Assembly: GCA_963678065.2 (NCBI GenBank)
Contig: CAXXVZ010000003.1
Coordinates: 1,408,001 to 1,472,000, forward strand
Origin: Treponemataceae bacterium
Lineage (GTDB): Bacteria > Spirochaetota > Spirochaetia > Treponematales > Rectinemataceae
Direction: 5' to 3'
DNA: 64,000 nucleotides
Part shown: positions 1 to 64,000 of the stretch, one piece after another
Layout of the letters: every line of letters begins with the position of its first letter
Position numbering within the stretch: position 1 is the first letter of the stretch
Program-made: the position numbers and the translations under genes
Notes under the pieces: generated by a model
What the model was told of the DNA's origin: nothing
The model's database searches: none
What the model saw: the letters and a program-made list of their open reading frames with translations, nothing else

Positions 1-2
1 AC

Positions 3-1688
3 GTCTGCCAGGAACACTGCAGCCGCGTCGACTACGAGGGATCGGTCCGCATCCGCGACGTCAAGCTCGCCTGTGCCCGGGCCTGCAGTCTGCCGGATTC
101 CGCGGCGGCCATCGCCACCCGGCTCGCCCCCGAAACCGCGGACAAAGCCGCCGCATTCGGAAAGGTCGCGGTCGTGGGGGCGGGCCCTGCCGGACTCGCC
201 TGCGCCCACCATCTCGCCCTCGCAGGAATCGCCGTCACCATCTTCGAGCGCGCGCAGAGGCCGGGCGGCGTGCCCGTCAACGTCATCCCGAAGTTCCGCA
301 TCGCGCGCGAGGACATCGCCGCCGACATCGACAGGATCGAGTCCCTCGGCGTGAAGTTCGAGTTCGGAAAGAGGGTTTCAGGCGCCGCCGAACTGAAGGA
401 GGCGGGATTCTCCGCCGTTTTCCTCGGCATAGGGGCCGACTCGGCCCGCTCCCTCGGCCTCGCGGGCTCGGGCATCAGGGAAATCGACGCCCTCGAGTTC
501 CTCGAAACCCTCTCCGGCGAGCCCGCTGCCTATGCGGGCTCGAAACATGTCGTCGTAGCCGGCGGCGGCAACACCGCCATGGACGCCGTGCGCAGCGCCA
601 CCCGCATCCCCGGAGTCCGGAGCGTGAAGCTCTCCTACCGAAGGACGGTGGCCGAGATGCCCGCCGACCGCGAGGAACTCGAGAACGCCCTCGCGGAAGC
701 GAATGCTCTGGCGACAGCCTCAGGCGCGGCTGGGGGCTGCTTCCTCGAACTCAGCCTGCCCGAGAGCGCCGCGCCGGGGCTCCTCACGCTCAGGAAGATG
801 AAGCTCGGCGACAGGGACGCCTCCGGCCGACGCAGCCCCGTCCCTTCGGACGAAACCTTCGCCCTGCCCTGCGACATCCTGGTCGCGGCCATCGGCGAGT
901 CCCCTGACCGCGCGGCGCTTGAATCCTTCGGCGTCGCGGTCGGAACCGACGGCCGCCCCGTCGCCGATCCTGCGACCATGTCGGCAGCGCCCGGAATTTA
1001 TGTCGGAGGCGACGCGCGGCGTGGCCCTGCCTCCATCATCTCGGCTGAGGCGGACGGCAGGAGGGCGGCCTACGCCATCCTCCGGACTGCGGGAATCGAG
1101 CCGCCGGCCGCCGGCTACGTCGCCCCCGCGGCCGATGCGGAAAAGCTCGCCGCGCGCGGCCAGACCATCCCCTCCCTCGACCCAGCCGACCCTGACTTCG
1201 TCGCGCGCGAGGCCGAACGCTGCCTGGCCTGCGACTCGGCCTGCCTGCGCTGCGTCGAGGTCTGCCCGAACAGGGCCAACGCCTTCGTCGCGGTCGGCGC
1301 CCCCTTCGCGCAAGGACTGCAGATCGTCCACGTCGACCGTCTGTGCAACGAGTGCGGCAACTGCGGCGTATTCTGCCCCTGGGAGGGCGAACCCTTCCGC
1401 GGGAAACCCACTCTCTTCGACACGGCGGCAGAGCTCGAAGCCTCGACGAACGCGGGATTCGCCTTCGTCGCCGCGCCGCCGGCATCAACGCCGGCACCCG
1501 GCATGGTCGCGTCGACCGGGAATTCCGCTCCGGACCTCGCCCTCAAGACCGCCACCGGAGCGCCTGTGCACGTCTACAGTCACGCCGAGTGGAACGGCGC
1601 GAGCCTGCCCGCGACGGCGGCGCCCATGGCCGCCCTCGCCCGCGCCGTATGGCGCGACCACCGCTACCTCGCAGGAGGCGCAAAGTGA
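3..1688 (+). CDS. ygfK: YgfK-like Fe-S flavoprotein oxidoreductase (putative selenate reductase family), 5'-truncated by window edge
   Basis: Frame open from base 3 (VCQEHCSRVDYEGSVRIRDVKL); GAGPAG and GGGNTAMD dinucleotide-binding motifs; C-terminal RCLAC..C..CVEVCPNRAN and CNECGNC..FCP ferredoxin motifs; adjacent to ssnA. Confidence 0.88.
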   Translation, partial: VCQEHCSRVDYEGSVRIRDVKLACARACSLPDSAAAIATRLAPETADKAAAFGKVAVVGAGPAGLACAHHLALAGIAVTIFERAQRPGGVPVNVIPKFRIAREDIAADIDRIESLGVKFEFGKRVSGAAELKEAGFSAVFLGIGADSARSLGLAGSGIREIDALEFLETLSGEPAAYAGSKHVVVAGGGNTAMDAVRSATRIPGVRSVKLSYRRTVAEMPADREELENALAEANALATASGAAGGCFLELSLPESAAPGLLTLRKMKLGDRDASGRRSPVPSDETFALPCDILVAAIGESPDRAALESFGVAVGTDGRPVADPATMSAAPGIYVGGDARRGPASIISAEADGRRAAYAILRTAGIEPPAAGYVAPAADAEKLAARGQTIPSLDPADPDFVAREAERCLACDSACLRCVEVCPNRANAFVAVGAPFAQGLQIVHVDRLCNECGNCGVFCPWEGEPFRGKPTLFDTAAELEASTNAGFAFVAAPPASTPAPGMVASTGNSAPDLALKTATGAPVHVYSHAEWNGASLPATAAPMAALARAVWRDHRYLAGGAK

Positions 1689-3163
1689 TCCTCTTCGAGA
1701 ACATGCGCATCATTTCATGGAACCCGCCCGCCGTATCGGGCCCCCTGGATGTCGTCGCCTATGGCCCGGATGAGGGCGTACCCTCACAGACTCTCCCGTC
1801 TCCGGGTGGCGCCGACGCGGGCAGCCCTGCCGGTGGCAGCCGGGCGGGAACAATCGCCGAAGTCGGCACCAATCTCGCAGCCCGCTACCCGGGCGCCAGG
1901 CGCGTCGCCTCGGGCGGCTACCTCTCGCCAGGCCTCGTGCTCTCCCACACACACCTCTACTCCGCCCTCGCGCGCGGCATGATGGTCTCGATCAAACCTT
2001 CCAAGGACTTCGCCCAGCAGCTCGATCACCTCTGGTGGCGCCTCGACCGGGCCATCGATCTTCCCATACTCGAATCGAGCGGGCTCGCCGGCCTCGCCGA
2101 CGCGGCCTTCTCGGGCGTCACGGCCGTCGTCGATCACCACGCCGGCCCCGAGGCGATCGACGGCAGCCTCTCCGTGCTCCGCGGAGCCTACGAGAAGATC
2201 GGTCTGCGCGGCCTCCTCTGTTACGAGACCACGGATCGCAACGGCATGGCCGGAGCGCGCGCGGGCGTGGCCGAAAACGTCAGATTCGCCCGCGAAATCG
2301 ACGCCGGACGAAAGGCAGGACGACGCCCCCTCGTCGACGGGGCCATCGGCGGACACGCCGGCTTCACCGTCGGCACCGAGACGCTGGAAGCCCTCGGAGA
2401 CGCCGTTTGCTCCACCGGACGGGGCATCCACATCCACCTCGGCGAGGATAAGTACGACGCCGTCGACTCACGCCATCGATTCGGAGCCGACCTCGTCGAG
2501 CGGATGGACGCGGCCGGCTGCCTCGGACCGAAGAGCATCGTCGGCCACGGCGTCTGGCTGACCGACAGCGAGGTCGAGATCCTGAACGGGCGCGATGCCT
2601 TCCTCGCCCACAACGCCCGCTCGAACATGAACAACGCCGTCGGCTACAACGCCCTCCTCACCCGTTTCAGGAACGTCATACTCGGGACGGACGGCATGAG
2701 CGCCGACATGCTCGAAGAGTTCAAGTTCGCCGTCTTCCGCCACCGCGAGACGGCCGGTCCCTGGTGGCCGGACAACTTCCTCGAGTGCATGGACCGCGGC
2801 AACCGCCTCCTCGAGCGCTATTTCGGCGCGGACTTCGCCCATGGCGCCGCTGCGAGCACCGCCGCCGCGAGCACTGTCCCCAGCGTCCCTGGACTCCCGG
2901 GCTCGGGTCCGCGCTTCGGCTCCATCGAGGCCGGAAGCCCCGCGGACGTGGTGGTCTGGAACTACGACCCGCCTACGCCCCTTGAGGGCGGCAATCTCGC
3001 GGGACACCTGGCCTTCGGCCTCGGATCCCGGTCGGTACGAAGCGTCGCCGTGAACGGCGATATGATCATAGAGAACGGACAGGCCCGATTCGACCAGGCC
3101 GCCATCATGGCGACCGCGCGCGACGAGGCCGCCCGGCTCTGGAAACGGATGGAGGAGAGGTAA
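1685..3163 (+). CDS. ssnA: SsnA-like amidohydrolase
   Basis: GTG overlaps ygfK stop; SHTHLYSALARG, LWWRLDRA, DHHAGP, HNARSNMNNAVG and GTDG motifs. Confidence 0.88.
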   Translation: MILFENMRIISWNPPAVSGPLDVVAYGPDEGVPSQTLPSPGGADAGSPAGGSRAGTIAEVGTNLAARYPGARRVASGGYLSPGLVLSHTHLYSALARGMMVSIKPSKDFAQQLDHLWWRLDRAIDLPILESSGLAGLADAAFSGVTAVVDHHAGPEAIDGSLSVLRGAYEKIGLRGLLCYETTDRNGMAGARAGVAENVRFAREIDAGRKAGRRPLVDGAIGGHAGFTVGTETLEALGDAVCSTGRGIHIHLGEDKYDAVDSRHRFGADLVERMDAAGCLGPKSIVGHGVWLTDSEVEILNGRDAFLAHNARSNMNNAVGYNALLTRFRNVILGTDGMSADMLEEFKFAVFRHRETAGPWWPDNFLECMDRGNRLLERYFGADFAHGAAASTAAASTVPSVPGLPGSGPRFGSIEAGSPADVVVWNYDPPTPLEGGNLAGHLAFGLGSRSVRSVAVNGDMIIENGQARFDQAAIMATARDEAARLWKRMEER

Positions 3164-3167
3164 ATCC

Positions 3168-4376
3168 ATGTCGACGAAAACGATTCTCGAAAAAGCGAAG
3201 GCTTACAGAGACTACACGGCCAAAAACCTGAGCGAAATGATAAAGGTGCCGGGCTTCTCCTGCACGGAGAAAGAGCGGGTCCTGGTCCTCAGGAAAATGT
3301 GCGAAGAGGTCGGCATGGAAGACATCCGCATCGACGGTCTCGGCAGCCTCCTCGGCCGCGTCGGCAATGGGCCGAAGAAGCTCGTCTTCGACGCCCACAT
3401 CGACACGGTCGGTGTCGGCGACCCCGCCCAGTGGAAGACCCCGCCCCACTCCGGCATCATAAAGGACGGCCTCGTCTACGGCCGCGGCGCCTCCGATCAG
3501 CTCGGCGGGGCAGCCTCCATGATCAGCGCAGCCCGCATCCTGAAAGAGATGGACTATAAAGGCGAGTACACCGTCTGGTTCGCCTTCACCACGATCGAGG
3601 AGGATTGCGACGGCCTGTGCTGGAAGTACCTCATCGAGGAAGAGAAGTTCGTCCCCGACATGGTCGTCTCCACCGAGCCCACGAGCTGCCGACTCTACCG
3701 CGGACACCGCGGTCGCATGGAGATCCAGATCGACATTAAGGGTATCTCCTGCCACGGCTCAGCGCCTGAGCGCGGCGAGAACGCCGGCTACAAGGCCGCC
3801 CGCGCGGCCCTCGCCCTCGAGAAACTCAACGCCGAGCTCGAGCCCGACGACGATGGCTTCCTCGGCAAGGGCACCATCGTCGTCTCCCAGATCAAGGTCA
3901 ACGGTCCCTCACAGTGCGCCGTGCCCGATCAGGCCATGCTCTACTGCGACCGCCGCCTCACATGGGGCGAGGACGACAAGCTCGCCATCGGCCAGGTCGA
4001 GAAGGCCCTCGCCGCAGCCGGGGTCGACAAGTTCAGCGTGAAGATGCCCGAATACGCCCAGCCCGCCTACACGGGCCTTTTGTACAAGCAGGAACTCTAC
4101 TTCCCCACCTGGAAGATCCCCGCCGACTCGAAACTCGTCACTTCCGGCGTCGACGCCTACACCGCTCTCTACGGCAAAGCTCCTGTGGTCGACAAGTGGA
4201 CCTTCTCCACGAACGGCGTCGCGATCTGCGGACGGCACAAGATCCCGACGATCGGATTCGGCCCCGGCGACGAGAGCCAGGCCCACGCCCCCAACGAGAT
4301 CAACCGCATCGACGACCTCGAGATCTGCGCCGCTTTCTACGCCGCCCTGCCCTACGCCCTGGAGCAAAAGGCATGA
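3168..4376 (+). CDS. ygeY: YgeY-family M20 hydrolase
   Basis: FDAHIDTV, YGRGASDQ, EEDCDGLCW, TEPT, GHRGRME, KWTFSTNGV, GFGPG..AHAPNE. Confidence 0.92.
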   Translation: MSTKTILEKAKAYRDYTAKNLSEMIKVPGFSCTEKERVLVLRKMCEEVGMEDIRIDGLGSLLGRVGNGPKKLVFDAHIDTVGVGDPAQWKTPPHSGIIKDGLVYGRGASDQLGGAASMISAARILKEMDYKGEYTVWFAFTTIEEDCDGLCWKYLIEEEKFVPDMVVSTEPTSCRLYRGHRGRMEIQIDIKGISCHGSAPERGENAGYKAARAALALEKLNAELEPDDDGFLGKGTIVVSQIKVNGPSQCAVPDQAMLYCDRRLTWGEDDKLAIGQVEKALAAAGVDKFSVKMPEYAQPAYTGLLYKQELYFPTWKIPADSKLVTSGVDAYTALYGKAPVVDKWTFSTNGVAICGRHKIPTIGFGPGDESQAHAPNEINRIDDLEICAAFYAALPYALEQKA

Positions 4377-5587
4377 AATGGCTCTACCGCTGCCCAAGCT
4401 GCGGCGCCGAATACCCCATCGAGCCGGGCCGCTACCTCTGCGACCCATGCTCGGCCTCCAACGTTCCCGGCAGGCCGCTCGAGGGTATCCTCGAGTGCGC
4501 CTGGGAGGGCGAGTGGTCTCCGGCGGCCGCTGGCGGCCGTGGCGCGACCGTATCGGCAGGACCGACGGCAGCGATTGCCTCGATCCCCCTCCCCGTCGAG
4601 CCCGAATACTTCCCCGACCTCCCCGTCGGCGACACCCCGCTCTGGGCGAGCTCGCGCCTGCGGACCGCGGTCGGCTTCCCCGGCCTCTGGCTCAAGGACG
4701 ACACCTGCAACCCCTCGGGCTCCTACAAGGACCGCGCGAGCTTCCTCGTCGCCGCCTTCGCGAAAAAGTTCGGCATCGACGAGATAGCCCTCGCCTCGAC
4801 GGGCAACGCCGCGTCCAGCATGGCCTGCGTCGGGGCGGCCGCCGGCCTGAAAATTACCGTATTCCTCCCCGCGAAGGCGCCCGCGGCCAAGCGCATCCAG
4901 GTCCTCCAGTACGGGGCGACCTTGCGCGAAGTCCAGGGCACCTACGACCTCGCCTTCGACCAATCCCTCGCCTACTCGGCCGAGACGGGAGTGCTCTCGC
5001 GCAACACCGCCTACAACCCCCTCACGATCGAGGGCAAGAAGACGGCCGCCTTCGAGATCGTGCGCGACCTCAAAAAGGCCAGAGGCGAAGTCGCAGGGCG
5101 CAGAGTCGACCACGTCTTCGTCCCCACGGGCGACGGCGTCATCCTCTCAGGCCTCATCCGCGGCTTCGAGGACCTCATCAGGCTCGGGGAAGTCGATGTC
5201 ATGCCGACCTTCTGGGCCGCCCAGGCAGGTGGATCGAGCGCCCTGGCCCGCGCCCTCGAGACGGGCGTCTTCACCGAGGTGAGTTCGGACACCATCGCCG
5301 ACTCGATCTCCGTCGACGTCCCGCGCAACGGCAGCTACGCCCTGGCCAAGCTGAAAAAGTACGCGGGGCGCGCCGTCGTCGTCTCGGACGCGGAAATACT
5401 CGAGGCGCAGCGCTACGTTTCCGCCAACTCAGGGCTTTTCGCCGAGCCCTCCAGCGCCTGCGCCTTCGCGGGTTTCATGAAGGCGCGACCCTCTCTCGAC
5501 CCCGACTCCACCGTCGTCGTCATGCTCACCGGATCGGGACTCAAGGACATCGCGGGGGCGGCCAAGGCCGTCGGCGCCCGCATATAA
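4373..5587 (+). CDS. Threonine-synthase-like fold-type-II PLP enzyme with N-terminal CxxC..CxxC
   Basis: ATG overlaps ygeY stop; NPSGSYKDRAS (PLP Lys), ASTGNAASS, EGKKT, PTGDG, TIADSI, FAEPSS, LTGSGLKD. Confidence 0.85.
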   Translation: MKWLYRCPSCGAEYPIEPGRYLCDPCSASNVPGRPLEGILECAWEGEWSPAAAGGRGATVSAGPTAAIASIPLPVEPEYFPDLPVGDTPLWASSRLRTAVGFPGLWLKDDTCNPSGSYKDRASFLVAAFAKKFGIDEIALASTGNAASSMACVGAAAGLKITVFLPAKAPAAKRIQVLQYGATLREVQGTYDLAFDQSLAYSAETGVLSRNTAYNPLTIEGKKTAAFEIVRDLKKARGEVAGRRVDHVFVPTGDGVILSGLIRGFEDLIRLGEVDVMPTFWAAQAGGSSALARALETGVFTEVSSDTIADSISVDVPRNGSYALAKLKKYAGRAVVVSDAEILEAQRYVSANSGLFAEPSSACAFAGFMKARPSLDPDSTVVVMLTGSGLKDIAGAAKAVGARI

Positions 5588-5598
5588 AGGAGAACGAA

Positions 5599-7092
5599 AT
5601 GATCGACCTGACCATCGATAGCGCCCAGCGCAAAAAGAACATCCAGCGCTGCAGGGAAAAAGGAATCATCCTCCCCACCTACGCCCAGATGCGCGACCCC
5701 GCCCTCATCCCGCAGGGCATCAAGGACGAGCTGAAGGGGATCGGACTCTGGGACGTCCACCCGCGCAACCTCTTCCGCGTCAACTGGCACAACGAGCCCG
5801 TCAAACAGGGTGGAACCTACGGCGGCGTCAACTTCATCGAGATGCCCTCCTCCATCACCGGAACCAGGGCCCGCATCGTCGGCATCTCCGGCAAGTGGTT
5901 CCCGACGGGCGCGCACAAGGTCGGAGCCGCCCTCTCCTGCCTCCTCCCCGAGCTGACCACCGGACGATTCGACCCGACCACCAAGAAAGCCGTCTGGCCC
6001 TCCACCGGCAACTACTGCCGCGGCGGAGCCTACATCAGCCGCCTCCTCTCCTGCCCCTCCATCGCCATCCTGCCCGCCGGCATGAGCCGCGAGCGCTTCG
6101 ATTGGCTCAAGACCATGGCCGAGGAAGTCATCGCCACCCCCGGCTGCGAGTCCAACGTCAAGGAAATCTTCGACAAGTGCATCGAACTCGAGCGCACACG
6201 AGCCGACGCCGTCATCTTCAACCAGTTCGACCAGCTTCCGAACCACCTCTGGCACTACTCGGTCACGGGACCGGCCATGGAAGAAGTCTACAAACAGATC
6301 GCGAAACCCGGCGACAGGCTCTCAGGCGCCGTCTTCTCCTCGGGCTCCGGCGGCACCCTCGGCGCGGGCTCCTACCTCAGAGACAACTACTCCGGCTTCA
6401 AGGTCGGCGTCGGCGAGGCCCTGCAGTGCCCGACCATCCTCGAGAACGGCTTCGGAGACCACCGCATCGAAGGCATCGGCGACAAGCACATCCCCTGGAT
6501 CCACAACCTCCGCGACACCGACGTCGCAGTCGGCATCGATGACGAGCTTCCGATGCGCCTCATCCGTCTCTTCAACGAACCAGCGGGACGCGCAAAACTC
6601 GTCGAGGCGGGAGTCCCGGCCGATGTCCTCGCCAAAATCGACTGGATCGGCATCTCCGGCGTCGGCAACATGCTGGGCGCGATCAAGATGGCCAAGTACT
6701 ACGAACTCACCGAGAAGGACATCGTCTTCACCGTCTTCACCGACTCCATGGAAATGTACGGCTCCCGCATCGCCGAGCTCGACGCGGAGCGCGGAACCTA
6801 CGACCAGCGCCAGGCCGACCGCGACTACGAGCGCCTCCAGGTCGTTGGAACCGACAACCTCCTCGAACTCTCCTTCGTCGACAAGCGCCGCATCCACCAG
6901 CTCAAGTACTTCACCTGGATCGAGCAGCTCGGCAAACAACTGCCCGAACTCCGCGCCCAGTGGGACGACTCCTACAACTACTGGGGCGGACTGCACCAGG
7001 AAGCCTCCCGCCTCGACGAGATGATAAACGACTTCAACGCCGAAGCCGCCGTCGCCCCTGGCGCAGGAGCGTCAGCTGGGGCTGGAAAATGA
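5599..7092 (+). CDS. Uncharacterised PLP-dependent enzyme (beta-subunit/fold type II family)
   Basis: AAGGAG RBS; FPTGAHKVGAA PLP-Lys motif, WPSTGNYCRGG, SGSGGT glycine loop, HRIEGIG. Confidence 0.8.
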   Translation: MIDLTIDSAQRKKNIQRCREKGIILPTYAQMRDPALIPQGIKDELKGIGLWDVHPRNLFRVNWHNEPVKQGGTYGGVNFIEMPSSITGTRARIVGISGKWFPTGAHKVGAALSCLLPELTTGRFDPTTKKAVWPSTGNYCRGGAYISRLLSCPSIAILPAGMSRERFDWLKTMAEEVIATPGCESNVKEIFDKCIELERTRADAVIFNQFDQLPNHLWHYSVTGPAMEEVYKQIAKPGDRLSGAVFSSGSGGTLGAGSYLRDNYSGFKVGVGEALQCPTILENGFGDHRIEGIGDKHIPWIHNLRDTDVAVGIDDELPMRLIRLFNEPAGRAKLVEAGVPADVLAKIDWIGISGVGNMLGAIKMAKYYELTEKDIVFTVFTDSMEMYGSRIAELDAERGTYDQRQADRDYERLQVVGTDNLLELSFVDKRRIHQLKYFTWIEQLGKQLPELRAQWDDSYNYWGGLHQEASRLDEMINDFNAEAAVAPGAGASAGAGK

Positions 7093-8462
7093 TCCTGCTC
7101 GGGAACTGCCTCCGGGTCCTTCGCCATGACGGCGCGGACCTCGCGGGCGTCGATGTCCTCATAGACGGGGCGCGCATCGTGAAGATCGCTCCCCGGATCG
7201 AGGCGACCGGCGCCGACCGCGTCATCGACTGCTCCCGCATGGTGGTGGCTCCCGGCCTCGTCAACACGCACCACCACTTCTACCAGACCCTCACGCGCAA
7301 CCTGCCGGCCGTCCAGAACGCCAAGCTTTTCGACTGGCTTCTCTATCTCTACGAAATCTGGAAGGGCATCGACGAGGAGGCCGTCTACGTCTCGAGCCTC
7401 CTCGCGATGACCGAAATGATCAAGACGGGCTGCACCTGCACCACCGACCACCACTACCTCTACCCGGATACCTTTGTCGACGACCTCCCGGCCATTCAGT
7501 TCCGCGCGGCCGCCGAGCTCGGCATCCGCTTCGCGCCCACGCGCGGCTCGATGTCGCGCTCCAAAAAGGACGGCGGGCTTCCGCCCGACTCCGTCGTCCA
7601 GGACGAGGAGACGATCCTCGCCCACTGCGAGTCGACGATAACCCGCTTCCACGATCCCTCCCCCGATTCCATGCGACGTGTGGCCCTCGCGCCCTGCAGC
7701 CCCTTCTCCGTCTCCGAGGACCTCATGAAGAAGTCGGCCGCCCTCGCGAGGCGCCACGGCGTTCGCCTTCACACCCACCTCGCGGAGACTTCCGACGAGG
7801 ACGACTACTGCGTCTCTATCTACGGACGGCGCCCGCTCAAGCTCATGGAAGACTGCGGTTTCCTCGGCCCCGACGTCTGGTACGCCCACGGCATCTTCTT
7901 CAACGATGCCGAACTCGACCTCCTCGCGGCGACGAAGACTGGCGTCGCACACTGCCCCTCCTCCAACATGCGCCTGGGCTCGGGCATCTGTCGCGTACGC
8001 GAGATGCTGGACCGCGGCGTCCCCGTCGGCCTCGCTGTGGACGGCTCGGCGTCCAACGACTCCTCCGACATGCTCGGCGAGGCGCGCCAGGCCATGCTGC
8101 TGCAGCGCGTGCGCTACGGCTCAGGCGGACTCACGGCGAAAGAGACCTGGGAGATCGCGACCCGCGGCGGAGCGAGCATCCTCGGCTGGTCAGAGACCGG
8201 CAGCATCGAAGAAGGCATGCTCGCCGATATCTCCATCTGGAACATGGACAGGCTGGCCTACTCCGGCTCGCTCTCGGACCCCGCCGCCGCCCTCCTCTTC
8301 TGCGGCTACGACCACTCGGCCGACACGGTCATCGTGAACGGCCGCATCGTCGCCGAGAAGGGGACAGTGCTCGGGGTCGACGAAAACAAACTCAAGGACG
8401 ACGCCAACCGCGTCGCCCGAAACCTCTACAAAAAAGCGGGGATCGCTCTACAGACATGGTGA
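7089..8462 (+). CDS. Amidohydrolase, 8-oxoguanine deaminase/AtzB-like
   Basis: VNTHHHFYQTLTR, APCSPFSV, LHTHLAET, AHCPSSNMRLGSG, VDGSASND. Confidence 0.85.
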   Translation: MILLGNCLRVLRHDGADLAGVDVLIDGARIVKIAPRIEATGADRVIDCSRMVVAPGLVNTHHHFYQTLTRNLPAVQNAKLFDWLLYLYEIWKGIDEEAVYVSSLLAMTEMIKTGCTCTTDHHYLYPDTFVDDLPAIQFRAAAELGIRFAPTRGSMSRSKKDGGLPPDSVVQDEETILAHCESTITRFHDPSPDSMRRVALAPCSPFSVSEDLMKKSAALARRHGVRLHTHLAETSDEDDYCVSIYGRRPLKLMEDCGFLGPDVWYAHGIFFNDAELDLLAATKTGVAHCPSSNMRLGSGICRVREMLDRGVPVGLAVDGSASNDSSDMLGEARQAMLLQRVRYGSGGLTAKETWEIATRGGASILGWSETGSIEEGMLADISIWNMDRLAYSGSLSDPAAALLFCGYDHSADTVIVNGRIVAEKGTVLGVDENKLKDDANRVARNLYKKAGIALQTW

Positions 8463-9493
8463 CGACATTCCACAGGCCGCGCGACGCAGCCGAAGCACAG
8501 TCTCTGCTCAACGCACATCCATCTGCCCTACCGCTCGCGGGCGGAACCTGGCTCCTGACAGGCCAGTTCCGGAAAACGCCGTTGGAAGTCGTGTCCGTCG
8601 ACGGGCTCCTTCCCTCTGGAATCGAGCGCCTGCCGGAACCCGGCAGGCCTGCATCTGGCACTTCCGCGGTGGACACTTTTGCAGCCTCTACACCCGGCAA
8701 CGCGCCTCATGGCGGATTCACCCTCGCTCTCGGCGCGCTCGCGACCTTCCAATCCATCGCGGATTCGCCCGAAGCGCCCGCGCCCTTGAGGGAGGCCGTC
8801 CTCGGCATGGCGGACCGCAACATCCGCAACCGCGCGACGGTCGGTGGCAACATAGGCGCGGGAAAGTCCTGCGCGAGCCTCATTCCCCTCTTCCTCGTGA
8901 CCGACGCGGTCTACGAGTGCGCGTCTGGAACCTCAGGCGGCGCTGCGCTCGCGCTCCCCGCCGCGGAATGGACGAAAACAGAGCCCGCGAAACTCATCGT
9001 GCGCGTCGCCCTCCGCTTCGAGACGGAGAGGCTTTACGCCTGCCGGCGCTGGTCGCGCACCGCCTGCGACCTCTCGGTGATCACGGTCGCCGTCTCGTTC
9101 AGGCTAGATACCCCCGATTCCTTTGCGTCGGCATCGGCCACAACAGGCATCCCAACTGGTGCTCCGGCTTCCTCCCGCGCCCTGCGCGGACTGCGCATAG
9201 CCCTGGGCGGCATGGGAGCCTCGGCCCGCCGCTTCCCCGAAATCGAAGCCGTCCTCGAAGGAAAGCCCCTCCCTGCCCGGGACGAACTCGAGTCCCTGGT
9301 CGCTCCCTTCTTCGACCCGAAATCCGACGCCCGCGGCAGCGCTGAGTTCAAACGCTACCGCGCCGCCTGCCTGGTCGTCGAGGCTCTTCTCTCCGCACAG
9401 CCGGTGGCGTCTGTCGCGGCGAATGAAATGGCAGCGCAGGCACGGGTCGGAGCCCCGGCATCGAGCTCCGCGGCCCCGGAGGTACAGCCATGA
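8456..9493 (+). CDS. ygfM: FAD-binding subunit of xanthine-dehydrogenase-family molybdoenzyme (YgfM-like), with low-complexity insertions
   Basis: PLAGGTWL, IRNRATVGGNI, SDARGSAEFKR; directly upstream of xdhD. Confidence 0.75.
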   Translation: MVTTFHRPRDAAEAQSLLNAHPSALPLAGGTWLLTGQFRKTPLEVVSVDGLLPSGIERLPEPGRPASGTSAVDTFAASTPGNAPHGGFTLALGALATFQSIADSPEAPAPLREAVLGMADRNIRNRATVGGNIGAGKSCASLIPLFLVTDAVYECASGTSGGAALALPAAEWTKTEPAKLIVRVALRFETERLYACRRWSRTACDLSVITVAVSFRLDTPDSFASASATTGIPTGAPASSRALRGLRIALGGMGASARRFPEIEAVLEGKPLPARDELESLVAPFFDPKSDARGSAEFKRYRAACLVVEALLSAQPVASVAANEMAAQARVGAPASSSAAPEVQP

Positions 9494-12396
9494 AAGTCTC
9501 CTTCACCCTCAACGGGAAAAAAGTCGCATGGGAAGCGGGAGAAGGCGAGAGCCTCAAAACCCTGCTCCGGCGCAAGGGCATAAGCTCGATCAAGGATGGC
9601 TGCGACGGCGAGGGCTCCTGCGGCCTTTGCGCGGTCATCATGAACCGCAAGCTCGTCAACTCCTGCCTCCTCCTCGCTCCCCAGGTCGAGGGGGCCGAGG
9701 TCCTCACGGTCGAGCACTTCTCCAAAGACCGAAAGCTCTCGGTCGTCCAGCGAGCCCTCGTCGACGCGGCCTGCGTCCAGTGCGGCTACTGCACCCCCGC
9801 GGTCGTCCTCGCGGTCCACGAACTTCTCGAGCGCGACCGCAACCCCGACGAGGCCGCCATCCGCGACGCTCTCTCGGGAACCATCTGCCGCTGCACGGGC
9901 TACGAGCAGTTCTACAACGCCGTCCGGATCGCCTCGCGCCGCCTCGACGATCCTTCCTACGCCGAGTCGGCCGCCCCCGAGTTCCGCCCCGACCTCAGGC
10001 ACATCGGCAAGGACCGCGAGAAGGTCGACGCGGCCAGTCTCGTGCGCGGCGAGAAGGCCTTCGTGGAGGACCGCCTCGACTCAGGCGCCTGCCACCTGAA
10101 GCTTCTCGGAAGCCCCCACGCCCACGCCTGGATAAGCTCGATCGACACATCCGAGGCGGAAGGTATGCCCGGCGTCGTCGCCGTGCTGACCCACAAAAAC
10201 TGCCCCGATCAGGTCTACACGACAGCCGGCCAGGGCTTCCCCGAGCCCTCGCCCCACGACCAGCGCATGTTCTCGCGCAAAGTCAGGCATGTGGGCGACC
10301 GCGTCGCCGCCATCCTCGCCGAGACTCCCGAGGAGGCCGAGGCCGCCCTCGCGACGATAAAGGTCGAGTACGAGGTCCTGAAACCCGTCCTCTCCATCGC
10401 CGAGGCCAAGGCCCCCGGCGCGCCCATCGTCCACTCGGGCGAGGTCCGCTACGTGGCCGGCTCAGCCCCCGCGGGGACCTCGACGGCCGGAGACGGCCGC
10501 GACGACCCGATAATCTATCAGTTCCCCCTCCATTCCGACCCCCACCGCAACCTCGCGGCGAGCGCCGAGGCCGGCATCGGCGACATCGACTCGGGCTTCG
10601 CCGAGGCCGACGTCGTGATCGAGCGGAGCTACCGCGGCAACCGCGTGCAGTCGACCCCCTTGGAGCCCCACGAGGTCTTCGCGAAGATGGATCGCGACAG
10701 GCTCGTGCTGCACGCCTCGACCCAGGTTCCCTGGCACGTCAGACGCATTGTCGCCCGAGTCATCGGCATCCCCGAAAACAAGGTCCGCGTCATCAAGGAG
10801 CGCGTCGGCGGCGGTTTCGGCGCCAAGCAGGACATCGTCGTCGAGGACCTCGCCGGCTATCTCGCCTGGACCACCGGGCGATCGGTCTTCTTCCGCTACA
10901 CGAGAGAGCAGGAGTTCATGGCGAGCCGCACCCGCCACGCCATGGAGATCACCGTGAAGCTCGGCGCGAAGCGCGACGGCAAACTCACGGCCATCCTCAT
11001 GAAGCTCGACGCGGACACCGGACCCTACGGCCAGCACTGCCTGACCGTACCCATGAACGCCATCTCCAAAAGCCTGCCGCTGCTCCTGTGCGATAACGCC
11101 CGCTTCGAGGTCAAAAGCTACTACACGAACCTCTCCCCCGCCGGAGCCTATCAGGGCTACGGGGCTCCCAAGGGTTCTTTCGCCCTCCAGACCTGCCTCG
11201 CCGAGCTCGCGGCGGAACTTGGAATTCCCCAGCTCGACATGATCGAGAGGAACCGCGTGCGCTCCGGCAGCCGCATCGAGATTCTCAAAAGCCTCGGCGA
11301 AGGTCGCGAAGGCGCCGCCGTGACCCTGGGCGAGTGCGGCCTCGGCGACATGATCGATCGCGGAAAGGCCGACATGAACTGGGGACAGAGCTGGCCTCCC
11401 GCCGCGGCCCTCAGATCCGCCTTGGGAGCCGGCGGCGCCGCAGCCGATCCCGACATCGCGCTCGGCCGCGGCGCCGTCATCATCCAGCAGGGCTCGGGTC
11501 TGCCCGGCCTGGACGCCGCCAACGCCGAGATCCGCCTTCTCGCCGACGGCACCCTCCTCCTCCTCTCAGGCGGCGCCGACCTGGGGACAGGGCTCGACAC
11601 AGTCACCGCCAAAGCGGCTGCCGAGATCCTCGGCCTCGACATGGAGGACGTGGCCGTCGTCTCGGGCGACACCGACACGACCCCCTTCGACAAGGGCGCC
11701 TACGCCTCCTCGGGCACCTACTTCTCCGGCAACGCCGCCGTGAAGGCCGCCGAGGACCTGCGCGCCAAGGTGCTCGCCGTAGCCTCGGTCGTCCTCGGAG
11801 AACCCGTTTCCGACCTCGCCATCGCCCACCGCGGGCGCATCGTCGGCAAGAAGGGCGAGACGACCCTCGCCAAACTCGCCCACATATCGGTGCAGGGCGA
11901 GGGCCACGGAGACCTCGTCGGCTCGGGTTGCTTCAAGACCGACCACGCCGCCTTCCCCTACGGCGTCCACATCGCCGAGGTCGCGGTGAACCGTCGCACC
12001 GGCGACGTGAAAGTGCGCAAATACTACGCCTACCAGGACTGCGGCACGCCCATCAATCCGGCCCTCGCCAAGGGCCAGATCTACGGCGCCGCCCTCAAGT
12101 CCATCGGCCACTCGCTCTACGAGGAAATGCTCTACGACGAGAAGGGACAGTGCCTGAATCCGCGCTTCCTCGACTACAAGGTCCCCACCGTCTTCGAGGT
12201 TCCGGATGACTTCCGCGTCGAGCTCATGCCCGTCGCGGACGAGGTCGGCCCCTTCGGTGGCAAGTCTATCTCCGAGATCGCCGTCAACGGCGCCGCCCCG
12301 GCCATCGCCATCGCCATCCACGACGCGATCGGCGTCTGGTGCCGTGAGTGGCCCTTCACGCCTGAGCGCATCCTGAAGGCGATGGGGAAGATATGA
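9490..12396 (+). CDS. xdhD: Fused [2Fe-2S]/molybdopterin xanthine-dehydrogenase-family subunit (XdhD-like)
   Basis: GCDGEGSCGLC, QCGYCTP and CRCTGY 2Fe-2S motifs; VGGGFGAKQ, AYQGYGAP, GAYASSGT, GPFGGKSISE Moco-domain motifs. Confidence 0.88.
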   Translation: MKVSFTLNGKKVAWEAGEGESLKTLLRRKGISSIKDGCDGEGSCGLCAVIMNRKLVNSCLLLAPQVEGAEVLTVEHFSKDRKLSVVQRALVDAACVQCGYCTPAVVLAVHELLERDRNPDEAAIRDALSGTICRCTGYEQFYNAVRIASRRLDDPSYAESAAPEFRPDLRHIGKDREKVDAASLVRGEKAFVEDRLDSGACHLKLLGSPHAHAWISSIDTSEAEGMPGVVAVLTHKNCPDQVYTTAGQGFPEPSPHDQRMFSRKVRHVGDRVAAILAETPEEAEAALATIKVEYEVLKPVLSIAEAKAPGAPIVHSGEVRYVAGSAPAGTSTAGDGRDDPIIYQFPLHSDPHRNLAASAEAGIGDIDSGFAEADVVIERSYRGNRVQSTPLEPHEVFAKMDRDRLVLHASTQVPWHVRRIVARVIGIPENKVRVIKERVGGGFGAKQDIVVEDLAGYLAWTTGRSVFFRYTREQEFMASRTRHAMEITVKLGAKRDGKLTAILMKLDADTGPYGQHCLTVPMNAISKSLPLLLCDNARFEVKSYYTNLSPAGAYQGYGAPKGSFALQTCLAELAAELGIPQLDMIERNRVRSGSRIEILKSLGEGREGAAVTLGECGLGDMIDRGKADMNWGQSWPPAAALRSALGAGGAAADPDIALGRGAVIIQQGSGLPGLDAANAEIRLLADGTLLLLSGGADLGTGLDTVTAKAAAEILGLDMEDVAVVSGDTDTTPFDKGAYASSGTYFSGNAAVKAAEDLRAKVLAVASVVLGEPVSDLAIAHRGRIVGKKGETTLAKLAHISVQGEGHGDLVGSGCFKTDHAAFPYGVHIAEVAVNRRTGDVKVRKYYAYQDCGTPINPALAKGQIYGAALKSIGHSLYEEMLYDEKGQCLNPRFLDYKVPTVFEVPDDFRVELMPVADEVGPFGGKSISEIAVNGAAPAIAIAIHDAIGVWCREWPFTPERILKAMGKI

Positions 12397-12433
12397 TCTG
12401 GATCGTTCAAACCGGTGCATAACAGTTGCTGTC

Positions 12434-12457
12434 AGGTGGGGACTCTAGTCCCCACCT
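12434..12457. repeat. Perfect 11-bp hairpin (REP-like, or xdhD terminator)
   Basis: AGGTGGGGACT-CT-AGTCCCCACCT. Confidence 0.7.
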
Positions 12458-12532
12458 AGCTGCCGCTTAGCTTAGCTGCTTAGCTGGAGTCGTTTTCTAT
12501 CAATAGGCGCAGCTCCAGTTCTACCTTCTCCC

Positions 12533-12612
12533 GAAACTCTGGGACAGTGCTCGAAACTCCTGAAACTCTCTGGGGACAGTGCTCGGATTTGTGCTGGTGG
12601 TGCTCGGATTTT
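12533..12612 (+). repeat. Direct repeats upstream of the RAYT
   Basis: GAAACTCT..GGGACAGTGCTCG occurs twice; GTGCTCGGATTT occurs twice. Confidence 0.7.
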
Positions 12613-12663
12613 CTAGGATTTGAGGATTCAAGCAAACCTCGTACTCGGTAGCGTATACATGGT

Positions 12664-13182
12664 ATGAGAAAGCCACGCGAGCTACAGGACGGCGCACGCT
12701 ATCACGTCACGGCGCGTGCGAACCGGAAAGAGATGATTCTCGATTCAGGTTCGATGAAGGAGCTTTTCCTTTCGGTCGTGAAAAGGGCAAAACAGAAGTA
12801 CCGTTTCCGGATCGAGAACTTCTGCATCATGGGAAACCACTTTCATTTCATTATCAAGCCTGCTAAGAGCGAGAACCTTTCCGCGATCATGCGCTGGATC
12901 ATGAGTGTGTTCGCCATGGCATACAACCGGATTCGTAATTTCACCGGTCATGTGTGGGGTTCGAGATTCTTTTCGCGGATCATCTCCGGGCTGCGAGAGT
13001 TCATGCATGTGTTCGGATATATTGACGACAATCCGGTGAAGGCCTGTCTGGTTGCCGACCGACGAACCTGGCGATATGGAGGACTCGGCCATATTCGAGA
13101 AGGATGTCGAGAGATTCTCGACGAGTGGCCAACCTGGCTTTCATTCTTGTTCCCGGACCATGCACCGCTTTTGCTTCATTAG
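12664..13182 (+). CDS. REP-associated tyrosine transposase (Y1 HUH, IS200-like superfamily)
   Basis: YHVTAR, CIMGNHFH (HUH), GHVWGSRF, YIDDNPVKA (catalytic Tyr) and W-x-Y C-terminal motif. Confidence 0.88.
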   Translation: MRKPRELQDGARYHVTARANRKEMILDSGSMKELFLSVVKRAKQKYRFRIENFCIMGNHFHFIIKPAKSENLSAIMRWIMSVFAMAYNRIRNFTGHVWGSRFFSRIISGLREFMHVFGYIDDNPVKACLVADRRTWRYGGLGHIREGCREILDEWPTWLSFLFPDHAPLLLH

Positions 13183-13260
13183 TCCGGGACTCTGACAAAT
13201 GAAGCTATGTGTGCCATCCCTGGATGGCCGATACTGGGAATGAACGGGCAGGAGTGAAAA

Positions 13261-13374
13261 ATGGCGATTCCAGACTACCAGCATGTGGAGGTTCTCCATC
13301 ACGATCGACGGAATCTCCGCAGCAAACACCCTTCTTTGAGCGAAACCCTCATCCACCTGTTCCCACAAATCTGA
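13261..13374 (+). pseudogene. Possible 5' stub of an Mrr restriction-endonuclease gene
   Basis: CAGGAG RBS followed by MAIPDYQ, which matches the typical Mrr N-terminus; unrelated sequence afterwards and a stop after 37 codons. Confidence 0.35.
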
Positions 13375-14302
13375 AGGGTTCCCTCCCGGGCACGTCCAGC
13401 CTGACGCGGAAAAGACAGCCCGCGTCAGGCTGTTCCGAAGGAACCGAGTCCAGCGATGCCGTAGTTATGATCAGCTCATCGAGGTTCTCACCTGCGAAGG
13501 CGCAGCAGGTTGTTTTTGCAGCGGGAACCTCGACGCGGTCGAGGATCTCGCCGGAGCGCGGGTCAGCCTTCACGACGGCCCCGCCGTTCCAGAGGGCGAT
13601 CCAGAGATAGCCTTGTGCGTCGATCGTGAGTCCGTCGGGAGAGCCCAGAGCTTCGGGGATGCGCAGAACAGTCCGGCGCTTGTAAAGGCGCCCTTCGATC
13701 GCGTCGAAGTCAAAGGCGTCGATGCGGCGAAGAGGGGTATCACAGTAGTAGAGCGTTCCGCAGTCGCAAGACCAGTCGAGTCCGTTGGAGACCCTGACAT
13801 CCCCGAAGAGGCTTGCCAGCCGGCCGTCGGCGTCGAGCCGGTAGAATTCCCCGCCGCCCTCTCTGCGCATGGTTCCGACGTAGAGCCTGCCGTCAGGACC
13901 AACCTTGCCGTCGTTGAAGCGGCTGCCCGCGATGGGCGTCTTCGCGTGCGCGGGCACAATTCTCCCGTCTTCCGTTAGAAAGTAGATCCCGTCCTCCATG
14001 GCCGCGAGAAGACCCCCTTCCGCGGTGAGGACGATGCATCCCGTCTCCTGCGGCAGTCTAAAGGCCGTCGACCGGCCTGTCGATCTTCCCGGCAATCCAT
14101 CGCGTGCCACACCGGGCGATGGGCCCGGCGATCCGGTCGTCGATCCGGACCTTGCCGCACCGGCCGCCCACTCGAGGGTTTGCATGCTGCGTCCCCTGAT
14201 GTCGACATAGCGCAGAAGTCGCTTTTCTGCGTCCCAGAGGGGAGACTCGCCCACGATGCTCCGGTGATCGTCGAATACTTCGAGCCCGCCATATCGTCCC
14301 AT
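13349..14302 (-). CDS. SMP-30/gluconolactonase/LRE family sugar lactonase
   Basis: VGESPLWD, RFNDGKV.PDGR, SNGLDWS, PDGLTIDAQG, CAFAGENL. Confidence 0.9.
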   Translation of the reverse strand: MGRYGGLEVFDDHRSIVGESPLWDAEKRLLRYVDIRGRSMQTLEWAAGAARSGSTTGSPGPSPGVARDGLPGRSTGRSTAFRLPQETGCIVLTAEGGLLAAMEDGIYFLTEDGRIVPAHAKTPIAGSRFNDGKVGPDGRLYVGTMRREGGGEFYRLDADGRLASLFGDVRVSNGLDWSCDCGTLYYCDTPLRRIDAFDFDAIEGRLYKRRTVLRIPEALGSPDGLTIDAQGYLWIALWNGGAVVKADPRSGEILDRVEVPAAKTTCCAFAGENLDELIITTASLDSVPSEQPDAGCLFRVRLDVPGREPFRFVGTGG

Positions 14303-14353
14303 CCTCTCCTCCCACGATCGTTTGTATCGACATTGCTGACATTGCAGGCTCCG

Positions 14354-16099
14354 TCAGTTCGCGTGCGTCTGGTGCGTCCTTCGCGGAATGCAGATCGCTA
14401 CCATCGACATCTTTCCGTTCTCGCTCTGCACTTCCACCGAATGATCCTCGGGATACAGAAGGCGCAAGCGCTGCAGGACGCTGTACGACCCGAATCCGAC
14501 CGCATCGGCGTCGACGCCCGGATCGGCGATCGCGCGCTTCAATCGTTCCAGAGCCCCGGACTCGAAGCCGCGCCCATTGTCGCACACTTCGACCCTGATC
14601 CTGTCGTTCCGGATGCTCGCGTCGACGTCGATCCTGAATCCCACATCGATTCCCGGGCAGAATCCGTGCACCAGAGAATTCTCGACGAGGGGCTGGAGTA
14701 TCATGTTGGGGACAGTGCTTTCCATGAGTGCATCGTCCGCGGTCACGGTGAAAATGACCTCCCGGCCGTAGGTCGAAGCGAAAATCCCGACGTAGCTGCG
14801 GATGTTGGCGATCTCCTCGCGCAGTGATACGAATTTCGTATCGTGTTTCCGGAGGATCGCCCGCAAGTACTCCCCGGCTTCCGTCGCGAGCCTTCCCGCC
14901 TTTTCGTTCTCGCCGAGACAGGAGAGAGCGTCGATCGTGGAGAGGATGTTACAGATGAAGTGGGGACTGACCTGCGATTGCAGGGAGCGGTATTTGATCT
15001 CCAGAAACTCGTACTCGGCCTGGTGCTTCTGATTCTCTTCGCTGACGATTCTCTCCATCGCCTGACCGAGTCTTCCGGTCATCCGATTGAAATGCTCGGC
15101 GAGCAGGCCGATCTCGTCGCGGGCATCCACTTTGATAATGGTGCCAAGTTTTCCGGAACTGACGTCTTCCATGCTGACGATCAGCGTGTTCACATTCCGC
15201 GTGATCGAATTGGAGATGATGACAGCGACGACGATGGCTCCGAGGCCGAGTACGAGGGCCAGGAGGTACACGAGTCGCTTCATCGATTGCCAGACGCGCA
15301 GCATCGAATCCATCGGCTCACAGTTCACGATGAACCATTCGCCGTCGGAACTCGAAAGGCCTGTCACATAGTACGTTTTCCCGCCATGTTCGAAGGGCGA
15401 GCTGATCCTGACTCCGCGCAGATCGAAGGCGATCTTCACCGCGTCTGTCATGGACTCGTCCAGCCCCGCACGGGAACTGACTATCCGCAAGTCGCGGTTG
15501 AGTATCGCCGCGGGCCAGGAGCTGTCACCCTCGCTTCCGAAAATCGAGCGAAGGTAGTCCTCGTCGACGCGGATGGCGATGACCCCGAGGTATTGCAGGG
15601 GGAAGATCTTGAAGATGTCTTTCTTGAGATAGACTCCGCCATCTTTTGCCCTGAGCCAGGCCGTCGGGCTTTCAGTGTCGAAAAAACCTTCGCCGGCCAG
15701 GGTCTCCATTTCGCGGATTTCCTCCTCAGACTGGTCGCGCGAGCCGAAATGGCGCCCGCCCTCCTTGTCGATGACGAGGACATCCCGGATGTAGGGAACC
15801 TCGGCGCACATGGTGCGCAAGATGCCCCGGACGGCGAGATTCTTCGAGGCGACGTCCGCGTTCTGGAGGAGATAGCCGGGAAGGCCTGAATTGGTGTACA
15901 GACGGAAGAGATTGCCGTCCATGTTCTGCGCGAAAAGTTCGAAACCCATGAGAGTCTGTTCGCAGAGTATGCGGTTGGCCTGCGCCTTTTCGGCGACCGT
16001 GTTCTTCTCGCCGACCCAGTCGCTGAAAACGGCGATCGAGACCGAGAGCGCAGCGATGATGAGGATGAACCCGAGAATCATTTTGTTTCGGAGTTTCAT
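14354..16099 (-). CDS. YesM-type sensor histidine kinase (HAMP)
   Basis: Two TM segments, DEIGLLAEHFN HAMP, LQSQVSPHF H-box, LQPLVENS..HG, DNGRG. Confidence 0.9.
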   Translation of the reverse strand: MKLRNKMILGFILIIAALSVSIAVFSDWVGEKNTVAEKAQANRILCEQTLMGFELFAQNMDGNLFRLYTNSGLPGYLLQNADVASKNLAVRGILRTMCAEVPYIRDVLVIDKEGGRHFGSRDQSEEEIREMETLAGEGFFDTESPTAWLRAKDGGVYLKKDIFKIFPLQYLGVIAIRVDEDYLRSIFGSEGDSSWPAAILNRDLRIVSSRAGLDESMTDAVKIAFDLRGVRISSPFEHGGKTYYVTGLSSSDGEWFIVNCEPMDSMLRVWQSMKRLVYLLALVLGLGAIVVAVIISNSITRNVNTLIVSMEDVSSGKLGTIIKVDARDEIGLLAEHFNRMTGRLGQAMERIVSEENQKHQAEYEFLEIKYRSLQSQVSPHFICNILSTIDALSCLGENEKAGRLATEAGEYLRAILRKHDTKFVSLREEIANIRSYVGIFASTYGREVIFTVTADDALMESTVPNMILQPLVENSLVHGFCPGIDVGFRIDVDASIRNDRIRVEVCDNGRGFESGALERLKRAIADPGVDADAVGFGSYSVLQRLRLLYPEDHSVEVQSENGKMSMVAICIPRRTHQTHAN

Positions 16100-17682
16100 C
16101 GCCTGTCCCGGACGGTGCTGCGGTAATCCCTCGGAGTGATGCCCTCCCTCCTCGTGAACACGTTGTAGAAGGTCACGTAGTTCTTGTAGCCGACGGCCTC
16201 GGAAATTTCGTTGATCCGGTAGCGAGGATCGAGGAGGAGGTTTTTGGCGAGGGCCATCTTGGCGTCGATCACGCAGTCGGAGTATTTCTTGCCTGTATGT
16301 TTTTTGACGAGGGCACTGACATAGGTGGGACTGACGGTGAAATGCGAGGCGAGGCCCTCCAGGGACAGGCGCTCCGAGGCGTGCAGGTCGATGTACAGGA
16401 GGATATTGTTGGCCAGAAGGGAGGACTTCGGTCCGGAAGGGCAGAGGCTGTCGGATACCTGCCTCACGAAGACCGAGAGAATCCTCTGCGCGAGCGCCAT
16501 GTCCGCGAGCCGCTTCAGCTGCCGCACGGTCTCGTCCACAAAGCCGGATACGTCGACGGAGCCCTCAGCCACCCTCCCCTTTATGAAACGGACACAGAAA
16601 TCGATGAAGTAGAACTTCATGATGAGGGGATCCCTGTTGGTCAGCTGCGCCAGCGAGGCGGAAAATTCCTTGAGGATCGCATCGGTGTCCTCGCGCCGTT
16701 CCCGGAGTTTTTCGCATGTCGCATCGACGAGAAGGGAAATGTCAGCGAAGCTTCTTCCCTTGATGTGGCCGAAACGATTCTCTGCGAAGGAATAGACCAC
16801 CTCATCACGGTCCGGACAGAGTTCCTCAGGGAGATCGAGGACTTCGCAGTACGCGGCGGGTAGATCCGAGTGCGAGTTGTGGAGACGGCTGACGCTGACC
16901 TGCCTGATCCGCATTCCGCAGCAGGTGAGGCATTTTATGGTTTCGACCACGAGGGAGCGCGGGACGCCTTCCTGTTCTTCCCTCAGGAAAAAAAACATGA
17001 TGAGTCGGTTGGAGAGATACAGGCTGACCGTCAGCGCGCTGTCCGACACCCGGCGCTCGGCCAAAAGCGAGGACAGAGCGTTTTCGTCGTAGAGTTCGAA
17101 GGCGTCCGTGGCGATGGCGAAAAACGACGAGAAGACGAGATTTTCCCGCTCCAGGAGAAATCTGATCCGGTCATCGGGCAGCATCAGATTGTTCAGGATG
17201 AGGGTCAGGGCGGCGACCCTCCCTGGCGCGGAAACCAGCAATGGCGTGGCGTTGCGAAGGGCTGTGTCCGGATTGCTCGCTGGATGGGCCAAAGTCGCGC
17301 GCCCGGCCTCGATGAGATGCACCGCCTTCATGACGGTTTCCGTGAGTTTCTTCCTGTCCACCGGTTTCAGCACATAGTCGAAGGCGCCGATCTTGAGTGC
17401 CCTGACGGCGTAGTCGAACTGGTCGTAGGCGCTGATGAAGATGACCTTGGCCTCCGGAAGGATTTCCCGGACCAGCTCGATCATCCTGAGGCCATCCATG
17501 CCAGGCATGTTTATATCGGAAAGGATGATGTCGGGCTTGTTGGCGATGATGGCCTGACGGCCCTGGAGTCCGTCGAAGGCTACCGCGGCGACAGAACAGC
17601 CGAGGAGATCCCAATCGATGGTTTTGGCGAGCATCTCGGCTGCATACCTGTTGTCGTCTATGATCACGACTCTGTACGGCAT
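16096..17682 (-). CDS. YesN-type response regulator with C-terminal AraC HTH
   Basis: VIIDD, SDINMPGMDG and YVLKP receiver motifs; EISEAVGY..F...F..EG.TP..YR AraC motif. Confidence 0.9.
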   Translation of the reverse strand: MPYRVVIIDDNRYAAEMLAKTIDWDLLGCSVAAVAFDGLQGRQAIIANKPDIILSDINMPGMDGLRMIELVREILPEAKVIFISAYDQFDYAVRALKIGAFDYVLKPVDRKKLTETVMKAVHLIEAGRATLAHPASNPDTALRNATPLLVSAPGRVAALTLILNNLMLPDDRIRFLLERENLVFSSFFAIATDAFELYDENALSSLLAERRVSDSALTVSLYLSNRLIMFFFLREEQEGVPRSLVVETIKCLTCCGMRIRQVSVSRLHNSHSDLPAAYCEVLDLPEELCPDRDEVVYSFAENRFGHIKGRSFADISLLVDATCEKLRERREDTDAILKEFSASLAQLTNRDPLIMKFYFIDFCVRFIKGRVAEGSVDVSGFVDETVRQLKRLADMALAQRILSVFVRQVSDSLCPSGPKSSLLANNILLYIDLHASERLSLEGLASHFTVSPTYVSALVKKHTGKKYSDCVIDAKMALAKNLLLDPRYRINEISEAVGYKNYVTFYNVFTRREGITPRDYRSTVRDRR

Positions 17683-17710
17683 CGGCGCCACCTTCCAATT
17701 CAAGGACAGA

Positions 17711-18904
17711 TTACCCTGCCGACCCGGCCTTTTCCAGACCTTTGAAGTAATAAATCGAATCGTCCTTCGCCCTGATGTCGGTGAGAGTACCTGAATAGTG
17801 GCGGAGATTCCGGGGCGCGTAGGGCCTCTGCGCTATCTCCTTCTCGTCGAGTTCGATGCCGAATCCGGGTTTGTCCGGGATCATGATGCATCCGTCTTTA
17901 TACACTACTTCCTCGTTGGATACTTTCTGCCTGAAGGAACCGTCGGTGAGCATGATCTCGTGGATGAGGAAGTTCGGGACACAGGCCGCGAGTTGGAGGA
18001 TGGCCATGTTGGATACGGGGCCGCTCGGATTGTGGAAGGAAACCGGGATGTGGCAGGCTTCGGCCATCGCTGCGATCTTCTTCGCCTCCATGATGCCGCC
18101 GGCGTGGAAAACGTCGGGCTGGGCGATATCGATGGCCTTTTTGGAGAGCGCTTCCCAGAAACCGTATTTCGTGAGTATCCGTTCCCCCGCCGCGATGGGC
18201 ACACAGGACTTGTCGCGCACCATCGCGAGGGCGTCCATATTGTCCGGGGGAACGGGCTCCTCCATGAACATGGGCTTGAACTGCGCGAGTTCGCGCGAGA
18301 TCAGGATGGCCGTGGAGGGGTTGAAGCGCCCGTGACATTCGATGAGGAGGTCGACATGGGGGCCGACGGCGTCCCGTACCGCGCCGACGCAGTTCACGGC
18401 TTTCTCCATCTCGCGCGTGGATACGGTCATGTAGGCGGAGCCGAAGGGATCCCACTTCAGCGCGTCGATGCCGAGGGCCGCGGTCGCCACTGCCCTGGCC
18501 GCGAAATCGGCCGGTTCCCTCCCGCCCACGAACCAGGCGTTGGCGTACATCCTGACCCTGTCGCGTATCTTGCCGCCGAGGAGGTTGTAGACGGGAGTGT
18601 TGAAATATTTTCCCGCGATGTCCCACATGGCCATCTCGATCCCGCTCAGGGCGGACAGAAAAATTTCGCCACTCTTCCAGTAGGAATCCCGGTAGACCTC
18701 GAACCACATTTTCTCGGTGTCCAGCGGACTCCGGCCGATGACGAGGCGCTTCAGATCCTCGACGCAGCCTGCGAGCGAGAGCTCCCTCGTTCCGAGCGAA
18801 GCCTCGCCCCAGCCATGGAGGCCCTCGTCGGTCTCGACTTTGATGAAGGTCCAGTTGGTCCTGTAAGCGTCCATGGTGAATGATTTGACATCGGTTATGC
18901 GCAT
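17711..18904 (-). CDS. dgoD: Galactonate dehydratase-like enolase-superfamily acid-sugar dehydratase
   Basis: GWGEA, KWDPFG, IECHGRF, MEEP, AAGER, QPD..HAGG, HNPSGP. Confidence 0.75.
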   Translation of the reverse strand: MRITDVKSFTMDAYRTNWTFIKVETDEGLHGWGEASLGTRELSLAGCVEDLKRLVIGRSPLDTEKMWFEVYRDSYWKSGEIFLSALSGIEMAMWDIAGKYFNTPVYNLLGGKIRDRVRMYANAWFVGGREPADFAARAVATAALGIDALKWDPFGSAYMTVSTREMEKAVNCVGAVRDAVGPHVDLLIECHGRFNPSTAILISRELAQFKPMFMEEPVPPDNMDALAMVRDKSCVPIAAGERILTKYGFWEALSKKAIDIAQPDVFHAGGIMEAKKIAAMAEACHIPVSFHNPSGPVSNMAILQLAACVPNFLIHEIMLTDGSFRQKVSNEEVVYKDGCIMIPDKPGFGIELDEKEIAQRPYAPRNLRHYSGTLTDIRAKDDSIYYFKGLEKAGSAG

Positions 18905-18909
18905 TGTCC

Positions 18910-19614
18910 TCACGCTCCTTTTATGGAAGATCGACGCAGGGCTTCGACGTGGAGACGCGCGAGTCCGGCGATCGCTGCAAAATCGCGCCTCAGGACCAGT
19001 TCGGGCTTCAGTACGGTGATGCCGGTCGCGACTGCCGTGATCCCCGCGGCCAGAAATTCCGGGATGGTATCGGGATTCACGCCACCCGTGGCCATGAGGG
19101 GTATGTGGGACAGGGGAGAGCGAATGTTCCTGATGTAGTGGTAGCCCAGGTCGTCTGCCGGGAAAAGCTTCACGATGTCAGCTCCGCAGTCCCAGGCATG
19201 GACGATCTCGGTGGGTGTCATCGCGCCCGGTATGGAGATCATGCCGAGGCGTTTGGTTTCTTCTATTACAGAGGCTTTGGTGTTAGGGGAGATTATGTAT
19301 CCGGCGCCGGCATCCCGAGCAGCCCTCACCTCGTCGAGGTCGAGCACTGTCCCCGCGCCGATCCTCATGCGTGTTCCCATGCGGGCACATATCGACGAGA
19401 TGGCTTTTTTCGTGCGCTCGATCCTGTCCTGTCTGTCCTGGGCGAAGGTCACCTCGAGGAGCAGCACGCCGCCCTCGAAGAGGGCTTCGGCTATCGTCGC
19501 CATGTCCGCAGGTTCTATATTCCGGGCGATGACGACAAAGCGCTCGCGCCGGATGGCTTCCATCGTCGCGTCCCTCGTCGAGCTGGCCGACATACCGGCA
19601 ATCGTTCCGCTCAT
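18910..19614 (-). CDS. eda: KDPG/KHG-type aldolase
   Basis: LEVTF, IGAGTV, PGAMTPTE, VKLFPA (Schiff-base Lys), ATGGV; ATG overlaps SDR stop. Confidence 0.85.
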   Translation of the reverse strand: MSGTIAGMSASSTRDATMEAIRRERFVVIARNIEPADMATIAEALFEGGVLLLEVTFAQDRQDRIERTKKAISSICARMGTRMRIGAGTVLDLDEVRAARDAGAGYIISPNTKASVIEETKRLGMISIPGAMTPTEIVHAWDCGADIVKLFPADDLGYHYIRNIRSPLSHIPLMATGGVNPDTIPEFLAAGITAVATGITVLKPELVLRRDFAAIAGLARLHVEALRRSSIKGA

Positions 19615-20399
19615 GCGTCCCACTCCTTGTTGTAAGGCAGGAGGCAGATCCCCACGCCCGAGTCGACAGTCAGATCGATGCCTGTCACGGTGCTGGACTG
19701 ATCCGAGGCCAGGAAATACACGGCGTTCGCCACGTCCTCGGGGCTGGATTCCCTGCCGACGGGGTATTGGGCGCGGCGCTTCACGGCTGCCTCCTCGGTC
19801 ATCGCCTCCCAGCGTTCCGACCAGATCGCGCCGGGCACCACGCAGTTCACCCTGACGCCGAACTTTGCCAGTTCGTAGGCCATGCACCTCGTCATCGACA
19901 TGATCCCACCCTTCGCAGCCGAGTACACGATCCGGTTGGGGATCGCGCCTTTGTACTGGACAGAGCCGATGAGGACGATGGCGCCCCGCTTCTGTTCCAC
20001 CATGATCTTCGCGGCCTCCTGGCAGCAGAAGAAGTACCCGCGCAGATTCGCGTGGATGACTTCGTCGAATTCTTCCGGAGTGGTATTGAGAATGTTCTGG
20101 CCGACTCCGAGATGGGCCGCGTTGGGGACAAAGACATCCAGGCGGCCGAAGCGCTCCCGGATTTCTGCGAAGACACGCCGTATGTCGCCCACGTCGGAGG
20201 GTTGAAGCGAATATCCTTCCGCCCTGATTTCCGGGAATTCAGCGGCGATCTTGTGCGCTGCCTCGCTGGCGGCCCCGGGATCCCTGCCGCTCACGCAGAC
20301 ATCGAAGCCCTCGCTGGCGAAGCGTCGGGCTATCGCGAAGCCCAGGTTCCTGGTGGCGCCGGTTATGAATGCCGATTTGCGTTGCAGGGTTTCGTCCAT
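19611..20399 (-). CDS. SDR family oxidoreductase
   Basis: TGATRNLG, PNAA, YSAAK catalytic motif, VNCVVPG; GAGGAGG RBS. Confidence 0.9.
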   Translation of the reverse strand: MDETLQRKSAFITGATRNLGFAIARRFASEGFDVCVSGRDPGAASEAAHKIAAEFPEIRAEGYSLQPSDVGDIRRVFAEIRERFGRLDVFVPNAAHLGVGQNILNTTPEEFDEVIHANLRGYFFCCQEAAKIMVEQKRGAIVLIGSVQYKGAIPNRIVYSAAKGGIMSMTRCMAYELAKFGVRVNCVVPGAIWSERWEAMTEEAAVKRRAQYPVGRESSPEDVANAVYFLASDQSSTVTGIDLTVDSGVGICLLPYNKEWDA

Positions 20400-20429
20400 G
20401 CTTGCCCATCCTCCTCGTCGTCCATTCGC

Positions 20430-20457
20430 AGTATAGGGCATCCCCCGCGCTTGGCAA
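20430..20457 (-). promoter_or_regulatory. Putative sigma70 promoter of the SDR-eda-dgoD operon
   Basis: TTGCCA-16 bp-TATACT on the minus strand. Confidence 0.5.
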
Positions 20458-20567
20458 TCGACGAAGAATCAAATGACAAAACGGGTTAATAAAATCGCAA
20501 GGCCCGTACATATTTTTCTCCGGGAAGCGGGCTTATGCTGGGATCATTCTATTGGAGGAGGCTGATC

Positions 20568-21842
20568 ATGGCCAAACGAAGAGCGACTCTCGTCATCGCG
20601 TCTGTGATGATCCTGGCATTCACCGTGCCGGTTTCATCGCAAACAGCCGCGAAAAACATCAGGATCAAGGTCCTGAACTATATCGGGAACGAGGTGCAGG
20701 TGACGGCCTGGAAAAACATTCTGGCCAAGTACACCGAACGCAATCCCGCAGTGACCTTCGACTCGCAGAGCATGAGCCAGACGGAATATATCACCCAGCT
20801 CAGAACCCGCATCGCGTCGGGAGATGCTCCGGACATCATGATGGGGCAGCCTTCTCAGTATCCGGACATCATCGATTCCGGCTATGTCATGGACATCTCG
20901 AACAGCGCCACCCTCGCAAAGCTCAAGCTCTCCAAGGGCGACCTCGGAGACTGCTCGTTCAAGGGAAAGGCCTACGCTTTCCCGATCGACTTCAAGGTCT
21001 CGGGCGTTTTTTACAATAAGGACATTTTCGCCAAATACAGCCTCTCTGTGCCCAAATCCACCAAAGAACTGACGCAGATCTGCGAAATCCTCAAGAAGAA
21101 CGGCGTCGATCCCTGGGTACGCGGCTACGCTTACAACATCTACCCCGACATCGAAGTGCGCTCGATTTTCTGGCCCATGCTCCAGGACAACGGCAAGTAC
21201 GACGCCTTCGAGAAGCTTATGACCGGCAAGGCGAAGTTCTCCGACTACCCCGAGTTCGCGATGGCGATGAAACAGTGGACTGACCGGATGGCGTACAAAC
21301 GGATCGACGATATGTCCAACGAGTACATCAAGGCTCGTCAGATCTTTGTACGCGGCGAAGCGGCGATGCTCTACGAGGGCAGCTGGGCGGTAGGTCAGCT
21401 CTATCAGTTCAATCCCAAAATCAACATGGACATGTTCCCAATGCCCCGGGACGACGGAAAGCCCAACGATTATCCCTATCAGATAGACAAACTCTTCATG
21501 GTCAACGGCAAGAGCAAAAACGTAGCCGAAGTGTTGAAATTCATGGATTTCCTCCTGTCTCCGGAGATCAGCGCCTACTGGGCCGCTGTCACCCTCCAGC
21601 CTTCTGTCGTGCCCGGAGCCATCCAGAAGGAAATACCCGACGTCATCAGGGAAGCGATGAGGGCCAAGGAAGCGAACCAGATCGCGCACGCCGGACTGTG
21701 GACAGCCCAGCTCTACGGCGAGTTCAACAACACCTGGAGGGCACAGCTCCAGGGATACGCCGCCGAGAAGAAATTCGACATTCCGAAGTTCACCGAGAAA
21801 CTCCAGGCCGCCTTCGACGAGATCATCAAGAGCCTGAAGTGA
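20568..21842 (+). CDS. CUT1 sugar ABC transporter solute-binding protein
   Basis: Signal peptide; SGDAPDI, YAFP, FYNKDIF, F..GEAAM..GSW. Confidence 0.9.
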   Translation: MAKRRATLVIASVMILAFTVPVSSQTAAKNIRIKVLNYIGNEVQVTAWKNILAKYTERNPAVTFDSQSMSQTEYITQLRTRIASGDAPDIMMGQPSQYPDIIDSGYVMDISNSATLAKLKLSKGDLGDCSFKGKAYAFPIDFKVSGVFYNKDIFAKYSLSVPKSTKELTQICEILKKNGVDPWVRGYAYNIYPDIEVRSIFWPMLQDNGKYDAFEKLMTGKAKFSDYPEFAMAMKQWTDRMAYKRIDDMSNEYIKARQIFVRGEAAMLYEGSWAVGQLYQFNPKINMDMFPMPRDDGKPNDYPYQIDKLFMVNGKSKNVAEVLKFMDFLLSPEISAYWAAVTLQPSVVPGAIQKEIPDVIREAMRAKEANQIAHAGLWTAQLYGEFNNTWRAQLQGYAAEKKFDIPKFTEKLQAAFDEIIKSLK

Positions 21843-21848
21843 AAAAAG

Positions 21849-21877
21849 GGCCGGTTCTTGTCGTCCAGAACCGGTTC
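21849..21877 (+). terminator. Stem-loop after SBP gene (stabiliser or attenuating terminator)
   Basis: CCGGTTCT...AGAACCGG inverted repeat. Confidence 0.45.
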
Positions 21878-21921
21878 TTGTCAGCCGGATGGGCCAGACG
21901 GGCAGGAATAAAGGAATTGCT

Positions 21922-22788
21922 ATGACCACTACCATGAAGGGCAGGATCAGGAAGGGAATCTGGATCCCCGTATTTCTTTTTCCTGCAATGCTGCTCTTCC
22001 TCGCCTGCGTGATCCTTCCCCTGTTTCAGGGAATCCCCTACTCCCTCATGGACTGGAACGGCGTGAGCCCCACCCACCGCTATGTCGGATTGAAAAACTA
22101 CGTGAAGCTGCTCTCCGCCACCGAGCTCTGGAGAGATGTCGCGACCACCTTCCGCTACACCTTCGCCTACATGATAGCTGCCAACGTCCTCGGACTGGCC
22201 ACAGCCCTCCTCTTGCGGAAGGGGTCGCGACTGAACAACCTCTGCCGCACCCTCATCTTCATGCCCTACGTGATCAGCATGATAACGGCGGCCTTCGTGT
22301 GGAAATCCATCTTCAACGAAATCTATTCGCCGCTTTTCCTTGTTCCCAGCCCCCTCGGCGTGCCGGACCAGGCCCTCATGGGCATCGTGGCCATCTCCGT
22401 GTGGAGGGTGTCAGGCTATTGCATGCTCATCTACATCGCCGCGCTGCAGAGCATCCCGGTCGAGTATTACGAGGCTGCCAAGGTTGAGGGCGCTTCCGGA
22501 CTCGCGCAGTTCCTTCACATCACGGCGCCGATGATCGTCCCGGCCTTTTCGACGAATGTTACCCTGCTCCTCGCCTGGGGTTTCAAGGTGTTCGACACGG
22601 TGATGGCGGCGACGGGAGGAGGTCCCGGCAAGGCCACGGAGACCATGTCGATGTACGTGTACAACAACATCTTCGGCTACATGAAGGCGGGATACGGCCA
22701 GGCGGCAGCCATCATGATGACGGTCATCCTCCTTGTCATCTCCATTTTCGTATCCCGATTCTTCAGAACCAGAGTGGTGGAAGCATGA
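21922..22788 (+). CDS. CUT1 ABC permease
   Basis: Multiple TM segments; YYEAAKVEGAS EAA loop; TGGGPG. Confidence 0.9.
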   Translation: MTTTMKGRIRKGIWIPVFLFPAMLLFLACVILPLFQGIPYSLMDWNGVSPTHRYVGLKNYVKLLSATELWRDVATTFRYTFAYMIAANVLGLATALLLRKGSRLNNLCRTLIFMPYVISMITAAFVWKSIFNEIYSPLFLVPSPLGVPDQALMGIVAISVWRVSGYCMLIYIAALQSIPVEYYEAAKVEGASGLAQFLHITAPMIVPAFSTNVTLLLAWGFKVFDTVMAATGGGPGKATETMSMYVYNNIFGYMKAGYGQAAAIMMTVILLVISIFVSRFFRTRVVEA

Positions 22789-23636
22789 CAAAGAGCATCG
22801 CAACACAGGCAAAAAAGAACCTGCCCGCCATCCTTAAATGTGCCGCGATTGTCGCGGTGACCGTCTGTTTCGTCTTTCCCTTCTATATCAGTCTGGTCTA
22901 TTCCATGAAAACGCCGAGTGATATCGGGAAGAGCTCGCTGGCCCTGCCGACGAAACTGTACTTCGGCAACTATCTGAACGTCATACAGCGGAATGACGCC
23001 TTCCTCACCGGGATGCTGAACTCAATCCTCACGACGGTGCCGATAGTGCTCATGCTCACAATATTCTGCTCTATGGCTGCCTACGTCCTTGCGCGCTGTA
23101 AGGGAAGGGCCTTCAACGCGATCTACTACCTCTTCCTCCTGGGCATTCTCATTCCCTTCCAGTGCATCATGTTTCCCACCTACGTCAATCTGCGCTCGAT
23201 CGGACTCATGAATACGCTTCCGGGCTACATCCTTGTGAGGACGGGCTTCCAGATCGGTATATGCCTCCTCATGATCACCGACTATGTGAAGACAGTCCCG
23301 CGCGAGCTGGAAGACGCCGCGCGCATCGACGGCGCAGACAACTTCCAGACTTTCTGGAAAATCGTATTCCCACTCATGAAGCCGATCAACGTGACAGTGA
23401 TGGTTATCAACGCGGTCTTCGCCTGGAACGATTTCTACGTTTCGGTGACGATACTCCAGTCCACCGAGAAGAGAACCCTGCCCCTGGCCCAGTTCATCTA
23501 CATAAGCGAGGCTGGCGTCGACATCAACACGGCCTTCGCCTTCTTCACGCTCTGCATGATCCCGATCCTGATCATTTACCTGGTTGCGCAGAAATACATC
23601 GTGAACGGCATCATGTCGGGAGCTGTCAAGGGTTGA
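22785..23636 (+). CDS. CUT1 ABC permease
   Basis: ELEDAARIDGA, WNDF, GAVKG C-terminus. Confidence 0.9.
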   Translation: MTKSIATQAKKNLPAILKCAAIVAVTVCFVFPFYISLVYSMKTPSDIGKSSLALPTKLYFGNYLNVIQRNDAFLTGMLNSILTTVPIVLMLTIFCSMAAYVLARCKGRAFNAIYYLFLLGILIPFQCIMFPTYVNLRSIGLMNTLPGYILVRTGFQIGICLLMITDYVKTVPRELEDAARIDGADNFQTFWKIVFPLMKPINVTVMVINAVFAWNDFYVSVTILQSTEKRTLPLAQFIYISEAGVDINTAFAFFTLCMIPILIIYLVAQKYIVNGIMSGAVKG

Positions 23637-23689
23637 ATCGCGATTCCCGCCGAATTCGCTACAAAATCATCGATATCGGAGAATCGTCC

Positions 23690-23720
23690 TTGACTCTCCT
23701 CTTGGGGGAGACCGCAACCT
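23690..23720 (+). promoter_or_regulatory. MerR-type promoter/operator with 19-bp spacer
   Basis: TTGACT-19 bp-CAACCT; dyad TCTCC-N7-GGAGA over the spacer; MerR gene at the end of the same operon. Confidence 0.65.
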
Positions 23721-23742
23721 TCGTATCCACCAGGAGGTTCCT

Positions 23743-24477
23743 ATGGACGAAGCAGTACGGATACGCGGCCTTCGCAAGGTCTACGGCGATCTTGTCGCGG
23801 TGGACGACCTCGACCTCTCGATCCCGAAGGGCGAGATTTTCGGGCTTCTCGGCCCGAACGGGGCAGGAAAATCCACCACAATCGAGTGCGCGCTCGGAAC
23901 GAAAAAACGCGACTCGGGCAGCGTCGCGATTCTCGGCCTCGATCCCGAGAAGAATCGCAAAGAGCTCTTCGAGCGGGTGGGCGTCCAGTTTCAGGAGTCG
24001 GCTTACCAGGAAAAAATCAAGGTCGCCGAGCTCTGCGAACTCACAGCCTCCCTCTACAGACGGCCCGCCGATCCTCGCGCCCTCCTCGACCGGTTCGGGC
24101 TTGGAGCCAAGCACGGCGCGGCGGTGACCGAGCTCTCGGGCGGCGAACGGCAGAAGCTCTCGATCGCCCTCGCCCTCATCCCCGATCCCGAACTCATCTT
24201 TCTCGACGAACTCACCACGGGGCTGGATCCCAAGGCCAGGCGCTCGACCTGGGCCGCGATACAAGGACTCAAAGCCGCGGGAGTGACCGTCTTTCTGACC
24301 TCGCACTACATGGAGGAGGTGGAGTACCTGTGCGACCGCATCGCCATCCTCAAAAACGGAAAGATCGCCATCCAGGGGACGCCCGCCGAGCTTGTCGCGC
24401 TCAACAAGACCAAGAACCTCGAAGAGGCCTTTCTCCTTTACATGGAGAAGGACGAGGAAACGGAGGAAATGCGATGA
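23743..24477 (+). CDS. ABC-2 exporter ATP-binding protein
   Basis: GPNGAGKST, LSGGE, LDELTTGLD, SHYMEE. Confidence 0.92.
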   Translation: MDEAVRIRGLRKVYGDLVAVDDLDLSIPKGEIFGLLGPNGAGKSTTIECALGTKKRDSGSVAILGLDPEKNRKELFERVGVQFQESAYQEKIKVAELCELTASLYRRPADPRALLDRFGLGAKHGAAVTELSGGERQKLSIALALIPDPELIFLDELTTGLDPKARRSTWAAIQGLKAAGVTVFLTSHYMEEVEYLCDRIAILKNGKIAIQGTPAELVALNKTKNLEEAFLLYMEKDEETEEMR

Positions 24478-25190
24478 AAAGGTTCCTGATGTTCTTCAAG
24501 ACCGAGTTGAGACTTACGGCCCGCAGTCTCGACATGCTCGTGTTCGGCATCGGCTTTCCGGTGGGGCTCATGATCCTCCTCGGCTTCATCTCGGGTCCCG
24601 AGGCGCTCAGACTCGATTTCGGCGGCATCGTCTCGGTGGGCATCTGCGCTACCGGCCTCATGGGCCTTCCCCTCACGATTTCTGATTATCGCCACCGGAA
24701 GATCCTGAAGCGCCTGCGGGTGACGCCCGCGAGCCCCGCCATGCTCCTTGGCGCGCACACCCTCGTCCAGTTCCTGTTCTCTCTTGTCTCGTCGACTCTG
24801 GTCTTCCTCATCGCGCGCCTGGGCTTCGGCGTCGAGATCGCAGGCTCGCTCCCGCGCTTCGCCCTTTCGTATCTCTTCGTGACGGTCGCGATCTACGGGA
24901 TCGGATTTCTCGTCGCAAGCCTGTGTCCGAGCATGAAGGTCGCAAACGCGGTCGCCTCGCTTCTGTACTTCCCCATGCTCTTCCTCTCCGGCGCGACGAT
25001 ACCCTTCGAGATCCTGCCGCGCGGGCTCAGGGCCGCGGCCAACGTCTTCCCGCTCACGCAGGGCATAAAAATCCTCAAAGGGGCGGTGCTGGGCTCGCCG
25101 GTCGGCGACCTCGCACTGCCCGCCATCATCCTTTCCTGTGTAGCTATCGCGTCGTATAGTATTTCGATCAAATTCTTCCGCTGGGAATGA
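24474..25190 (+). CDS. ABC-2 exporter permease
   Basis: ATG overlaps ATPase stop; six TM segments; ILKRLRVTP, FLSG..IP, FFRWE end. Confidence 0.88.
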   Translation: MKRFLMFFKTELRLTARSLDMLVFGIGFPVGLMILLGFISGPEALRLDFGGIVSVGICATGLMGLPLTISDYRHRKILKRLRVTPASPAMLLGAHTLVQFLFSLVSSTLVFLIARLGFGVEIAGSLPRFALSYLFVTVAIYGIGFLVASLCPSMKVANAVASLLYFPMLFLSGATIPFEILPRGLRAAANVFPLTQGIKILKGAVLGSPVGDLALPAIILSCVAIASYSISIKFFRWE

Positions 25191-25220
25191 CGCAGGGAAT
25201 GACAGAATTCGGGAGGGCCC

Positions 25221-26039
25221 ATGTACCGCATCGGACAGTTTTCTAAAATCGGCAAGGTTACGGTGAAGGCTCTCCGCTTCTACGAGGAGGAGGGCCTCCT
25301 CGAGCCGCATTATATCGACGCATTGAGCGGCTACCGCTATTACGACTCGGGTCAGCTCCCGCGCATCCACAAGATCGTGGCCCTCAGGCAGTGCGGCTTC
25401 TCCATCCCCGAAATCCGGAAAATCATACACGACAGGAACATCCCGGCGCTGTTCGCTCAGCGCAAGCGGGAGCTGGAAATCGCCAGTCGCGAGACGGCCC
25501 TTCAGCTCTCGTCCATCAACTCCTACATCGAATCGCTTGAGGAGAGCGGCGCCATGAACTATCAGATCGTACTGAAGGATCTTCCGCGGGTCCTCGTCTT
25601 CAGCAAGCGCATGATCGTCAAGGGTTACGACAGCTATTTCTACGAGATACCCAGGATCGGCGAGGAAATCCTCGCGGCCAATCCCGGCCTGCGCTGCCTC
25701 GACGACCCGCCCTACTGCTTCATCGTGTACCTCGACGGCGAGTACAAAGAGGGAGATATCGACATCGAGTTCTGCGAGGCCGTCTACGAGGCGGGCATCG
25801 AGACCGAAACGATCAAATTCAAGACCATCCCCGCCGTCCCGACGGCCGCCTGCGTCCTCCACAAAGGCCCCTACTCCGAGCTCCGGCCCGCCTACGCCGC
25901 CGTCTTCAAGTGGATCGACGACAACGGCTACATTCCCACCGACAACCCGCGCGAGTCCTACATCGACGGAATCTGGAACAGAGAAGACCCCTCCGAGTGG
26001 CTCACCGAGGTCCAGGTGCCGATCAGAAGGCCGGGTTGA
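25221..26039 (+). CDS. MerR-family regulator with GyrI-like effector domain (BmrR-like)
   Basis: YRIGQFSK..VTVKALRFYEEEGLL.P, GYRYY; C-terminal HKGPY..RESYIDG..TEVQVP. Confidence 0.9.
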   Translation: MYRIGQFSKIGKVTVKALRFYEEEGLLEPHYIDALSGYRYYDSGQLPRIHKIVALRQCGFSIPEIRKIIHDRNIPALFAQRKRELEIASRETALQLSSINSYIESLEESGAMNYQIVLKDLPRVLVFSKRMIVKGYDSYFYEIPRIGEEILAANPGLRCLDDPPYCFIVYLDGEYKEGDIDIEFCEAVYEAGIETETIKFKTIPAVPTAACVLHKGPYSELRPAYAAVFKWIDDNGYIPTDNPRESYIDGIWNREDPSEWLTEVQVPIRRPG

Positions 26040-26045
26040 GCGGAT

Positions 26046-27011
26046 TCAAGGTCGCGCTCGGACGGCGGTCAATCCCCTGACCTGATCCAGCAATCGCGCA
26101 ACTTCGTGTTCTGCGGAAGCTTGAAAAATATACTCAAGACGGACAGCTTCCGGCAGGTGGACGGACAATACCAGCACGTCGCCATCCTTCCTTCCCAGAG
26201 ACAGATCCACGATTTTGTTCAAGGGGATATAGTCGGATATACCACCATACTTAGTGTCTCCGCTCTGCTTTTCATCTTCACTGATCATGATCAGCTCCCG
26301 ATCGGTGAGGATGCTCGCGTGGGTGGGGGAGATAGCTCTGTAGTATGTCTTGCCAAGAACGGTGAGCAGATTTACTCGGATTTCAGGCTGCAAAATGGCG
26401 TGGAGGACCGTTTCTTCTCCCAGCAAGCTGCGCCTCGCATAGTTCATGAACTTGTAGTTCAACGTGATCCAATGGTCGAACTTCGCCAGCTCCGAACTCC
26501 GGACGGCGCCCCTGAAATCCCCTGAGGCGAACCGTATCTTTTCCAGAATGGGCACAAATAGATAGTCCGTCACTGAATTGAACTTGATGGTAGAGGAAGC
26601 GGAAACGCCGTTTCGTGTCACGCCAGTTATTTTGATGCGGGAGTCCAAAAGGACGGTTCTGACTTGAACGAAACTGATCCCCTCCAGAGGATAGCATTGT
26701 GCCTCACATGTATTTCCCTTTCGTTCCAAAACGTGGATTTCGCGGCCCACATCGCAGACGAGTTTTTCGGTTGTCCTTCGGATGAACCCTTCGTAGGAAG
26801 GGGTGAGAAGCGCATAGGGAAGATCCCGTCCTTCCGCGCGCAGGGGCCCGAAGAAGGCGCTGTAAACATCGGGGACGGCGTCGTACGACTCAAGGGATCT
26901 GGCCCACGACAATTGTGTCTGTTCGGCCGCGCCCAGCGGTGACAGTCCGGCGATTGTCGGATCAAGTATTCGTCTCCACATCGCCCGCGGCATTTTTTTC
27001 GCAGCCTCCAT
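26046..27011 (-). CDS. Hypothetical protein, possibly tandem bacterial PH-like domains
   Basis: 321-aa ORF with protein-like composition filling the gap; LTDRELI...YIPLNKI pattern. Confidence 0.6.
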   Translation of the reverse strand: MEAAKKMPRAMWRRILDPTIAGLSPLGAAEQTQLSWARSLESYDAVPDVYSAFFGPLRAEGRDLPYALLTPSYEGFIRRTTEKLVCDVGREIHVLERKGNTCEAQCYPLEGISFVQVRTVLLDSRIKITGVTRNGVSASSTIKFNSVTDYLFVPILEKIRFASGDFRGAVRSSELAKFDHWITLNYKFMNYARRSLLGEETVLHAILQPEIRVNLLTVLGKTYYRAISPTHASILTDRELIMISEDEKQSGDTKYGGISDYIPLNKIVDLSLGRKDGDVLVLSVHLPEAVRLEYIFQASAEHEVARLLDQVRGLTAVRARP

Positions 27012-27319
27012 TCATGCAGTTATACAATCCTGATATCACCGTCGGAATCGAAACGCAAGAGGCGGGGACGCTTGATCCATCCACTAGAAGAGTGAACGCG
27101 GTCATCGAAAAGCAGACACTGCCTCCGTATTTACTAAATTTTTATAATATTTTTTCTGCACTGTTCAATTCATTTTAGTAAACCAGCACCATGCCAATCT
27201 GTATGGTTCCGTCGGACAACATCGAAAAAACACAGAATTTCAAGACAGATAAAAAGACGCTTAATATGTAATGCTAAATAGAAATAACAAGTTTGTCTCT
27301 GTCTGAAAGAAAAAAATGC

Positions 27320-27347
27320 TTGACAGGGTTGGAAACAGTGGTATAGT
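27320..27347 (+). promoter_or_regulatory. Sigma70 promoter of the ABC-ilvD operon
   Basis: TTGACA-16 bp-TATAGT with extended -10 TG and an A-rich upstream region. Confidence 0.7.
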
Positions 27348-27371
27348 TGAACAAGCGTGACTGAAAATCCA

Positions 27372-27384
27372 ACTTAATTTTAGT
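27372..27384. promoter_or_regulatory. Candidate operator ACTTAATTTTAG(T)
   Basis: Identical 12-mer at 35408-35419 beside the LacI-gene promoter; quasi-palindromic; just downstream of the 27320 promoter. Confidence 0.45.
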
Positions 27385-27577
27385 AAAATTTTTTAATGTG
27401 AAGTAGTTGGATAAAATTCACAACTGGCGTTGCCGGATGTGAGGGCCACTACTCGATGGATGGGCCGATGGATGTGCGGGGAACAGGAGTTTCGGCAGCG
27501 CGGCTTTTATAGTGCCCCAGCCAACCGCAGTGGTGCTTGTCAGTCAGTCATATCACGAAACTACAGGAGTGAAAGGC

Positions 27578-28867
27578 ATGAGGAAAAACAAGACCTTGCG
27601 AAAGTGTCTCATGGTGGCAGTATTGCTGGCAGCTGTTGCAGGCTCGCTTGTCGCACAGACCAAAGACCAACCCTATAAAGGAACGACGATCAACTTTATC
27701 GGGTTCGGAGCCGAGTGGACCAACAACATGGTCGCCAATCTCGATGACTTCAAGGCGAAAACCGGCATCGAAGTGAATTTCCAGCAGCTGGCCAACGACC
27801 AGCTCAGCAACAAGATCGCGATCAGTTCGGCAGCCAGAAGCAAGGATCTCGACGTAGTCGCGTACAGACCGCTGCAGGAAACCTTGCTCTTCTCCAAGAA
27901 CGGCTGGCTCGAACCGCTGGACGATTACATCGCCAAGACTCCCGATTTCGCCATCAACGACTTTTTCAAGGCCGGGCGCGACATCAGCCTGAACGGCAAC
28001 GGCAAGCTGGTCGGAATCCCTGTCATGACCGAAAGGGAAATCGTATTTTACAACAAGGAATTGTTCGCCAAGGCCGGCATCAAGATCCCCAAAACGCTCG
28101 ATGAGCTCATGGATGCCGCGAAAAAACTGAACGATCCTTCCAAGGGTATCGCAGGCATCGCTATCCGCGGCAAGGGTTCCGACGCTGTCACCCAGTTCTC
28201 CAGCTTCCTCCGTTCCTTCGGCGGCGACTTCATCAAGGACGGCAAGGCCGTCATCAACACTCCCCAGGCCATTCAGGCATTCCAGTACTACGGCGACCTG
28301 CTGAGGCTGTACGGTCCCCCCGGCGTCCTCAACATGGGCTGGACCGAGACACAGACCCTCTTCACCCAGGGAAGGGCCGCGATGAGAATCGACGCGGACA
28401 GCCAGTGGGGTTTCGCCTCGGAAAAGAAATCCTCGCTCATCTACGACAAAGTCGGCTACTTCACCTTCCCCGCCGGTCCTGCCGGCGCGGCTCCGTACAA
28501 TATCGTCGCCTGGGATCTCGGAATCAGCTCCTATTCGGCCAACAAGGGAGCGTGCTGGGAGTTCATCAAGTGGGTTATGGGCAAAGAGATGGATGTCAAG
28601 GCCCAGCTTCGCGGCAATCCGAGCACACGCACCTCCACATGGACCAATCCCGAGGCGAGCAAGAATTTCCCCGCCGAACTGGTCAAAGTCATCAACGAGA
28701 CGAATCCTCTGGGTGTGAGCACCGACAGGCCCTACATGATCAATGTCGGCGAGGCGCGGACAATAATCGGCACTGTCATCGTCGACGCCATCAACGGAAA
28801 GGATGTCGCGGCGTCGGCAAATAAGGCGAACATCGAATTCCAGAAACTGCTCGACAAGGAAAAATAA
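27578..28867 (+). CDS. CUT1 ABC solute-binding protein
   Basis: Signal peptide; FYNKELF...PKTLDEL, F.QGRAAM. Confidence 0.9.
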   Translation: MRKNKTLRKCLMVAVLLAAVAGSLVAQTKDQPYKGTTINFIGFGAEWTNNMVANLDDFKAKTGIEVNFQQLANDQLSNKIAISSAARSKDLDVVAYRPLQETLLFSKNGWLEPLDDYIAKTPDFAINDFFKAGRDISLNGNGKLVGIPVMTEREIVFYNKELFAKAGIKIPKTLDELMDAAKKLNDPSKGIAGIAIRGKGSDAVTQFSSFLRSFGGDFIKDGKAVINTPQAIQAFQYYGDLLRLYGPPGVLNMGWTETQTLFTQGRAAMRIDADSQWGFASEKKSSLIYDKVGYFTFPAGPAGAAPYNIVAWDLGISSYSANKGACWEFIKWVMGKEMDVKAQLRGNPSTRTSTWTNPEASKNFPAELVKVINETNPLGVSTDRPYMINVGEARTIIGTVIVDAINGKDVAASANKANIEFQKLLDKEK

Positions 28868-28894
28868 TCAGGCCCGACAAGGAATGTCTTTAGT

Positions 28895-28931
28895 AGTGTT
28901 GCGGTTCCGTTTCGCGCGGGGCCGCAACACT
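28895..28931 (+). terminator. Stem-loop after SBP gene
   Basis: AGTGTTGCGG...CCGCAACACT perfect 10-bp stem, extendable with G-U pairs. Confidence 0.55.
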
Positions 28932-28963
28932 GTCATATCACGACTGACACGAGGGTACGAAAC

Positions 28964-29845
28964 TTGATTTTGAAATGGATCGACAGGAACCTCAAATACA
29001 TATTCACGTTGCCCACGGTTTTTTTTGTGTTGGCGATGATTCTGTTTCCCTTGTTGTACACATTCAGGCTGAGTTTTTTCGAATGGGGCATGTCCAACAA
29101 TATTCCGCTGAAATGGGTGGGCTTCGGCAATTTCATCTCATTGTTCACCGATGAAAGATTCATTTCGGCATTTTTCAGGACATTCATTTTTTCCGGCGGC
29201 GCACTCGTCGTCGAAGTGCTCCTCGGCGTCTCGATAGCCCTTTTCCTCAACAGGGATTTCATGGGGAAATCCGCTGTGAAGACACTGTTCCTGTTGCCTA
29301 TGGTCGCAACGCCTGTAGCCATCGGCCTCGTGTGGACCCTGATCTATGAGCCGACGATCGGCATCGCGAATCTGGTGCTCGCCAAATTCGGCGCCGCCCC
29401 CCTCATCTGGCTCGGCGCGGAAAAGACAGCCCTTGTTTCGCTCATCATCATCGATATCTGGCAGTGGACTCCCATGATAATGCTCATCACCCTCGCAGGA
29501 ATCACTTCCCTGCCGGCCGAACCTTTTGAATCGGCGCTCGTCGACGGAGCCTCGAAGGTGCAGATGCTCTTCAAGATAACGCTTCCGCTCCTCCGCTCCA
29601 CGATTCTCGTGGCGATACTGCTCAGGCTGATAGATGTGCTGAAAACCTTCGATATCATCTACTCGACGACGCAGGGCGGCCCCGGTTTCGCCACTGAAAC
29701 GATGAATATCCTGGCATTCAAGAATGCTTTCGAATATTTCCAGTTCGGAAAAGCTTCGGCGACATTGGTCATTTTCTTCATTATCGTTTTGTCTATCGCT
29801 GTTCTATTCGTAAAAATAAAGAACAGAGTGGAGATTGATAACTGA
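28964..29845 (+). CDS. CUT1 ABC permease
   Basis: WQWTP, FESALVDGAS, TQGGPG; TTG start. Confidence 0.9.
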   Translation: MILKWIDRNLKYIFTLPTVFFVLAMILFPLLYTFRLSFFEWGMSNNIPLKWVGFGNFISLFTDERFISAFFRTFIFSGGALVVEVLLGVSIALFLNRDFMGKSAVKTLFLLPMVATPVAIGLVWTLIYEPTIGIANLVLAKFGAAPLIWLGAEKTALVSLIIIDIWQWTPMIMLITLAGITSLPAEPFESALVDGASKVQMLFKITLPLLRSTILVAILLRLIDVLKTFDIIYSTTQGGPGFATETMNILAFKNAFEYFQFGKASATLVIFFIIVLSIAVLFVKIKNRVEIDN

Positions 29846-30675
29846 TGACGTACTCAAGAAAAACCGGAACGATGCTCTGGAGCATATTCTTCTACGTCGT
29901 GTTGGTCGCGATCCTGTTCTGCGCGATCTTTCCCTTTCTCTGGATGATCCTGGCATCGTTCAAGAACATGGTCGATCTGCTCAATACCAACAAGCTGTTC
30001 TCGTTCAAACCGACCTTCGACAATTATCTCGATGTCTTCGGCAAATACAAATTCCTGAAGCCCATGCTCAACAGCCTGTATATCGGATTGGCCTCGACGG
30101 GGCTGGCATTGTTTTTCGGCCTGCCGACGGCATATTCCATAGCCCGGGAAAAACAGACCATGCTGGCGTCCATCATCCTGATCATAAGGATCATACCGGC
30201 CATTACATTCCTGGTGCCCTGGTACATCCTTTTTATGAAAGTCAATCTGGTCGGCACCTATACGTCCCTCATCCTCGCCCACCTCCTCATAGCATTGCCG
30301 CTCATAATCTGGATAATGGTTCCCTACTTCGAATCCATGCCGAGAGAGCTCGAGCAGGCTGCCTGGGTGGACGGCTGTTCCAGGATCGGCACATTCATAC
30401 GGATCATGCTCCCCCTCTCCGCTCCCGGGGTCCTGACGGCGTCTCTGCTGGCCTTCATTTTTTCCTGGAACAACTTCATCTTCGCCCTCGTGCTGTGCAA
30501 CAACAAGACTAAAACCATTCCTACAGCTGTTTTCAACTTCATCTCCTACACCGAAATAAACTGGTCGGGTCTGATGGCCGCAGCAGTCGCGATCACCGCG
30601 CCGATCCTCCTCATCTCCCTCGGGCTGCAGAAATACATCATCAAGGGCATGACTGCCGGCGCTGTAAAAGGATGA
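29845..30675 (+). CDS. CUT1 ABC permease
   Basis: ELEQAAWVDG, SWNNF, GAVKG end. Confidence 0.9.
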   Translation: MTYSRKTGTMLWSIFFYVVLVAILFCAIFPFLWMILASFKNMVDLLNTNKLFSFKPTFDNYLDVFGKYKFLKPMLNSLYIGLASTGLALFFGLPTAYSIAREKQTMLASIILIIRIIPAITFLVPWYILFMKVNLVGTYTSLILAHLLIALPLIIWIMVPYFESMPRELEQAAWVDGCSRIGTFIRIMLPLSAPGVLTASLLAFIFSWNNFIFALVLCNNKTKTIPTAVFNFISYTEINWSGLMAAAVAITAPILLISLGLQKYIIKGMTAGAVKG

Positions 30676-30705
30676 GGCCCGGTCCGACAATTCGAGGCGG
30701 AATAC

Positions 30706-32385
30706 ATGGAAGCAAGACCTGATTCGCGCAGTCAGCGCGTGACGTCGAGACCGCTGTGGTCCAATGTGAGGGCTCTGTATAAATCGATGGGGTACAGCGA
30801 TTACGATCTCGAAAGGCCCCTCATCGGCATAGCCAATTCGTGGAACCGCGCGACGCCTGGGCATTACAACCTGAATGCGGTATCCGAATACGTGAAGCAG
30901 GGTATCCTCCAGGCGGGAGGAACTCCGGTCGAATTCGGCATCATCGGACCATGCGACGGCGTGGGAGTCGGGAACGTGGGAATGAATTACATCCTTCCTG
31001 CGCGCGACATCATCGCCAACGAAGTCGAGATAATGGTCCAGGCCCACCGTCTGGACGCGGTCGTCCTTCTGGGTTCATGCGACAAGATAGTCCCCGGGCT
31101 TCTGATGGCCGCTGCCCGCCTCGACCTTCCGGCCATTCTTGTCGTCGGCGGCCCCATGTTGGGAGGAATCGAATTCGATGGCAGGTCCTCCGACAACTCA
31201 TCCATCGCCGAAGCCCTCGGCATGCTCCAGGAAGGCCGAATCACTCAGAAGGAATACGATATTCTGGAAGACAAATCGATGCCGTGCTGCGGTTCCTGCT
31301 CATTTTTGGGGACAGCCAACACGATGGCTGCGGTGACCGAGGCGCTGGGCATGTGTCTGCCGGGCAGCGCCGCGATTCCGGCCGTCATGGCGGACCGTCT
31401 CCGCGCCGCCCAGGCCTCGGGACGCAGGATCGTCGACATGGTGGAGAAGAACCTGACGGCCCGCAGGATCATCAATAAAGAAGGCCTGGAAAATGCGTTG
31501 CGACTCGGGATGGCGATTGGCGGCTCGACGAATCTCGCCCTCCACATTCCGGCGATCGCCTACGAAGCGGAATGCGATGTTTCTCTCGCGACGATAGATG
31601 CCGTCTCCCGTTCCACGCCGCATATCGCGAGGATTTATCCGGCGGGAACATGCAATGTCCCCGATTTTCATGCCGCGGGCGGCGTCCCGGCCGTCATGAA
31701 GCAACTTGAACCCATTCTGAATCTCGACGCTGTGACCTGCGCAGGCAAAAGCTGGCGCGAGGTGCTGAAGGACTTGCCCGCGGTCGAGAACGAGGTTATC
31801 CGTCCTTTCGGCAATCCCTGGCATCCCTGGGGCAGCCTCGGCATACTGAGAGGGAATTTGGCTCCTTCGGGCGCCGTCACGAAGCCTATCGCCATAGACG
31901 AAAGCATGCGGGTCTTCCGCGGAACAGCCGCCTGCTTTGACTCCGAAGAAGAAGCGACGGAAGCCTTGCAGGCAGGCCGGGTAAAAGCCGGAATGGTGCT
32001 CGTGATCAGGTACGAGGGCCCCAAGGGCGGCCCCGGCATGCGCGAAATGGCGCGGCTCATGAAAATGCTGTATGGGCACAACCTGGCCTTGACGACAGCT
32101 GTCGTCACCGACGGTCGGTTTTCCGGCACCAACAACGGCTGTTTTGTCGGGCATATTTCCCCCGAAGCTTCCGAGGGCGGCCCGATAGCCGCGGTGAAAG
32201 ACGGCGACACTATCCGCATCGACATCACCGCGGGGACCCTGACGCTGGACGTCTCCGACGAGGAGATCCGGAATCGTCTTTCCACCTTGAAAAAACCGGT
32301 CAAGGACATACCGCGCGGCTACCTCAATGTCTATGCGCGCCTCGCTGAATCGGCCGACAAAGGGGCCATAATCCGGAACCGGTAG
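30706..32385 (+). CDS. IlvD/Edd-family dehydratase, probably acting on a sugar acid
   Basis: PCDG, CDKIVPG, GSCSFLGTANTM, GGSTN, YEGPKGGPGMREM, TDGRFSG. Confidence 0.88.
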   Translation: MEARPDSRSQRVTSRPLWSNVRALYKSMGYSDYDLERPLIGIANSWNRATPGHYNLNAVSEYVKQGILQAGGTPVEFGIIGPCDGVGVGNVGMNYILPARDIIANEVEIMVQAHRLDAVVLLGSCDKIVPGLLMAAARLDLPAILVVGGPMLGGIEFDGRSSDNSSIAEALGMLQEGRITQKEYDILEDKSMPCCGSCSFLGTANTMAAVTEALGMCLPGSAAIPAVMADRLRAAQASGRRIVDMVEKNLTARRIINKEGLENALRLGMAIGGSTNLALHIPAIAYEAECDVSLATIDAVSRSTPHIARIYPAGTCNVPDFHAAGGVPAVMKQLEPILNLDAVTCAGKSWREVLKDLPAVENEVIRPFGNPWHPWGSLGILRGNLAPSGAVTKPIAIDESMRVFRGTAACFDSEEEATEALQAGRVKAGMVLVIRYEGPKGGPGMREMARLMKMLYGHNLALTTAVVTDGRFSGTNNGCFVGHISPEASEGGPIAAVKDGDTIRIDITAGTLTLDVSDEEIRNRLSTLKKPVKDIPRGYLNVYARLAESADKGAIIRNR

Positions 32386-32434
32386 GGTCGCCGGATCGTG
32401 GAATCATACACAACAATGCAGAAGGACATCTGAC

Positions 32435-33394
32435 ATGAAAGACAAAGTGCTCGTCACCGCCACCAATTATTCGAAGTACTGCGCCCGCGCAAAAGCCCTG
32501 CTGGAGAGTCGCGGCTTCGAGATCATCGAGAATGAGTTCGGAAGACCCATGACCTTCGATGAGCTCAAAGTCCGGATTCCGGAAGTCTGCGGCGTGGTCG
32601 TCGGCGTCGATACATGGAACGAAGAAGTTTTCAGGCTGGCGCCCAAGCTCAAAGTGATGGGGCGTTTCGGCATCGGCGTCGACAACATCGATCTGGCCGC
32701 GGCCAAGAGGCACGGCATCAAGGTCATGAACGCGCGCGGCATCAACGCGGATTCGGTCGCGGAATACGCGGTCGCCCTGATGCTCGCGACGCTGCGGAGC
32801 ATTGTCAGGATCGATCGCTCGACGCGGGGCGGACAGTGGGAAAGAAGCATGGGGCACACGATCAGGGGCAAAAAAGTGGGATTCGTCGGATTCGGCGCCA
32901 TCTCTCAGTACACCGCGAAACTGCTGTCCGGCTTTGGGGCCGAACTGTATGCCTTCGATATGTACCCGAACAAGGAAGCGGCGGTCCGTCTCAACGTGAC
33001 CATCACCGACTTCGATGCGATAATCCGGGATTGCGACATCATCAGCCTCCACGTTCCCGGCAGCCCGGAAACGACAAGGCTCATCGGCAAAAAGCAATTC
33101 GACGCGATGAAGCGCAATGCCATTCTGATCAACACAGCCAGAGGCCAGGTAGTCGATGAGAAGGCGCTATGTGAGGCTCTGAAAGAGGGGCGGATCGCCG
33201 GTGCGGGGCTCGACGTGTACGAATCCGAGCCGACGAACAAGTCGAACCCTCTTTTCGCGCTGGACAACGTCGTCGTCGGGCCGCACACGGCCGCGGAGAC
33301 CTACGAGACCTACGACGCTGTCAGCGTGGCCACGGCAGAGGCGATACTCGACGTCATGGCGGGGAAGGATCCTCAGAACTGGCTCAATCCCTAA
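32435..33394 (+). CDS. D-isomer-specific 2-hydroxyacid dehydrogenase (phosphoglycerate-DH-like)
   Basis: G.GVDNID, GFGAI, INTARG, LDVYESEP, PHTA. Confidence 0.9.
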   Translation: MKDKVLVTATNYSKYCARAKALLESRGFEIIENEFGRPMTFDELKVRIPEVCGVVVGVDTWNEEVFRLAPKLKVMGRFGIGVDNIDLAAAKRHGIKVMNARGINADSVAEYAVALMLATLRSIVRIDRSTRGGQWERSMGHTIRGKKVGFVGFGAISQYTAKLLSGFGAELYAFDMYPNKEAAVRLNVTITDFDAIIRDCDIISLHVPGSPETTRLIGKKQFDAMKRNAILINTARGQVVDEKALCEALKEGRIAGAGLDVYESEPTNKSNPLFALDNVVVGPHTAAETYETYDAVSVATAEAILDVMAGKDPQNWLNP

Positions 33395-33416
33395 GAGGTA
33401 TGGCCCCGCCTGCGAG

Positions 33417-34310
33417 TCAGTACAGAGTCAGGCACTTCTTGAATTCTTCGGAGAAAACCGCGAGCTCATCGGCCGGGATGTCCAGAAGGGGTTTCCGCAT
33501 GTGGCCCATGTCGAGACCCCTTATCTTGAGCCCTTCCTTGAAATACGACATGTTCGAGCCGCATTTTATCGTCTCGGCGCCGAATGTCGCCTTCTTCTGC
33601 CACGCGGCGGCTTCGTCGAATTTTCCTGCCGTGTAGGCTTTGTAGACATTGGAAAAAAGCTCCGGGAAAACGCTCGAACAGCCGGACACGATGCCGTCGC
33701 AGCCGAGCATCAGGGCGGCGAACATCAGCGTGTCGGCTCCCTGCACGACGGAGAAATTGTTGTTGTTGATCCGGGTGTAGTGGACGGTCCTGTTCATGTC
33801 CGCCAGGCTGTATTTGATGCCGATCACGTTCGGAGCCCGTTTCACGATCCTCTCGACAACCTCGGGCTTCAGATCATTGCCGGAGAGCTGGGGGATATTG
33901 TACGTGTATACGGGAAAATCCTCGGGCAGGCTTTTCGCGACCGCCACATAGTACTCCTCCATCTCGCGGTCGTTGACCTTGAAGTAACTCGGAGAGACGA
34001 CGCCGACGCCATCGGCGCCGATCTCGTGCGCGTGGCGGGCGAGCGCGATCGTATCGGCCTGGGACATGGCTCCGACATGTATGTAGGCTGTCCGCCTTTT
34101 TTGGTTCCGGGACACGACAGTTTCCGCCACCAGCTTCCGCTCTTCGACCGACATCAGGTACATCTCTCCGGTCGTGCCGAGAGGATACAGGCAGTTGACT
34201 CCGCCTTCGATCAGAAAATCGACATGCCTTTTGATGGCAGCCGTGTCCACTCTGTCATTTTTGTCAAAAGGTGTGACCATCGCGGTGATTACGCCATGAA
34301 GTTTCTTCAT
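33417..34310 (-). CDS. DHDPS-family class I aldolase/lyase
   Basis: TAMVTPF, GTTGE, YNIPQ, GIKYS. Confidence 0.88.
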   Translation of the reverse strand: MKKLHGVITAMVTPFDKNDRVDTAAIKRHVDFLIEGGVNCLYPLGTTGEMYLMSVEERKLVAETVVSRNQKRRTAYIHVGAMSQADTIALARHAHEIGADGVGVVSPSYFKVNDREMEEYYVAVAKSLPEDFPVYTYNIPQLSGNDLKPEVVERIVKRAPNVIGIKYSLADMNRTVHYTRINNNNFSVVQGADTLMFAALMLGCDGIVSGCSSVFPELFSNVYKAYTAGKFDEAAAWQKKATFGAETIKCGSNMSYFKEGLKIRGLDMGHMRKPLLDIPADELAVFSEEFKKCLTLY

Positions 34311-35362
34311 AATTCCATCCTCTCCTTCGCTTGTTCGGAGGAAATAAGTCTGACGCTCTCGCGGACGATCAGCATGCCTCCGACCAGCACTTTCTCCGGC
34401 ATGGTGTTCGGATCGCCGGTTATTCTTTCGATCAGGTGCTGCATCGCCCTCCTGCCGATCTGATGCTTGGAGACCCTGATGCTTGTGAGCGGAGGCTCCG
34501 TGATGGCGCTCGAAGGCAAGTCATCGAAGCCTATGATCGACACATCCTCCGGGATGCGGTAGTTCATATTTTTCAGGGCTTTCATGCACCCATAAGCGAT
34601 GATGTCGTTGACGCAAAAAAGCGCTGTCGGAGGTTTTTGCCCCGCAGACAGAAGCCTGGTCATGTCGGCGAACGACTGCTCGAAGGTAGAATCCACGGGA
34701 AAAACAAATTCTTCCCGCACGGGAATGGAAAAATAATTCATCGCTTCCCGGAAGTCGGTTTCCCGCACTTTCAGATTTCGCGTTTCGTAAGTGCTCTTCG
34801 CGATACCGATATCGCGATGGCCAAAACGGTAAAAATGCTCGACGATTTTATAAATTTCATCCGTATTGCTCATATTGATGCAGTCGAAGGAAGAAAACGG
34901 ATTGAAAGTGTCTATGAACACGAGGGGCAGAGTCAGCTTGTTGAATTGATCCATGTCATCGAAATCGAGTTCGGTACCGAGAACGACGATGCCGCTTATC
35001 GCGGCGTCCTTCACGGACGCTATGATGTCGACGATGGACACTTTGTTGAAAAAGGCGACTTCGAGCTGATAGCCGTGACTTTTAGCCTGAATTTCCAGCC
35101 CTTCCAGATAATCGGCTATGAAGGCGTTGTGGCTGGAATTGACGATATGGCCGGTCTTGGCGATCTTCAGGACCCGGATCGTCATGTTCTCGGCCCGTTT
35201 CCTTTTATACCCGCTCACACCTTTGTAGCCGAGTTCATTGGCCATCGCGATGATTTTGTCCCGCAGCTCGGTGCTGACACCTTGCTTGTTGTTCAGCGCC
35301 AGAGAAATGGTTGCGGGCGATACATTCATCAATTTGGCTATATCGACAATTCGTGTTGCCAT
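34307..35362 (-). CDS. LacI-family transcriptional regulator
   Basis: IVDIAKLMNVSPATISLALN HTH; IPEDVSIIGFDD, PPLTSI. Confidence 0.92.
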   Translation of the reverse strand: MATRIVDIAKLMNVSPATISLALNNKQGVSTELRDKIIAMANELGYKGVSGYKRKRAENMTIRVLKIAKTGHIVNSSHNAFIADYLEGLEIQAKSHGYQLEVAFFNKVSIVDIIASVKDAAISGIVVLGTELDFDDMDQFNKLTLPLVFIDTFNPFSSFDCINMSNTDEIYKIVEHFYRFGHRDIGIAKSTYETRNLKVRETDFREAMNYFSIPVREEFVFPVDSTFEQSFADMTRLLSAGQKPPTALFCVNDIIAYGCMKALKNMNYRIPEDVSIIGFDDLPSSAITEPPLTSIRVSKHQIGRRAMQHLIERITGDPNTMPEKVLVGGMLIVRESVRLISSEQAKERMEL

Positions 35363-35373
35363 GATTTTTGGAT

Positions 35374-35402
35374 ATCATAGACCTGCTTATTTGATCTGTC
35401 AA
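35374..35402 (-). promoter_or_regulatory. Sigma70 promoter of the LacI gene, near-leaderless
   Basis: TTGACA-17 bp-TATGAT, 11 nt before the ATG, no SD. Confidence 0.7.
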
Positions 35403-35509
35403 TCATTACTTAATTTTAGATTTTTTTTAGTATTTTTCAGTTCAACGACAATGAACGGACCCCGGAGCACTGCTCCGAGGTATCGTTCGTTCTGTAAGGA
35501 ATGGGTTGT

Positions 35510-35553
35510 ATGCGGGTCCATACCCGACAGAGCTTCGGGGTATGGACCCGCAT
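35510..35553. repeat. REPIN-like 16-bp perfect inverted repeat
   Basis: ATGCGGGTCCATACCC-N12-GGGTATGGACCCGCAT; the left unit contains the internal hairpin CGGGT-CCAT-ACCCG. Confidence 0.7.
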
Positions 35554-35848
35554 GCGAATCATAAGCGGCACAGCCGAAGGCGCCGAGGATGGCAAAAACA
35601 GTCTTCCGGTGAGTCGACGGCACGAAGCGGGATCACCGCGGACCGGCGCAATCCCATTCTTCAAAAGAGTGCCGCGAAGATCCCAACTAGTCAGAGATTA
35701 TTTTGTTAGTATTAATTAGTGAATTTTCCACACAGATCGTAGAATAGTGAAGAATCGAGCGAGAATAATGCAGAGACAGCGGGACAGGATCGTCATAGAA
35801 TCTGTTTGAACGATGCGGCCGGCACGTTTTCGGAACAAAGGAGAACAC

Positions 35849-37156
35849 ATGGGCACCAATTCTTCGGATTTTCGATATAATACGGGCGCAACCAGAGTAC
35901 CCTGGGCCGCCGTCGGCGAATCATACAATGCGGACGATGTCATGGAAGTCGTGGAATTCCTCGTCCAGGGCGATGGGACTGAGTACCGCGAGGCTCTCGG
36001 CGACGTGGCGAAGGCCGTGCATGCTCTGGGGAAGCTGGGAAATCCTCCCGGAAAACTGTCTCTCGGGAACACAGTCTCTGCGCTCGAGCGGCACGTTGAC
36101 CAGTACCTCGGCGTGCAGGGGAGCACCTTCATCACGAACGCGACGGCGGGCTTTGAGATCGCCTTCCGCTACGCCAACCTGAAAGAGGGCGACGAAGTGA
36201 TCATCCCGGCGATCACCTTCATCGCGACCATGTCGTATCCGCTCTCCGTGGGGGCGAAGGTCGTTCTCGCCGATGTCGATCCGAAGACGCTCAACCTCGA
36301 TCCCGCAGACGTCGAGAGGAAGATCACGAGCCGCACGAAGATGATCGTGCCCGTCCACATCGGCGGGTATCCGGTGGACATGGACCCGATCATGGAAATC
36401 GCCAGGAAACACGACATCCTTGTCCTGGAAGACGCCGCCCATGGCTTCGGGGCCACCTACAAGGGCCGGCCTCTGGGAACCATCGGCCATTTCGGCGCCT
36501 TCAGCTTCCACGAAGTGAAAAACATCACCTCCTTCGGGGAGGGCGGAGTCCTCGTCTCCAGCCTGCCCTTCCGGGACGAACTGAAAAAGGCGAGATTCCT
36601 CGGCCTCAACATGGCCCGCCAGATTCCCGACTGGCTCTACGATGTCGATGCGCTCGAGGGGAAATACGGGCCTTTCGTCGCGAACAATTCCTCCAGCACC
36701 GAGATGCAGGCCCTCGGGCTCATAAGCCAGCTCAGGCGGGTCGACAGAATCATCGCGAAGCGCCGCGACAACGTGCTGTATGTGAACGGACGGCTCGGAA
36801 AATGCGATGCGCTCCGGGTGCAGCCCGTCGGCGCCGAGGGGTGCAACCCGTCCTACCACCTGTATCTTCTCCAGGTGGATCCTCGGGCGGCCGGGGCGGA
36901 TGTCAGGGTCCTCCGTCAGAAACTGGCGGACAAGGGCGTAACTTCGATCCCTCACTTCGCGCCCCTGTACAAATTCGCGGTGATGAAGCAGCTCGGCTAC
37001 GACTGCGAAGGAATCGCCGCCTCCTGCCCCGTCGCTGAGGACGCCTTCCTGCACCGTTTCACGCACCTGCCGATCTACGGCCTCTCCACGGAGCAGCTCG
37101 ACTACATGTGCGATGCGATCCTGGAATCGGTCGACGAAATGCGGGCGGAAAAATGA
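35849..37156 (+). CDS. DegT/DnrJ/EryC1/StrS-family sugar aminotransferase
   Basis: TNATAG, GDEVIIPAITF, VHIGGYP, EDAAHG, FSFHEVK (PLP Lys)..GEGG; AAGGAG RBS. Confidence 0.9.
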   Translation: MGTNSSDFRYNTGATRVPWAAVGESYNADDVMEVVEFLVQGDGTEYREALGDVAKAVHALGKLGNPPGKLSLGNTVSALERHVDQYLGVQGSTFITNATAGFEIAFRYANLKEGDEVIIPAITFIATMSYPLSVGAKVVLADVDPKTLNLDPADVERKITSRTKMIVPVHIGGYPVDMDPIMEIARKHDILVLEDAAHGFGATYKGRPLGTIGHFGAFSFHEVKNITSFGEGGVLVSSLPFRDELKKARFLGLNMARQIPDWLYDVDALEGKYGPFVANNSSSTEMQALGLISQLRRVDRIIAKRRDNVLYVNGRLGKCDALRVQPVGAEGCNPSYHLYLLQVDPRAAGADVRVLRQKLADKGVTSIPHFAPLYKFAVMKQLGYDCEGIAASCPVAEDAFLHRFTHLPIYGLSTEQLDYMCDAILESVDEMRAEK

Positions 37157-38370
37157 GTTTCTCTGTCGGGGAATCCGGGGCAGTGCGTCTGCGCGGCGCA
37201 CTGAGCGGAAGAGAGCGGGTCCGCGAGGCCATGGCCCACAAAGAGGCTGACAGGGTACCCGTGTTCGATGTCGTGAACAATCCGGGCGTGTACAGGGAGC
37301 TTCTCGGCGCCGAAAATACCTTTTCCGATGGCCCGCCCGCAGTCCGTCTCGCACGGGAACTGGGGCTCGACGCGGTCATGGTGCCTGCGGGCTGCTACAC
37401 CGGCCTCATCAAAAAAGAGAACGAGTGGGTCTCGAAGGATACCTTCAGGGATCGCTTCGGCGCACTGCACAGGGTCATGGAGTCGTCGTGGCCTCTCGGC
37501 GTCGCGGTGGGGGAAGTTCCCCTGGACGCCGCCTTCGCCGATGTTTTTTGGGGGATGGCTGCCGTCAGTCCCGAGGACCTCAGGGCCGTCCGCGAGGCCG
37601 TCGCGGCGGCTCACTCGCCAGGAAAGGACGACGAAGACGAGATCGCCCTCTTCGCAGGTCTGCGGAGCGCCTTCAGCCACCTCTACATAACGGGCGGAAT
37701 CGTCGCCCTGTCCATGCTCATCTACGAGGACCCTGACCTGTTGCACCGCCTCGTCAGGCTCTCCACCGATTTCTGGACCGAAGTCGGACTGCGCGCGATA
37801 GAGGCTGGGGCGGACGCCCTGTATGTCGCCAACGACATGGGCATGAACGGCTCCACGCTGATCTCCCCCGAACATCTGCGGGAATTTTTTCTCCCGGCCT
37901 TCCGCGAACAGTGCGCTGTCTGGAAGCGGGCGGGGGGCAGAGTCATCCTGCACTCCTGCGGCAACATCGAGGCCATCCTTCCCGACCTCGCCTGCATGGA
38001 GATCGAGGGACTCAACAACCTGCAATCCCACGCGGGGATGGACATCGGGCGCGTCAAAAGCCAGTACGGCGGGAAATGGACCTTGTTCGGCAATGTCGAC
38101 GCCACCGAGGTCATGACCTCGCACGATCCTGAACGGATCGAGAAGGCTGTCCTCCAGGTACTGTCGGTGGCCGGCCACGGCGGCGGACTCGTGATCGCCA
38201 CCGACCACTCCTTCCACAAGGGTATCCCCCTCGAGAACGTGCGCCACTTCATCCACTGCGCGAAGCAGCACGGGCGCTATCCCCTGAGACTTCCGGCGGA
38301 GGATCTTTCTTCCGGAGCTTCGGCCGACTCCTCATCCGGGATTCCGCCGGAACAGGACCCGAGGTCATGA
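37153..38370 (+). CDS. Uroporphyrinogen-decarboxylase-fold protein (paralogue 1)
   Basis: RERV..AM.HKEADRVP, NDMG....LISP, LHSCGN, FGNVD, ATDHS..IPLEN. Confidence 0.8.
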   Translation: MSFSVGESGAVRLRGALSGRERVREAMAHKEADRVPVFDVVNNPGVYRELLGAENTFSDGPPAVRLARELGLDAVMVPAGCYTGLIKKENEWVSKDTFRDRFGALHRVMESSWPLGVAVGEVPLDAAFADVFWGMAAVSPEDLRAVREAVAAAHSPGKDDEDEIALFAGLRSAFSHLYITGGIVALSMLIYEDPDLLHRLVRLSTDFWTEVGLRAIEAGADALYVANDMGMNGSTLISPEHLREFFLPAFREQCAVWKRAGGRVILHSCGNIEAILPDLACMEIEGLNNLQSHAGMDIGRVKSQYGGKWTLFGNVDATEVMTSHDPERIEKAVLQVLSVAGHGGGLVIATDHSFHKGIPLENVRHFIHCAKQHGRYPLRLPAEDLSSGASADSSSGIPPEQDPRS

Positions 38371-39473
38371 CCCCGAAGAAGGAATTTCTCGAGAAGGTCA
38401 GGGGGAGCCGCGTTGGCCCTCCCCTCGTCGCCCCCTACATGGGGAATTTTTCCATCGCCTGGTCAGGGATGAGCCTCTCCGCGTGCTACAAGGACGCCGC
38501 GAAGCTCGCCTGCGCGCAGCTTCGCGCATGGGAGCGCTTCGGACAGGATGCCATCGTCGTTCAATCCGACAATTACTACATGGCGGAGGCCTTCGGGGCT
38601 CCCGTCTCGCACGACGAGGGCTGCATGCCGGTTCTGCGCGGCGCTGTCGTGGAAAACCCCGACGACATAGGGCGCCTCGTCCCCGTCGACCCGCGCGTGG
38701 GCGGAAGGATGCCCGTCTACATCGAGGCGATCGCGAGGGTGCGCGAATCCGCCGGTCCGGATGCCGTGATACGGGGATGCGGGACGGGGCCCTTCGTGCT
38801 CGCCGCTCACCTCTGCGGCATCGAGCGTCTCCTCATGTGGATGGCGGAGACGGATTCGGGCCTCGCCGATCACCGCGCCCGACTCGACGAACTCTTCAGC
38901 CTCGGTCTCGAGACCCTCGTCGCCTTCGCGACCGCCCAGCTCGAGGCTGGCGCCACGATCGTCCAGCTGGCCGATTCGCTCGCCTCGATCAACGTGATCT
39001 CGCCCGACATGTACCGGCGTTACGCATTTCCTTACGAGAAACGCTTTTTCGAGGCGATGCGCGGACCCTGCGAAAAGCACGGAGCCCTCGCCCTCCTCCA
39101 TATCTGCGGCGACAATACCCGGGTCTTCGAGGACTTCGTCGCGACGGGGGCCGACATCATCTGCGTCGACCACGCCGCCAGCCTCCGGACGGCCAGGACT
39201 ATTGTCGGGGACAGAGCTTGCCTCATCGGGAACATGGACCCCGCGGGGAATCTCCTCTGGGGAAGCCCCGACGAAGTCTACCGCGAGGCGACGGGCCTTT
39301 TCGATGCGGGCTTGCCCGGGAAGTACATTCTCGGTACGGGCTGCGAGGTTTCGGTGAAGACACCGCCTGAAAATCTGGATGCGATGATACGCGCAGCCCG
39401 CGAGTACGATTGGGGACAGTGCTGCGGAGTCGGCTGTGCCGGCTGCGGACCTGAAAGAGAAGGTGCCCGATGA
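38367..39473 (+). CDS. UroD/MtaA-CmuA-fold protein (paralogue 2)
   Basis: AEAFG, GRMP, GPF, ISPDMY, LHICGD, GNMDP, GTGCEV..TPPEN. Confidence 0.82.
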   Translation: MTPKKEFLEKVRGSRVGPPLVAPYMGNFSIAWSGMSLSACYKDAAKLACAQLRAWERFGQDAIVVQSDNYYMAEAFGAPVSHDEGCMPVLRGAVVENPDDIGRLVPVDPRVGGRMPVYIEAIARVRESAGPDAVIRGCGTGPFVLAAHLCGIERLLMWMAETDSGLADHRARLDELFSLGLETLVAFATAQLEAGATIVQLADSLASINVISPDMYRRYAFPYEKRFFEAMRGPCEKHGALALLHICGDNTRVFEDFVATGADIICVDHAASLRTARTIVGDRACLIGNMDPAGNLLWGSPDEVYREATGLFDAGLPGKYILGTGCEVSVKTPPENLDAMIRAAREYDWGQCCGVGCAGCGPEREGAR

Positions 39474-40624
39474 CGCACAGGGAAGCCGTCGTCGCAGCTC
39501 TGGCGCACAGAGGCACAGGTTTTGTGCCCTACGACCAGTCGAGTCGCTCCTCGGCTATAGAGCTCGAGGCCTATGTCGCCCTGAAAAAGTGCCTGGGATA
39601 CGATTCGCCCAGCACGTGCTTCCTGCGCTCCCACGCGGAGCTGGAAGAGCCCGTCATGGAAAGGCTCGGGATCGACACACAGTTCCTGCGCTCCGTTCCC
39701 GCCTCGGCGTGGCACAAGGACGGCAAAGATGGCAGGGACGAGGTCTTCGTCGATTCCTGGGAGGTTCCATGGCGCAAACGCGCCGATTCTCCGTACTACG
39801 AGCTCGACTTCTCGCCTCTCGCGGAAATGGATCCCGAGAGGGTCCTCGCGTTGGAGTGGCCCCCCCTCGTGACCGGGGATATGGCCGCCGACCTGAAAAA
39901 GAAGGCCGATGTCTGGGGCCGGCGCGGATACGCGCTCTTCTGTGATCAGATCGGCGCAGGCATCTTCGAGCGGGCCTGGTATCTCCGGGGCTTCGAGCAG
40001 ATGCTGACGGATCTGGTGCTGGAGAAGGACTGGACCCACCGTTACTTCGGGAAGATTCTCGAACGCCAGATCGAGGGTTACGCCGCGGTCTTCGACGCGG
40101 TGGGCGACTCGATACTCGGTGTCCTCATGACCGACGATATCGCGACGCAGGACAGCCTCATGATGTCGAGAGAAACCTACCGGGAGATGCTCCTCCCCTA
40201 CCACAGAGACCTGATCGGGTACATCCGCAGCCGGGGTGGCAAGGTCATCTTCCACAGCTGCGGAGCGGTGTATCCCTTCATTCCCGATCTCATCGAGGCA
40301 GGAGTGGAGATCCTCCATCCGATCCAGAGATCCGCAGCGGGCATGTCGCCGGAGAGAATCAAGCGCGAATACGGCGCGGATCTCGTGCTCTGGGGCGCAG
40401 GCTGCGATACGGCTTCCCTTCAGAAGGCTCGGCCTGACGAGATTCGCGACGACGTTCTTCGCTCCCTCGACGCGCTCTCCAAGGATGGTGGCTTCGTCTA
40501 CACGACCACGCACTGCATCCAGCCAGGTACGCCGCCTGAGAACATTCTGGCCATGGCCGACGCGCTCGCACAGTGGAACGGGAGGACCGCAGGCGCGGAA
40601 TACACGGGGGCGCACCATGCCTGA
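39470..40624 (+). CDS. Uroporphyrinogen-decarboxylase-fold protein (paralogue 3)
   Basis: LRGFEQML.D, DDIATQDSLMMS, FHSCGA, LWGAGCD, THCIQPGTPPENI. Confidence 0.82.
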   Translation: MTHREAVVAALAHRGTGFVPYDQSSRSSAIELEAYVALKKCLGYDSPSTCFLRSHAELEEPVMERLGIDTQFLRSVPASAWHKDGKDGRDEVFVDSWEVPWRKRADSPYYELDFSPLAEMDPERVLALEWPPLVTGDMAADLKKKADVWGRRGYALFCDQIGAGIFERAWYLRGFEQMLTDLVLEKDWTHRYFGKILERQIEGYAAVFDAVGDSILGVLMTDDIATQDSLMMSRETYREMLLPYHRDLIGYIRSRGGKVIFHSCGAVYPFIPDLIEAGVEILHPIQRSAAGMSPERIKREYGADLVLWGAGCDTASLQKARPDEIRDDVLRSLDALSKDGGFVYTTTHCIQPGTPPENILAMADALAQWNGRTAGAEYTGAHHA

Positions 40625-41729
40625 TCTCCGCGTCGGAAGAGTGGAACTGGAGCGCGTGTGCGCCTCTGTCTTCGCCGCGCTCGGAATGCCCGGAAACCAG
40701 GCCGAGGATTCGGCGCGGGTTCTGGTGGCGGCGGACGCGAAGGGCATACAAAGCCACGGCGTCGCGAGGCTCTGGCGCTACGTCAACGGCATCAGGACGG
40801 GCGTGATGCGCCCGACCACCTGTGCCGTCTGCGTGCACAGGACGCCCATGTCCTTCGTGCTCGACGCGCAGGGAGGGATCGGCCTCTCCGTCGGCGTGGA
40901 AGCGATGCGGGAAGTCATAACCCTCGCACGGGATCGCGGCGCGGCATTCGCGTCTGTCCGCGACTCGAACCACTTCGGCATCGCGGGTTACTACGCGGAG
41001 ATGGCCCTGCCGGAGGACATGATCGGCATCGCCATGACGAACACGGCCGCCCTTGGCGTCCCGACCTTCGGCTGCGACGCGATGTTCGGAACCAACCCGA
41101 TCGCGGTCGCCGTCCCGGCCGGGAAGGAGGCTCCCTTCGTTCTGGACATGGCGACGACCGTCGTCACCCGGGGAAAAATCGAGACCTGCGAGCGGGAGGG
41201 CGCGCCTATACCGGCGGGCTGGGCCGTCGATACGGCCGGACAGACCACAAGGGATCCGCGGTCTCTGCTTCTCGACATGCTCTACCAGCGCGGCGGAGGA
41301 ATCCTGCCTCTCGGCGGCGAGGGAGAGAAGTTCGGCGGCCACAAGGGCTACGGATTGGGAGTCCTCGTGGACATCATGACCGCGCTCACTTCGGGTGGCG
41401 TCTTCGGAAAGGCAGTCATGGACAGCGAGGCGACATCGGCGCGCGTCTGCCATTTTTTCGGCGCCATCAGGATCGATCTGTTCCGCGAGCCTGCCATCTT
41501 CAAAGCCGACATGGACAGGATGCTCGGGGACTTGCTCTGCGCAAAACCGGCGGAAGGACAGGACGCTGTCCTCTATGCCGGGCTGAAAGAATACAGGCAG
41601 GAACAGGAAAGCCGGCGCTTGGGCGTCAGGCTATCGGGAAAGGTCTGGGAACGGCTGTCGGGAATCGCGCGCGACATCGGCGTGGTTCTTCCAGACGCCA
41701 TCGCGGAGGAAATTGTATATGGCAGATAA
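40617..41729 (+). CDS. Ldh_2 family (malate/L-lactate/ureidoglycolate) dehydrogenase
   Basis: SHGVARL, SNHFGIAG, FGTNPIA, LDMATT, GHKGYGL. Confidence 0.9.
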   Translation: MPDLRVGRVELERVCASVFAALGMPGNQAEDSARVLVAADAKGIQSHGVARLWRYVNGIRTGVMRPTTCAVCVHRTPMSFVLDAQGGIGLSVGVEAMREVITLARDRGAAFASVRDSNHFGIAGYYAEMALPEDMIGIAMTNTAALGVPTFGCDAMFGTNPIAVAVPAGKEAPFVLDMATTVVTRGKIETCEREGAPIPAGWAVDTAGQTTRDPRSLLLDMLYQRGGGILPLGGEGEKFGGHKGYGLGVLVDIMTALTSGGVFGKAVMDSEATSARVCHFFGAIRIDLFREPAIFKADMDRMLGDLLCAKPAEGQDAVLYAGLKEYRQEQESRRLGVRLSGKVWERLSGIARDIGVVLPDAIAEEIVYGR

Positions 41730-42657
41730 AGAAAGCGGGCGCAGGCTTCCATTCCTGCGGCGGAAGACCCGCATCCGTCACAAGAGGAAGATGAGCGACA
41801 ACATCGCGGGCTACCTCTTCATCCTCCCCAACCTCACGGGATTCCTCGTGTTCACCATCTTCGCCATCGGATTCTCCTTTTACATGAGCTTCACCGACTG
41901 GAGCATCATCAAGCAGTTCAAGAACATAAAGTTCGTGGGCTTCAGCAACTACGCGAATCTCCTGCACGACACCTGGTTCCATGCATCGCTCGTCAACAAT
42001 CTCTGGTTCCTCCTTGTCATTCCGATCGAGATATTCTTCGCTATGGTCTTCGCCTTCATCCTGAACGACAAGGTGTTCTGCAAAAACGTCTTCCGCACCA
42101 TCCTCTACCTTCCGAACATAACGAGCGTCGTCGCGATATCTGTTATCTGGTTCACCCTCTTCAACCCCCGCTCGGGTCCCGTCAACGAAGTGCTGCGCAG
42201 AATCGGAATAGAGAATCCCCCGCAGTGGCTGTCGAGCACGACATGGGCGAAACCCACGATCGGCCTCCTCTGGATCTGGAAAACCGTCGGCTACTACACC
42301 CTCCTCTACCTGGCCGCCCTCCAGAGCATTCCGAGGCAGCTCTACGAGGCCGCGACGGTCGACGGCGCCTCCCTCGTCCAGCAGTTTTTCAAGATCACGA
42401 TGCCTCTCCTCTCTCCAACCACCTTCATGCTCACCATCCTCTCCTTGATGACCATCTTCCAGGACTGGTCCCTCATACAGATCATGACGGAAGGGGGGCC
42501 GGGAACCTCGACCTACACTATCGGGTATTACATCTACTACGCGGCCTTCAGGAAAATGAAGATGGGATACGCTTCGAGCATCGCCTGGGTGCTCCTCGTC
42601 TTCATCATGGTCTTCACCTTCGTCCGGTTCCGCGTCGAAAAATCCAGGGACTACTGA
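41719..42657 (+). CDS. CUT1 ABC permease
   Basis: LYEAATVDGAS, TEGGPG, GYASSIA. Confidence 0.9.
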   Translation: MADKESGRRLPFLRRKTRIRHKRKMSDNIAGYLFILPNLTGFLVFTIFAIGFSFYMSFTDWSIIKQFKNIKFVGFSNYANLLHDTWFHASLVNNLWFLLVIPIEIFFAMVFAFILNDKVFCKNVFRTILYLPNITSVVAISVIWFTLFNPRSGPVNEVLRRIGIENPPQWLSSTTWAKPTIGLLWIWKTVGYYTLLYLAALQSIPRQLYEAATVDGASLVQQFFKITMPLLSPTTFMLTILSLMTIFQDWSLIQIMTEGGPGTSTYTIGYYIYYAAFRKMKMGYASSIAWVLLVFIMVFTFVRFRVEKSRDY

Positions 42658-42667
42658 AGAGGCAGGC

Positions 42668-43594
42668 ATGAAGGAACCCACACTGAAAACGACCGCGGCT
42701 GACAGTCCGGACCCGAAACGAAGCTCGGGCGGAACGAAGAAAACTGCTGGGGCAAAAGACTACCGGGTGCTCAAGCTCGCGCAGAAAACCTTCCTCACAC
42801 TTTTTATGACTCTGGCGGCGGCGACGATGCTCCTCCCCTTCCTCTGGATGATTTCGAGCTCGTTCAAGGATTCCGTCACGATGTTCAAGTTTCCCATCGA
42901 GTGGATACCGAAGGAATTCAACTTCTCCGGCTATCTGCAAGTCTGGAACGGGGACGCCGATTTCCTCCTGTTCTTCCTCAATTCCATCAAGATCACCGTG
43001 ATCGCGGTGATCGGCACGGTGATCTCCTGCTCCATGGGAGGATACGCCTACGCCAAGATCGACTTCGCGGGCCGCGACGCGATCTTCCTCGCAAAGCTCT
43101 CCACGATGATGATTCCCTCGCAGCTCACGATGCTGCCGACCTTCATGGTCTTCAAGTGGCTCGGCCTCATCAACACCCACGTCGCTATCTGGCTTCCATT
43201 CTGCCTCGGGCAGCCCTTCGGCACCTTCCTCATGCGGCAGTATTTCCAGAAGATTCCGGACGAGCTCATCGATTCTGCGCGGATCGACGGCGCCGGGCAT
43301 TTCCGGACATTCCGCTCGATCGTCCTTCCGAATGTCCGCGCGGGACTCTCCGTCCTCATCTTCCTGTACTTCGTCTGGGCATGGAATTTCTACGAAGGGC
43401 CGCTCCTCTACATCCGCTCGGTCAAGCTCTACACCCTGCCCCTGGCTCTGAAATTTTTCTCGGATGAATTCAGCACCAATTATACGACCATCATGGCCGC
43501 GAGCGTCTCGATGACGCTGCCTGTCATAGCGATATTCATCGGCCTGCAGAGGTTCTTTATCGAGGATCTAACTTCAACGGGGTTGAAGGGATAG
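42668..43594 (+). CDS. CUT1 ABC permease
   Basis: ELIDSARIDGAG, WNFY, TGLKG end. Confidence 0.9.
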   Translation: MKEPTLKTTAADSPDPKRSSGGTKKTAGAKDYRVLKLAQKTFLTLFMTLAAATMLLPFLWMISSSFKDSVTMFKFPIEWIPKEFNFSGYLQVWNGDADFLLFFLNSIKITVIAVIGTVISCSMGGYAYAKIDFAGRDAIFLAKLSTMMIPSQLTMLPTFMVFKWLGLINTHVAIWLPFCLGQPFGTFLMRQYFQKIPDELIDSARIDGAGHFRTFRSIVLPNVRAGLSVLIFLYFVWAWNFYEGPLLYIRSVKLYTLPLALKFFSDEFSTNYTTIMAASVSMTLPVIAIFIGLQRFFIEDLTSTGLKG

Positions 43595-43620
43595 ATACAG
43601 TCTCACAAGGAGGTTCCCTC

Positions 43621-44994
43621 ATGAAAATGCCGCGTGCATTGCTTCTCTCTGTGCTGATCCTGGCGACAGTCTGTTCTGCGTTCGCGCAGAAGGCCGTCAC
43701 CTCGCCGGCGAAAGAAAAAATTGTCTGGGTCGCCTATGGCTATCTCGCCCAGAACAAGGCGGACAGGATCATCGCGGATTTCACCGCGAAGTATCCCCAG
43801 TACGAAGTCCAGTATGTGGATCTGGGGAACAAGGATTACCTGATGCGCCTCGACACGATGGTCACCTCGGGCGAGCGCGTCGACATGGCCCTCGCCATGG
43901 ACTCGATCGAGTACACGAACCGCGCCAAGGAAGGCATGTTCCTGCCTATCGACAAACTCGTGACCGAGGACGGATTCAATCTCAAGGACGCCTTCGGCGA
44001 CGGGCTCCAGCCCTCGTACATCAACGGCAAGCTCTACGGCCTGCCCTACACCAAGGGCGGATTCTACGTCTTCTACAACAAGGACATGTTCGATGCCGCC
44101 GGGCTCAAGTACCCGACCGACAACTGGACTTGGGACGACTTCGAGAAGACCGCCAAGTCCCTGACCACGGGAGCCGGAGCGAAAAAAATCTACGGCGCCA
44201 ACATCCACATGACCTGGGGCTACGACCTCGACACCCTCCCGGCCCAGATGGCCGGATGGTTCCCCTTCAAAGACGAGAAGCAGACTGTCCCGAACATGGA
44301 CGATCCCAGGCTCGCGAATGCCCTCGCGCTGTGGAACCGCCTGCAGAACGTCGACAAGACAGCCATCAGCCTCTCGACCTTCAAGGCCGAGCAGATCGCC
44401 TCCCGCATGCCCTTCGCCAAGGGACAGGCCGCGATGCTCCTCTCCAACTGGTGGACAGCCAGTTGGTTCATCAGCTCCAAGTTCGGCTCCGCCGAAGGCA
44501 GCTCCCTTCTCAACTTCAAACTCGGCGTCGCGAACATCCCCAGGCCCGACAAAAACGTGCCGAATAATCTGAACGCGACCGACCTCGACTACTACTTCAC
44601 CGTGCCGAACACCGCCAAGAATCCCAAGGGCGGAGCGCTGCTCGCCAGGTTCATCATCACGGACATGTGGTCCAAGCTCGGAACCCTCTCGTCCTACCGC
44701 AAGCAGGATCTCAAACTGTTCAAGGAAAGCTTCGGAACCTATGTCGACACGAACGGCAAGGTCTTCGACATGAACTATCCGGACGAGATCGTCGAAAAAG
44801 TGATGGGCAACTGGACCGTGCCGATCAACATCCAGTACAAGAACCCCAGGATCGTCAATCCGGTCGGGCTCGCCGTCCTCAAAGACATCTTCAACCAGGA
44901 GAGAGAGCTGTATTACCTGGGTGAGCAGGATCTCGCGAAGACTGTCTCCAGAATGCAGTCCCGCGCCCTCGCGGAAATGAAATCAACCAAGTAA
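43621..44994 (+). CDS. CUT1 ABC solute-binding protein
   Basis: Signal peptide; GKLYGLP, FYNKDMFDAAG..YP..WTWDDF. Confidence 0.9.
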   Translation: MKMPRALLLSVLILATVCSAFAQKAVTSPAKEKIVWVAYGYLAQNKADRIIADFTAKYPQYEVQYVDLGNKDYLMRLDTMVTSGERVDMALAMDSIEYTNRAKEGMFLPIDKLVTEDGFNLKDAFGDGLQPSYINGKLYGLPYTKGGFYVFYNKDMFDAAGLKYPTDNWTWDDFEKTAKSLTTGAGAKKIYGANIHMTWGYDLDTLPAQMAGWFPFKDEKQTVPNMDDPRLANALALWNRLQNVDKTAISLSTFKAEQIASRMPFAKGQAAMLLSNWWTASWFISSKFGSAEGSSLLNFKLGVANIPRPDKNVPNNLNATDLDYYFTVPNTAKNPKGGALLARFIITDMWSKLGTLSSYRKQDLKLFKESFGTYVDTNGKVFDMNYPDEIVEKVMGNWTVPINIQYKNPRIVNPVGLAVLKDIFNQERELYYLGEQDLAKTVSRMQSRALAEMKSTK

Positions 44995-45004
44995 AGCAAA
45001 TTAT

Positions 45005-45087
45005 TGTCTGTTTCCCGCGAAAGGCGGACGGTACGCACGGCGAAACGCCAAGCGATGTGCGCCCGTCTTCGCGGGGAGCGACAGACA
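45005..45087 (+). other. Long branched intergenic stem-loop
   Basis: TGTCTGT/ACAGACA and TTCCCGCGAA/TTCGCGGGGA outer stems; inner GGCG-AAA-CGCC hairpin. Confidence 0.55.
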
Positions 45088-45100
45088 GAATGGAGAACCG

Positions 45101-46213
45101 ATGCCCGCGATGAAAGTCCTGGAAAACAGACAGGTATTCAAGAACGATCAGTACAACACCTTCCCCAGCCTCGCCCGTATGCGCGACGGGAGAATCATCC
45201 TGGTCTTCCGCCAGGCGGAGAACAGCCTCGCGCGCTACGGGGCCGTCACCCACGTCGACCCATCCTCCCGGGTCGTTTCGATGATCTCGGACGACGAGGG
45301 ACAGAGCTGGGGCCCCGTGACGGAGGTCTACAACGACGAGATGGGCGAACAGGATCCCTGCATAAGCTGCCTGTCGGACGGGACCCTCATCTGCACCTTC
45401 TTCCGGTGGAAGGTCGTCCCCATCGCCGAAAAGGAATCGCTCGGTCCCTCATACGCGTACTGCGGGCGCGACATCTTCGGCATCTGGTCGGCCGTCCATG
45501 TCGGCACCTCCTGCATGCGCTCCCTCGACGACGGAGCCAGCTGGGAGGGCCCCTGGCAGATTGCGCCGACGGGATTCGAGGCCCCGATGGCGCTGCGCGG
45601 CAACATCGTGGAGCTGCCCGGCGGAAGGCTCCTCGCCCCCCTCTACGGCGGCAGGCGCTTCGGCGAACTCTCCCGCTGCCTCGTCATGGGCTCCGACGAC
45701 AGGGGACAGAGCTGGGCGCCGGTCGGAGAAGTCCCCGGCGACCCGGAGCATCACTACCTCGAACCCTTCCTGTACCGGGCTCCCTCGGGCAGGCTCGACA
45801 TCCTCATGCGGACCCAGACCGACTTCAAAAAATTTCCCTTCGACGAAACCTACCGCAACCTCCACGTCGCGAGTTCGGGCGACGACGGAGTGACCTGGAC
45901 GAAGCCTGAGGCCGCCGGGCTCTTCTGCCCGAATCCGGCCCACGTACTTCCGCTTCCGGGCGGCAGGATTCTTCTGTCCTACGGACAGCGCAGGGCTCCC
46001 AAGGGAATCGAGTACCTCGTCACCGACGCCGAGAATCCCGAGTATCGGGACGAGCTCGCCAGCTACGCGCGGTACGCTGTGGACGGCGATCTCGGCTACA
46101 CGAGCGCCGTCCTCCTCGCCGACGGCGACGTCATGATAGTGTATTACGTCACGGATGAAGATTCCGGGACGAGCATAGGCGCAACCATACTGAGAGAGGA
46201 CAACAATGCGTAA
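45101..46213 (+). CDS. Sialidase-like BNR/Asp-box beta-propeller protein
   Basis: Four Asp boxes (SDDEGQSW, SLDDGASW, SDDRGQSW, SGDDGVTW); N-terminal FP motif; GDLGY; no signal peptide. Confidence 0.82.
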   Translation: MPAMKVLENRQVFKNDQYNTFPSLARMRDGRIILVFRQAENSLARYGAVTHVDPSSRVVSMISDDEGQSWGPVTEVYNDEMGEQDPCISCLSDGTLICTFFRWKVVPIAEKESLGPSYAYCGRDIFGIWSAVHVGTSCMRSLDDGASWEGPWQIAPTGFEAPMALRGNIVELPGGRLLAPLYGGRRFGELSRCLVMGSDDRGQSWAPVGEVPGDPEHHYLEPFLYRAPSGRLDILMRTQTDFKKFPFDETYRNLHVASSGDDGVTWTKPEAAGLFCPNPAHVLPLPGGRILLSYGQRRAPKGIEYLVTDAENPEYRDELASYARYAVDGDLGYTSAVLLADGDVMIVYYVTDEDSGTSIGATILREDNNA

Positions 46214-47120
46214 ATTGGCCGATTTCGCGGGGGTGTATCCCGCCCTGGTCTCACCCGTCGACTCGCGCGGGAAAGTCGACGAAGCGGCCCTGCGCGGTCT
46301 CGTGAGCTGGCTGGGCGGAACTGGCATCGACGGCCTCTACGTCTGCGGAGGAACGGGAGAAGGGCTTCTCCTTCCGGTGCAGACTCGCAAGCGCATTCTC
46401 GAAATCGTGAAAGACGAGGCGAAATCCGTCACGGGGAACAAGGCGCTCCGGATCATCGCGCACATCGGAGCCGTGGAGAGCGCGTACATCGCCGAACTGG
46501 CAGGCCACGCCGCGTCCCTCGGCGTCGACGCGGTTTCCGCGATTCCACCGATCTATTTTTCCTACACGAAGGATGACATCGTCCGCTACTACGAGTGGCT
46601 GTCCGGAATCTGCGAAGTGCCCCTCATCATCTATGCGTCGGCACAGGCGGGAGTCACGTTCACCGCCGATATGCTGAAGACGCTCGCCGAGCAGCCCATG
46701 CTCCGCGGCATCAAATTCACGGGCTACGACTTCTACTCCCTCATGCAGATGCGCGCTGCCGTGAGCGAGGATTTCACCATACTCAACGGTGGCGACGAAG
46801 TGCTGCTCTATGGAATGATGGCGGGAGCGGACGGAGGAATCGGGGCCACCTACAACATCATGCCCAGGCAATTCTGCGAGCTGTACCGGGCCTTCCGGGA
46901 CAGCGATATGGTCCTCGCGCGGCGGATCCAGGAAAAGATCAACGCCGTCGTCAGGGAAATCGTCCGGTATCCAGTGTTCGGCTCCGTCAAGGCGACGCTC
47001 GGCTTCATCGGCCACGAGGCCGGAGACCCGATCTTCCCGAACAGGACTCTGACGGAGACGGAAAAGGGCTCTCTGCGCAGAGGCCTCGCGGCCATCGGCT
47101 ATCCAGGAGATTACCTATGA
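46206..47120 (+). CDS. N-acetylneuraminate-lyase-like DHDPS-family aldolase
   Basis: GLYVCGGTGEG, AISAIPP-like SAIPPIYF, GIKFT..DFY, NGGDE, GGIGATYN. Confidence 0.8.
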   Translation: MRKLADFAGVYPALVSPVDSRGKVDEAALRGLVSWLGGTGIDGLYVCGGTGEGLLLPVQTRKRILEIVKDEAKSVTGNKALRIIAHIGAVESAYIAELAGHAASLGVDAVSAIPPIYFSYTKDDIVRYYEWLSGICEVPLIIYASAQAGVTFTADMLKTLAEQPMLRGIKFTGYDFYSLMQMRAAVSEDFTILNGGDEVLLYGMMAGADGGIGATYNIMPRQFCELYRAFRDSDMVLARRIQEKINAVVREIVRYPVFGSVKATLGFIGHEAGDPIFPNRTLTETEKGSLRRGLAAIGYPGDYL

Positions 47121-48865
47121 AAATCGCGGGGGAAGTCGAAGGAAACGGCTCTGTCGTCGTCATGCTGCACGACAGCGCTCCGTCCGCTCTTCTCATACTG
47201 GAAAAAACCTTGTTCTCGTCGTTCCGGCATCTGGGAATTCCGTTCTGCGTGGTCTCGGTCGGGGAAGACCTGACCGACGCCCTCTTCGAGGAGTTGATCC
47301 TGCGGCATCCTGCCCTCGTCTTTCCCCAGTCGGGCACCTGCGGGAGGCTCTCCTCGTCGAGGCTCTCCAACCTCGTCCGGGCGCACGAGGCCGGCCTCGG
47401 CCTTATTCTCTACGAACCCCGGACCGGACTGCTCCCGGGGCTCATCCGGGACCTGTTCTCTCTCGACAAAGAAACTCCCGAGCCGGTCGGAAGCTTCGGC
47501 ACCGTCACGGTGGAGGACAATAGTCACTACATCACCTGGCTCAAAGGCTCAGGCGAAGAGTTGCGCTCCGATTCACCTGCCGAATACTCGATCGTCGACG
47601 GCGGGCGCCCCGAAGGTAAGCTCCTTCGCAGCGAAGGCGGCCACAGTCTCATGCTCCTCTCCTCGCGCCGCTCGGGCCGCGCCGTCCTCTTCCCCTTCTC
47701 CATCGAACTCTACACTATGGAATATCTCGGCCACGCCTGCGGGCTGGACGACGTGTTCTCGCGGAGCCTCGTCTGGTCGGCGCGCAAGCCCTTCTTCACG
47801 TGGAGCATGCCCCCGGTGGCGGGCCTCGTCATCGACGACTGCTCCGGATCCTACGACCACTTCGGCTACCTCGATACGCTGAACGGCCACGGATGGAGCC
47901 CCTACCTCTCGCTCTTCACCGACACGATCGATGAGATCGCCCACGAAGATCTGGGGCTGGATTCGCTGCGGCTCAAGCGCGGCTGGGAGGAGGAAAGCCT
48001 CGAAATCGGCTTCCATGCGCTGCGCTACAACGAATCCTTCTGCTTCGACCACCTCGGACGGCGTCCCTTGAACCGCGAGGAGCTCGACGACAGGTTCGCG
48101 CGCTGGGATCACTACCTCGCGAAGTGGAAGGTCCGGCACAGTCCCTGGCTGCATCCGCACTTCGGCGAGATAAGCTCGGCTTCCATTCCGTACTACCGCG
48201 AGCGGGGGATCGAGTTCGTCACCTACCTTCTCCCCCTCGACGCCGCGTGGTTCGATGTGCCCGCCACGATACCGCACATCTCTCCCCAGCCTCCCTACGG
48301 CCACAACGGATACTACATCAATGAGCTGCCGGGCTTCCCCGACCTTTTGGCCTTCAACTGTGTTCTCGACCGGAAAACGAGGATGAGCTCCGACTATGTC
48401 GTGAAAACCGATTATCTCTGGGGAAATACCTGTTTCTGGAGCGAATCGGAGTTCATCGACATCGGAGCGGCCTCCCGGACGCTCGCGGATCAGATAAAGC
48501 GGGGACTGGATTCCGGATTCTACGGAGAGGGCGCCACGCACGAACAGAGAATAGCCTGCCTCCGGAAAGGAGAAATCCGGGAAATTTTCGAGGAGACAGA
48601 CCGTCTCCTCGCGCGGCACAATCCGGAACGACGCCGCTTGGGCGAGATCATGGCCATCGAAAAGAAGCGGCGGAACAGCCGCCTCGTCGCGGTGGACCTG
48701 AACGCCTCCGGGACCTCCCTGCGCTACTCGTTCTCGGCCGAAGACGCGGTCGGAACGGAGTGTCAGATTCATACGGAAGGTCCGGAGGGCTGGCCGCGCA
48801 CGCACCGCCACGCGGTTGCGGGCAGGCAGGCTTCGCTCGCCCTACCCCGGACGACAGGGAACTGA
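47117..48865 (+). CDS. Hypothetical protein with a possible polysaccharide-deacetylase-like domain
   Basis: ATG overlaps lyase stop; LVIDDCSG, EIGFHA and PHFG resemble NodB/CE4 motifs 1-3. Confidence 0.65.
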   Translation: MKIAGEVEGNGSVVVMLHDSAPSALLILEKTLFSSFRHLGIPFCVVSVGEDLTDALFEELILRHPALVFPQSGTCGRLSSSRLSNLVRAHEAGLGLILYEPRTGLLPGLIRDLFSLDKETPEPVGSFGTVTVEDNSHYITWLKGSGEELRSDSPAEYSIVDGGRPEGKLLRSEGGHSLMLLSSRRSGRAVLFPFSIELYTMEYLGHACGLDDVFSRSLVWSARKPFFTWSMPPVAGLVIDDCSGSYDHFGYLDTLNGHGWSPYLSLFTDTIDEIAHEDLGLDSLRLKRGWEEESLEIGFHALRYNESFCFDHLGRRPLNREELDDRFARWDHYLAKWKVRHSPWLHPHFGEISSASIPYYRERGIEFVTYLLPLDAAWFDVPATIPHISPQPPYGHNGYYINELPGFPDLLAFNCVLDRKTRMSSDYVVKTDYLWGNTCFWSESEFIDIGAASRTLADQIKRGLDSGFYGEGATHEQRIACLRKGEIREIFEETDRLLARHNPERRRLGEIMAIEKKRRNSRLVAVDLNASGTSLRYSFSAEDAVGTECQIHTEGPEGWPRTHRHAVAGRQASLALPRTTGN

Positions 48866-48871
48866 AAATCG

Positions 48872-49984
48872 ATGCCGGCACCATCATCGTCGCAAGTCTG
48901 CGCGCTCAAGGACCTGAAGATTCTCGACGGCATACGGAAGGTCTTCTTCACGACGACGGGACTGGCCATCTCTTTCCATTATCCGGGCGGAGACGATTAC
49001 GATTTCTACCCCATCGTCGAGAAAAACCCCTACTGCGAGGCCATCCAGTGCAGCCGCGAGGGTATGGCCCGCTGCCTCAAGAGCGACCAGGATGCCCTCG
49101 TTTCGGCGCGAACGCAGGGCAAGCCTTTCATCTACACCTGCCACGCCGGGCTCCTCAACGTCGTCATCCCCCTCATTTACAAAGGGCGCGATCTGGGAGC
49201 CCTCTTCATCGGGCAGCTGTTCACGCGCAGACAGGATGAATCCGACTTCGATCCGATTTTCCGCGGACTGGAAGCCCTCGGGCTGAAACGGGATGAGCTC
49301 TTCGAATCGTTCAAAAAAGTGAAGGTTTTCGACCACAGGGAGCTGATGCTGGCCATAGACCTCCTTTCTCTCATGTCCAACTACATCATTTCCGTCGAGG
49401 ACGAGATGTACCTGCAATCCGAGCTGTATGAAAAGGAGAAGGAGATACTGCGCTACGAGAATACGCAGATGCAGCTGAAGAACGACCTGCAGAAACTGAG
49501 CATCCGCATCCTCGAAGACAAGATGCAGATAAACTCGGAACAGAATCCCGCGAGATCCGGAAGCGCTCAGAAACGGGCCATCGTCATCCGCGCACAGGAA
49601 TTCATCGAGGAGAATTACGACAGGGACATTTCGCTCTCCGATGTCGCGCGCGCGGTCTACCTCTCGCCGAATTATTTCAGCATGGTTTTCAAGGAGTTCA
49701 CCTGCGACAGTTTCAGCGATTATCTCAACGAGGTGCGCATCCGGAAGGGTAAGGAGTTGCTGCGCGACACGGAACTCCCGATCAAGCACATCGTCGCGCG
49801 CGTGGGATTCAAGGACTACAACTATTTCAACCGGACTTTCAGGAAGTTGGTGGGCATCCCGCCCGGCCTCTACAGAGATTCAGTATCGGCCGCGGCGCAG
49901 GCCTCGCCTCCGGCGGCCGCGAGGGAGGCCGAGGGCGAGCCGCGACCGGGCGGTGGGGATTCCCCCGAAGGAGAACGATCATGA
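48872..49984 (+). CDS. PocR-sensor AraC-family regulator
   Basis: YC..I, CLKSD, YTCHAGL, FIGQ (PocR domain); C-terminal AraC HTH. Confidence 0.9.
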
Positions 49985-50913
49985 GAAAACGGAGTGCCAT
50001 CGCGAAAGAGTGGTGGGATTATACGACACTGGACGACGGGATACTGAACGACGCGGCGCGGTTGAGCGCTGAGGATCTCGGGCAGCTGTCGCGGCCCGGA
50101 TTCACGGTGCGGATCTACGATACCCGCGAGGATTTCTTCCTCGCGGAAGCCCTGGAATATATCGAAGCCTGGCGGGCGGCGACTCCTTCCAGACCTGCGG
50201 GAATATGCGGTCCCATCGGCCCGACCGAGCAATTGCCCCTCGTGGCCCGCCTCGTCAACGAGTTGGGGATCAAGCTCGACAATTGCCATTTCTGGGGCAT
50301 GGATGAGTGGGTCGACGCGGATGGCCGCTCGGTCGGCCCCGATTTTCCCCTCGGCTTCGCGAAGGCCGACATGGATCTCTGCTTCGGCAGGATTCGCCCG
50401 GAATTGGCGATGCCGCGTGAGAACCTCCATTTCCCGAGCACGTCGGGGCTCGCGGCCTACTCCGGGAGCTTCGATACGTTCAGATGCGCGCTCATGCAGG
50501 GAGGTCAGGGCGAGATCAAGCACTGGGCCTTCAACGACCCGGTCCGCCGCGAAGGAGCCTACGCCGACGAGCCCCCGACGCCGGCCGAGTACCGCAGACT
50601 CGGGGCCAGGATGGTGGAGCTTCACCCCGCGACGATCCTCCAGAACGCGAGGACTTCAGGCGGCGGCGTAGTCTCCGCCATTCCCGGAAGGGCACTCTCC
50701 GTCGGCCCGCGCGAGACCTGGAAGGCCGAGACTGTTTCGATCTGGCATCCCGGCTGGCACGACAATCCCTTCGGTCAGCGCCTCACCGCCTTCATGATTT
50801 CCAAGCGCATCCCCGATTCGTCGGTGCCCATGTCGCTCCTGGCCGACCACCCCGATGTCCGCTTCAATTATCTGCGAAGCGGAATCGGCAGCTGCGCCGT
50901 CGAGATGCACTGA
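49981..50913 (+). CDS. Divergent NagB/glucosamine-6-phosphate isomerase-family protein
   Basis: [39 protein letters not shown]. Confidence 0.72.
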
Positions 50914-50926
50914 GGATGGGCAGGAA

Positions 50927-51709
50927 ATGAGCTGCACGGTATTCGCGATAGGCTGCCATCCGGACGACATCGAATTCATGATGTCCGGCACACTCTTCCT
51001 CCTGAAAGAGGTGGGATGCGAGCTGCACACCATGAACCTCGCGAACGGGTGCTGCGGCTCGACCAGATACTCCGCGGAGGAAACCGCGACGACCCGTTCC
51101 CGGGAAGCCGCCGCCGCTGCCGCGTATCTCGAATCGACGCACCATCCGAGTCTCGCCGGCGATCTCGAGGTCTTCTACGAGGATGCACTGATCCGCCGCG
51201 TCGCCGCTGTCGTACGGGAGGTCGCCCCCGACATTCTCCTCCTGCCCTCCCTCGAGGACTACATGGAAGACCACATGAACACGGCGCGCGTAGCGGTCAC
51301 CGCGGCCTTCTGCAGAGGCATGCCCAATTACCGGACCGATCCGGAGCGGAGCATCGTCGAAAAGGATGTCGCGGTGTACCACGCTCTCCCGCACGGGCTT
51401 CGCGACGGAATGGGCAGAATTGTGCGCGCCTCGTCGTACGTGAACATCGATCCGGTGATCGGACTGAAAAAAAGGATGCTCTCCTTCCACGAGAGTCAAA
51501 AGGACTGGCTGGACGAAAGCCAGGGGATGGATTCCTACCTGGAAAGCATGGTTCTGATGGCGCGCGAGGTCGGAATCATGAGCGGAAAATTCACGTACGC
51601 CGAGGGATGGCGCCCACACAACCACCTCGGTCTCTGCTCCGCCGGCTACGATCCCCTGGGAGCTGTGCTTTCTGGATCGATCTACTCCGCGGGAGGACGA
51701 CATGGATAA
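50927..51709 (+). CDS. PIG-L/LmbE-family N-deacetylase
   Basis: GCHPDDIE, R.REA..AA, DYMEDH, FHESQ, YAEG. Confidence 0.88.
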   Translation: MSCTVFAIGCHPDDIEFMMSGTLFLLKEVGCELHTMNLANGCCGSTRYSAEETATTRSREAAAAAAYLESTHHPSLAGDLEVFYEDALIRRVAAVVREVAPDILLLPSLEDYMEDHMNTARVAVTAAFCRGMPNYRTDPERSIVEKDVAVYHALPHGLRDGMGRIVRASSYVNIDPVIGLKKRMLSFHESQKDWLDESQGMDSYLESMVLMAREVGIMSGKFTYAEGWRPHNHLGLCSAGYDPLGAVLSGSIYSAGGRHG

Positions 51710-52781
51710 GGTACGGTATGGACTCGTGGGATTCGGAGGCATCGCTGAGCACCGCATCGCGCGGGAAGGTTTCGGCCTGGACGGGGAAAGATTTTCAGGC
51801 AACGCGAACGCGATTCTGGTCGCGGCCACGGATACCGCCGGATCGAGAAGAGAGGCCGCGGCCGCGCTGGGAATAGAGTGGTGCCCCTCTGTCGGGGAGC
51901 TAGTCGCGCGCGCCGACATCGACGCGATCATCGTAGCGACGAACAATGCATCGCACTACGGGCTCGCGGAAATGGCTCTCTGCGCAGGCAAACATGTCTT
52001 CGTCGAGAAACCGCTCGCCACGCGGGCCGACGATGCGCTCGGGCTGAGACGCCTCGCTTCCGACCGGCGACTCAGTCTCGGAGTCGATCACATGATGACG
52101 CAGAATGCCTTCAACATTGAAGCACGGAGGTTGGTTGAGGAGAAGGCGATCGGCGATGTCGCCGACATCTGCCTGCACATGGAGTTCCTTTTCGGCTCGA
52201 CCGAGGCGGAGGCAGCGTCGTGGCGATGCTCGCGGCCGGATGAGTTGGGAGGGCCGATCGGCGATGTGGGATCGCACTGCCTGTACATGGCGGAGTTCCT
52301 GACCGGCAGCCGGATTTCTTCGATCGGCTGTGTCTATCTTCCGCCGACTCTCGGCATCGTGGTCGAAAATGGCGCGTTCATCCAGTTCTCGATGAAAAAC
52401 GGCCTCGGAGGATCGGCCCGCGTCGCCTTCAACCAGGCGCGGGGCGGTCTTTCCGGAACGATACGGAACCTTGGATACGAGATATACGGAACGGGCGGCG
52501 CTCTGCGGTCCCACGGAACGCTGTTCCAGCTATCCGGTCACCCCGATGAGCCGGTGAAGATCGGGCTCGAGCTGGATCGTGACGGTGTCGTCGACTCCGT
52601 CTCTCTCTCCGAACCGCGGAACATCTACCAGGCGCAGATATCGTCGCACGCGGACTCGATCATCGCGGGAAGGCCGCAGGACGGATGGGAGGGAATCAGA
52701 AACCTCGCCCTCCTCGAACTCTGCCACGACTCGGCGAGACAGGGAGGCGCGATGCTGGAGGTTCCCGAGCGATTCGCCTGA
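51702..52781 (+). CDS. Gfo/Idh/MocA oxidoreductase
   Basis: GLVGFGGIA, GKHVFVEKPLA, GGPIGDVGSH. Confidence 0.9.
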   Translation: MDKVRYGLVGFGGIAEHRIAREGFGLDGERFSGNANAILVAATDTAGSRREAAAALGIEWCPSVGELVARADIDAIIVATNNASHYGLAEMALCAGKHVFVEKPLATRADDALGLRRLASDRRLSLGVDHMMTQNAFNIEARRLVEEKAIGDVADICLHMEFLFGSTEAEAASWRCSRPDELGGPIGDVGSHCLYMAEFLTGSRISSIGCVYLPPTLGIVVENGAFIQFSMKNGLGGSARVAFNQARGGLSGTIRNLGYEIYGTGGALRSHGTLFQLSGHPDEPVKIGLELDRDGVVDSVSLSEPRNIYQAQISSHADSIIAGRPQDGWEGIRNLALLELCHDSARQGGAMLEVPERFA

Positions 52782-52811
52782 CTGCTGCGGGATATGAAAC
52801 CCGCCTGCGGA

Positions 52812-54050
52812 TCAGAGCTCCAGCGTCGCGAAAAGGTCGTCCAGCGTCTCAGCCCTGCGGATCATCTTCACCGAGCCGTCGGGGCGGAGAAGGAGTTCGG
52901 CGCTGAGGAGCTTGCCGTTGTAGTTGAAGCCCATGGCGTGTCCGTGGGCGCCCGTGTCGTGGATGACGACGAGGTCGCCGGGGAAAACTTCCGGGATCAG
53001 CCTGTCGACGGCGAACTTGTCGTTGTTCTCGCACAGGGAGCCCGTGACGTCGCAGAGCATGGCGGGTCCCGATTTCCCTGGCACAGAGATGTGGTGGTAG
53101 GCGCCATACAGCGCGGGTCTCATGAGGTTCGCCATGCAGGAGTCCAGACCCACGTAGGTCTTGTACGTTCTCTTGACGTGGAGGACGCGCGAGACGAGGT
53201 AGCCGTAGGGCCCCGTGACCATTCTCCCTGATTCCATGAGGATCCTGATGTCGGGATGTCCTGTCGCGACGAGCCTGCCGTAGGCCGCCCGGATGCCCGC
53301 CGACACGCGCGCCATGTCGACGCGGTCCTGCTCCGGCCGGTAGGGAATGCCTATCCCGCCCCCCAGGTTGATGAAGTCGAAATCGATGCCGAGCTTTGTC
53401 CGCAACTGCGCGGCGAGGTCGAAGAGTATCGCCGTCGTCTCGATGAAGTAATCGGGATCGAGTTCGTTGGATGCCACCATCGTGTGGAGCCCGAAGCGCT
53501 TTACGCCCCGGGCCTTCAGGACCGCGAAGCCCTCGAAGAGTTGATCCCGCGTGAAGCCGTACTTGGCCTGTTCGGGTTTCCCTATGATGTCGTTGCCCTT
53601 CTTGAGGGAGCCAGGGTTGTAGCGGCAGCACACGAGTCCGGGAAGGCGGCCTGCGGCCCGCTCGAGGCAGTCTATATGGCTTATGTCGTCCAGGTTGACG
53701 ATGGCGCCGAGTCCGGCGGCCTTCGCGAATTCGTCGTCAGGAGTGTCGTTGGCGGTGAACATGATTTCCCCGCCGCGGAATCCGGCCCGCTCGGCCAGGA
53801 CAAGCTCCGCCAGCGAAGAACAATCGGCACCCATGCCCTCCTCCCTGAGTATTCCGAGGATCGCGGGATTGGGCAGGGCCTTCACGGCGAAATGGTTGCA
53901 AAACCCCCGGGGAACCCATGAGAAGGCCCCGCCCAGCGCCGCCGCGTTCGCGCGGATGGCGGCCTCGTCGTAAATGTGGAATGGAGTCGGATGGAGCGCG
54001 ACGATTTCCGAGAGACGTTCCGGCGTGAAGGGAAGGGTTTTCGCGTTCAT
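52812..54050 (-). CDS. lysA: Diaminopimelate decarboxylase
   Basis: TPFHIYDE, FAVKALPN, KYG, NLGGGIG, ESGR, GSLCENND, DTGAHG. Confidence 0.9.
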   Translation of the reverse strand: MNAKTLPFTPERLSEIVALHPTPFHIYDEAAIRANAAALGGAFSWVPRGFCNHFAVKALPNPAILGILREEGMGADCSSLAELVLAERAGFRGGEIMFTANDTPDDEFAKAAGLGAIVNLDDISHIDCLERAAGRLPGLVCCRYNPGSLKKGNDIIGKPEQAKYGFTRDQLFEGFAVLKARGVKRFGLHTMVASNELDPDYFIETTAILFDLAAQLRTKLGIDFDFINLGGGIGIPYRPEQDRVDMARVSAGIRAAYGRLVATGHPDIRILMESGRMVTGPYGYLVSRVLHVKRTYKTYVGLDSCMANLMRPALYGAYHHISVPGKSGPAMLCDVTGSLCENNDKFAVDRLIPEVFPGDLVVIHDTGAHGHAMGFNYNGKLLSAELLLRPDGSVKMIRRAETLDDLFATLEL

Positions 54051-54056
54051 CCCGGA

Positions 54057-54086
54057 ACGATAGAGCGCCGGAGCTGATTCTGTCAA
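54057..54086 (-). promoter_or_regulatory. Promoter giving a leaderless lysA transcript
   Basis: TTGACA-18 bp-TATCGT, 6 nt before the ATG, no SD. Confidence 0.55.
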
Positions 54087-54201
54087 TTCATTGCGCGGTC
54101 GCTCTGTGCCCGACGGATGCGCGAACAAAGGGGCGCTTTCCTTTTTCCGCGTTCCGGTGTAAAATTCCGACCTTGCGAATACCGGCAACAAGGAGAACAG
54201 A

Positions 54202-55398
54202 ATGGATTCCAATGGCATCCGCGACCTCATCGCAGCGCTGAAGACCAAGAAAATCGATATGTTCCACAAGGACTTCCTCCTGACCTGGGAGAAGACCAGG
54301 GACGAGATCGACGCGACCTTCCTCGTCGCGGACATCCTCCGAGAGATGCGGCAGAACAACATCAGCCCCCGCATCTGGGATTCCGGCATCGCAGTCTCCA
54401 ACTTCCGCGACAATTCGACGCGCACGCGATTCTCTTTCGCTTCGGCCTGCGACCTCCTCGGCCTCTATGTCCAGGACCTCGACGAGGGCAAGAGCCAGAT
54501 CGCCCACGGCGAGACGGTGCGCGAAACCGCGAACATGATCAGCTTCCTCACCGAAGCCATCGGCATCCGCGACGACATGTACTTGGGCGAGGGCGACACG
54601 TACCAGCGCGAGGTCGGCACATCCCTCGATGCAGGCGTCGCCTCCGGCGTCCTTTCCGACCGTCCCACTGTCGTCAACCTCCAGTCCGACATCGACCATC
54701 CGACCCAGGCGATGGCCGACTTCCTCCACCTCGCCCACTACTACGGCGGCCTCGAGGCGCTCAAGGGCAAGAAGATCGCCATGAGCTGGGCCTACAGCCC
54801 CTCCTACGGCAAGCCGCTCTCCGTTCCCCAGGGCATAATCGGCCTCGCGAGCCGCTTCGGCATGGAGATCACCCTCGCCCACCCCGCGGGCTACGACCTC
54901 ATCCCGGAGGTCGTCGAGCTCTCCAAAAAACAGGCCGCCGCCTCCGGTGGATCATTCAGGCACGTCAACTCCATGGACGAGGCATTCGTGGGCGCCGACA
55001 TCGTCTATCCGAAGAGCTGGGCCCCCTACGACGTCATGCAGAAGCGCGTGCCCCTGCTGCACTCAGGCGATCAGGCCGGCCTCAAGGATCTCGAGAAGGC
55101 CTGCCTCGCCAACAACGCGAAGTTCAAGGACTGGGAGTGCACGGAAGAGAAAATGAAACTCACGGCGGGCGGCAAGGCGCTCTACATGCACTGCCTCCCC
55201 GCCGACATCACCGACGTGTCCTGCGCGGCGGGCGAGGTCGCGGCCAGCGTCTTCGACCGCTACCGCGACGACACCTACCGCGAGGCTTCCTACAAGCCCT
55301 ACATCATCGCTGCCATGATAGCGCTCGGCAAACTGGAGAATCCCGCCGCCACGCTGAACCGCCTCCTCGAGCGCGGCGCGACGCGCTTTGTACGGTGA
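54202..55398 (+). CDS. ygeW: Knotted carbamoyltransferase YgeW
   Basis: FRDNSTRTRFSF, DHPTQ, WAYSPSYGKPLSVPQG, YPKSWAP, HCLPADI. Confidence 0.93.
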   Translation: MDSNGIRDLIAALKTKKIDMFHKDFLLTWEKTRDEIDATFLVADILREMRQNNISPRIWDSGIAVSNFRDNSTRTRFSFASACDLLGLYVQDLDEGKSQIAHGETVRETANMISFLTEAIGIRDDMYLGEGDTYQREVGTSLDAGVASGVLSDRPTVVNLQSDIDHPTQAMADFLHLAHYYGGLEALKGKKIAMSWAYSPSYGKPLSVPQGIIGLASRFGMEITLAHPAGYDLIPEVVELSKKQAAASGGSFRHVNSMDEAFVGADIVYPKSWAPYDVMQKRVPLLHSGDQAGLKDLEKACLANNAKFKDWECTEEKMKLTAGGKALYMHCLPADITDVSCAAGEVAASVFDRYRDDTYREASYKPYIIAAMIALGKLENPAATLNRLLERGATRFVR

Positions 55399-55409
55399 GC
55401 GTCGCGACG

Positions 55410-55427
55410 ACGCGTTTCGTGCGGTAA
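55410..55427 (+). repeat. Synonymously diverged duplicate of the ygeW 3' end
   Basis: ACG CGC TTT GTA CGG TGA (55381-55398) vs ACG CGT TTC GTG CGG TAA; both encode TRFVR*. Confidence 0.65.
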
Positions 55428-55529
55428 TCAGGCCGGCATGACGTGAGCGCTTGTCAAAGTTCATCATGCCGACCTGAAGATCCATAGGGAGGTTGCCTGA
55501 GCCGATCGGCCTCGGCTATGCTGCCTCCC

Positions 55530-56510
55530 ATGGAACACTTCATTCTTCCGAATACCGACCTTGATTCCTCGCGCCTGGCCTTCGGATGCATGGGCTTCGG
55601 CATCGACTGGAAGCGGACTCCCCATACAAGGACCGATGTAGACGCCGCCGAACGCTCGCTTCTGTGCGCGCTCGATGCGGGTTTCAACTTCTTCGACCAC
55701 GCGGACATCTACAAGGGTTCCAAGTCCGAATCCATTTTCGGCGAGGTGCTGGAACGCCATCCCGGAATCCGGGACGGAATCATCGTCCAGACCAAATGCG
55801 GCATCTTCCTTCGCGGCGATCCAGATCCGGAGAGCCCTGGCCGCTTCGACTTTTCCAGAGAACACATCCTCGAAGCCGCTCGCGGCAGTCTCGCCCGTCT
55901 CAAGTGCGGCCGCATCGACATCCTCCTCCTGCACAGGCCGGATCCCCTCATGGAGCCCGAAGAAGTCGCAAAAGCCTTCGCCATACTGAAAAACGAAGGA
56001 AGTGTCCGCTATTTCGGAGTCAGCAATTTCTCGGGAGCCCAGATGGCCTTCCTGCAGGATTATCTGCCCGATGCGCTCGTCGCGAACCAGCTTGAAATGA
56101 GTCTGAACCATTACGATTTTGCGGAGACGGACATTTCGGTGAACCAGAGGCCGAACCCGGTTCCGCAGGGTATGACCGACACTGTCCAGTATTGCAGGAA
56201 ACACGGCGTAACCCTCCAGGCATGGAGTCCTCTGGCTCACGGCAAGATCACGGCCAGAGACCTTCGGGACCAGCAGCCGAGCGAGCGGGAGACTGCCCTC
56301 CTCGTCCGCGCCCTCGCCGCCGAACGCGGCGTTCCGCCCGAAGCAGTGGCCATCGCCTGGCTCCTGCGGCACCCGGCCAGGATTCAGCCAGTCACCGGCA
56401 CCACGGATGAAGACCGCATCAGAGCCTGTGCCCGCGCGATGGAAGTGAGCCTTTCCCGCGAGGAATGGTACAACCTGTTTATCGCGGCCAGGGGAAAACC
56501 GATGCCCTGA
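55530..56510 (+). CDS. Aldo/keto reductase (YdhF/YcsN-like)
   Basis: FGCM, FDHADIY, QTKCG, LLHRPD, GVSNF, QAWSPL, AWLLRHP. Confidence 0.9.
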   Translation: MEHFILPNTDLDSSRLAFGCMGFGIDWKRTPHTRTDVDAAERSLLCALDAGFNFFDHADIYKGSKSESIFGEVLERHPGIRDGIIVQTKCGIFLRGDPDPESPGRFDFSREHILEAARGSLARLKCGRIDILLLHRPDPLMEPEEVAKAFAILKNEGSVRYFGVSNFSGAQMAFLQDYLPDALVANQLEMSLNHYDFAETDISVNQRPNPVPQGMTDTVQYCRKHGVTLQAWSPLAHGKITARDLRDQQPSERETALLVRALAAERGVPPEAVAIAWLLRHPARIQPVTGTTDEDRIRACARAMEVSLSREEWYNLFIAARGKPMP

Positions 56511-56611
56511 CAGAAGATGGTGGCCGCGCGATAGTCCCATGGATCTCCCTCACGCGGGGCATCCATGTAGTCCGCACGCGGCGGTCCCCGCGTCACACAG
56601 CTCAGGCAGAC

Positions 56612-57060
56612 TTACCGGTAATCCGAAACAAAGGAAACGTCAGAGAGTTCGATCCCCGTCGGGTTGTTCCCGTCGCGCAGGATTTCGATGGTGCCTGTTC
56701 CAGCCGGCACGTCCACCTTGATCTCGCGGCCGCCCGAGGGGCCCCACCCTCCGTCTTCGACGATCTCGAAAATCCGCTCGACCGCACCCATTCTCACGCG
56801 GAATCTATTGCTCGTCTGCTGTGCCCCTGCGGCTGGTCATTCCAGGCCTTGAATCCGAGGAAGCCGCCCTCCGTCGTCGGCAGGTGGACGATGCCGCCCG
56901 TCCATCCGTGGTACTTCCGACCCGTATTCTTCCCGGTGAATATCCTGCCGACCTCGATGACGGGAGTTCCGATATCGCGGGTTCGCGTCACCGAGAAACC
57001 GCCGGGAAGGGGACGGTAGCCGTCGGAAAAGCGAAGCTCGGATATCTCGGGAGGGCGGCG
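56612..57060 (-). pseudogene. Possible frameshifted gene remnant downstream of oppF
   Basis: Two consecutive minus-strand frames with protein-like beta-rich text; no clear start. Confidence 0.25.
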
Positions 57061-57061
57061 T

Positions 57062-58066
57062 TCAGGCGAAGTGGCAAGCGGCCCGGTGATCCGAGCCGAG
57101 ATCCCGGAGCTCGGGGATGCCGCCCGTCCTGCAGCGCTCTGACGCCTTCGGACATCGCGGCTCGAAGGGGCAGCCGGGGGGAGTCCACATCGGGCTCGGG
57201 GGCTCGCCGCGCAGGTCACAGGCAAGCGCGCGCTTCACGGCTGGATCCCAGCTGGGCGCGGACGCGAGGAGGGCTTCCGTGTAGGGGTGTCGCGGGTTCC
57301 CGAAGAGCTCCGCGGCAAAGCCTTCCTCGACCGTCCGGCCGAGATACATGACCGCGATCCTGTCGCTGACGTAGCGGACCAGCTCGAGGTTGTGGGAAAT
57401 GAAAAGGTAGGCGAGCCCCTCTGAACGCTGAATTTCGGTGAGAAGGTTGACGACCTGACTCTGGACCGAGACGTCCAGGGCGCTCGTCGGTTCGTCGCAG
57501 ACGATGAGGCGCGGTTTCAGCACGAGTGCCCGCGCGATCGCTATCCTCTGCCTCTGTCCGCCGGAAAACTCGTGAGGATAGCGGCCGAGGGCGTCCGCGT
57601 GCAGGCCGACCCGCGCAAGATAGTTCTCGAGCAGCCCGCGCGTCGCGCCCCTGGCCTTCGGAGAAGCAAAGGCGAGCCCGTGAGCCTCGAGCGGCTCGCG
57701 GAGGACCTCCTCGACGGTCATTCGCGGGTCGAGGGAGCCATAGGGGTCCTGGAATATCATCTGCACGTCGCGCCTGAAGGCGAGCTCTTCCCTGCGGTCG
57801 AGTCGCCTGAGCACGTTTCCGGAGCTTCCGCCTCGCGGAGTGTACTCGAGACTGCCCTCCCCGTCGTGGATCCTCGCGACGATGCGGCCCAGAGTCGTCT
57901 TGCCGCATCCGGACTCGCCCACGATGCCCAGGGTCTCGCCTTCATGGATGCGAAAATCGAAATGGTCGAGCGCCTTGAGCCAGCCGACTGTCTTCATGAA
58001 GACGCCGCGCCTGACAGGATAGTGTTTTCTCAGTCCGGCGCCCTCGAGTATGACGGCTCCCCTCAT
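57062..58066 (-). CDS. Opp/Dpp ABC ATPase (OppF-like)
   Basis: GESGCGKTT, FQDPYGSL, YPHEFSGGQRQR, DEPTSALD, GCPFEPRC. Confidence 0.9.
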   Translation of the reverse strand: MRGAVILEGAGLRKHYPVRRGVFMKTVGWLKALDHFDFRIHEGETLGIVGESGCGKTTLGRIVARIHDGEGSLEYTPRGGSSGNVLRRLDRREELAFRRDVQMIFQDPYGSLDPRMTVEEVLREPLEAHGLAFASPKARGATRGLLENYLARVGLHADALGRYPHEFSGGQRQRIAIARALVLKPRLIVCDEPTSALDVSVQSQVVNLLTEIQRSEGLAYLFISHNLELVRYVSDRIAVMYLGRTVEEGFAAELFGNPRHPYTEALLASAPSWDPAVKRALACDLRGEPPSPMWTPPGCPFEPRCPKASERCRTGGIPELRDLGSDHRAACHFA

Positions 58067-59127
58067 GCCACTCCTCCCTGGTACAGCCAGCAGGCGACCT
58101 CCCTCAGGCGGGGACCTGCGCCTTCCGCAGCTTGTCCTTCTGATGTCGGGATCGGCCCGTCTGCGGCCGATCCGATACATCCGCCCGAGCTATCCAGGGC
58201 GGCGAGCGGAGGCTCATCGCGGCGGCACCGTTCGCCCGCACGCAGGCAGCGCGGAGAAAAGCGGCAGCCCTGAGGAAGATCGAGAAGTTTTGGCACCGTT
58301 CCCGGTATGGAGGGAAGCGAATCTTTGCTCGACTCGCGCCTGATCCGCGAGGCCAGAAGTCCCGCGCCGTAAGGATGGAGAGGCCCCGGATTCCCGAAGA
58401 ACTCCCCGACAGTCGCTTTTTCGACGATGCGCCCCGCATACATCAGATGAACCCGGTCGGCCATCTCGGCGACGATCCCGAGATCGTGGGTGATGAAGAG
58501 AACGCCAGTCCCCCTCCTGAGACAGAGGTCCCGGATAAGCCTGAGCACCTGCGCCTGGATGGTGACATCGAGGGCCGTGGTCGGCTCGTCCGCTACAAGC
58601 AGCGTCGGTTCGTTCATGAGGGCGATCGCGATGAGGACGCGCTGGAGCATGCCGCCCGAGAGCCTGTGCGGATAATCGCGCAGACGGATCTCCGGATCAG
58701 GAATACCGACGGAGCGGAGAGACTCCACCGCCATCCGCTCCGCCTCGGCCCGTACAGCCTTCGCCGCGTGGGCGAGCCGGGCATCGACCATCTGCCCGCC
58801 TATCGTCGCGAGGGGATCGAAGGCCGACATCGGCTCCTGGAAGATCATGGCCATGGCTCCGCCGCGAAGCGAGGCCCGACGTTCCGGCCTGGCCTGTGAC
58901 AGATCCTCGCCGCGGAACAGGATACTGCCGGACTGGCTCACCCTGGAACCGGAATAGAGCCCCATGATACTGCGCGCGGTCACGCTTTTCCCGCAGCCGG
59001 ATTCGCCCACGAGCGCGAGCGTCTCCCCGGCCGCGAGCGAGAGCGAGATGCCGTCTACAGCCCGGACCTTGCCCTCAGGAGTCCTGAAAGAGGTCGCGAG
59101 ATCCCGGACATCGAGAAGAGTCTCCAC
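58063..59127 (-). CDS. Opp/Dpp ABC ATPase (OppD-like)
   Basis: GESGCGKS, YPHRLSGGM, DEPTTALDVTIQ, GCRFSPRC. Confidence 0.9.
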   Translation of the reverse strand: METLLDVRDLATSFRTPEGKVRAVDGISLSLAAGETLALVGESGCGKSVTARSIMGLYSGSRVSQSGSILFRGEDLSQARPERRASLRGGAMAMIFQEPMSAFDPLATIGGQMVDARLAHAAKAVRAEAERMAVESLRSVGIPDPEIRLRDYPHRLSGGMLQRVLIAIALMNEPTLLVADEPTTALDVTIQAQVLRLIRDLCLRRGTGVLFITHDLGIVAEMADRVHLMYAGRIVEKATVGEFFGNPGPLHPYGAGLLASRIRRESSKDSLPSIPGTVPKLLDLPQGCRFSPRCLRAGERCRRDEPPLAALDSSGGCIGSAADGPIPTSEGQAAEGAGPRLREVACWLYQGGVA

Positions 59128-59128
59128 C

Positions 59129-60277
59129 TCAGGCCTCCAGCTTGTCGACCGTTCCGTATGGGTCGAGCGCGTCGCGGGCCGCGTCGCCCACGAAATTGAA
59201 AGAGAGGACGGCCGCCATGATGAAGAGCCCGGGCACGAGGAGCCAGGGATGACTCTGGATCGCGTCGATCGACTGGGCCTGCTTCAGGAGGAGCCCCCAG
59301 CTCGTCATGGGTTCCTTGATTCCGAGCCCGAGGAAGCTGATCGTGCTCTCGCCCAGTATCATGCCGGGAACGGAGAGCGTGGCGACCACGACGAGATAGC
59401 CGGCCGTGTTCGGGATGATGTGCCTGAGGACAATCTTGAACGGCCTCCTTCCGGCGGCCTTCGCCGCGAGGACATATTCTTTCTCGCGCAGGGAGAGGGC
59501 CATGCCCCGGACGACGCGGGCGACGCCCATCCAGCCTATGAAAGACAGGACAATGACGATGCCGAAATACAGGGCAGTGCTCGGCCAGGTCGGCGGAATG
59601 ATGACTGCGAGGGCGAGCCAGAGCGGGATGCGGGGAAAGGAGCGCAGGATCTCTATCGATCGCTGGATGAGGACGTCGACCCAGCCTCCATAGAACCCCG
59701 AGAGTGCCCCGACGACGGCGCCGATGGCGACGGAGAGCACTGTCCCCACGACGCCGGCAGTCAGAGATACCCGGCTCCCGTACAGTATCCGCGAGAAGAG
59801 ATCCCGCCCGAACTGATCGCCTCCGAAGATGTACAGCACCGCGGGCGAATCCGCGCCGAGCCCGAAGAGGTGGATGTCCGCCCTGAACAGCCCGAAGACG
59901 GAGTATTCGTCGCCCCGGACGAAGAGCCCGATGCGGTGTGGCGTCGAGCGGTCCTCGCCGTACTCGAGGCGGAAGGTCACCGGATTGCGCGTCTTGCCGA
60001 GTCCGTACACGAAGGGGCCGATAAACCGGCCTTCGTGGATGAAGTGGATCCTGGAAGGAGCCGCGTAAAGGTAGCCTTCATTCGAGCTCGAGAACGCATA
60101 GGGAGCGACGAAATCAGCCAGCAGAGCGCCTGCGTAGAGCAGGCCGAGGACGACGAGGCCGACCCGGCCAAGTTTGTGCCGGGAAAAGGCCACAAGGGCG
60201 CGGTTCGTCTTTCTCCCGCCTCCGTGGCCGGGGGCCTTCTTCCCGCCGCCTGCGTGAACGGTATCCGGAGTGTCCAT
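59129..60277 (-). CDS. Opp/Dpp ABC permease (OppC-like)
   Basis: [48 protein letters not shown]. Confidence 0.9.
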
Positions 60278-60291
60278 GGTTTCCTTAATCT

Positions 60292-61260
60292 TCAGCTCAT
60301 CCTGATCCGCGGATCGAGGAGGGCGAGAGCGAGATCGGCGAAAAGATTGCCGATCTGGGTGATGAAGGCTATCAGCATGAGGAAGGCCATCACGAGATAC
60401 TGATCCCCATTGAGGAGGGCCTCGTAGAAGAAGGGGCCCATGGTCGGCAGGCCCAGCACGATCGAGGCCGTTATGGTTCCCGAAAAAACTTCGGGCAGCT
60501 GCATGCCCGCGATGCTGACCATCGGATTGATGGCGTTCTTCAGGACCCGCGAACGGACTTTCCGCTCGGACAGGCCCCGCGCCCGCAGGGACTCGACGAA
60601 GGGCGCCCCCACGGCGTCGAGATAGTTGCCCCGCATGACGCGCATGAGCGATGCCACTCCCGCGGCGCCGACGACGAGGACGGGGACCCAGATGTGGCCC
60701 AGAAGGTCCAAGAATTTGGCTATCGACCAGGGCGCCCCGACGAAGCGGTTGGAGAAGAGCCCGCCGACACTCGTGGCGCCAGCGGACACGAGGGCGAACA
60801 TGATGAGGAGGGCGAGAAAAAAGTCGGGCACCGAGATGCCGAGGAAGGCCATTCCCGTGAGGGCATAGTCTCCGGGACTGCGGGGCCTCGTCGCCGAGTA
60901 GACCCCCAGGGGCACAGCGAGAAGCCACTGGAAGACGACGGCGAGGAGGGCTATGCCGATGGTCCAGCCCATGCGCTCGCCGATGAGGTCGACGACGGGC
61001 CTCTTGTAGGCGAAGGACCAGCCGAAGTCCCCCCGTCCGACGATGCCGCCCATCCACATGAGGTAGCGCTCGGCGGGGCTCTTGTCGAGCGAGAGCTGAG
61101 CGCGGATCACGCGTATCTGCTCCGCGGAGATGTCGGGATTGTTGAGGAACTGGGAGGCGTAGTCGCCCGGCTGAAGCTCGACAACCGTGAAACAGACGAC
61201 TGAGATGACCAGCATCATGGGTATCATGATGAGGATGCGGCGGATGGAGAATGAGAACAT
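60292..61260 (-). CDS. Opp/Dpp ABC permease (OppB-like)
   Basis: LQPGD, GDFGWS, SVPDFF, RARGL, DPRI. Confidence 0.9.
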
Positions 61261-61306
61261 CGGGGCTGACCTCGTAGGGGACAAGCTGAACGCGCCGCGA
61301 ACCGGA

Positions 61307-61343
61307 CAGGGAAGGGGCAGCCGCCTCGGGCCACCCTTCCCTG
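61307..61343 (-). terminator. Stem-loop between oppA and oppB
   Basis: CAGGGAAGGG...CCCTTCCCTG 10-bp stem. Confidence 0.5.
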
Positions 61344-61371
61344 CCACGGTCGGGCGTCTTTCGTCACTCGA

Positions 61372-63156
61372 TCACTTGTTGAAAACGGTGTAGGGCGTGT
61401 AGACGAGGACTCCAGCCTGGTTCTGGTAGAAGTTGCCTATCTTCTTGCTGGCGCCGTAGAGGTTCATGCCCTTGCAGACGAAGATCACGGGGGTCTGGTC
61501 GGCCATTATCTCCTGGTAGCGGTCGTACAGAGCCTTGCGCTTGGCCTGGTCGAGCTCGCGCATGCCGTCCTCGAAGATGTCGTAGAGTTCTTTCTCGCAG
61601 GGCTCGAGCACCTTCATGTCGACTTTGTCGTCGGGGCCGATCGTCGAGAGTTTCCAGTAATACAAGTGGGTTCCCGGCTGGTAAATCCCCTTGCGGAGAT
61701 GCGGATCGGGCTGGTTGCCGAAGGCGCGGAATCCGACCTCGAAGTCGCTCGCGTTGAGCCTCTGCCCCTGGAGGTTGGAGTCGATGATCTGTGGCTCGGC
61801 CTTGACGCCGATCTTCTTGAGCTCGGCCGTCCAGAGCATCGCCGTGCCCTGGTGCTCCGTGGTCCCTCCGACGAGGGCGACGAACTCGAGGGGCTTGCCG
61901 GAGGGCAGCTCCCGCCAGCCGTCGCCGTTCGTGTCCTTGAGGCCGAGCTTGTCGAGGATGGCCTTGGCCTTGGCGATGTCGTAGGGCCTGCGGATCTTCT
62001 CGATCTTGGGATTGTAGAAAGCCTTGTTCGAGGGGAGGACGGGGGTACCGCCAAGGACGGCGAGCCCGTTGTAGACCTGATCGATCACCTTGTTCCTGTC
62101 GAGGGCGTACTCCATGGCGTTGCGGAAATCCTTGTTGCGGAAGAGGGTCTTCAGCTCGGGATTCTTGGCGTCCTGGTTGAAGGCGATGTGGAGCGGAGAG
62201 GGCGTCGGCTGGTTCGGCTCCGTGCGGAAGATCACGAAGGGTCCGCCCGCGAGCTCCTTCTCCTTGAGGCTCGGGAACTGGGCCGTGGTGACCGAATCCG
62301 TGTAGTCGATCTCGCCGGTCTGGAACTTGAGCATGGCGGCCTCGGCGTCCTTCACGATGAGGTACTCGAGACTATCGACGTAGGGCAGGAGGTTCCCGGC
62401 CTTGTCGACGCGCCAGGAGTAGGGGTTGCGCTTGAGCACGACTTTCTGGTCCACGGTGTACTTGTCGAGGATGAAGGGGCCGGTGCCGGGGAGCTTGGCG
62501 GGGTCCATGTCGGTCGTGAGGATCTTGTTCACCGAACCGGGGTCGGCCTTGTTGATGAGGCCCTCGACGGCGTGCTTCGGGTAGATGCGCACGTTCGTGA
62601 GCGAGCGGAACAGAGTTCCGACCGGCGCGGGCAGGACGACTTTGACGGTCTTCGCGTCGACCTTGACGAAGTCGAAGGGTTTCCCGTCCACGGAATACTC
62701 CATGGCGTTGTTTCCGTTGGCGTTCTTGTTCATCACGAAGCTGTCGAACGTGAATACGACATCGTCGGCGGTGAAGGGCTTCCCGTCCGACCAGGTCACG
62801 TCGCGGAGCTTGAAAATGACTTCGTTGCCCTTGACTTCCCAGCTCTTCGCGAGGGCGGGCTCGATCTCCATGGTGACGGGATTGTTCTCGACGAGACAGT
62901 CGAGGAAGTTGTAGATGACGGTGTAGGAGGCGTTGTCGATTACACCGTAGAAGAGCCAGGACTGCGGAGAACCGGCGAGCCTGAGGGTCAGCGGACCGCC
63001 GCGGTTCGGAGCCTTGTCGGCCGTGAAATAGTCGGCGATTACCTTGGGTTCGGTCGTATTGACCTTGAGCTTGGCTGAGGCCGCGGGCCTGGTCTGTCCG
63101 AACGCGATGCCCGTCATTGTCAGGATGACGAGCGCAAGAATCAGTAACCTCTTCAT
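61372..63156 (-). CDS. Family-5 (OppA-like) solute-binding protein
   Basis: Signal peptide; PALAKSWE, LRDVTWSDGKPFTADDV, PGTGPF, RNPY.W..D..GN.LPY.D. Confidence 0.9.
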   Translation of the reverse strand: MKRLLILALVILTMTGIAFGQTRPAASAKLKVNTTEPKVIADYFTADKAPNRGGPLTLRLAGSPQSWLFYGVIDNASYTVIYNFLDCLVENNPVTMEIEPALAKSWEVKGNEVIFKLRDVTWSDGKPFTADDVVFTFDSFVMNKNANGNNAMEYSVDGKPFDFVKVDAKTVKVVLPAPVGTLFRSLTNVRIYPKHAVEGLINKADPGSVNKILTTDMDPAKLPGTGPFILDKYTVDQKVVLKRNPYSWRVDKAGNLLPYVDSLEYLIVKDAEAAMLKFQTGEIDYTDSVTTAQFPSLKEKELAGGPFVIFRTEPNQPTPSPLHIAFNQDAKNPELKTLFRNKDFRNAMEYALDRNKVIDQVYNGLAVLGGTPVLPSNKAFYNPKIEKIRRPYDIAKAKAILDKLGLKDTNGDGWRELPSGKPLEFVALVGGTTEHQGTAMLWTAELKKIGVKAEPQIIDSNLQGQRLNASDFEVGFRAFGNQPDPHLRKGIYQPGTHLYYWKLSTIGPDDKVDMKVLEPCEKELYDIFEDGMRELDQAKRKALYDRYQEIMADQTPVIFVCKGMNLYGASKKIGNFYQNQAGVLVYTPYTVFNK

Positions 63157-63193
63157 GCGAAAACCTCCTTATTATGTGAAGACCGATGAGGTT

Positions 63194-63222
63194 ATTATCA
63201 TCCCGCTTTTTCAAATTGGCAA
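63194..63222 (-). promoter_or_regulatory. Putative oppA promoter
   Basis: TTGCCA-17 bp-GATAAT in an A/T-rich intergenic region. Confidence 0.4.
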
Positions 63223-63275
63223 TTCAAATCTTCGGCTCTTTTGGGGTTTTTGTGAAAAAACATTTCATGAGGCGA

Positions 63276-64000
63276 CTATTTCTTCCTGGCGCCTGTCCTG
63301 ATCTTCATGCGTATTCCGTCCGTCAGCTTGGGCAGGAGGATGGCCACCACGAGCAGCACGCCCGTGATGATGTTCATGACCTTGCCGGGAATATTGAGCA
63401 CGGCCATGCCGAACTTCAGGAAGCCGAGAAGGAAGATCGAGATGATCACGCCTCCGATGTTCCCCTTTCCGCCGGTGATGGCCACGCCGCCGAGGACGAC
63501 GGCCGTGATGACGTCGAGTTCCCATCCGGAGGCGATGTTCGGCCTCGTCGACCCGATGCGCGAGGTGAGAAGGATCGCCGCGAGCCCCGAGAGAAGTCCG
63601 GTGGCGGTGAAGACGATGAGCCTGACTCTCTCCACGGGAACGCCGGAGAACTTAGCGGCGGTCTTGTTGTTGCCTATGGCGTAGGCGTAGCGCCCGAAGC
63701 TCGTCCGGTTGAGCACGATCGCCGCTACAAGGGCGACGAGGGCGAAAACCAGGAGCTCGAAGGGGACTATGCTCTTTCCGAGGTATCCCTGACCGAAGTA
63801 CGCGAAGCTCTCCGGGTACTTCGTGTAGGCCTGGTCGCCCAGCACCGCGTTCGCGATGCCGCGGAAGAGCGAGGTCGAGCCGAGGGTCACGGCGATGGAG
63901 GGTATATCCAGCTTCGTGATGAGGAGTCCGTTGAAAAGACCAGCCGCGAGCCCGACGCCGAGTCCTATGAGAACGATGGCCGTCGTGTCCGCTCCCCCGG
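63276..64000 (-). CDS. CUT2 ABC permease, RhaQ (L-rhamnose)-like, 5'-truncated by window edge
   Basis: GLFNG..IPSIAVTLG, GRY.YAIGNN..AA..SG, GSTRPNIASGWELDVIT.VVLGG. Confidence 0.8.
   Translation of the reverse strand, partial: GGADTTAIVLIGLGVGLAAGLFNGLLITKLDIPSIAVTLGSTSLFRGIANAVLGDQAYTKYPESFAYFGQGYLGKSIVPFELLVFALVALVAAIVLNRTSFGRYAYAIGNNKTAAKFSGVPVERVRLIVFTATGLLSGLAAILLTSRIGSTRPNIASGWELDVITAVVLGGVAITGGKGNIGGVIISIFLLGFLKFGMAVLNIPGKVMNIITGVLLVVAILLPKLTDGIRMKIRTGARKK

Follow-up and report, generated by a model that had tools for sequence, protein, structure and literature searches.

A spirochaete operon that may break down N-acylated diamino sugar acids from bacterial surface glycans

A tightly packed, co-directional cluster of 15 genes occupies positions 35849 to 52781 of the window, i. 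e., the whole stretch of 64,000 nucleotides of Treponemataceae bacterium DNA analysed here. We tentatively read it as an operon for scavenging the surface glycans of bacteria and breaking down an N-acylated diamino sugar acid in them. The most coherent substrate would be a 5,7-di(acylamino)-nonulosonate similar to legionaminic or pseudaminic acid. In a wider form, namely that the operon degrades a hexose unit with a 2-acylamino and a 4-amino group and without phosphate, whatever its origin, the reading is fairly probable. If true, the bacterium would import and digest the two-amino surface sugars of other bacteria by a route for which our literature search found no described pathway. In line with this reading, PMC10483923 describes nonulosonates as common in anaerobic sludge EPS, and PMC6052044 describes necromass recycling by spirochaetes. 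The original prediction of nonulosonate catabolism stands with regard to the genes, their catabolic direction, their co-occurrence and the C4 type of the aminotransferase, while its nonulosonate or 9-deoxy substrate is still conjecture.

35773..35801, + strand: weak candidate for a sigma70-like promoter in front of the operon (9/12 match)
35849..37156, + strand: DegT/DnrJ/EryC1 PLP aminotransferase, clade A (Pfam, E 4e-77)
37153..38370, + strand: URO-D/MtaA-fold protein 1, H267-S-C269 (Pfam)
38367..39473, + strand: URO-D/MtaA-fold protein 2 (Pfam; TIGR01463 at 179 bits, cut-off 235)
39470..40624, + strand: URO-D/MtaA-fold protein 3, H262-S-C264 (Pfam)
40617..41729, + strand: Ldh_2-family 2-hydroxyacid oxidoreductase (Pfam, E 2e-109)
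41713..42657, + strand: carbohydrate ABC permease 1, start TTG 41713 or ATG 41719 (Pfam)
42668..43594, + strand: carbohydrate ABC permease 2 (Pfam)
43621..44994, + strand: SBP_bac_1 solute-binding protein (SBP) with signal-peptide-like N-terminus (Pfam)
44995..45100, + strand: intergenic RNA hairpin 3' of the SBP gene (folding z -4.08)
45101..46213, + strand: six-blade BNR propeller, GH33-like, signal peptide absent (Pfam BNR_2)
46206..47120, + strand: NanA-like class I aldolase (Pfam DHDPS)
47117..48865, + strand: 582-aa de-N-acylase with GATase1-like domain, CE4-type barrel and beta domain (AlphaFold, fold match)
48872..49984, + strand: PocR-sensor AraC transcriptional regulator (Pfam)
49981..50913, + strand: NagB-fold deaminase/isomerase; its family is tight and distinct and has an altered phosphate site (AlphaFold, fold match)
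50927..51709, + strand: PIG-L/LmbE zinc de-N-acetylase, HPDD and DH motifs invariant (Pfam)
51702..52781, + strand: Gfo/Idh/MocA oxidoreductase (Pfam)

As originally described, the 15 ORFs share one direction, on the + strand. Nine of the 14 junctions are overlaps of 4-17 nt; at four others 6-26 nt separate the genes, and at the last the spacing is 106 nt (counted with the PIG-L start at the ATG at 50927, which follows an RBS). GC3 is 0.74-0.85 in every gene. The gene order is genuine and no product of the assembly, since a 42-kb contig from a separate run covers 35557-53000, at 180 differences. The 106-nt gap past the SBP gene forms a long hairpin (-46.1 kcal/mol, 0/200 shuffles), probably a stabilising or attenuating element, while sigma70-like sites are no more frequent than chance (3 found versus 3.8 expected in shuffles). 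Pfam domains agree with the gene identities assigned earlier, as do AlphaFold folds for the CE4-like and NagB-like proteins, for which neither Pfam nor NCBIfam gives a match. As noted before, the 15 genes include none for a kinase, NanE, a nucleotidyltransferase or a glycosyltransferase, judged by their Pfam domains. Pfam also reveals no hexosaminidase, ceramidase-like amidase, AAC(3)-like or MttB gene, and an importer ATPase gene is likewise absent from the cluster. The missing kinase is meaningful only for C6 of the amino sugar, however, because PfkB, FGGY or Dha kinases flank the cluster in several relatives.

In the proposed route, which builds on established gene identities and folds and in which all substrates and the step order are inferred, a nonulosonate glycoside would (1) be imported by the ABC importer, (2) yield the free acid by action of the cytoplasmic propeller and (3) be cleaved by the NanA-like lyase into pyruvate and a 2,4-di(acylamino)-2,4,6-trideoxyhexose. 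The Agd3/CE4-like enzyme would (4) free the C4 amine, DegT in reverse would (5) transfer it to an oxo-acid, and the Gfo/Idh/MocA protein would (6) reduce the 4-ketone. Finally, PIG-L would (7) deacetylate N2 and the NagB-like enzyme would (8) deaminate the 2-amino sugar, still without phosphate, to a ketohexose, which may then receive a phosphate at C1 from kinases with genes outside the operon. A Leg/Pse-type entry substrate is most coherent because the operon combines a NanA-like lyase with a GH33-like propeller, and the tally of two deacylases, two amine-removing enzymes, one ketoreductase and one aldolase fits a substrate with two N-acyl groups. The many extra deacylases of relatives (creatininase, cyclase, M20, amidohydrolase, ceramidase-like) fit variable N-acyl groups. 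Ldh_2, which scores under the cut-off of every NCBIfam subfamily, is used in none of the eight steps, which counts against the route; the original scheme had no role for it or for the UroD trio.

The NagB-like model (pLDDT 90) matches glucosamine-6-phosphate deaminases and retains the catalytic Asp, His and Arg. In 92 of 92 family sequences, Lys208 is replaced by Asp and TGGTP by [IV]GPTE, whereas 7/7 canonical-type NagB controls retain the Lys. Because these phosphate-site residues are changed throughout the family, the substrate appears not to be 6-phosphorylated, as the original prediction had it, and we propose from the sequence that the enzyme acts on a non-phosphorylated 2-amino sugar. 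PIG-L is its partner gene and the proposed N2 (nonulosonate N5) deacetylase; in the 80 best NagB-like loci, a PIG-L gene lies close by 62 times, a DegT gene eight times and a NanA-like gene once. The Gfo/Idh/MocA protein is proposed as a keto-sugar reductase acting after transamination.

The operon's DegT (motif FSFHEVKN, N-terminal extension) belongs to a clade of its own (SH-aLRT 100 in a quick tree) and is a putative reverse C4 transaminase. Its PLP-lysine segment matches WecE best (56-57 bits), ahead of QdtB (36), 2oga (34; presumably DesV) and WbpE (24), in line with the predicted C4 type; a control C3-type fragment in the same comparison placed QdtB-like entries on top. The protein is under every NCBIfam equivalog cut-off, including PseC, LegC and WecE, and PseC (2fn6) and PglE-like structures rank low among its PDB matches. 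Sister clade C has, in its SFCQxK motif, the Gln with which Pcryo_0638, a bacillosamine aminotransferase, binds the 2-acetamido group; the paper on that enzyme (PMC8040287) also warns against deducing ligand binding from alignments. Alanine dehydrogenase genes close to clade-A DegT (L331 and L423) fit amine disposal. In Clostridia, orphan DegT orthologues are found as well; five clade-A DegTs (Clostridia and a spirochaete) have no catabolic markers within the fetched DNA, and five genomes tested have no NagB-like orthologue, only paralogues at 25-31 %. At L329, the PLP lysine of DegT is lost, gfo, nagB-like, pigL and ldh2 are missing from the locus, and the matching genome G460, of unstated completeness, gave no NagB-like match either; this is a single case.

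The CE4-like model (pLDDT 94) matches Agd3/NDST1/PelA, with D240-D241, H300, H348 and H475 invariant, and we propose from this fold a candidate N4 (nonulosonate N7) deacylase. The propeller, proposed to be a cytoplasmic ulosonidase, has invariant E221, R237, R297 and Y333 and lacks the RIP motif. The lyase retains T48, Y137, K165, G189, D191 and E192, with S47G and with A/T/S at S208. E192 of NanA contacts O8/O9 of Neu5Ac (PMC3014015); since it is kept, the 9-deoxy substrate originally suggested has no sequence marker. PfkB and mannitol-dehydrogenase-family genes beside the cluster in L099 and L330 would suit a fructose product with its own 6-OH and also count against a 9-deoxy route. PMC10795189 reports Leg5,7diNAc glycosides made using a P. 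multocida aldolase.

Synteny was assessed in 12 non-redundant loci with a CE4-like orthologue of at least 40 % identity (Spirochaetia where named), which are not independent since most are kin. NanA-like is present in nine and propeller plus SBP in eight; clade-A DegT is linked in 11, two of them on a separate contig of the same genome beside the UroD trio. NagB-like lies in seven loci and elsewhere in the genome in two more, versus 6/400 sampled genomes of the phylum. G001 holds all 15 genes at 49-81 % identity, the SBP is 64-72 % identical between orthologous loci, and the cluster is rare among sampled relatives. The genes thus co-occur in other genomes, a point on which the original prediction had staked itself beforehand. 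Its nonulosonate substrate fared less well, as the DegT/Gfo/PIG-L/NagB core is found more often without NanA than with it; in other phyla, the core lies next to GH20-like or GH123 glycosidases instead. In Bacteroidales L094, L103 and L126, clade-B DegT, Gfo, PIG-L and NagB-like adjoin GH20-like genes (in L094 also a GH123 gene), and in G289 (L423) clade-A DegT adjoins a GH20-domain gene.

The genome has 36 URO-D matches in all. Protein 2, the most MtaA/CmuA-like of the trio (H245, C247 and C326 invariant), is a probable corrinoid methyltransferase. In G464 (L437), the orthologous cluster is immediately preceded by genes for a corrinoid protein, a RACo activator and a PocR-AraC regulator. Because genome context points to B12-dependent demethylation, the trio is probably an optional demethylase, which would serve O-/N-methylated variants with corrinoid/RACo proteins encoded elsewhere.

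It is rather unlikely that the window instead holds a composite necromass locus of two co-regulated, non-sequential modules: SBP/propeller/NanA/UroD for a methylated or otherwise modified ulosonate, and DegT/Gfo/CE4/PIG-L/NagB-like for a 2,4-diamino hexose of the bacillosamine or AAT-Gal type, either free or liberated by a glycosidase. Adjacent but separate modules are conceivable because G459 and G461 hold NagB-like/PIG-L/Gfo at a separate locus with clade-C DegT, a combination also found in Victivallales; CE4 plus clade-A DegT occur without NanA in Planctomycetes and in L331, and the UroD trio is missing from four of the 12 loci. However, clade-A DegT, NanA-like, CE4 and NagB-like are four consecutive genes in L250 and L328, without importer or UroD genes in between, and the window's cluster has no hexosaminidase to yield a free diamino hexose.

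Gfo plus DegT pairs of known pathways (WbpB/WbpE, GnnA/GnnB, NtdC/NtdA) work at C3, which counts against the C4 reading and for a C3-amino substrate. Such a substrate, e. g., the Kdo-linked 2,3-diamino-2,3-dideoxyglucose lipid A backbone or 2,3-diacetamido sugars, would require GnnA/GnnB- or WbpB/WbpE-type chemistry in reverse, with propeller and lyase acting on Kdo. Weak NCBIfam matches of Gfo, including UDP-GlcNAc 3-dehydrogenase and glycoside 3-dehydrogenase models, ceramidase-like amidases in sister loci and the neighbours that suit a fructose product agree with it; we nonetheless deem it improbable, with a DegT lysine segment that is WecE-like, not QdtB/WbpE-like, and neither ceramidase-like amidase nor hexosaminidase in the window.

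A role in breaking down aminocyclitols, or amino sugars that are N-methylated or stem from aminoglycosides (of the kanosamine, streptamine or rhizopine type), is more doubtful still. Sister loci contain clade-D DegTs (FSFQASKN), AAC(3)-like domains and MttB/MtmB methyltransferases, and BtrR-type enzymes are among the PDB matches of DegT, but the window's DegT is of clade A, its cluster lacks AAC(3)-like and MttB genes, and such substrates need neither two de-N-acetylases nor an ulosonate lyase.

It is very unlikely that the cluster degrades plain Neu5Ac without an epimerase, with NanA yielding ManNAc, PIG-L mannosamine and the NagB-like enzyme fructose, and with DegT/Gfo/CE4 as passengers. In its favour, no other protein of the genome matches E. 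coli NanA as well by BLAST as the window's lyase, BLAST finds no NanE in the genome, and the Neu5Ac-contacting G189, D191 and E192 are retained. Against it, clade-A DegT and CE4 belong to the cluster more consistently than NanA does, and another NanA-like gene, with higher scores on NanA models, adjoins an AGE epimerase. Because that locus and canonical NagA/NagB (NagB 59 % to E. coli) exist separately, plain Neu5Ac is, judging by these genes, probably handled elsewhere in the genome. That the cluster builds an amino-sugar product or a surface glycan is scarcely credible: aminoglycoside and O-antigen biosynthesis do use DegT, Gfo and PIG-L families (also seen in PDB matches), but importer, glycosidase-like propeller, lyase and deaminase fold bear out the predicted catabolic direction, and nucleotidyltransferase, dehydratase, synthase, acetyltransferase, glycosyltransferase and exporter are all absent from the cluster.

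Set against known systems, the proposed diamino-sugar acid catabolism by this operon resembles canonical Neu5Ac catabolism (NanT or SatABCD, NanA, NanK, NanE or AGE epimerase, NagA, NagB), with which it shares an importer, a sialidase-like enzyme, a class I aldolase that has the catalytic residues of NanA, and a de-N-acetylase plus NagB-fold deaminase within one catabolic unit. It differs in having PIG-L and Agd3/CE4-like deacylases in place of kinase, epimerase and NagA, a remodelled NagB-like phosphate site, an added DegT + Gfo pair and a lyase under the NCBIfam NanA cut-offs, besides the separate NanA, AGE, NagA and NagB genes. The 2,7-anhydro-Neu5Ac route (NanOx/YjhC beside NanA) likewise unites Gfo/Idh/MocA, ABC binding protein and NanA-like lyase; YjhC (6o15), however, matches the operon's Gfo weakly (E 4e-7, far down the list), and operon-type Gfo accompanies DegT, NagB-like and PIG-L in genomes without a nearby lyase. 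The C3 pairs also couple a Gfo/Idh/MocA dehydrogenase to a DegT aminotransferase, but are biosynthetic and C3-specific, whereas the window's DegT motif is C4-like. With MtaA/CmuA corrinoid systems the UroD trio shares the URO-D fold, the H-x-C metal motif and the G464 context, despite scoring under the family cut-off and the lack of a corrinoid partner in the window's cluster. The CE4-like protein shares the predicted three-domain architecture and invariant Asp-Asp and histidines of Agd3 (CE18)/PelA/NDST, at only 9-13 % identity, without signal peptide and in a catabolic context. Finally, in contrast to Leg/Pse/bacillosamine biosynthesis (PseB/C/H/G/I, LegB/C/H/G/I, PglF/E/D; Pcryo_0638), the operon would run in the opposite direction, without nucleotide-sugar enzymes and with a DegT of its own clade, while sharing with it a C4-type DegT and, by hypothesis, the 2,4-diacetamido-2,4,6-trideoxyhexose intermediate.

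The 15-gene operon is real, conserved, undescribed and catabolic, and it is assembled from known folds.

35849 to 52781, + strand: operon of 15 ORFs

Our best reading, to which we would give slightly less than an even chance, is the catabolism of nonulosonates of the legionaminic/pseudaminic acid (Leg/Pse) type, that is, 5,7-di(acylamino)-nonulosonates, with the substrates inferred from the observed folds, residues and synteny. The gene families named in the original prediction were borne out for the 15 ORFs by Pfam and folds, while two genes, encoding a NagB-like protein of 310 aa and a CE4-like protein of 582 aa, gave no Pfam or NCBIfam match and the former none to TIGR00502. Nine of the 14 junctions overlap, four are gaps of 6-26 nt, and the last is a gap of 106 nt 3' of the SBP gene that contains a strong hairpin. 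Among the soluble proteins of the operon, a clear signal-peptide-like N-terminus is confined to the SBP. The locus is also spanned by a 42-kb contig from run X6, with differences of about 1 %. Judging by its closest homologues, the host is probably a spirochaete. By Pfam, NanK, NanE, AGE epimerase and NagA are all absent from the 15 genes.

All 15 genes recur in another genome (G001, L247/L248) with 49-81 % identity and in nearly identical order. Searching with the CE4-like alignment turned up 15 loci of ≥40 % identity, or 12 once three duplicates were removed; the original prediction had expected the genes to co-occur in other genomes, and they do so in these 12 non-redundant loci, which are kin and hence not independent. 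A DegT aminotransferase of clade A (the clades being defined by their PLP-lysine motif) is linked in 11 of the 12 (in two cases it is on a different contig, next to the UroD trio), the NanA-like lyase is present in nine, propeller and SBP in eight, and the UroD trio in seven. The NagB-like gene lies inside seven of the 12 and elsewhere in the genome for two more. The locus is accessory: none of 60 closer relatives searched yielded the CE4-like gene, and among 400 sampled genomes of the phylum a lyase orthologue occurred in none and the NagB-like gene in six. The modules are separated in two genomes (G459 and G461), which counts against the best reading and is in keeping with a two-module locus, a reading that we regard as rather unlikely. 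At L329:70-1380 (the L268 locus), a clade-A DegT without the PLP lysine was observed, in a locus also without gfo, nagB-like, pigL and ldh2.

The DegT enzyme contains the PLP Asp and Lys and a WecE/ArnB-type FSFHxxK segment, with the lysine motif FSFHEVKN as compared to FSFHETKN in WecE and FSFHAIKN in ArnB, and scores under the curated equivalog cut-offs (WecE 204 < 375, PseC 191 < 424, ArnB 163 < 631, LegC 151 < 420 bits). When its 50-residue lysine segment was ranked, WecE came top at 56-57 bits with C3 enzymes below, and a control in which another fragment passed through the same ranking returned QdtB-like entries first. On the other side, the Gfo+DegT pairs known to us are C3-acting, which counts against the best reading; chemistry at C3 nevertheless appears improbable. 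For Gfo, there is no close relative among solved structures, and its assignment as the 2,7-anhydro-Neu5Ac oxidoreductase NanOx/YjhC was rejected, the corresponding entry (6o15, E 4e-7) ranking under some 40 other Gfo/Idh/MocA entries. Four DegT motif groups occur in such loci, often two per locus: A (FSFHEVKN, the window's), B (FSFHSLKN), C (FSFCQSKH), and D (FSFQASKN). A catabolic marker was present in 12/22 clade B loci versus 4/49 DegT loci outside the motif groups, a descriptive comparison, since the markers were picked from these same loci; moreover, two of the four (L088, L089) are clade-A genes, truncated and left unassigned by the script. Clade-A DegTs of Clostridia are orphans, which counts against the best reading. 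In L331 and L423, alanine dehydrogenase is a neighbour of DegT-A. Clade C carries a Gln matching that of the bacillosamine aminotransferase Pcryo_0638, which according to an excerpt of the source contacts the 2-acetamido group, the same excerpt cautioning against deducing ligand binding from alignments (PMC8040287).

The NagB-like protein has the predicted fold of a glucosamine-6-phosphate deaminase (pLDDT 90; Foldseek E 4e-16; hhalign 94.5 % versus NagB). Its D108, H181, and R224 align to Asp72, His143, and Arg172 of E. coli NagB, residues whose roles in that enzyme are here assumed, and are invariant in 92/92 sequences. The TGGTP loop and Lys208, which we take to be the phosphate binders of NagB, are replaced in 92/92 by [IV]GPTE and by Asp (D261, the residue just past the hhalign match end), respectively; the positions of NagB Asp141/Glu148 are V/I/T179 and D186, and the Lys is kept in 7/7 canonical-type NagB controls. 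This tight and widespread family is represented by at least 593 GTDB stretches, from PVC, Bacteroidota, Chloroflexota, and Spirochaetota. The best 80 of these matches share 66-75 % identity, and within 10 kb of them PIG-L was found at 62 loci, DegT at 8, a Gfo orthologue at 7, and propeller, lyase, and CE4-like gene at 1. DegT shares the cluster for 3/6 unbiased NagB-like matches of the phylum. The NagB-like protein coexists with canonical NagB in that the window's own genome carries its own NagA/NagB; canonical NagB was above cut-off in 3/5 genomes tested. A NagB-like orthologue was absent from five genomes tested, which counts against the best reading. In PIG-L, whose PDB matches are BshB1 and diacetylchitobiose deacetylase, the HxDD and DH zinc motifs (H11, D13, D14, D115, H116) are invariant in 58 sequences.

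In relatives, this core of DegT, Gfo, PIG-L, and NagB-like protein is followed or flanked by kinases, namely FGGY (G001), PfkB (L099, L330, L435), and Dha kinase (L424). The PfkB and mannitol-dehydrogenase neighbours would fit a 6-OH ketose, which counts against the best reading. At L424:15178-19999, the NagB-like gene is directly followed by dihydroxyacetone kinase DhaK, DhaL, and a PTS-type phosphotransfer fusion. The front ends vary by lineage: GH20-like plus GH123 in Bacteroidales, a GH20-domain gene in one genome (G289), propeller plus lyase in spirochaetes, and DUF4838 genes in Armatimonadota and one metagenome contig. Extra deacylases also recur (creatininase, cyclase, M20, amidohydrolase, ceramidase-like). 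AAC(3)-like domains, some about 480 aa, recur in catabolic loci (L021, L092, L108, L257, L258), that of L092 being under the resistance-family cut-offs; aminocyclitols as substrates seem quite improbable. Sister loci moreover encode 600-700-aa proteins without Pfam match (L261:4847-6661, L098:6415-8199, L094:188-2266, L423:16849-18927), which are candidates for further deacylases or glycosidases.

The propeller is a BNR_2 Asp-box propeller whose E221 and R237 (catalytic Glu and second triad Arg) align with TEC..MRN of 2bf6 (profile E 3e-14). In all of 39 sequences R297 and Y333 are conserved without exception, and by their spacing they may be the third triad Arg and nucleophile Tyr of GH33. 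The RIP motif with the first triad Arg is missing and YNxFP stands there, likewise in the uncharacterised 5hx0, the closest solved relative; true sialidases come next, at profile level. The 582-aa protein is predicted to combine a GATase1-like domain with a CE4-type barrel (pLDDT 94) that has the Asp-Asp and metal histidines, and its best whole-protein fold matches are Agd3, NDST1, and PelA. In 13/13 sequences aligned to E. coli NanA, the lyase retains the Schiff-base Lys165, Tyr137, Thr48, and Gly189/Asp191/Glu192 and carries S47G, S208 being retained in 1/13, and it scores below the NanA equivalog cut-offs (218 < 281, 186 < 382 bits). As an excerpt of PMC3014015 describes E192 as the O8/O9 contact, the lyase is without any mark of a 9-deoxy substrate, which counts against the best reading. 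A canonical aldolase serves in Leg5,7diNAc glycoside synthesis, according to an excerpt of PMC10795189.

A second NanA-like gene, on another contig of the same genome, is grouped with an AGE epimerase, GntR, and an ABC importer; its scores with the NanA models are 243 and 219 bits (window lyase: 218 and 186). Together with NagA/NagB, this locus provides a plausible route for plain Neu5Ac, and plain Neu5Ac as the operon's own substrate is very improbable, for all the NanA residues kept in its lyase. The locus (L407, G000:C2:388000-399100), which also holds an MtaA-like URO-D gene and two genes of the DHDPS family, one of them 36 % identical to E. coli NanA, probably handles plain sialic acid; here too, a UroD gene is a neighbour. 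Biosynthesis is scarcely credible: Pfam and NCBIfam revealed no dehydratase, NeuB-type synthase, CMP-transferase, or glycosyltransferase among the 15 genes. A third amino-sugar-acid locus (L408, G000:C3:1374000-1394000) contains DHDPS-family genes, YhcH, a ceramidase-like gene, an FGGY-like kinase, a NagA-like amidohydrolase, a divergent NagB paralogue without Pfam match, a class-III aminotransferase, SDR, Gfo, and an ABC importer. The operon's surroundings in the window comprise:

3168-12396 and 54202-55398: M20 peptidase, molybdopterin xanthine-dehydrogenase-like gene, and YgeW knotted carbamoyltransferase (above cut-off); purine-catabolism-like
12664-13182: IS200-like (Y1) transposase
14354-23636: catabolic cluster with two-component pair, mandelate-racemase-family enzyme, SDR, and ABC importer
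27512-35362: sugar-acid cluster with ABC importer, IlvD/Edd dehydratase, D-2-hydroxyacid dehydrogenase, and convergent LacI and DHDPS-family aldolase
52815-54074, - strand: diaminopimelate decarboxylase-like gene, convergent with the operon end

Within the UroD trio, uro2 has the URO-D fold with an H-x-C motif and a distal Cys, which we take to be metal ligands, and scores 179 < 235 bits for the MtaA/CmuA family. The genome encodes 36 URO-D matches, small B12-binding proteins, and one corrinoid activator (RACo), none of these corrinoid partners lying in the window's cluster; about 70 sugar ABC permease matches besides the URO-D matches point to a carbohydrate-scavenging specialist. In G464, the DNA immediately upstream of the orthologous DegT encodes a corrinoid protein, RACo, another URO-D protein, CobW, and PocR-AraC. 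N-demethylation of amino sugars is suggested by methyltransferase genes of the methylamine type that neighbour catabolic DegT genes (MttB-family in L146, L429, L431; MtmB plus corrinoid protein in L424).

The Leg/Pse group of nonulosonates is marked by an amine at C7, the position indicated by a C4-type transaminase that acts downstream of a NanA-type lyase. In the Leg/Pse reading, the importer would bring in an ulosonate glycoside, which, once hydrolysed, would be split by a retro-aldol reaction into pyruvate and a 2,4-di(acylamino) hexose. The CE4-like protein, the companion of DegT-A, would then deacylate N4, followed by reverse transamination and ketoreduction; after N2 deacetylation by PIG-L, the companion of the NagB-like protein, the free amino sugar would be deaminated, with C1 phosphorylation afterwards in trans. 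This route has no step for Ldh_2, which counts against it. The core would be common to relatives because hexosaminidase front ends would supply the same diamino hexose class directly. More tentatively still, we propose a dedicated Leg/Pse-type pathway, with the propeller as pseudaminidase/legionaminidase and the UroD trio as sugar demethylase, whose products would enter a core that spans phyla and needs no kinase (reverse C4 transaminase, ketoreductase, PIG-L, phosphate-independent NagB-like deaminase). Through this core, anaerobes might mineralise rare amino sugars of the 2,4-diamino and 6-deoxy types from the surface glycans of bacteria.

Legionaminic, pseudaminic, and bacillosamine-type sugars are well-studied surface decorations. 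Titles and abstract openings, covering few subscription journals, yielded neither a catabolic pathway for Leg, Pse, or bacillosamine nor a description of a DegT/PIG-L/NagB catabolic unit. Excerpts of two sources tabulate biosynthetic enzymes and methylated derivatives of Leg/Pse (PMC13317340) and describe nonulosonates as common in sludge EPS (PMC10483923). If the Leg/Pse reading is true, the operon would be a sink for such sugars and bacillosamine-type ones, and testable roles would follow for three uncharacterised groups, the NagB-like family, the Agd3-like cytoplasmic deacylase, and 5hx0-type propellers. Glycobiology would gain a useful reagent from any glycosidase, lyase, or binding protein that is specific for Leg/Pse. 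Under the two-module rival, too, the phosphate-independent deaminase and reverse-DegT core would represent an undescribed amino-sugar pathway. As compared to the canonical nan/nag pathway, whose AGE epimerase and NagA/NagB are found at other loci of the genome, outside the operon, the latter is not a member of the nan system: it resembles a sialic-acid locus but has a different lower pathway.
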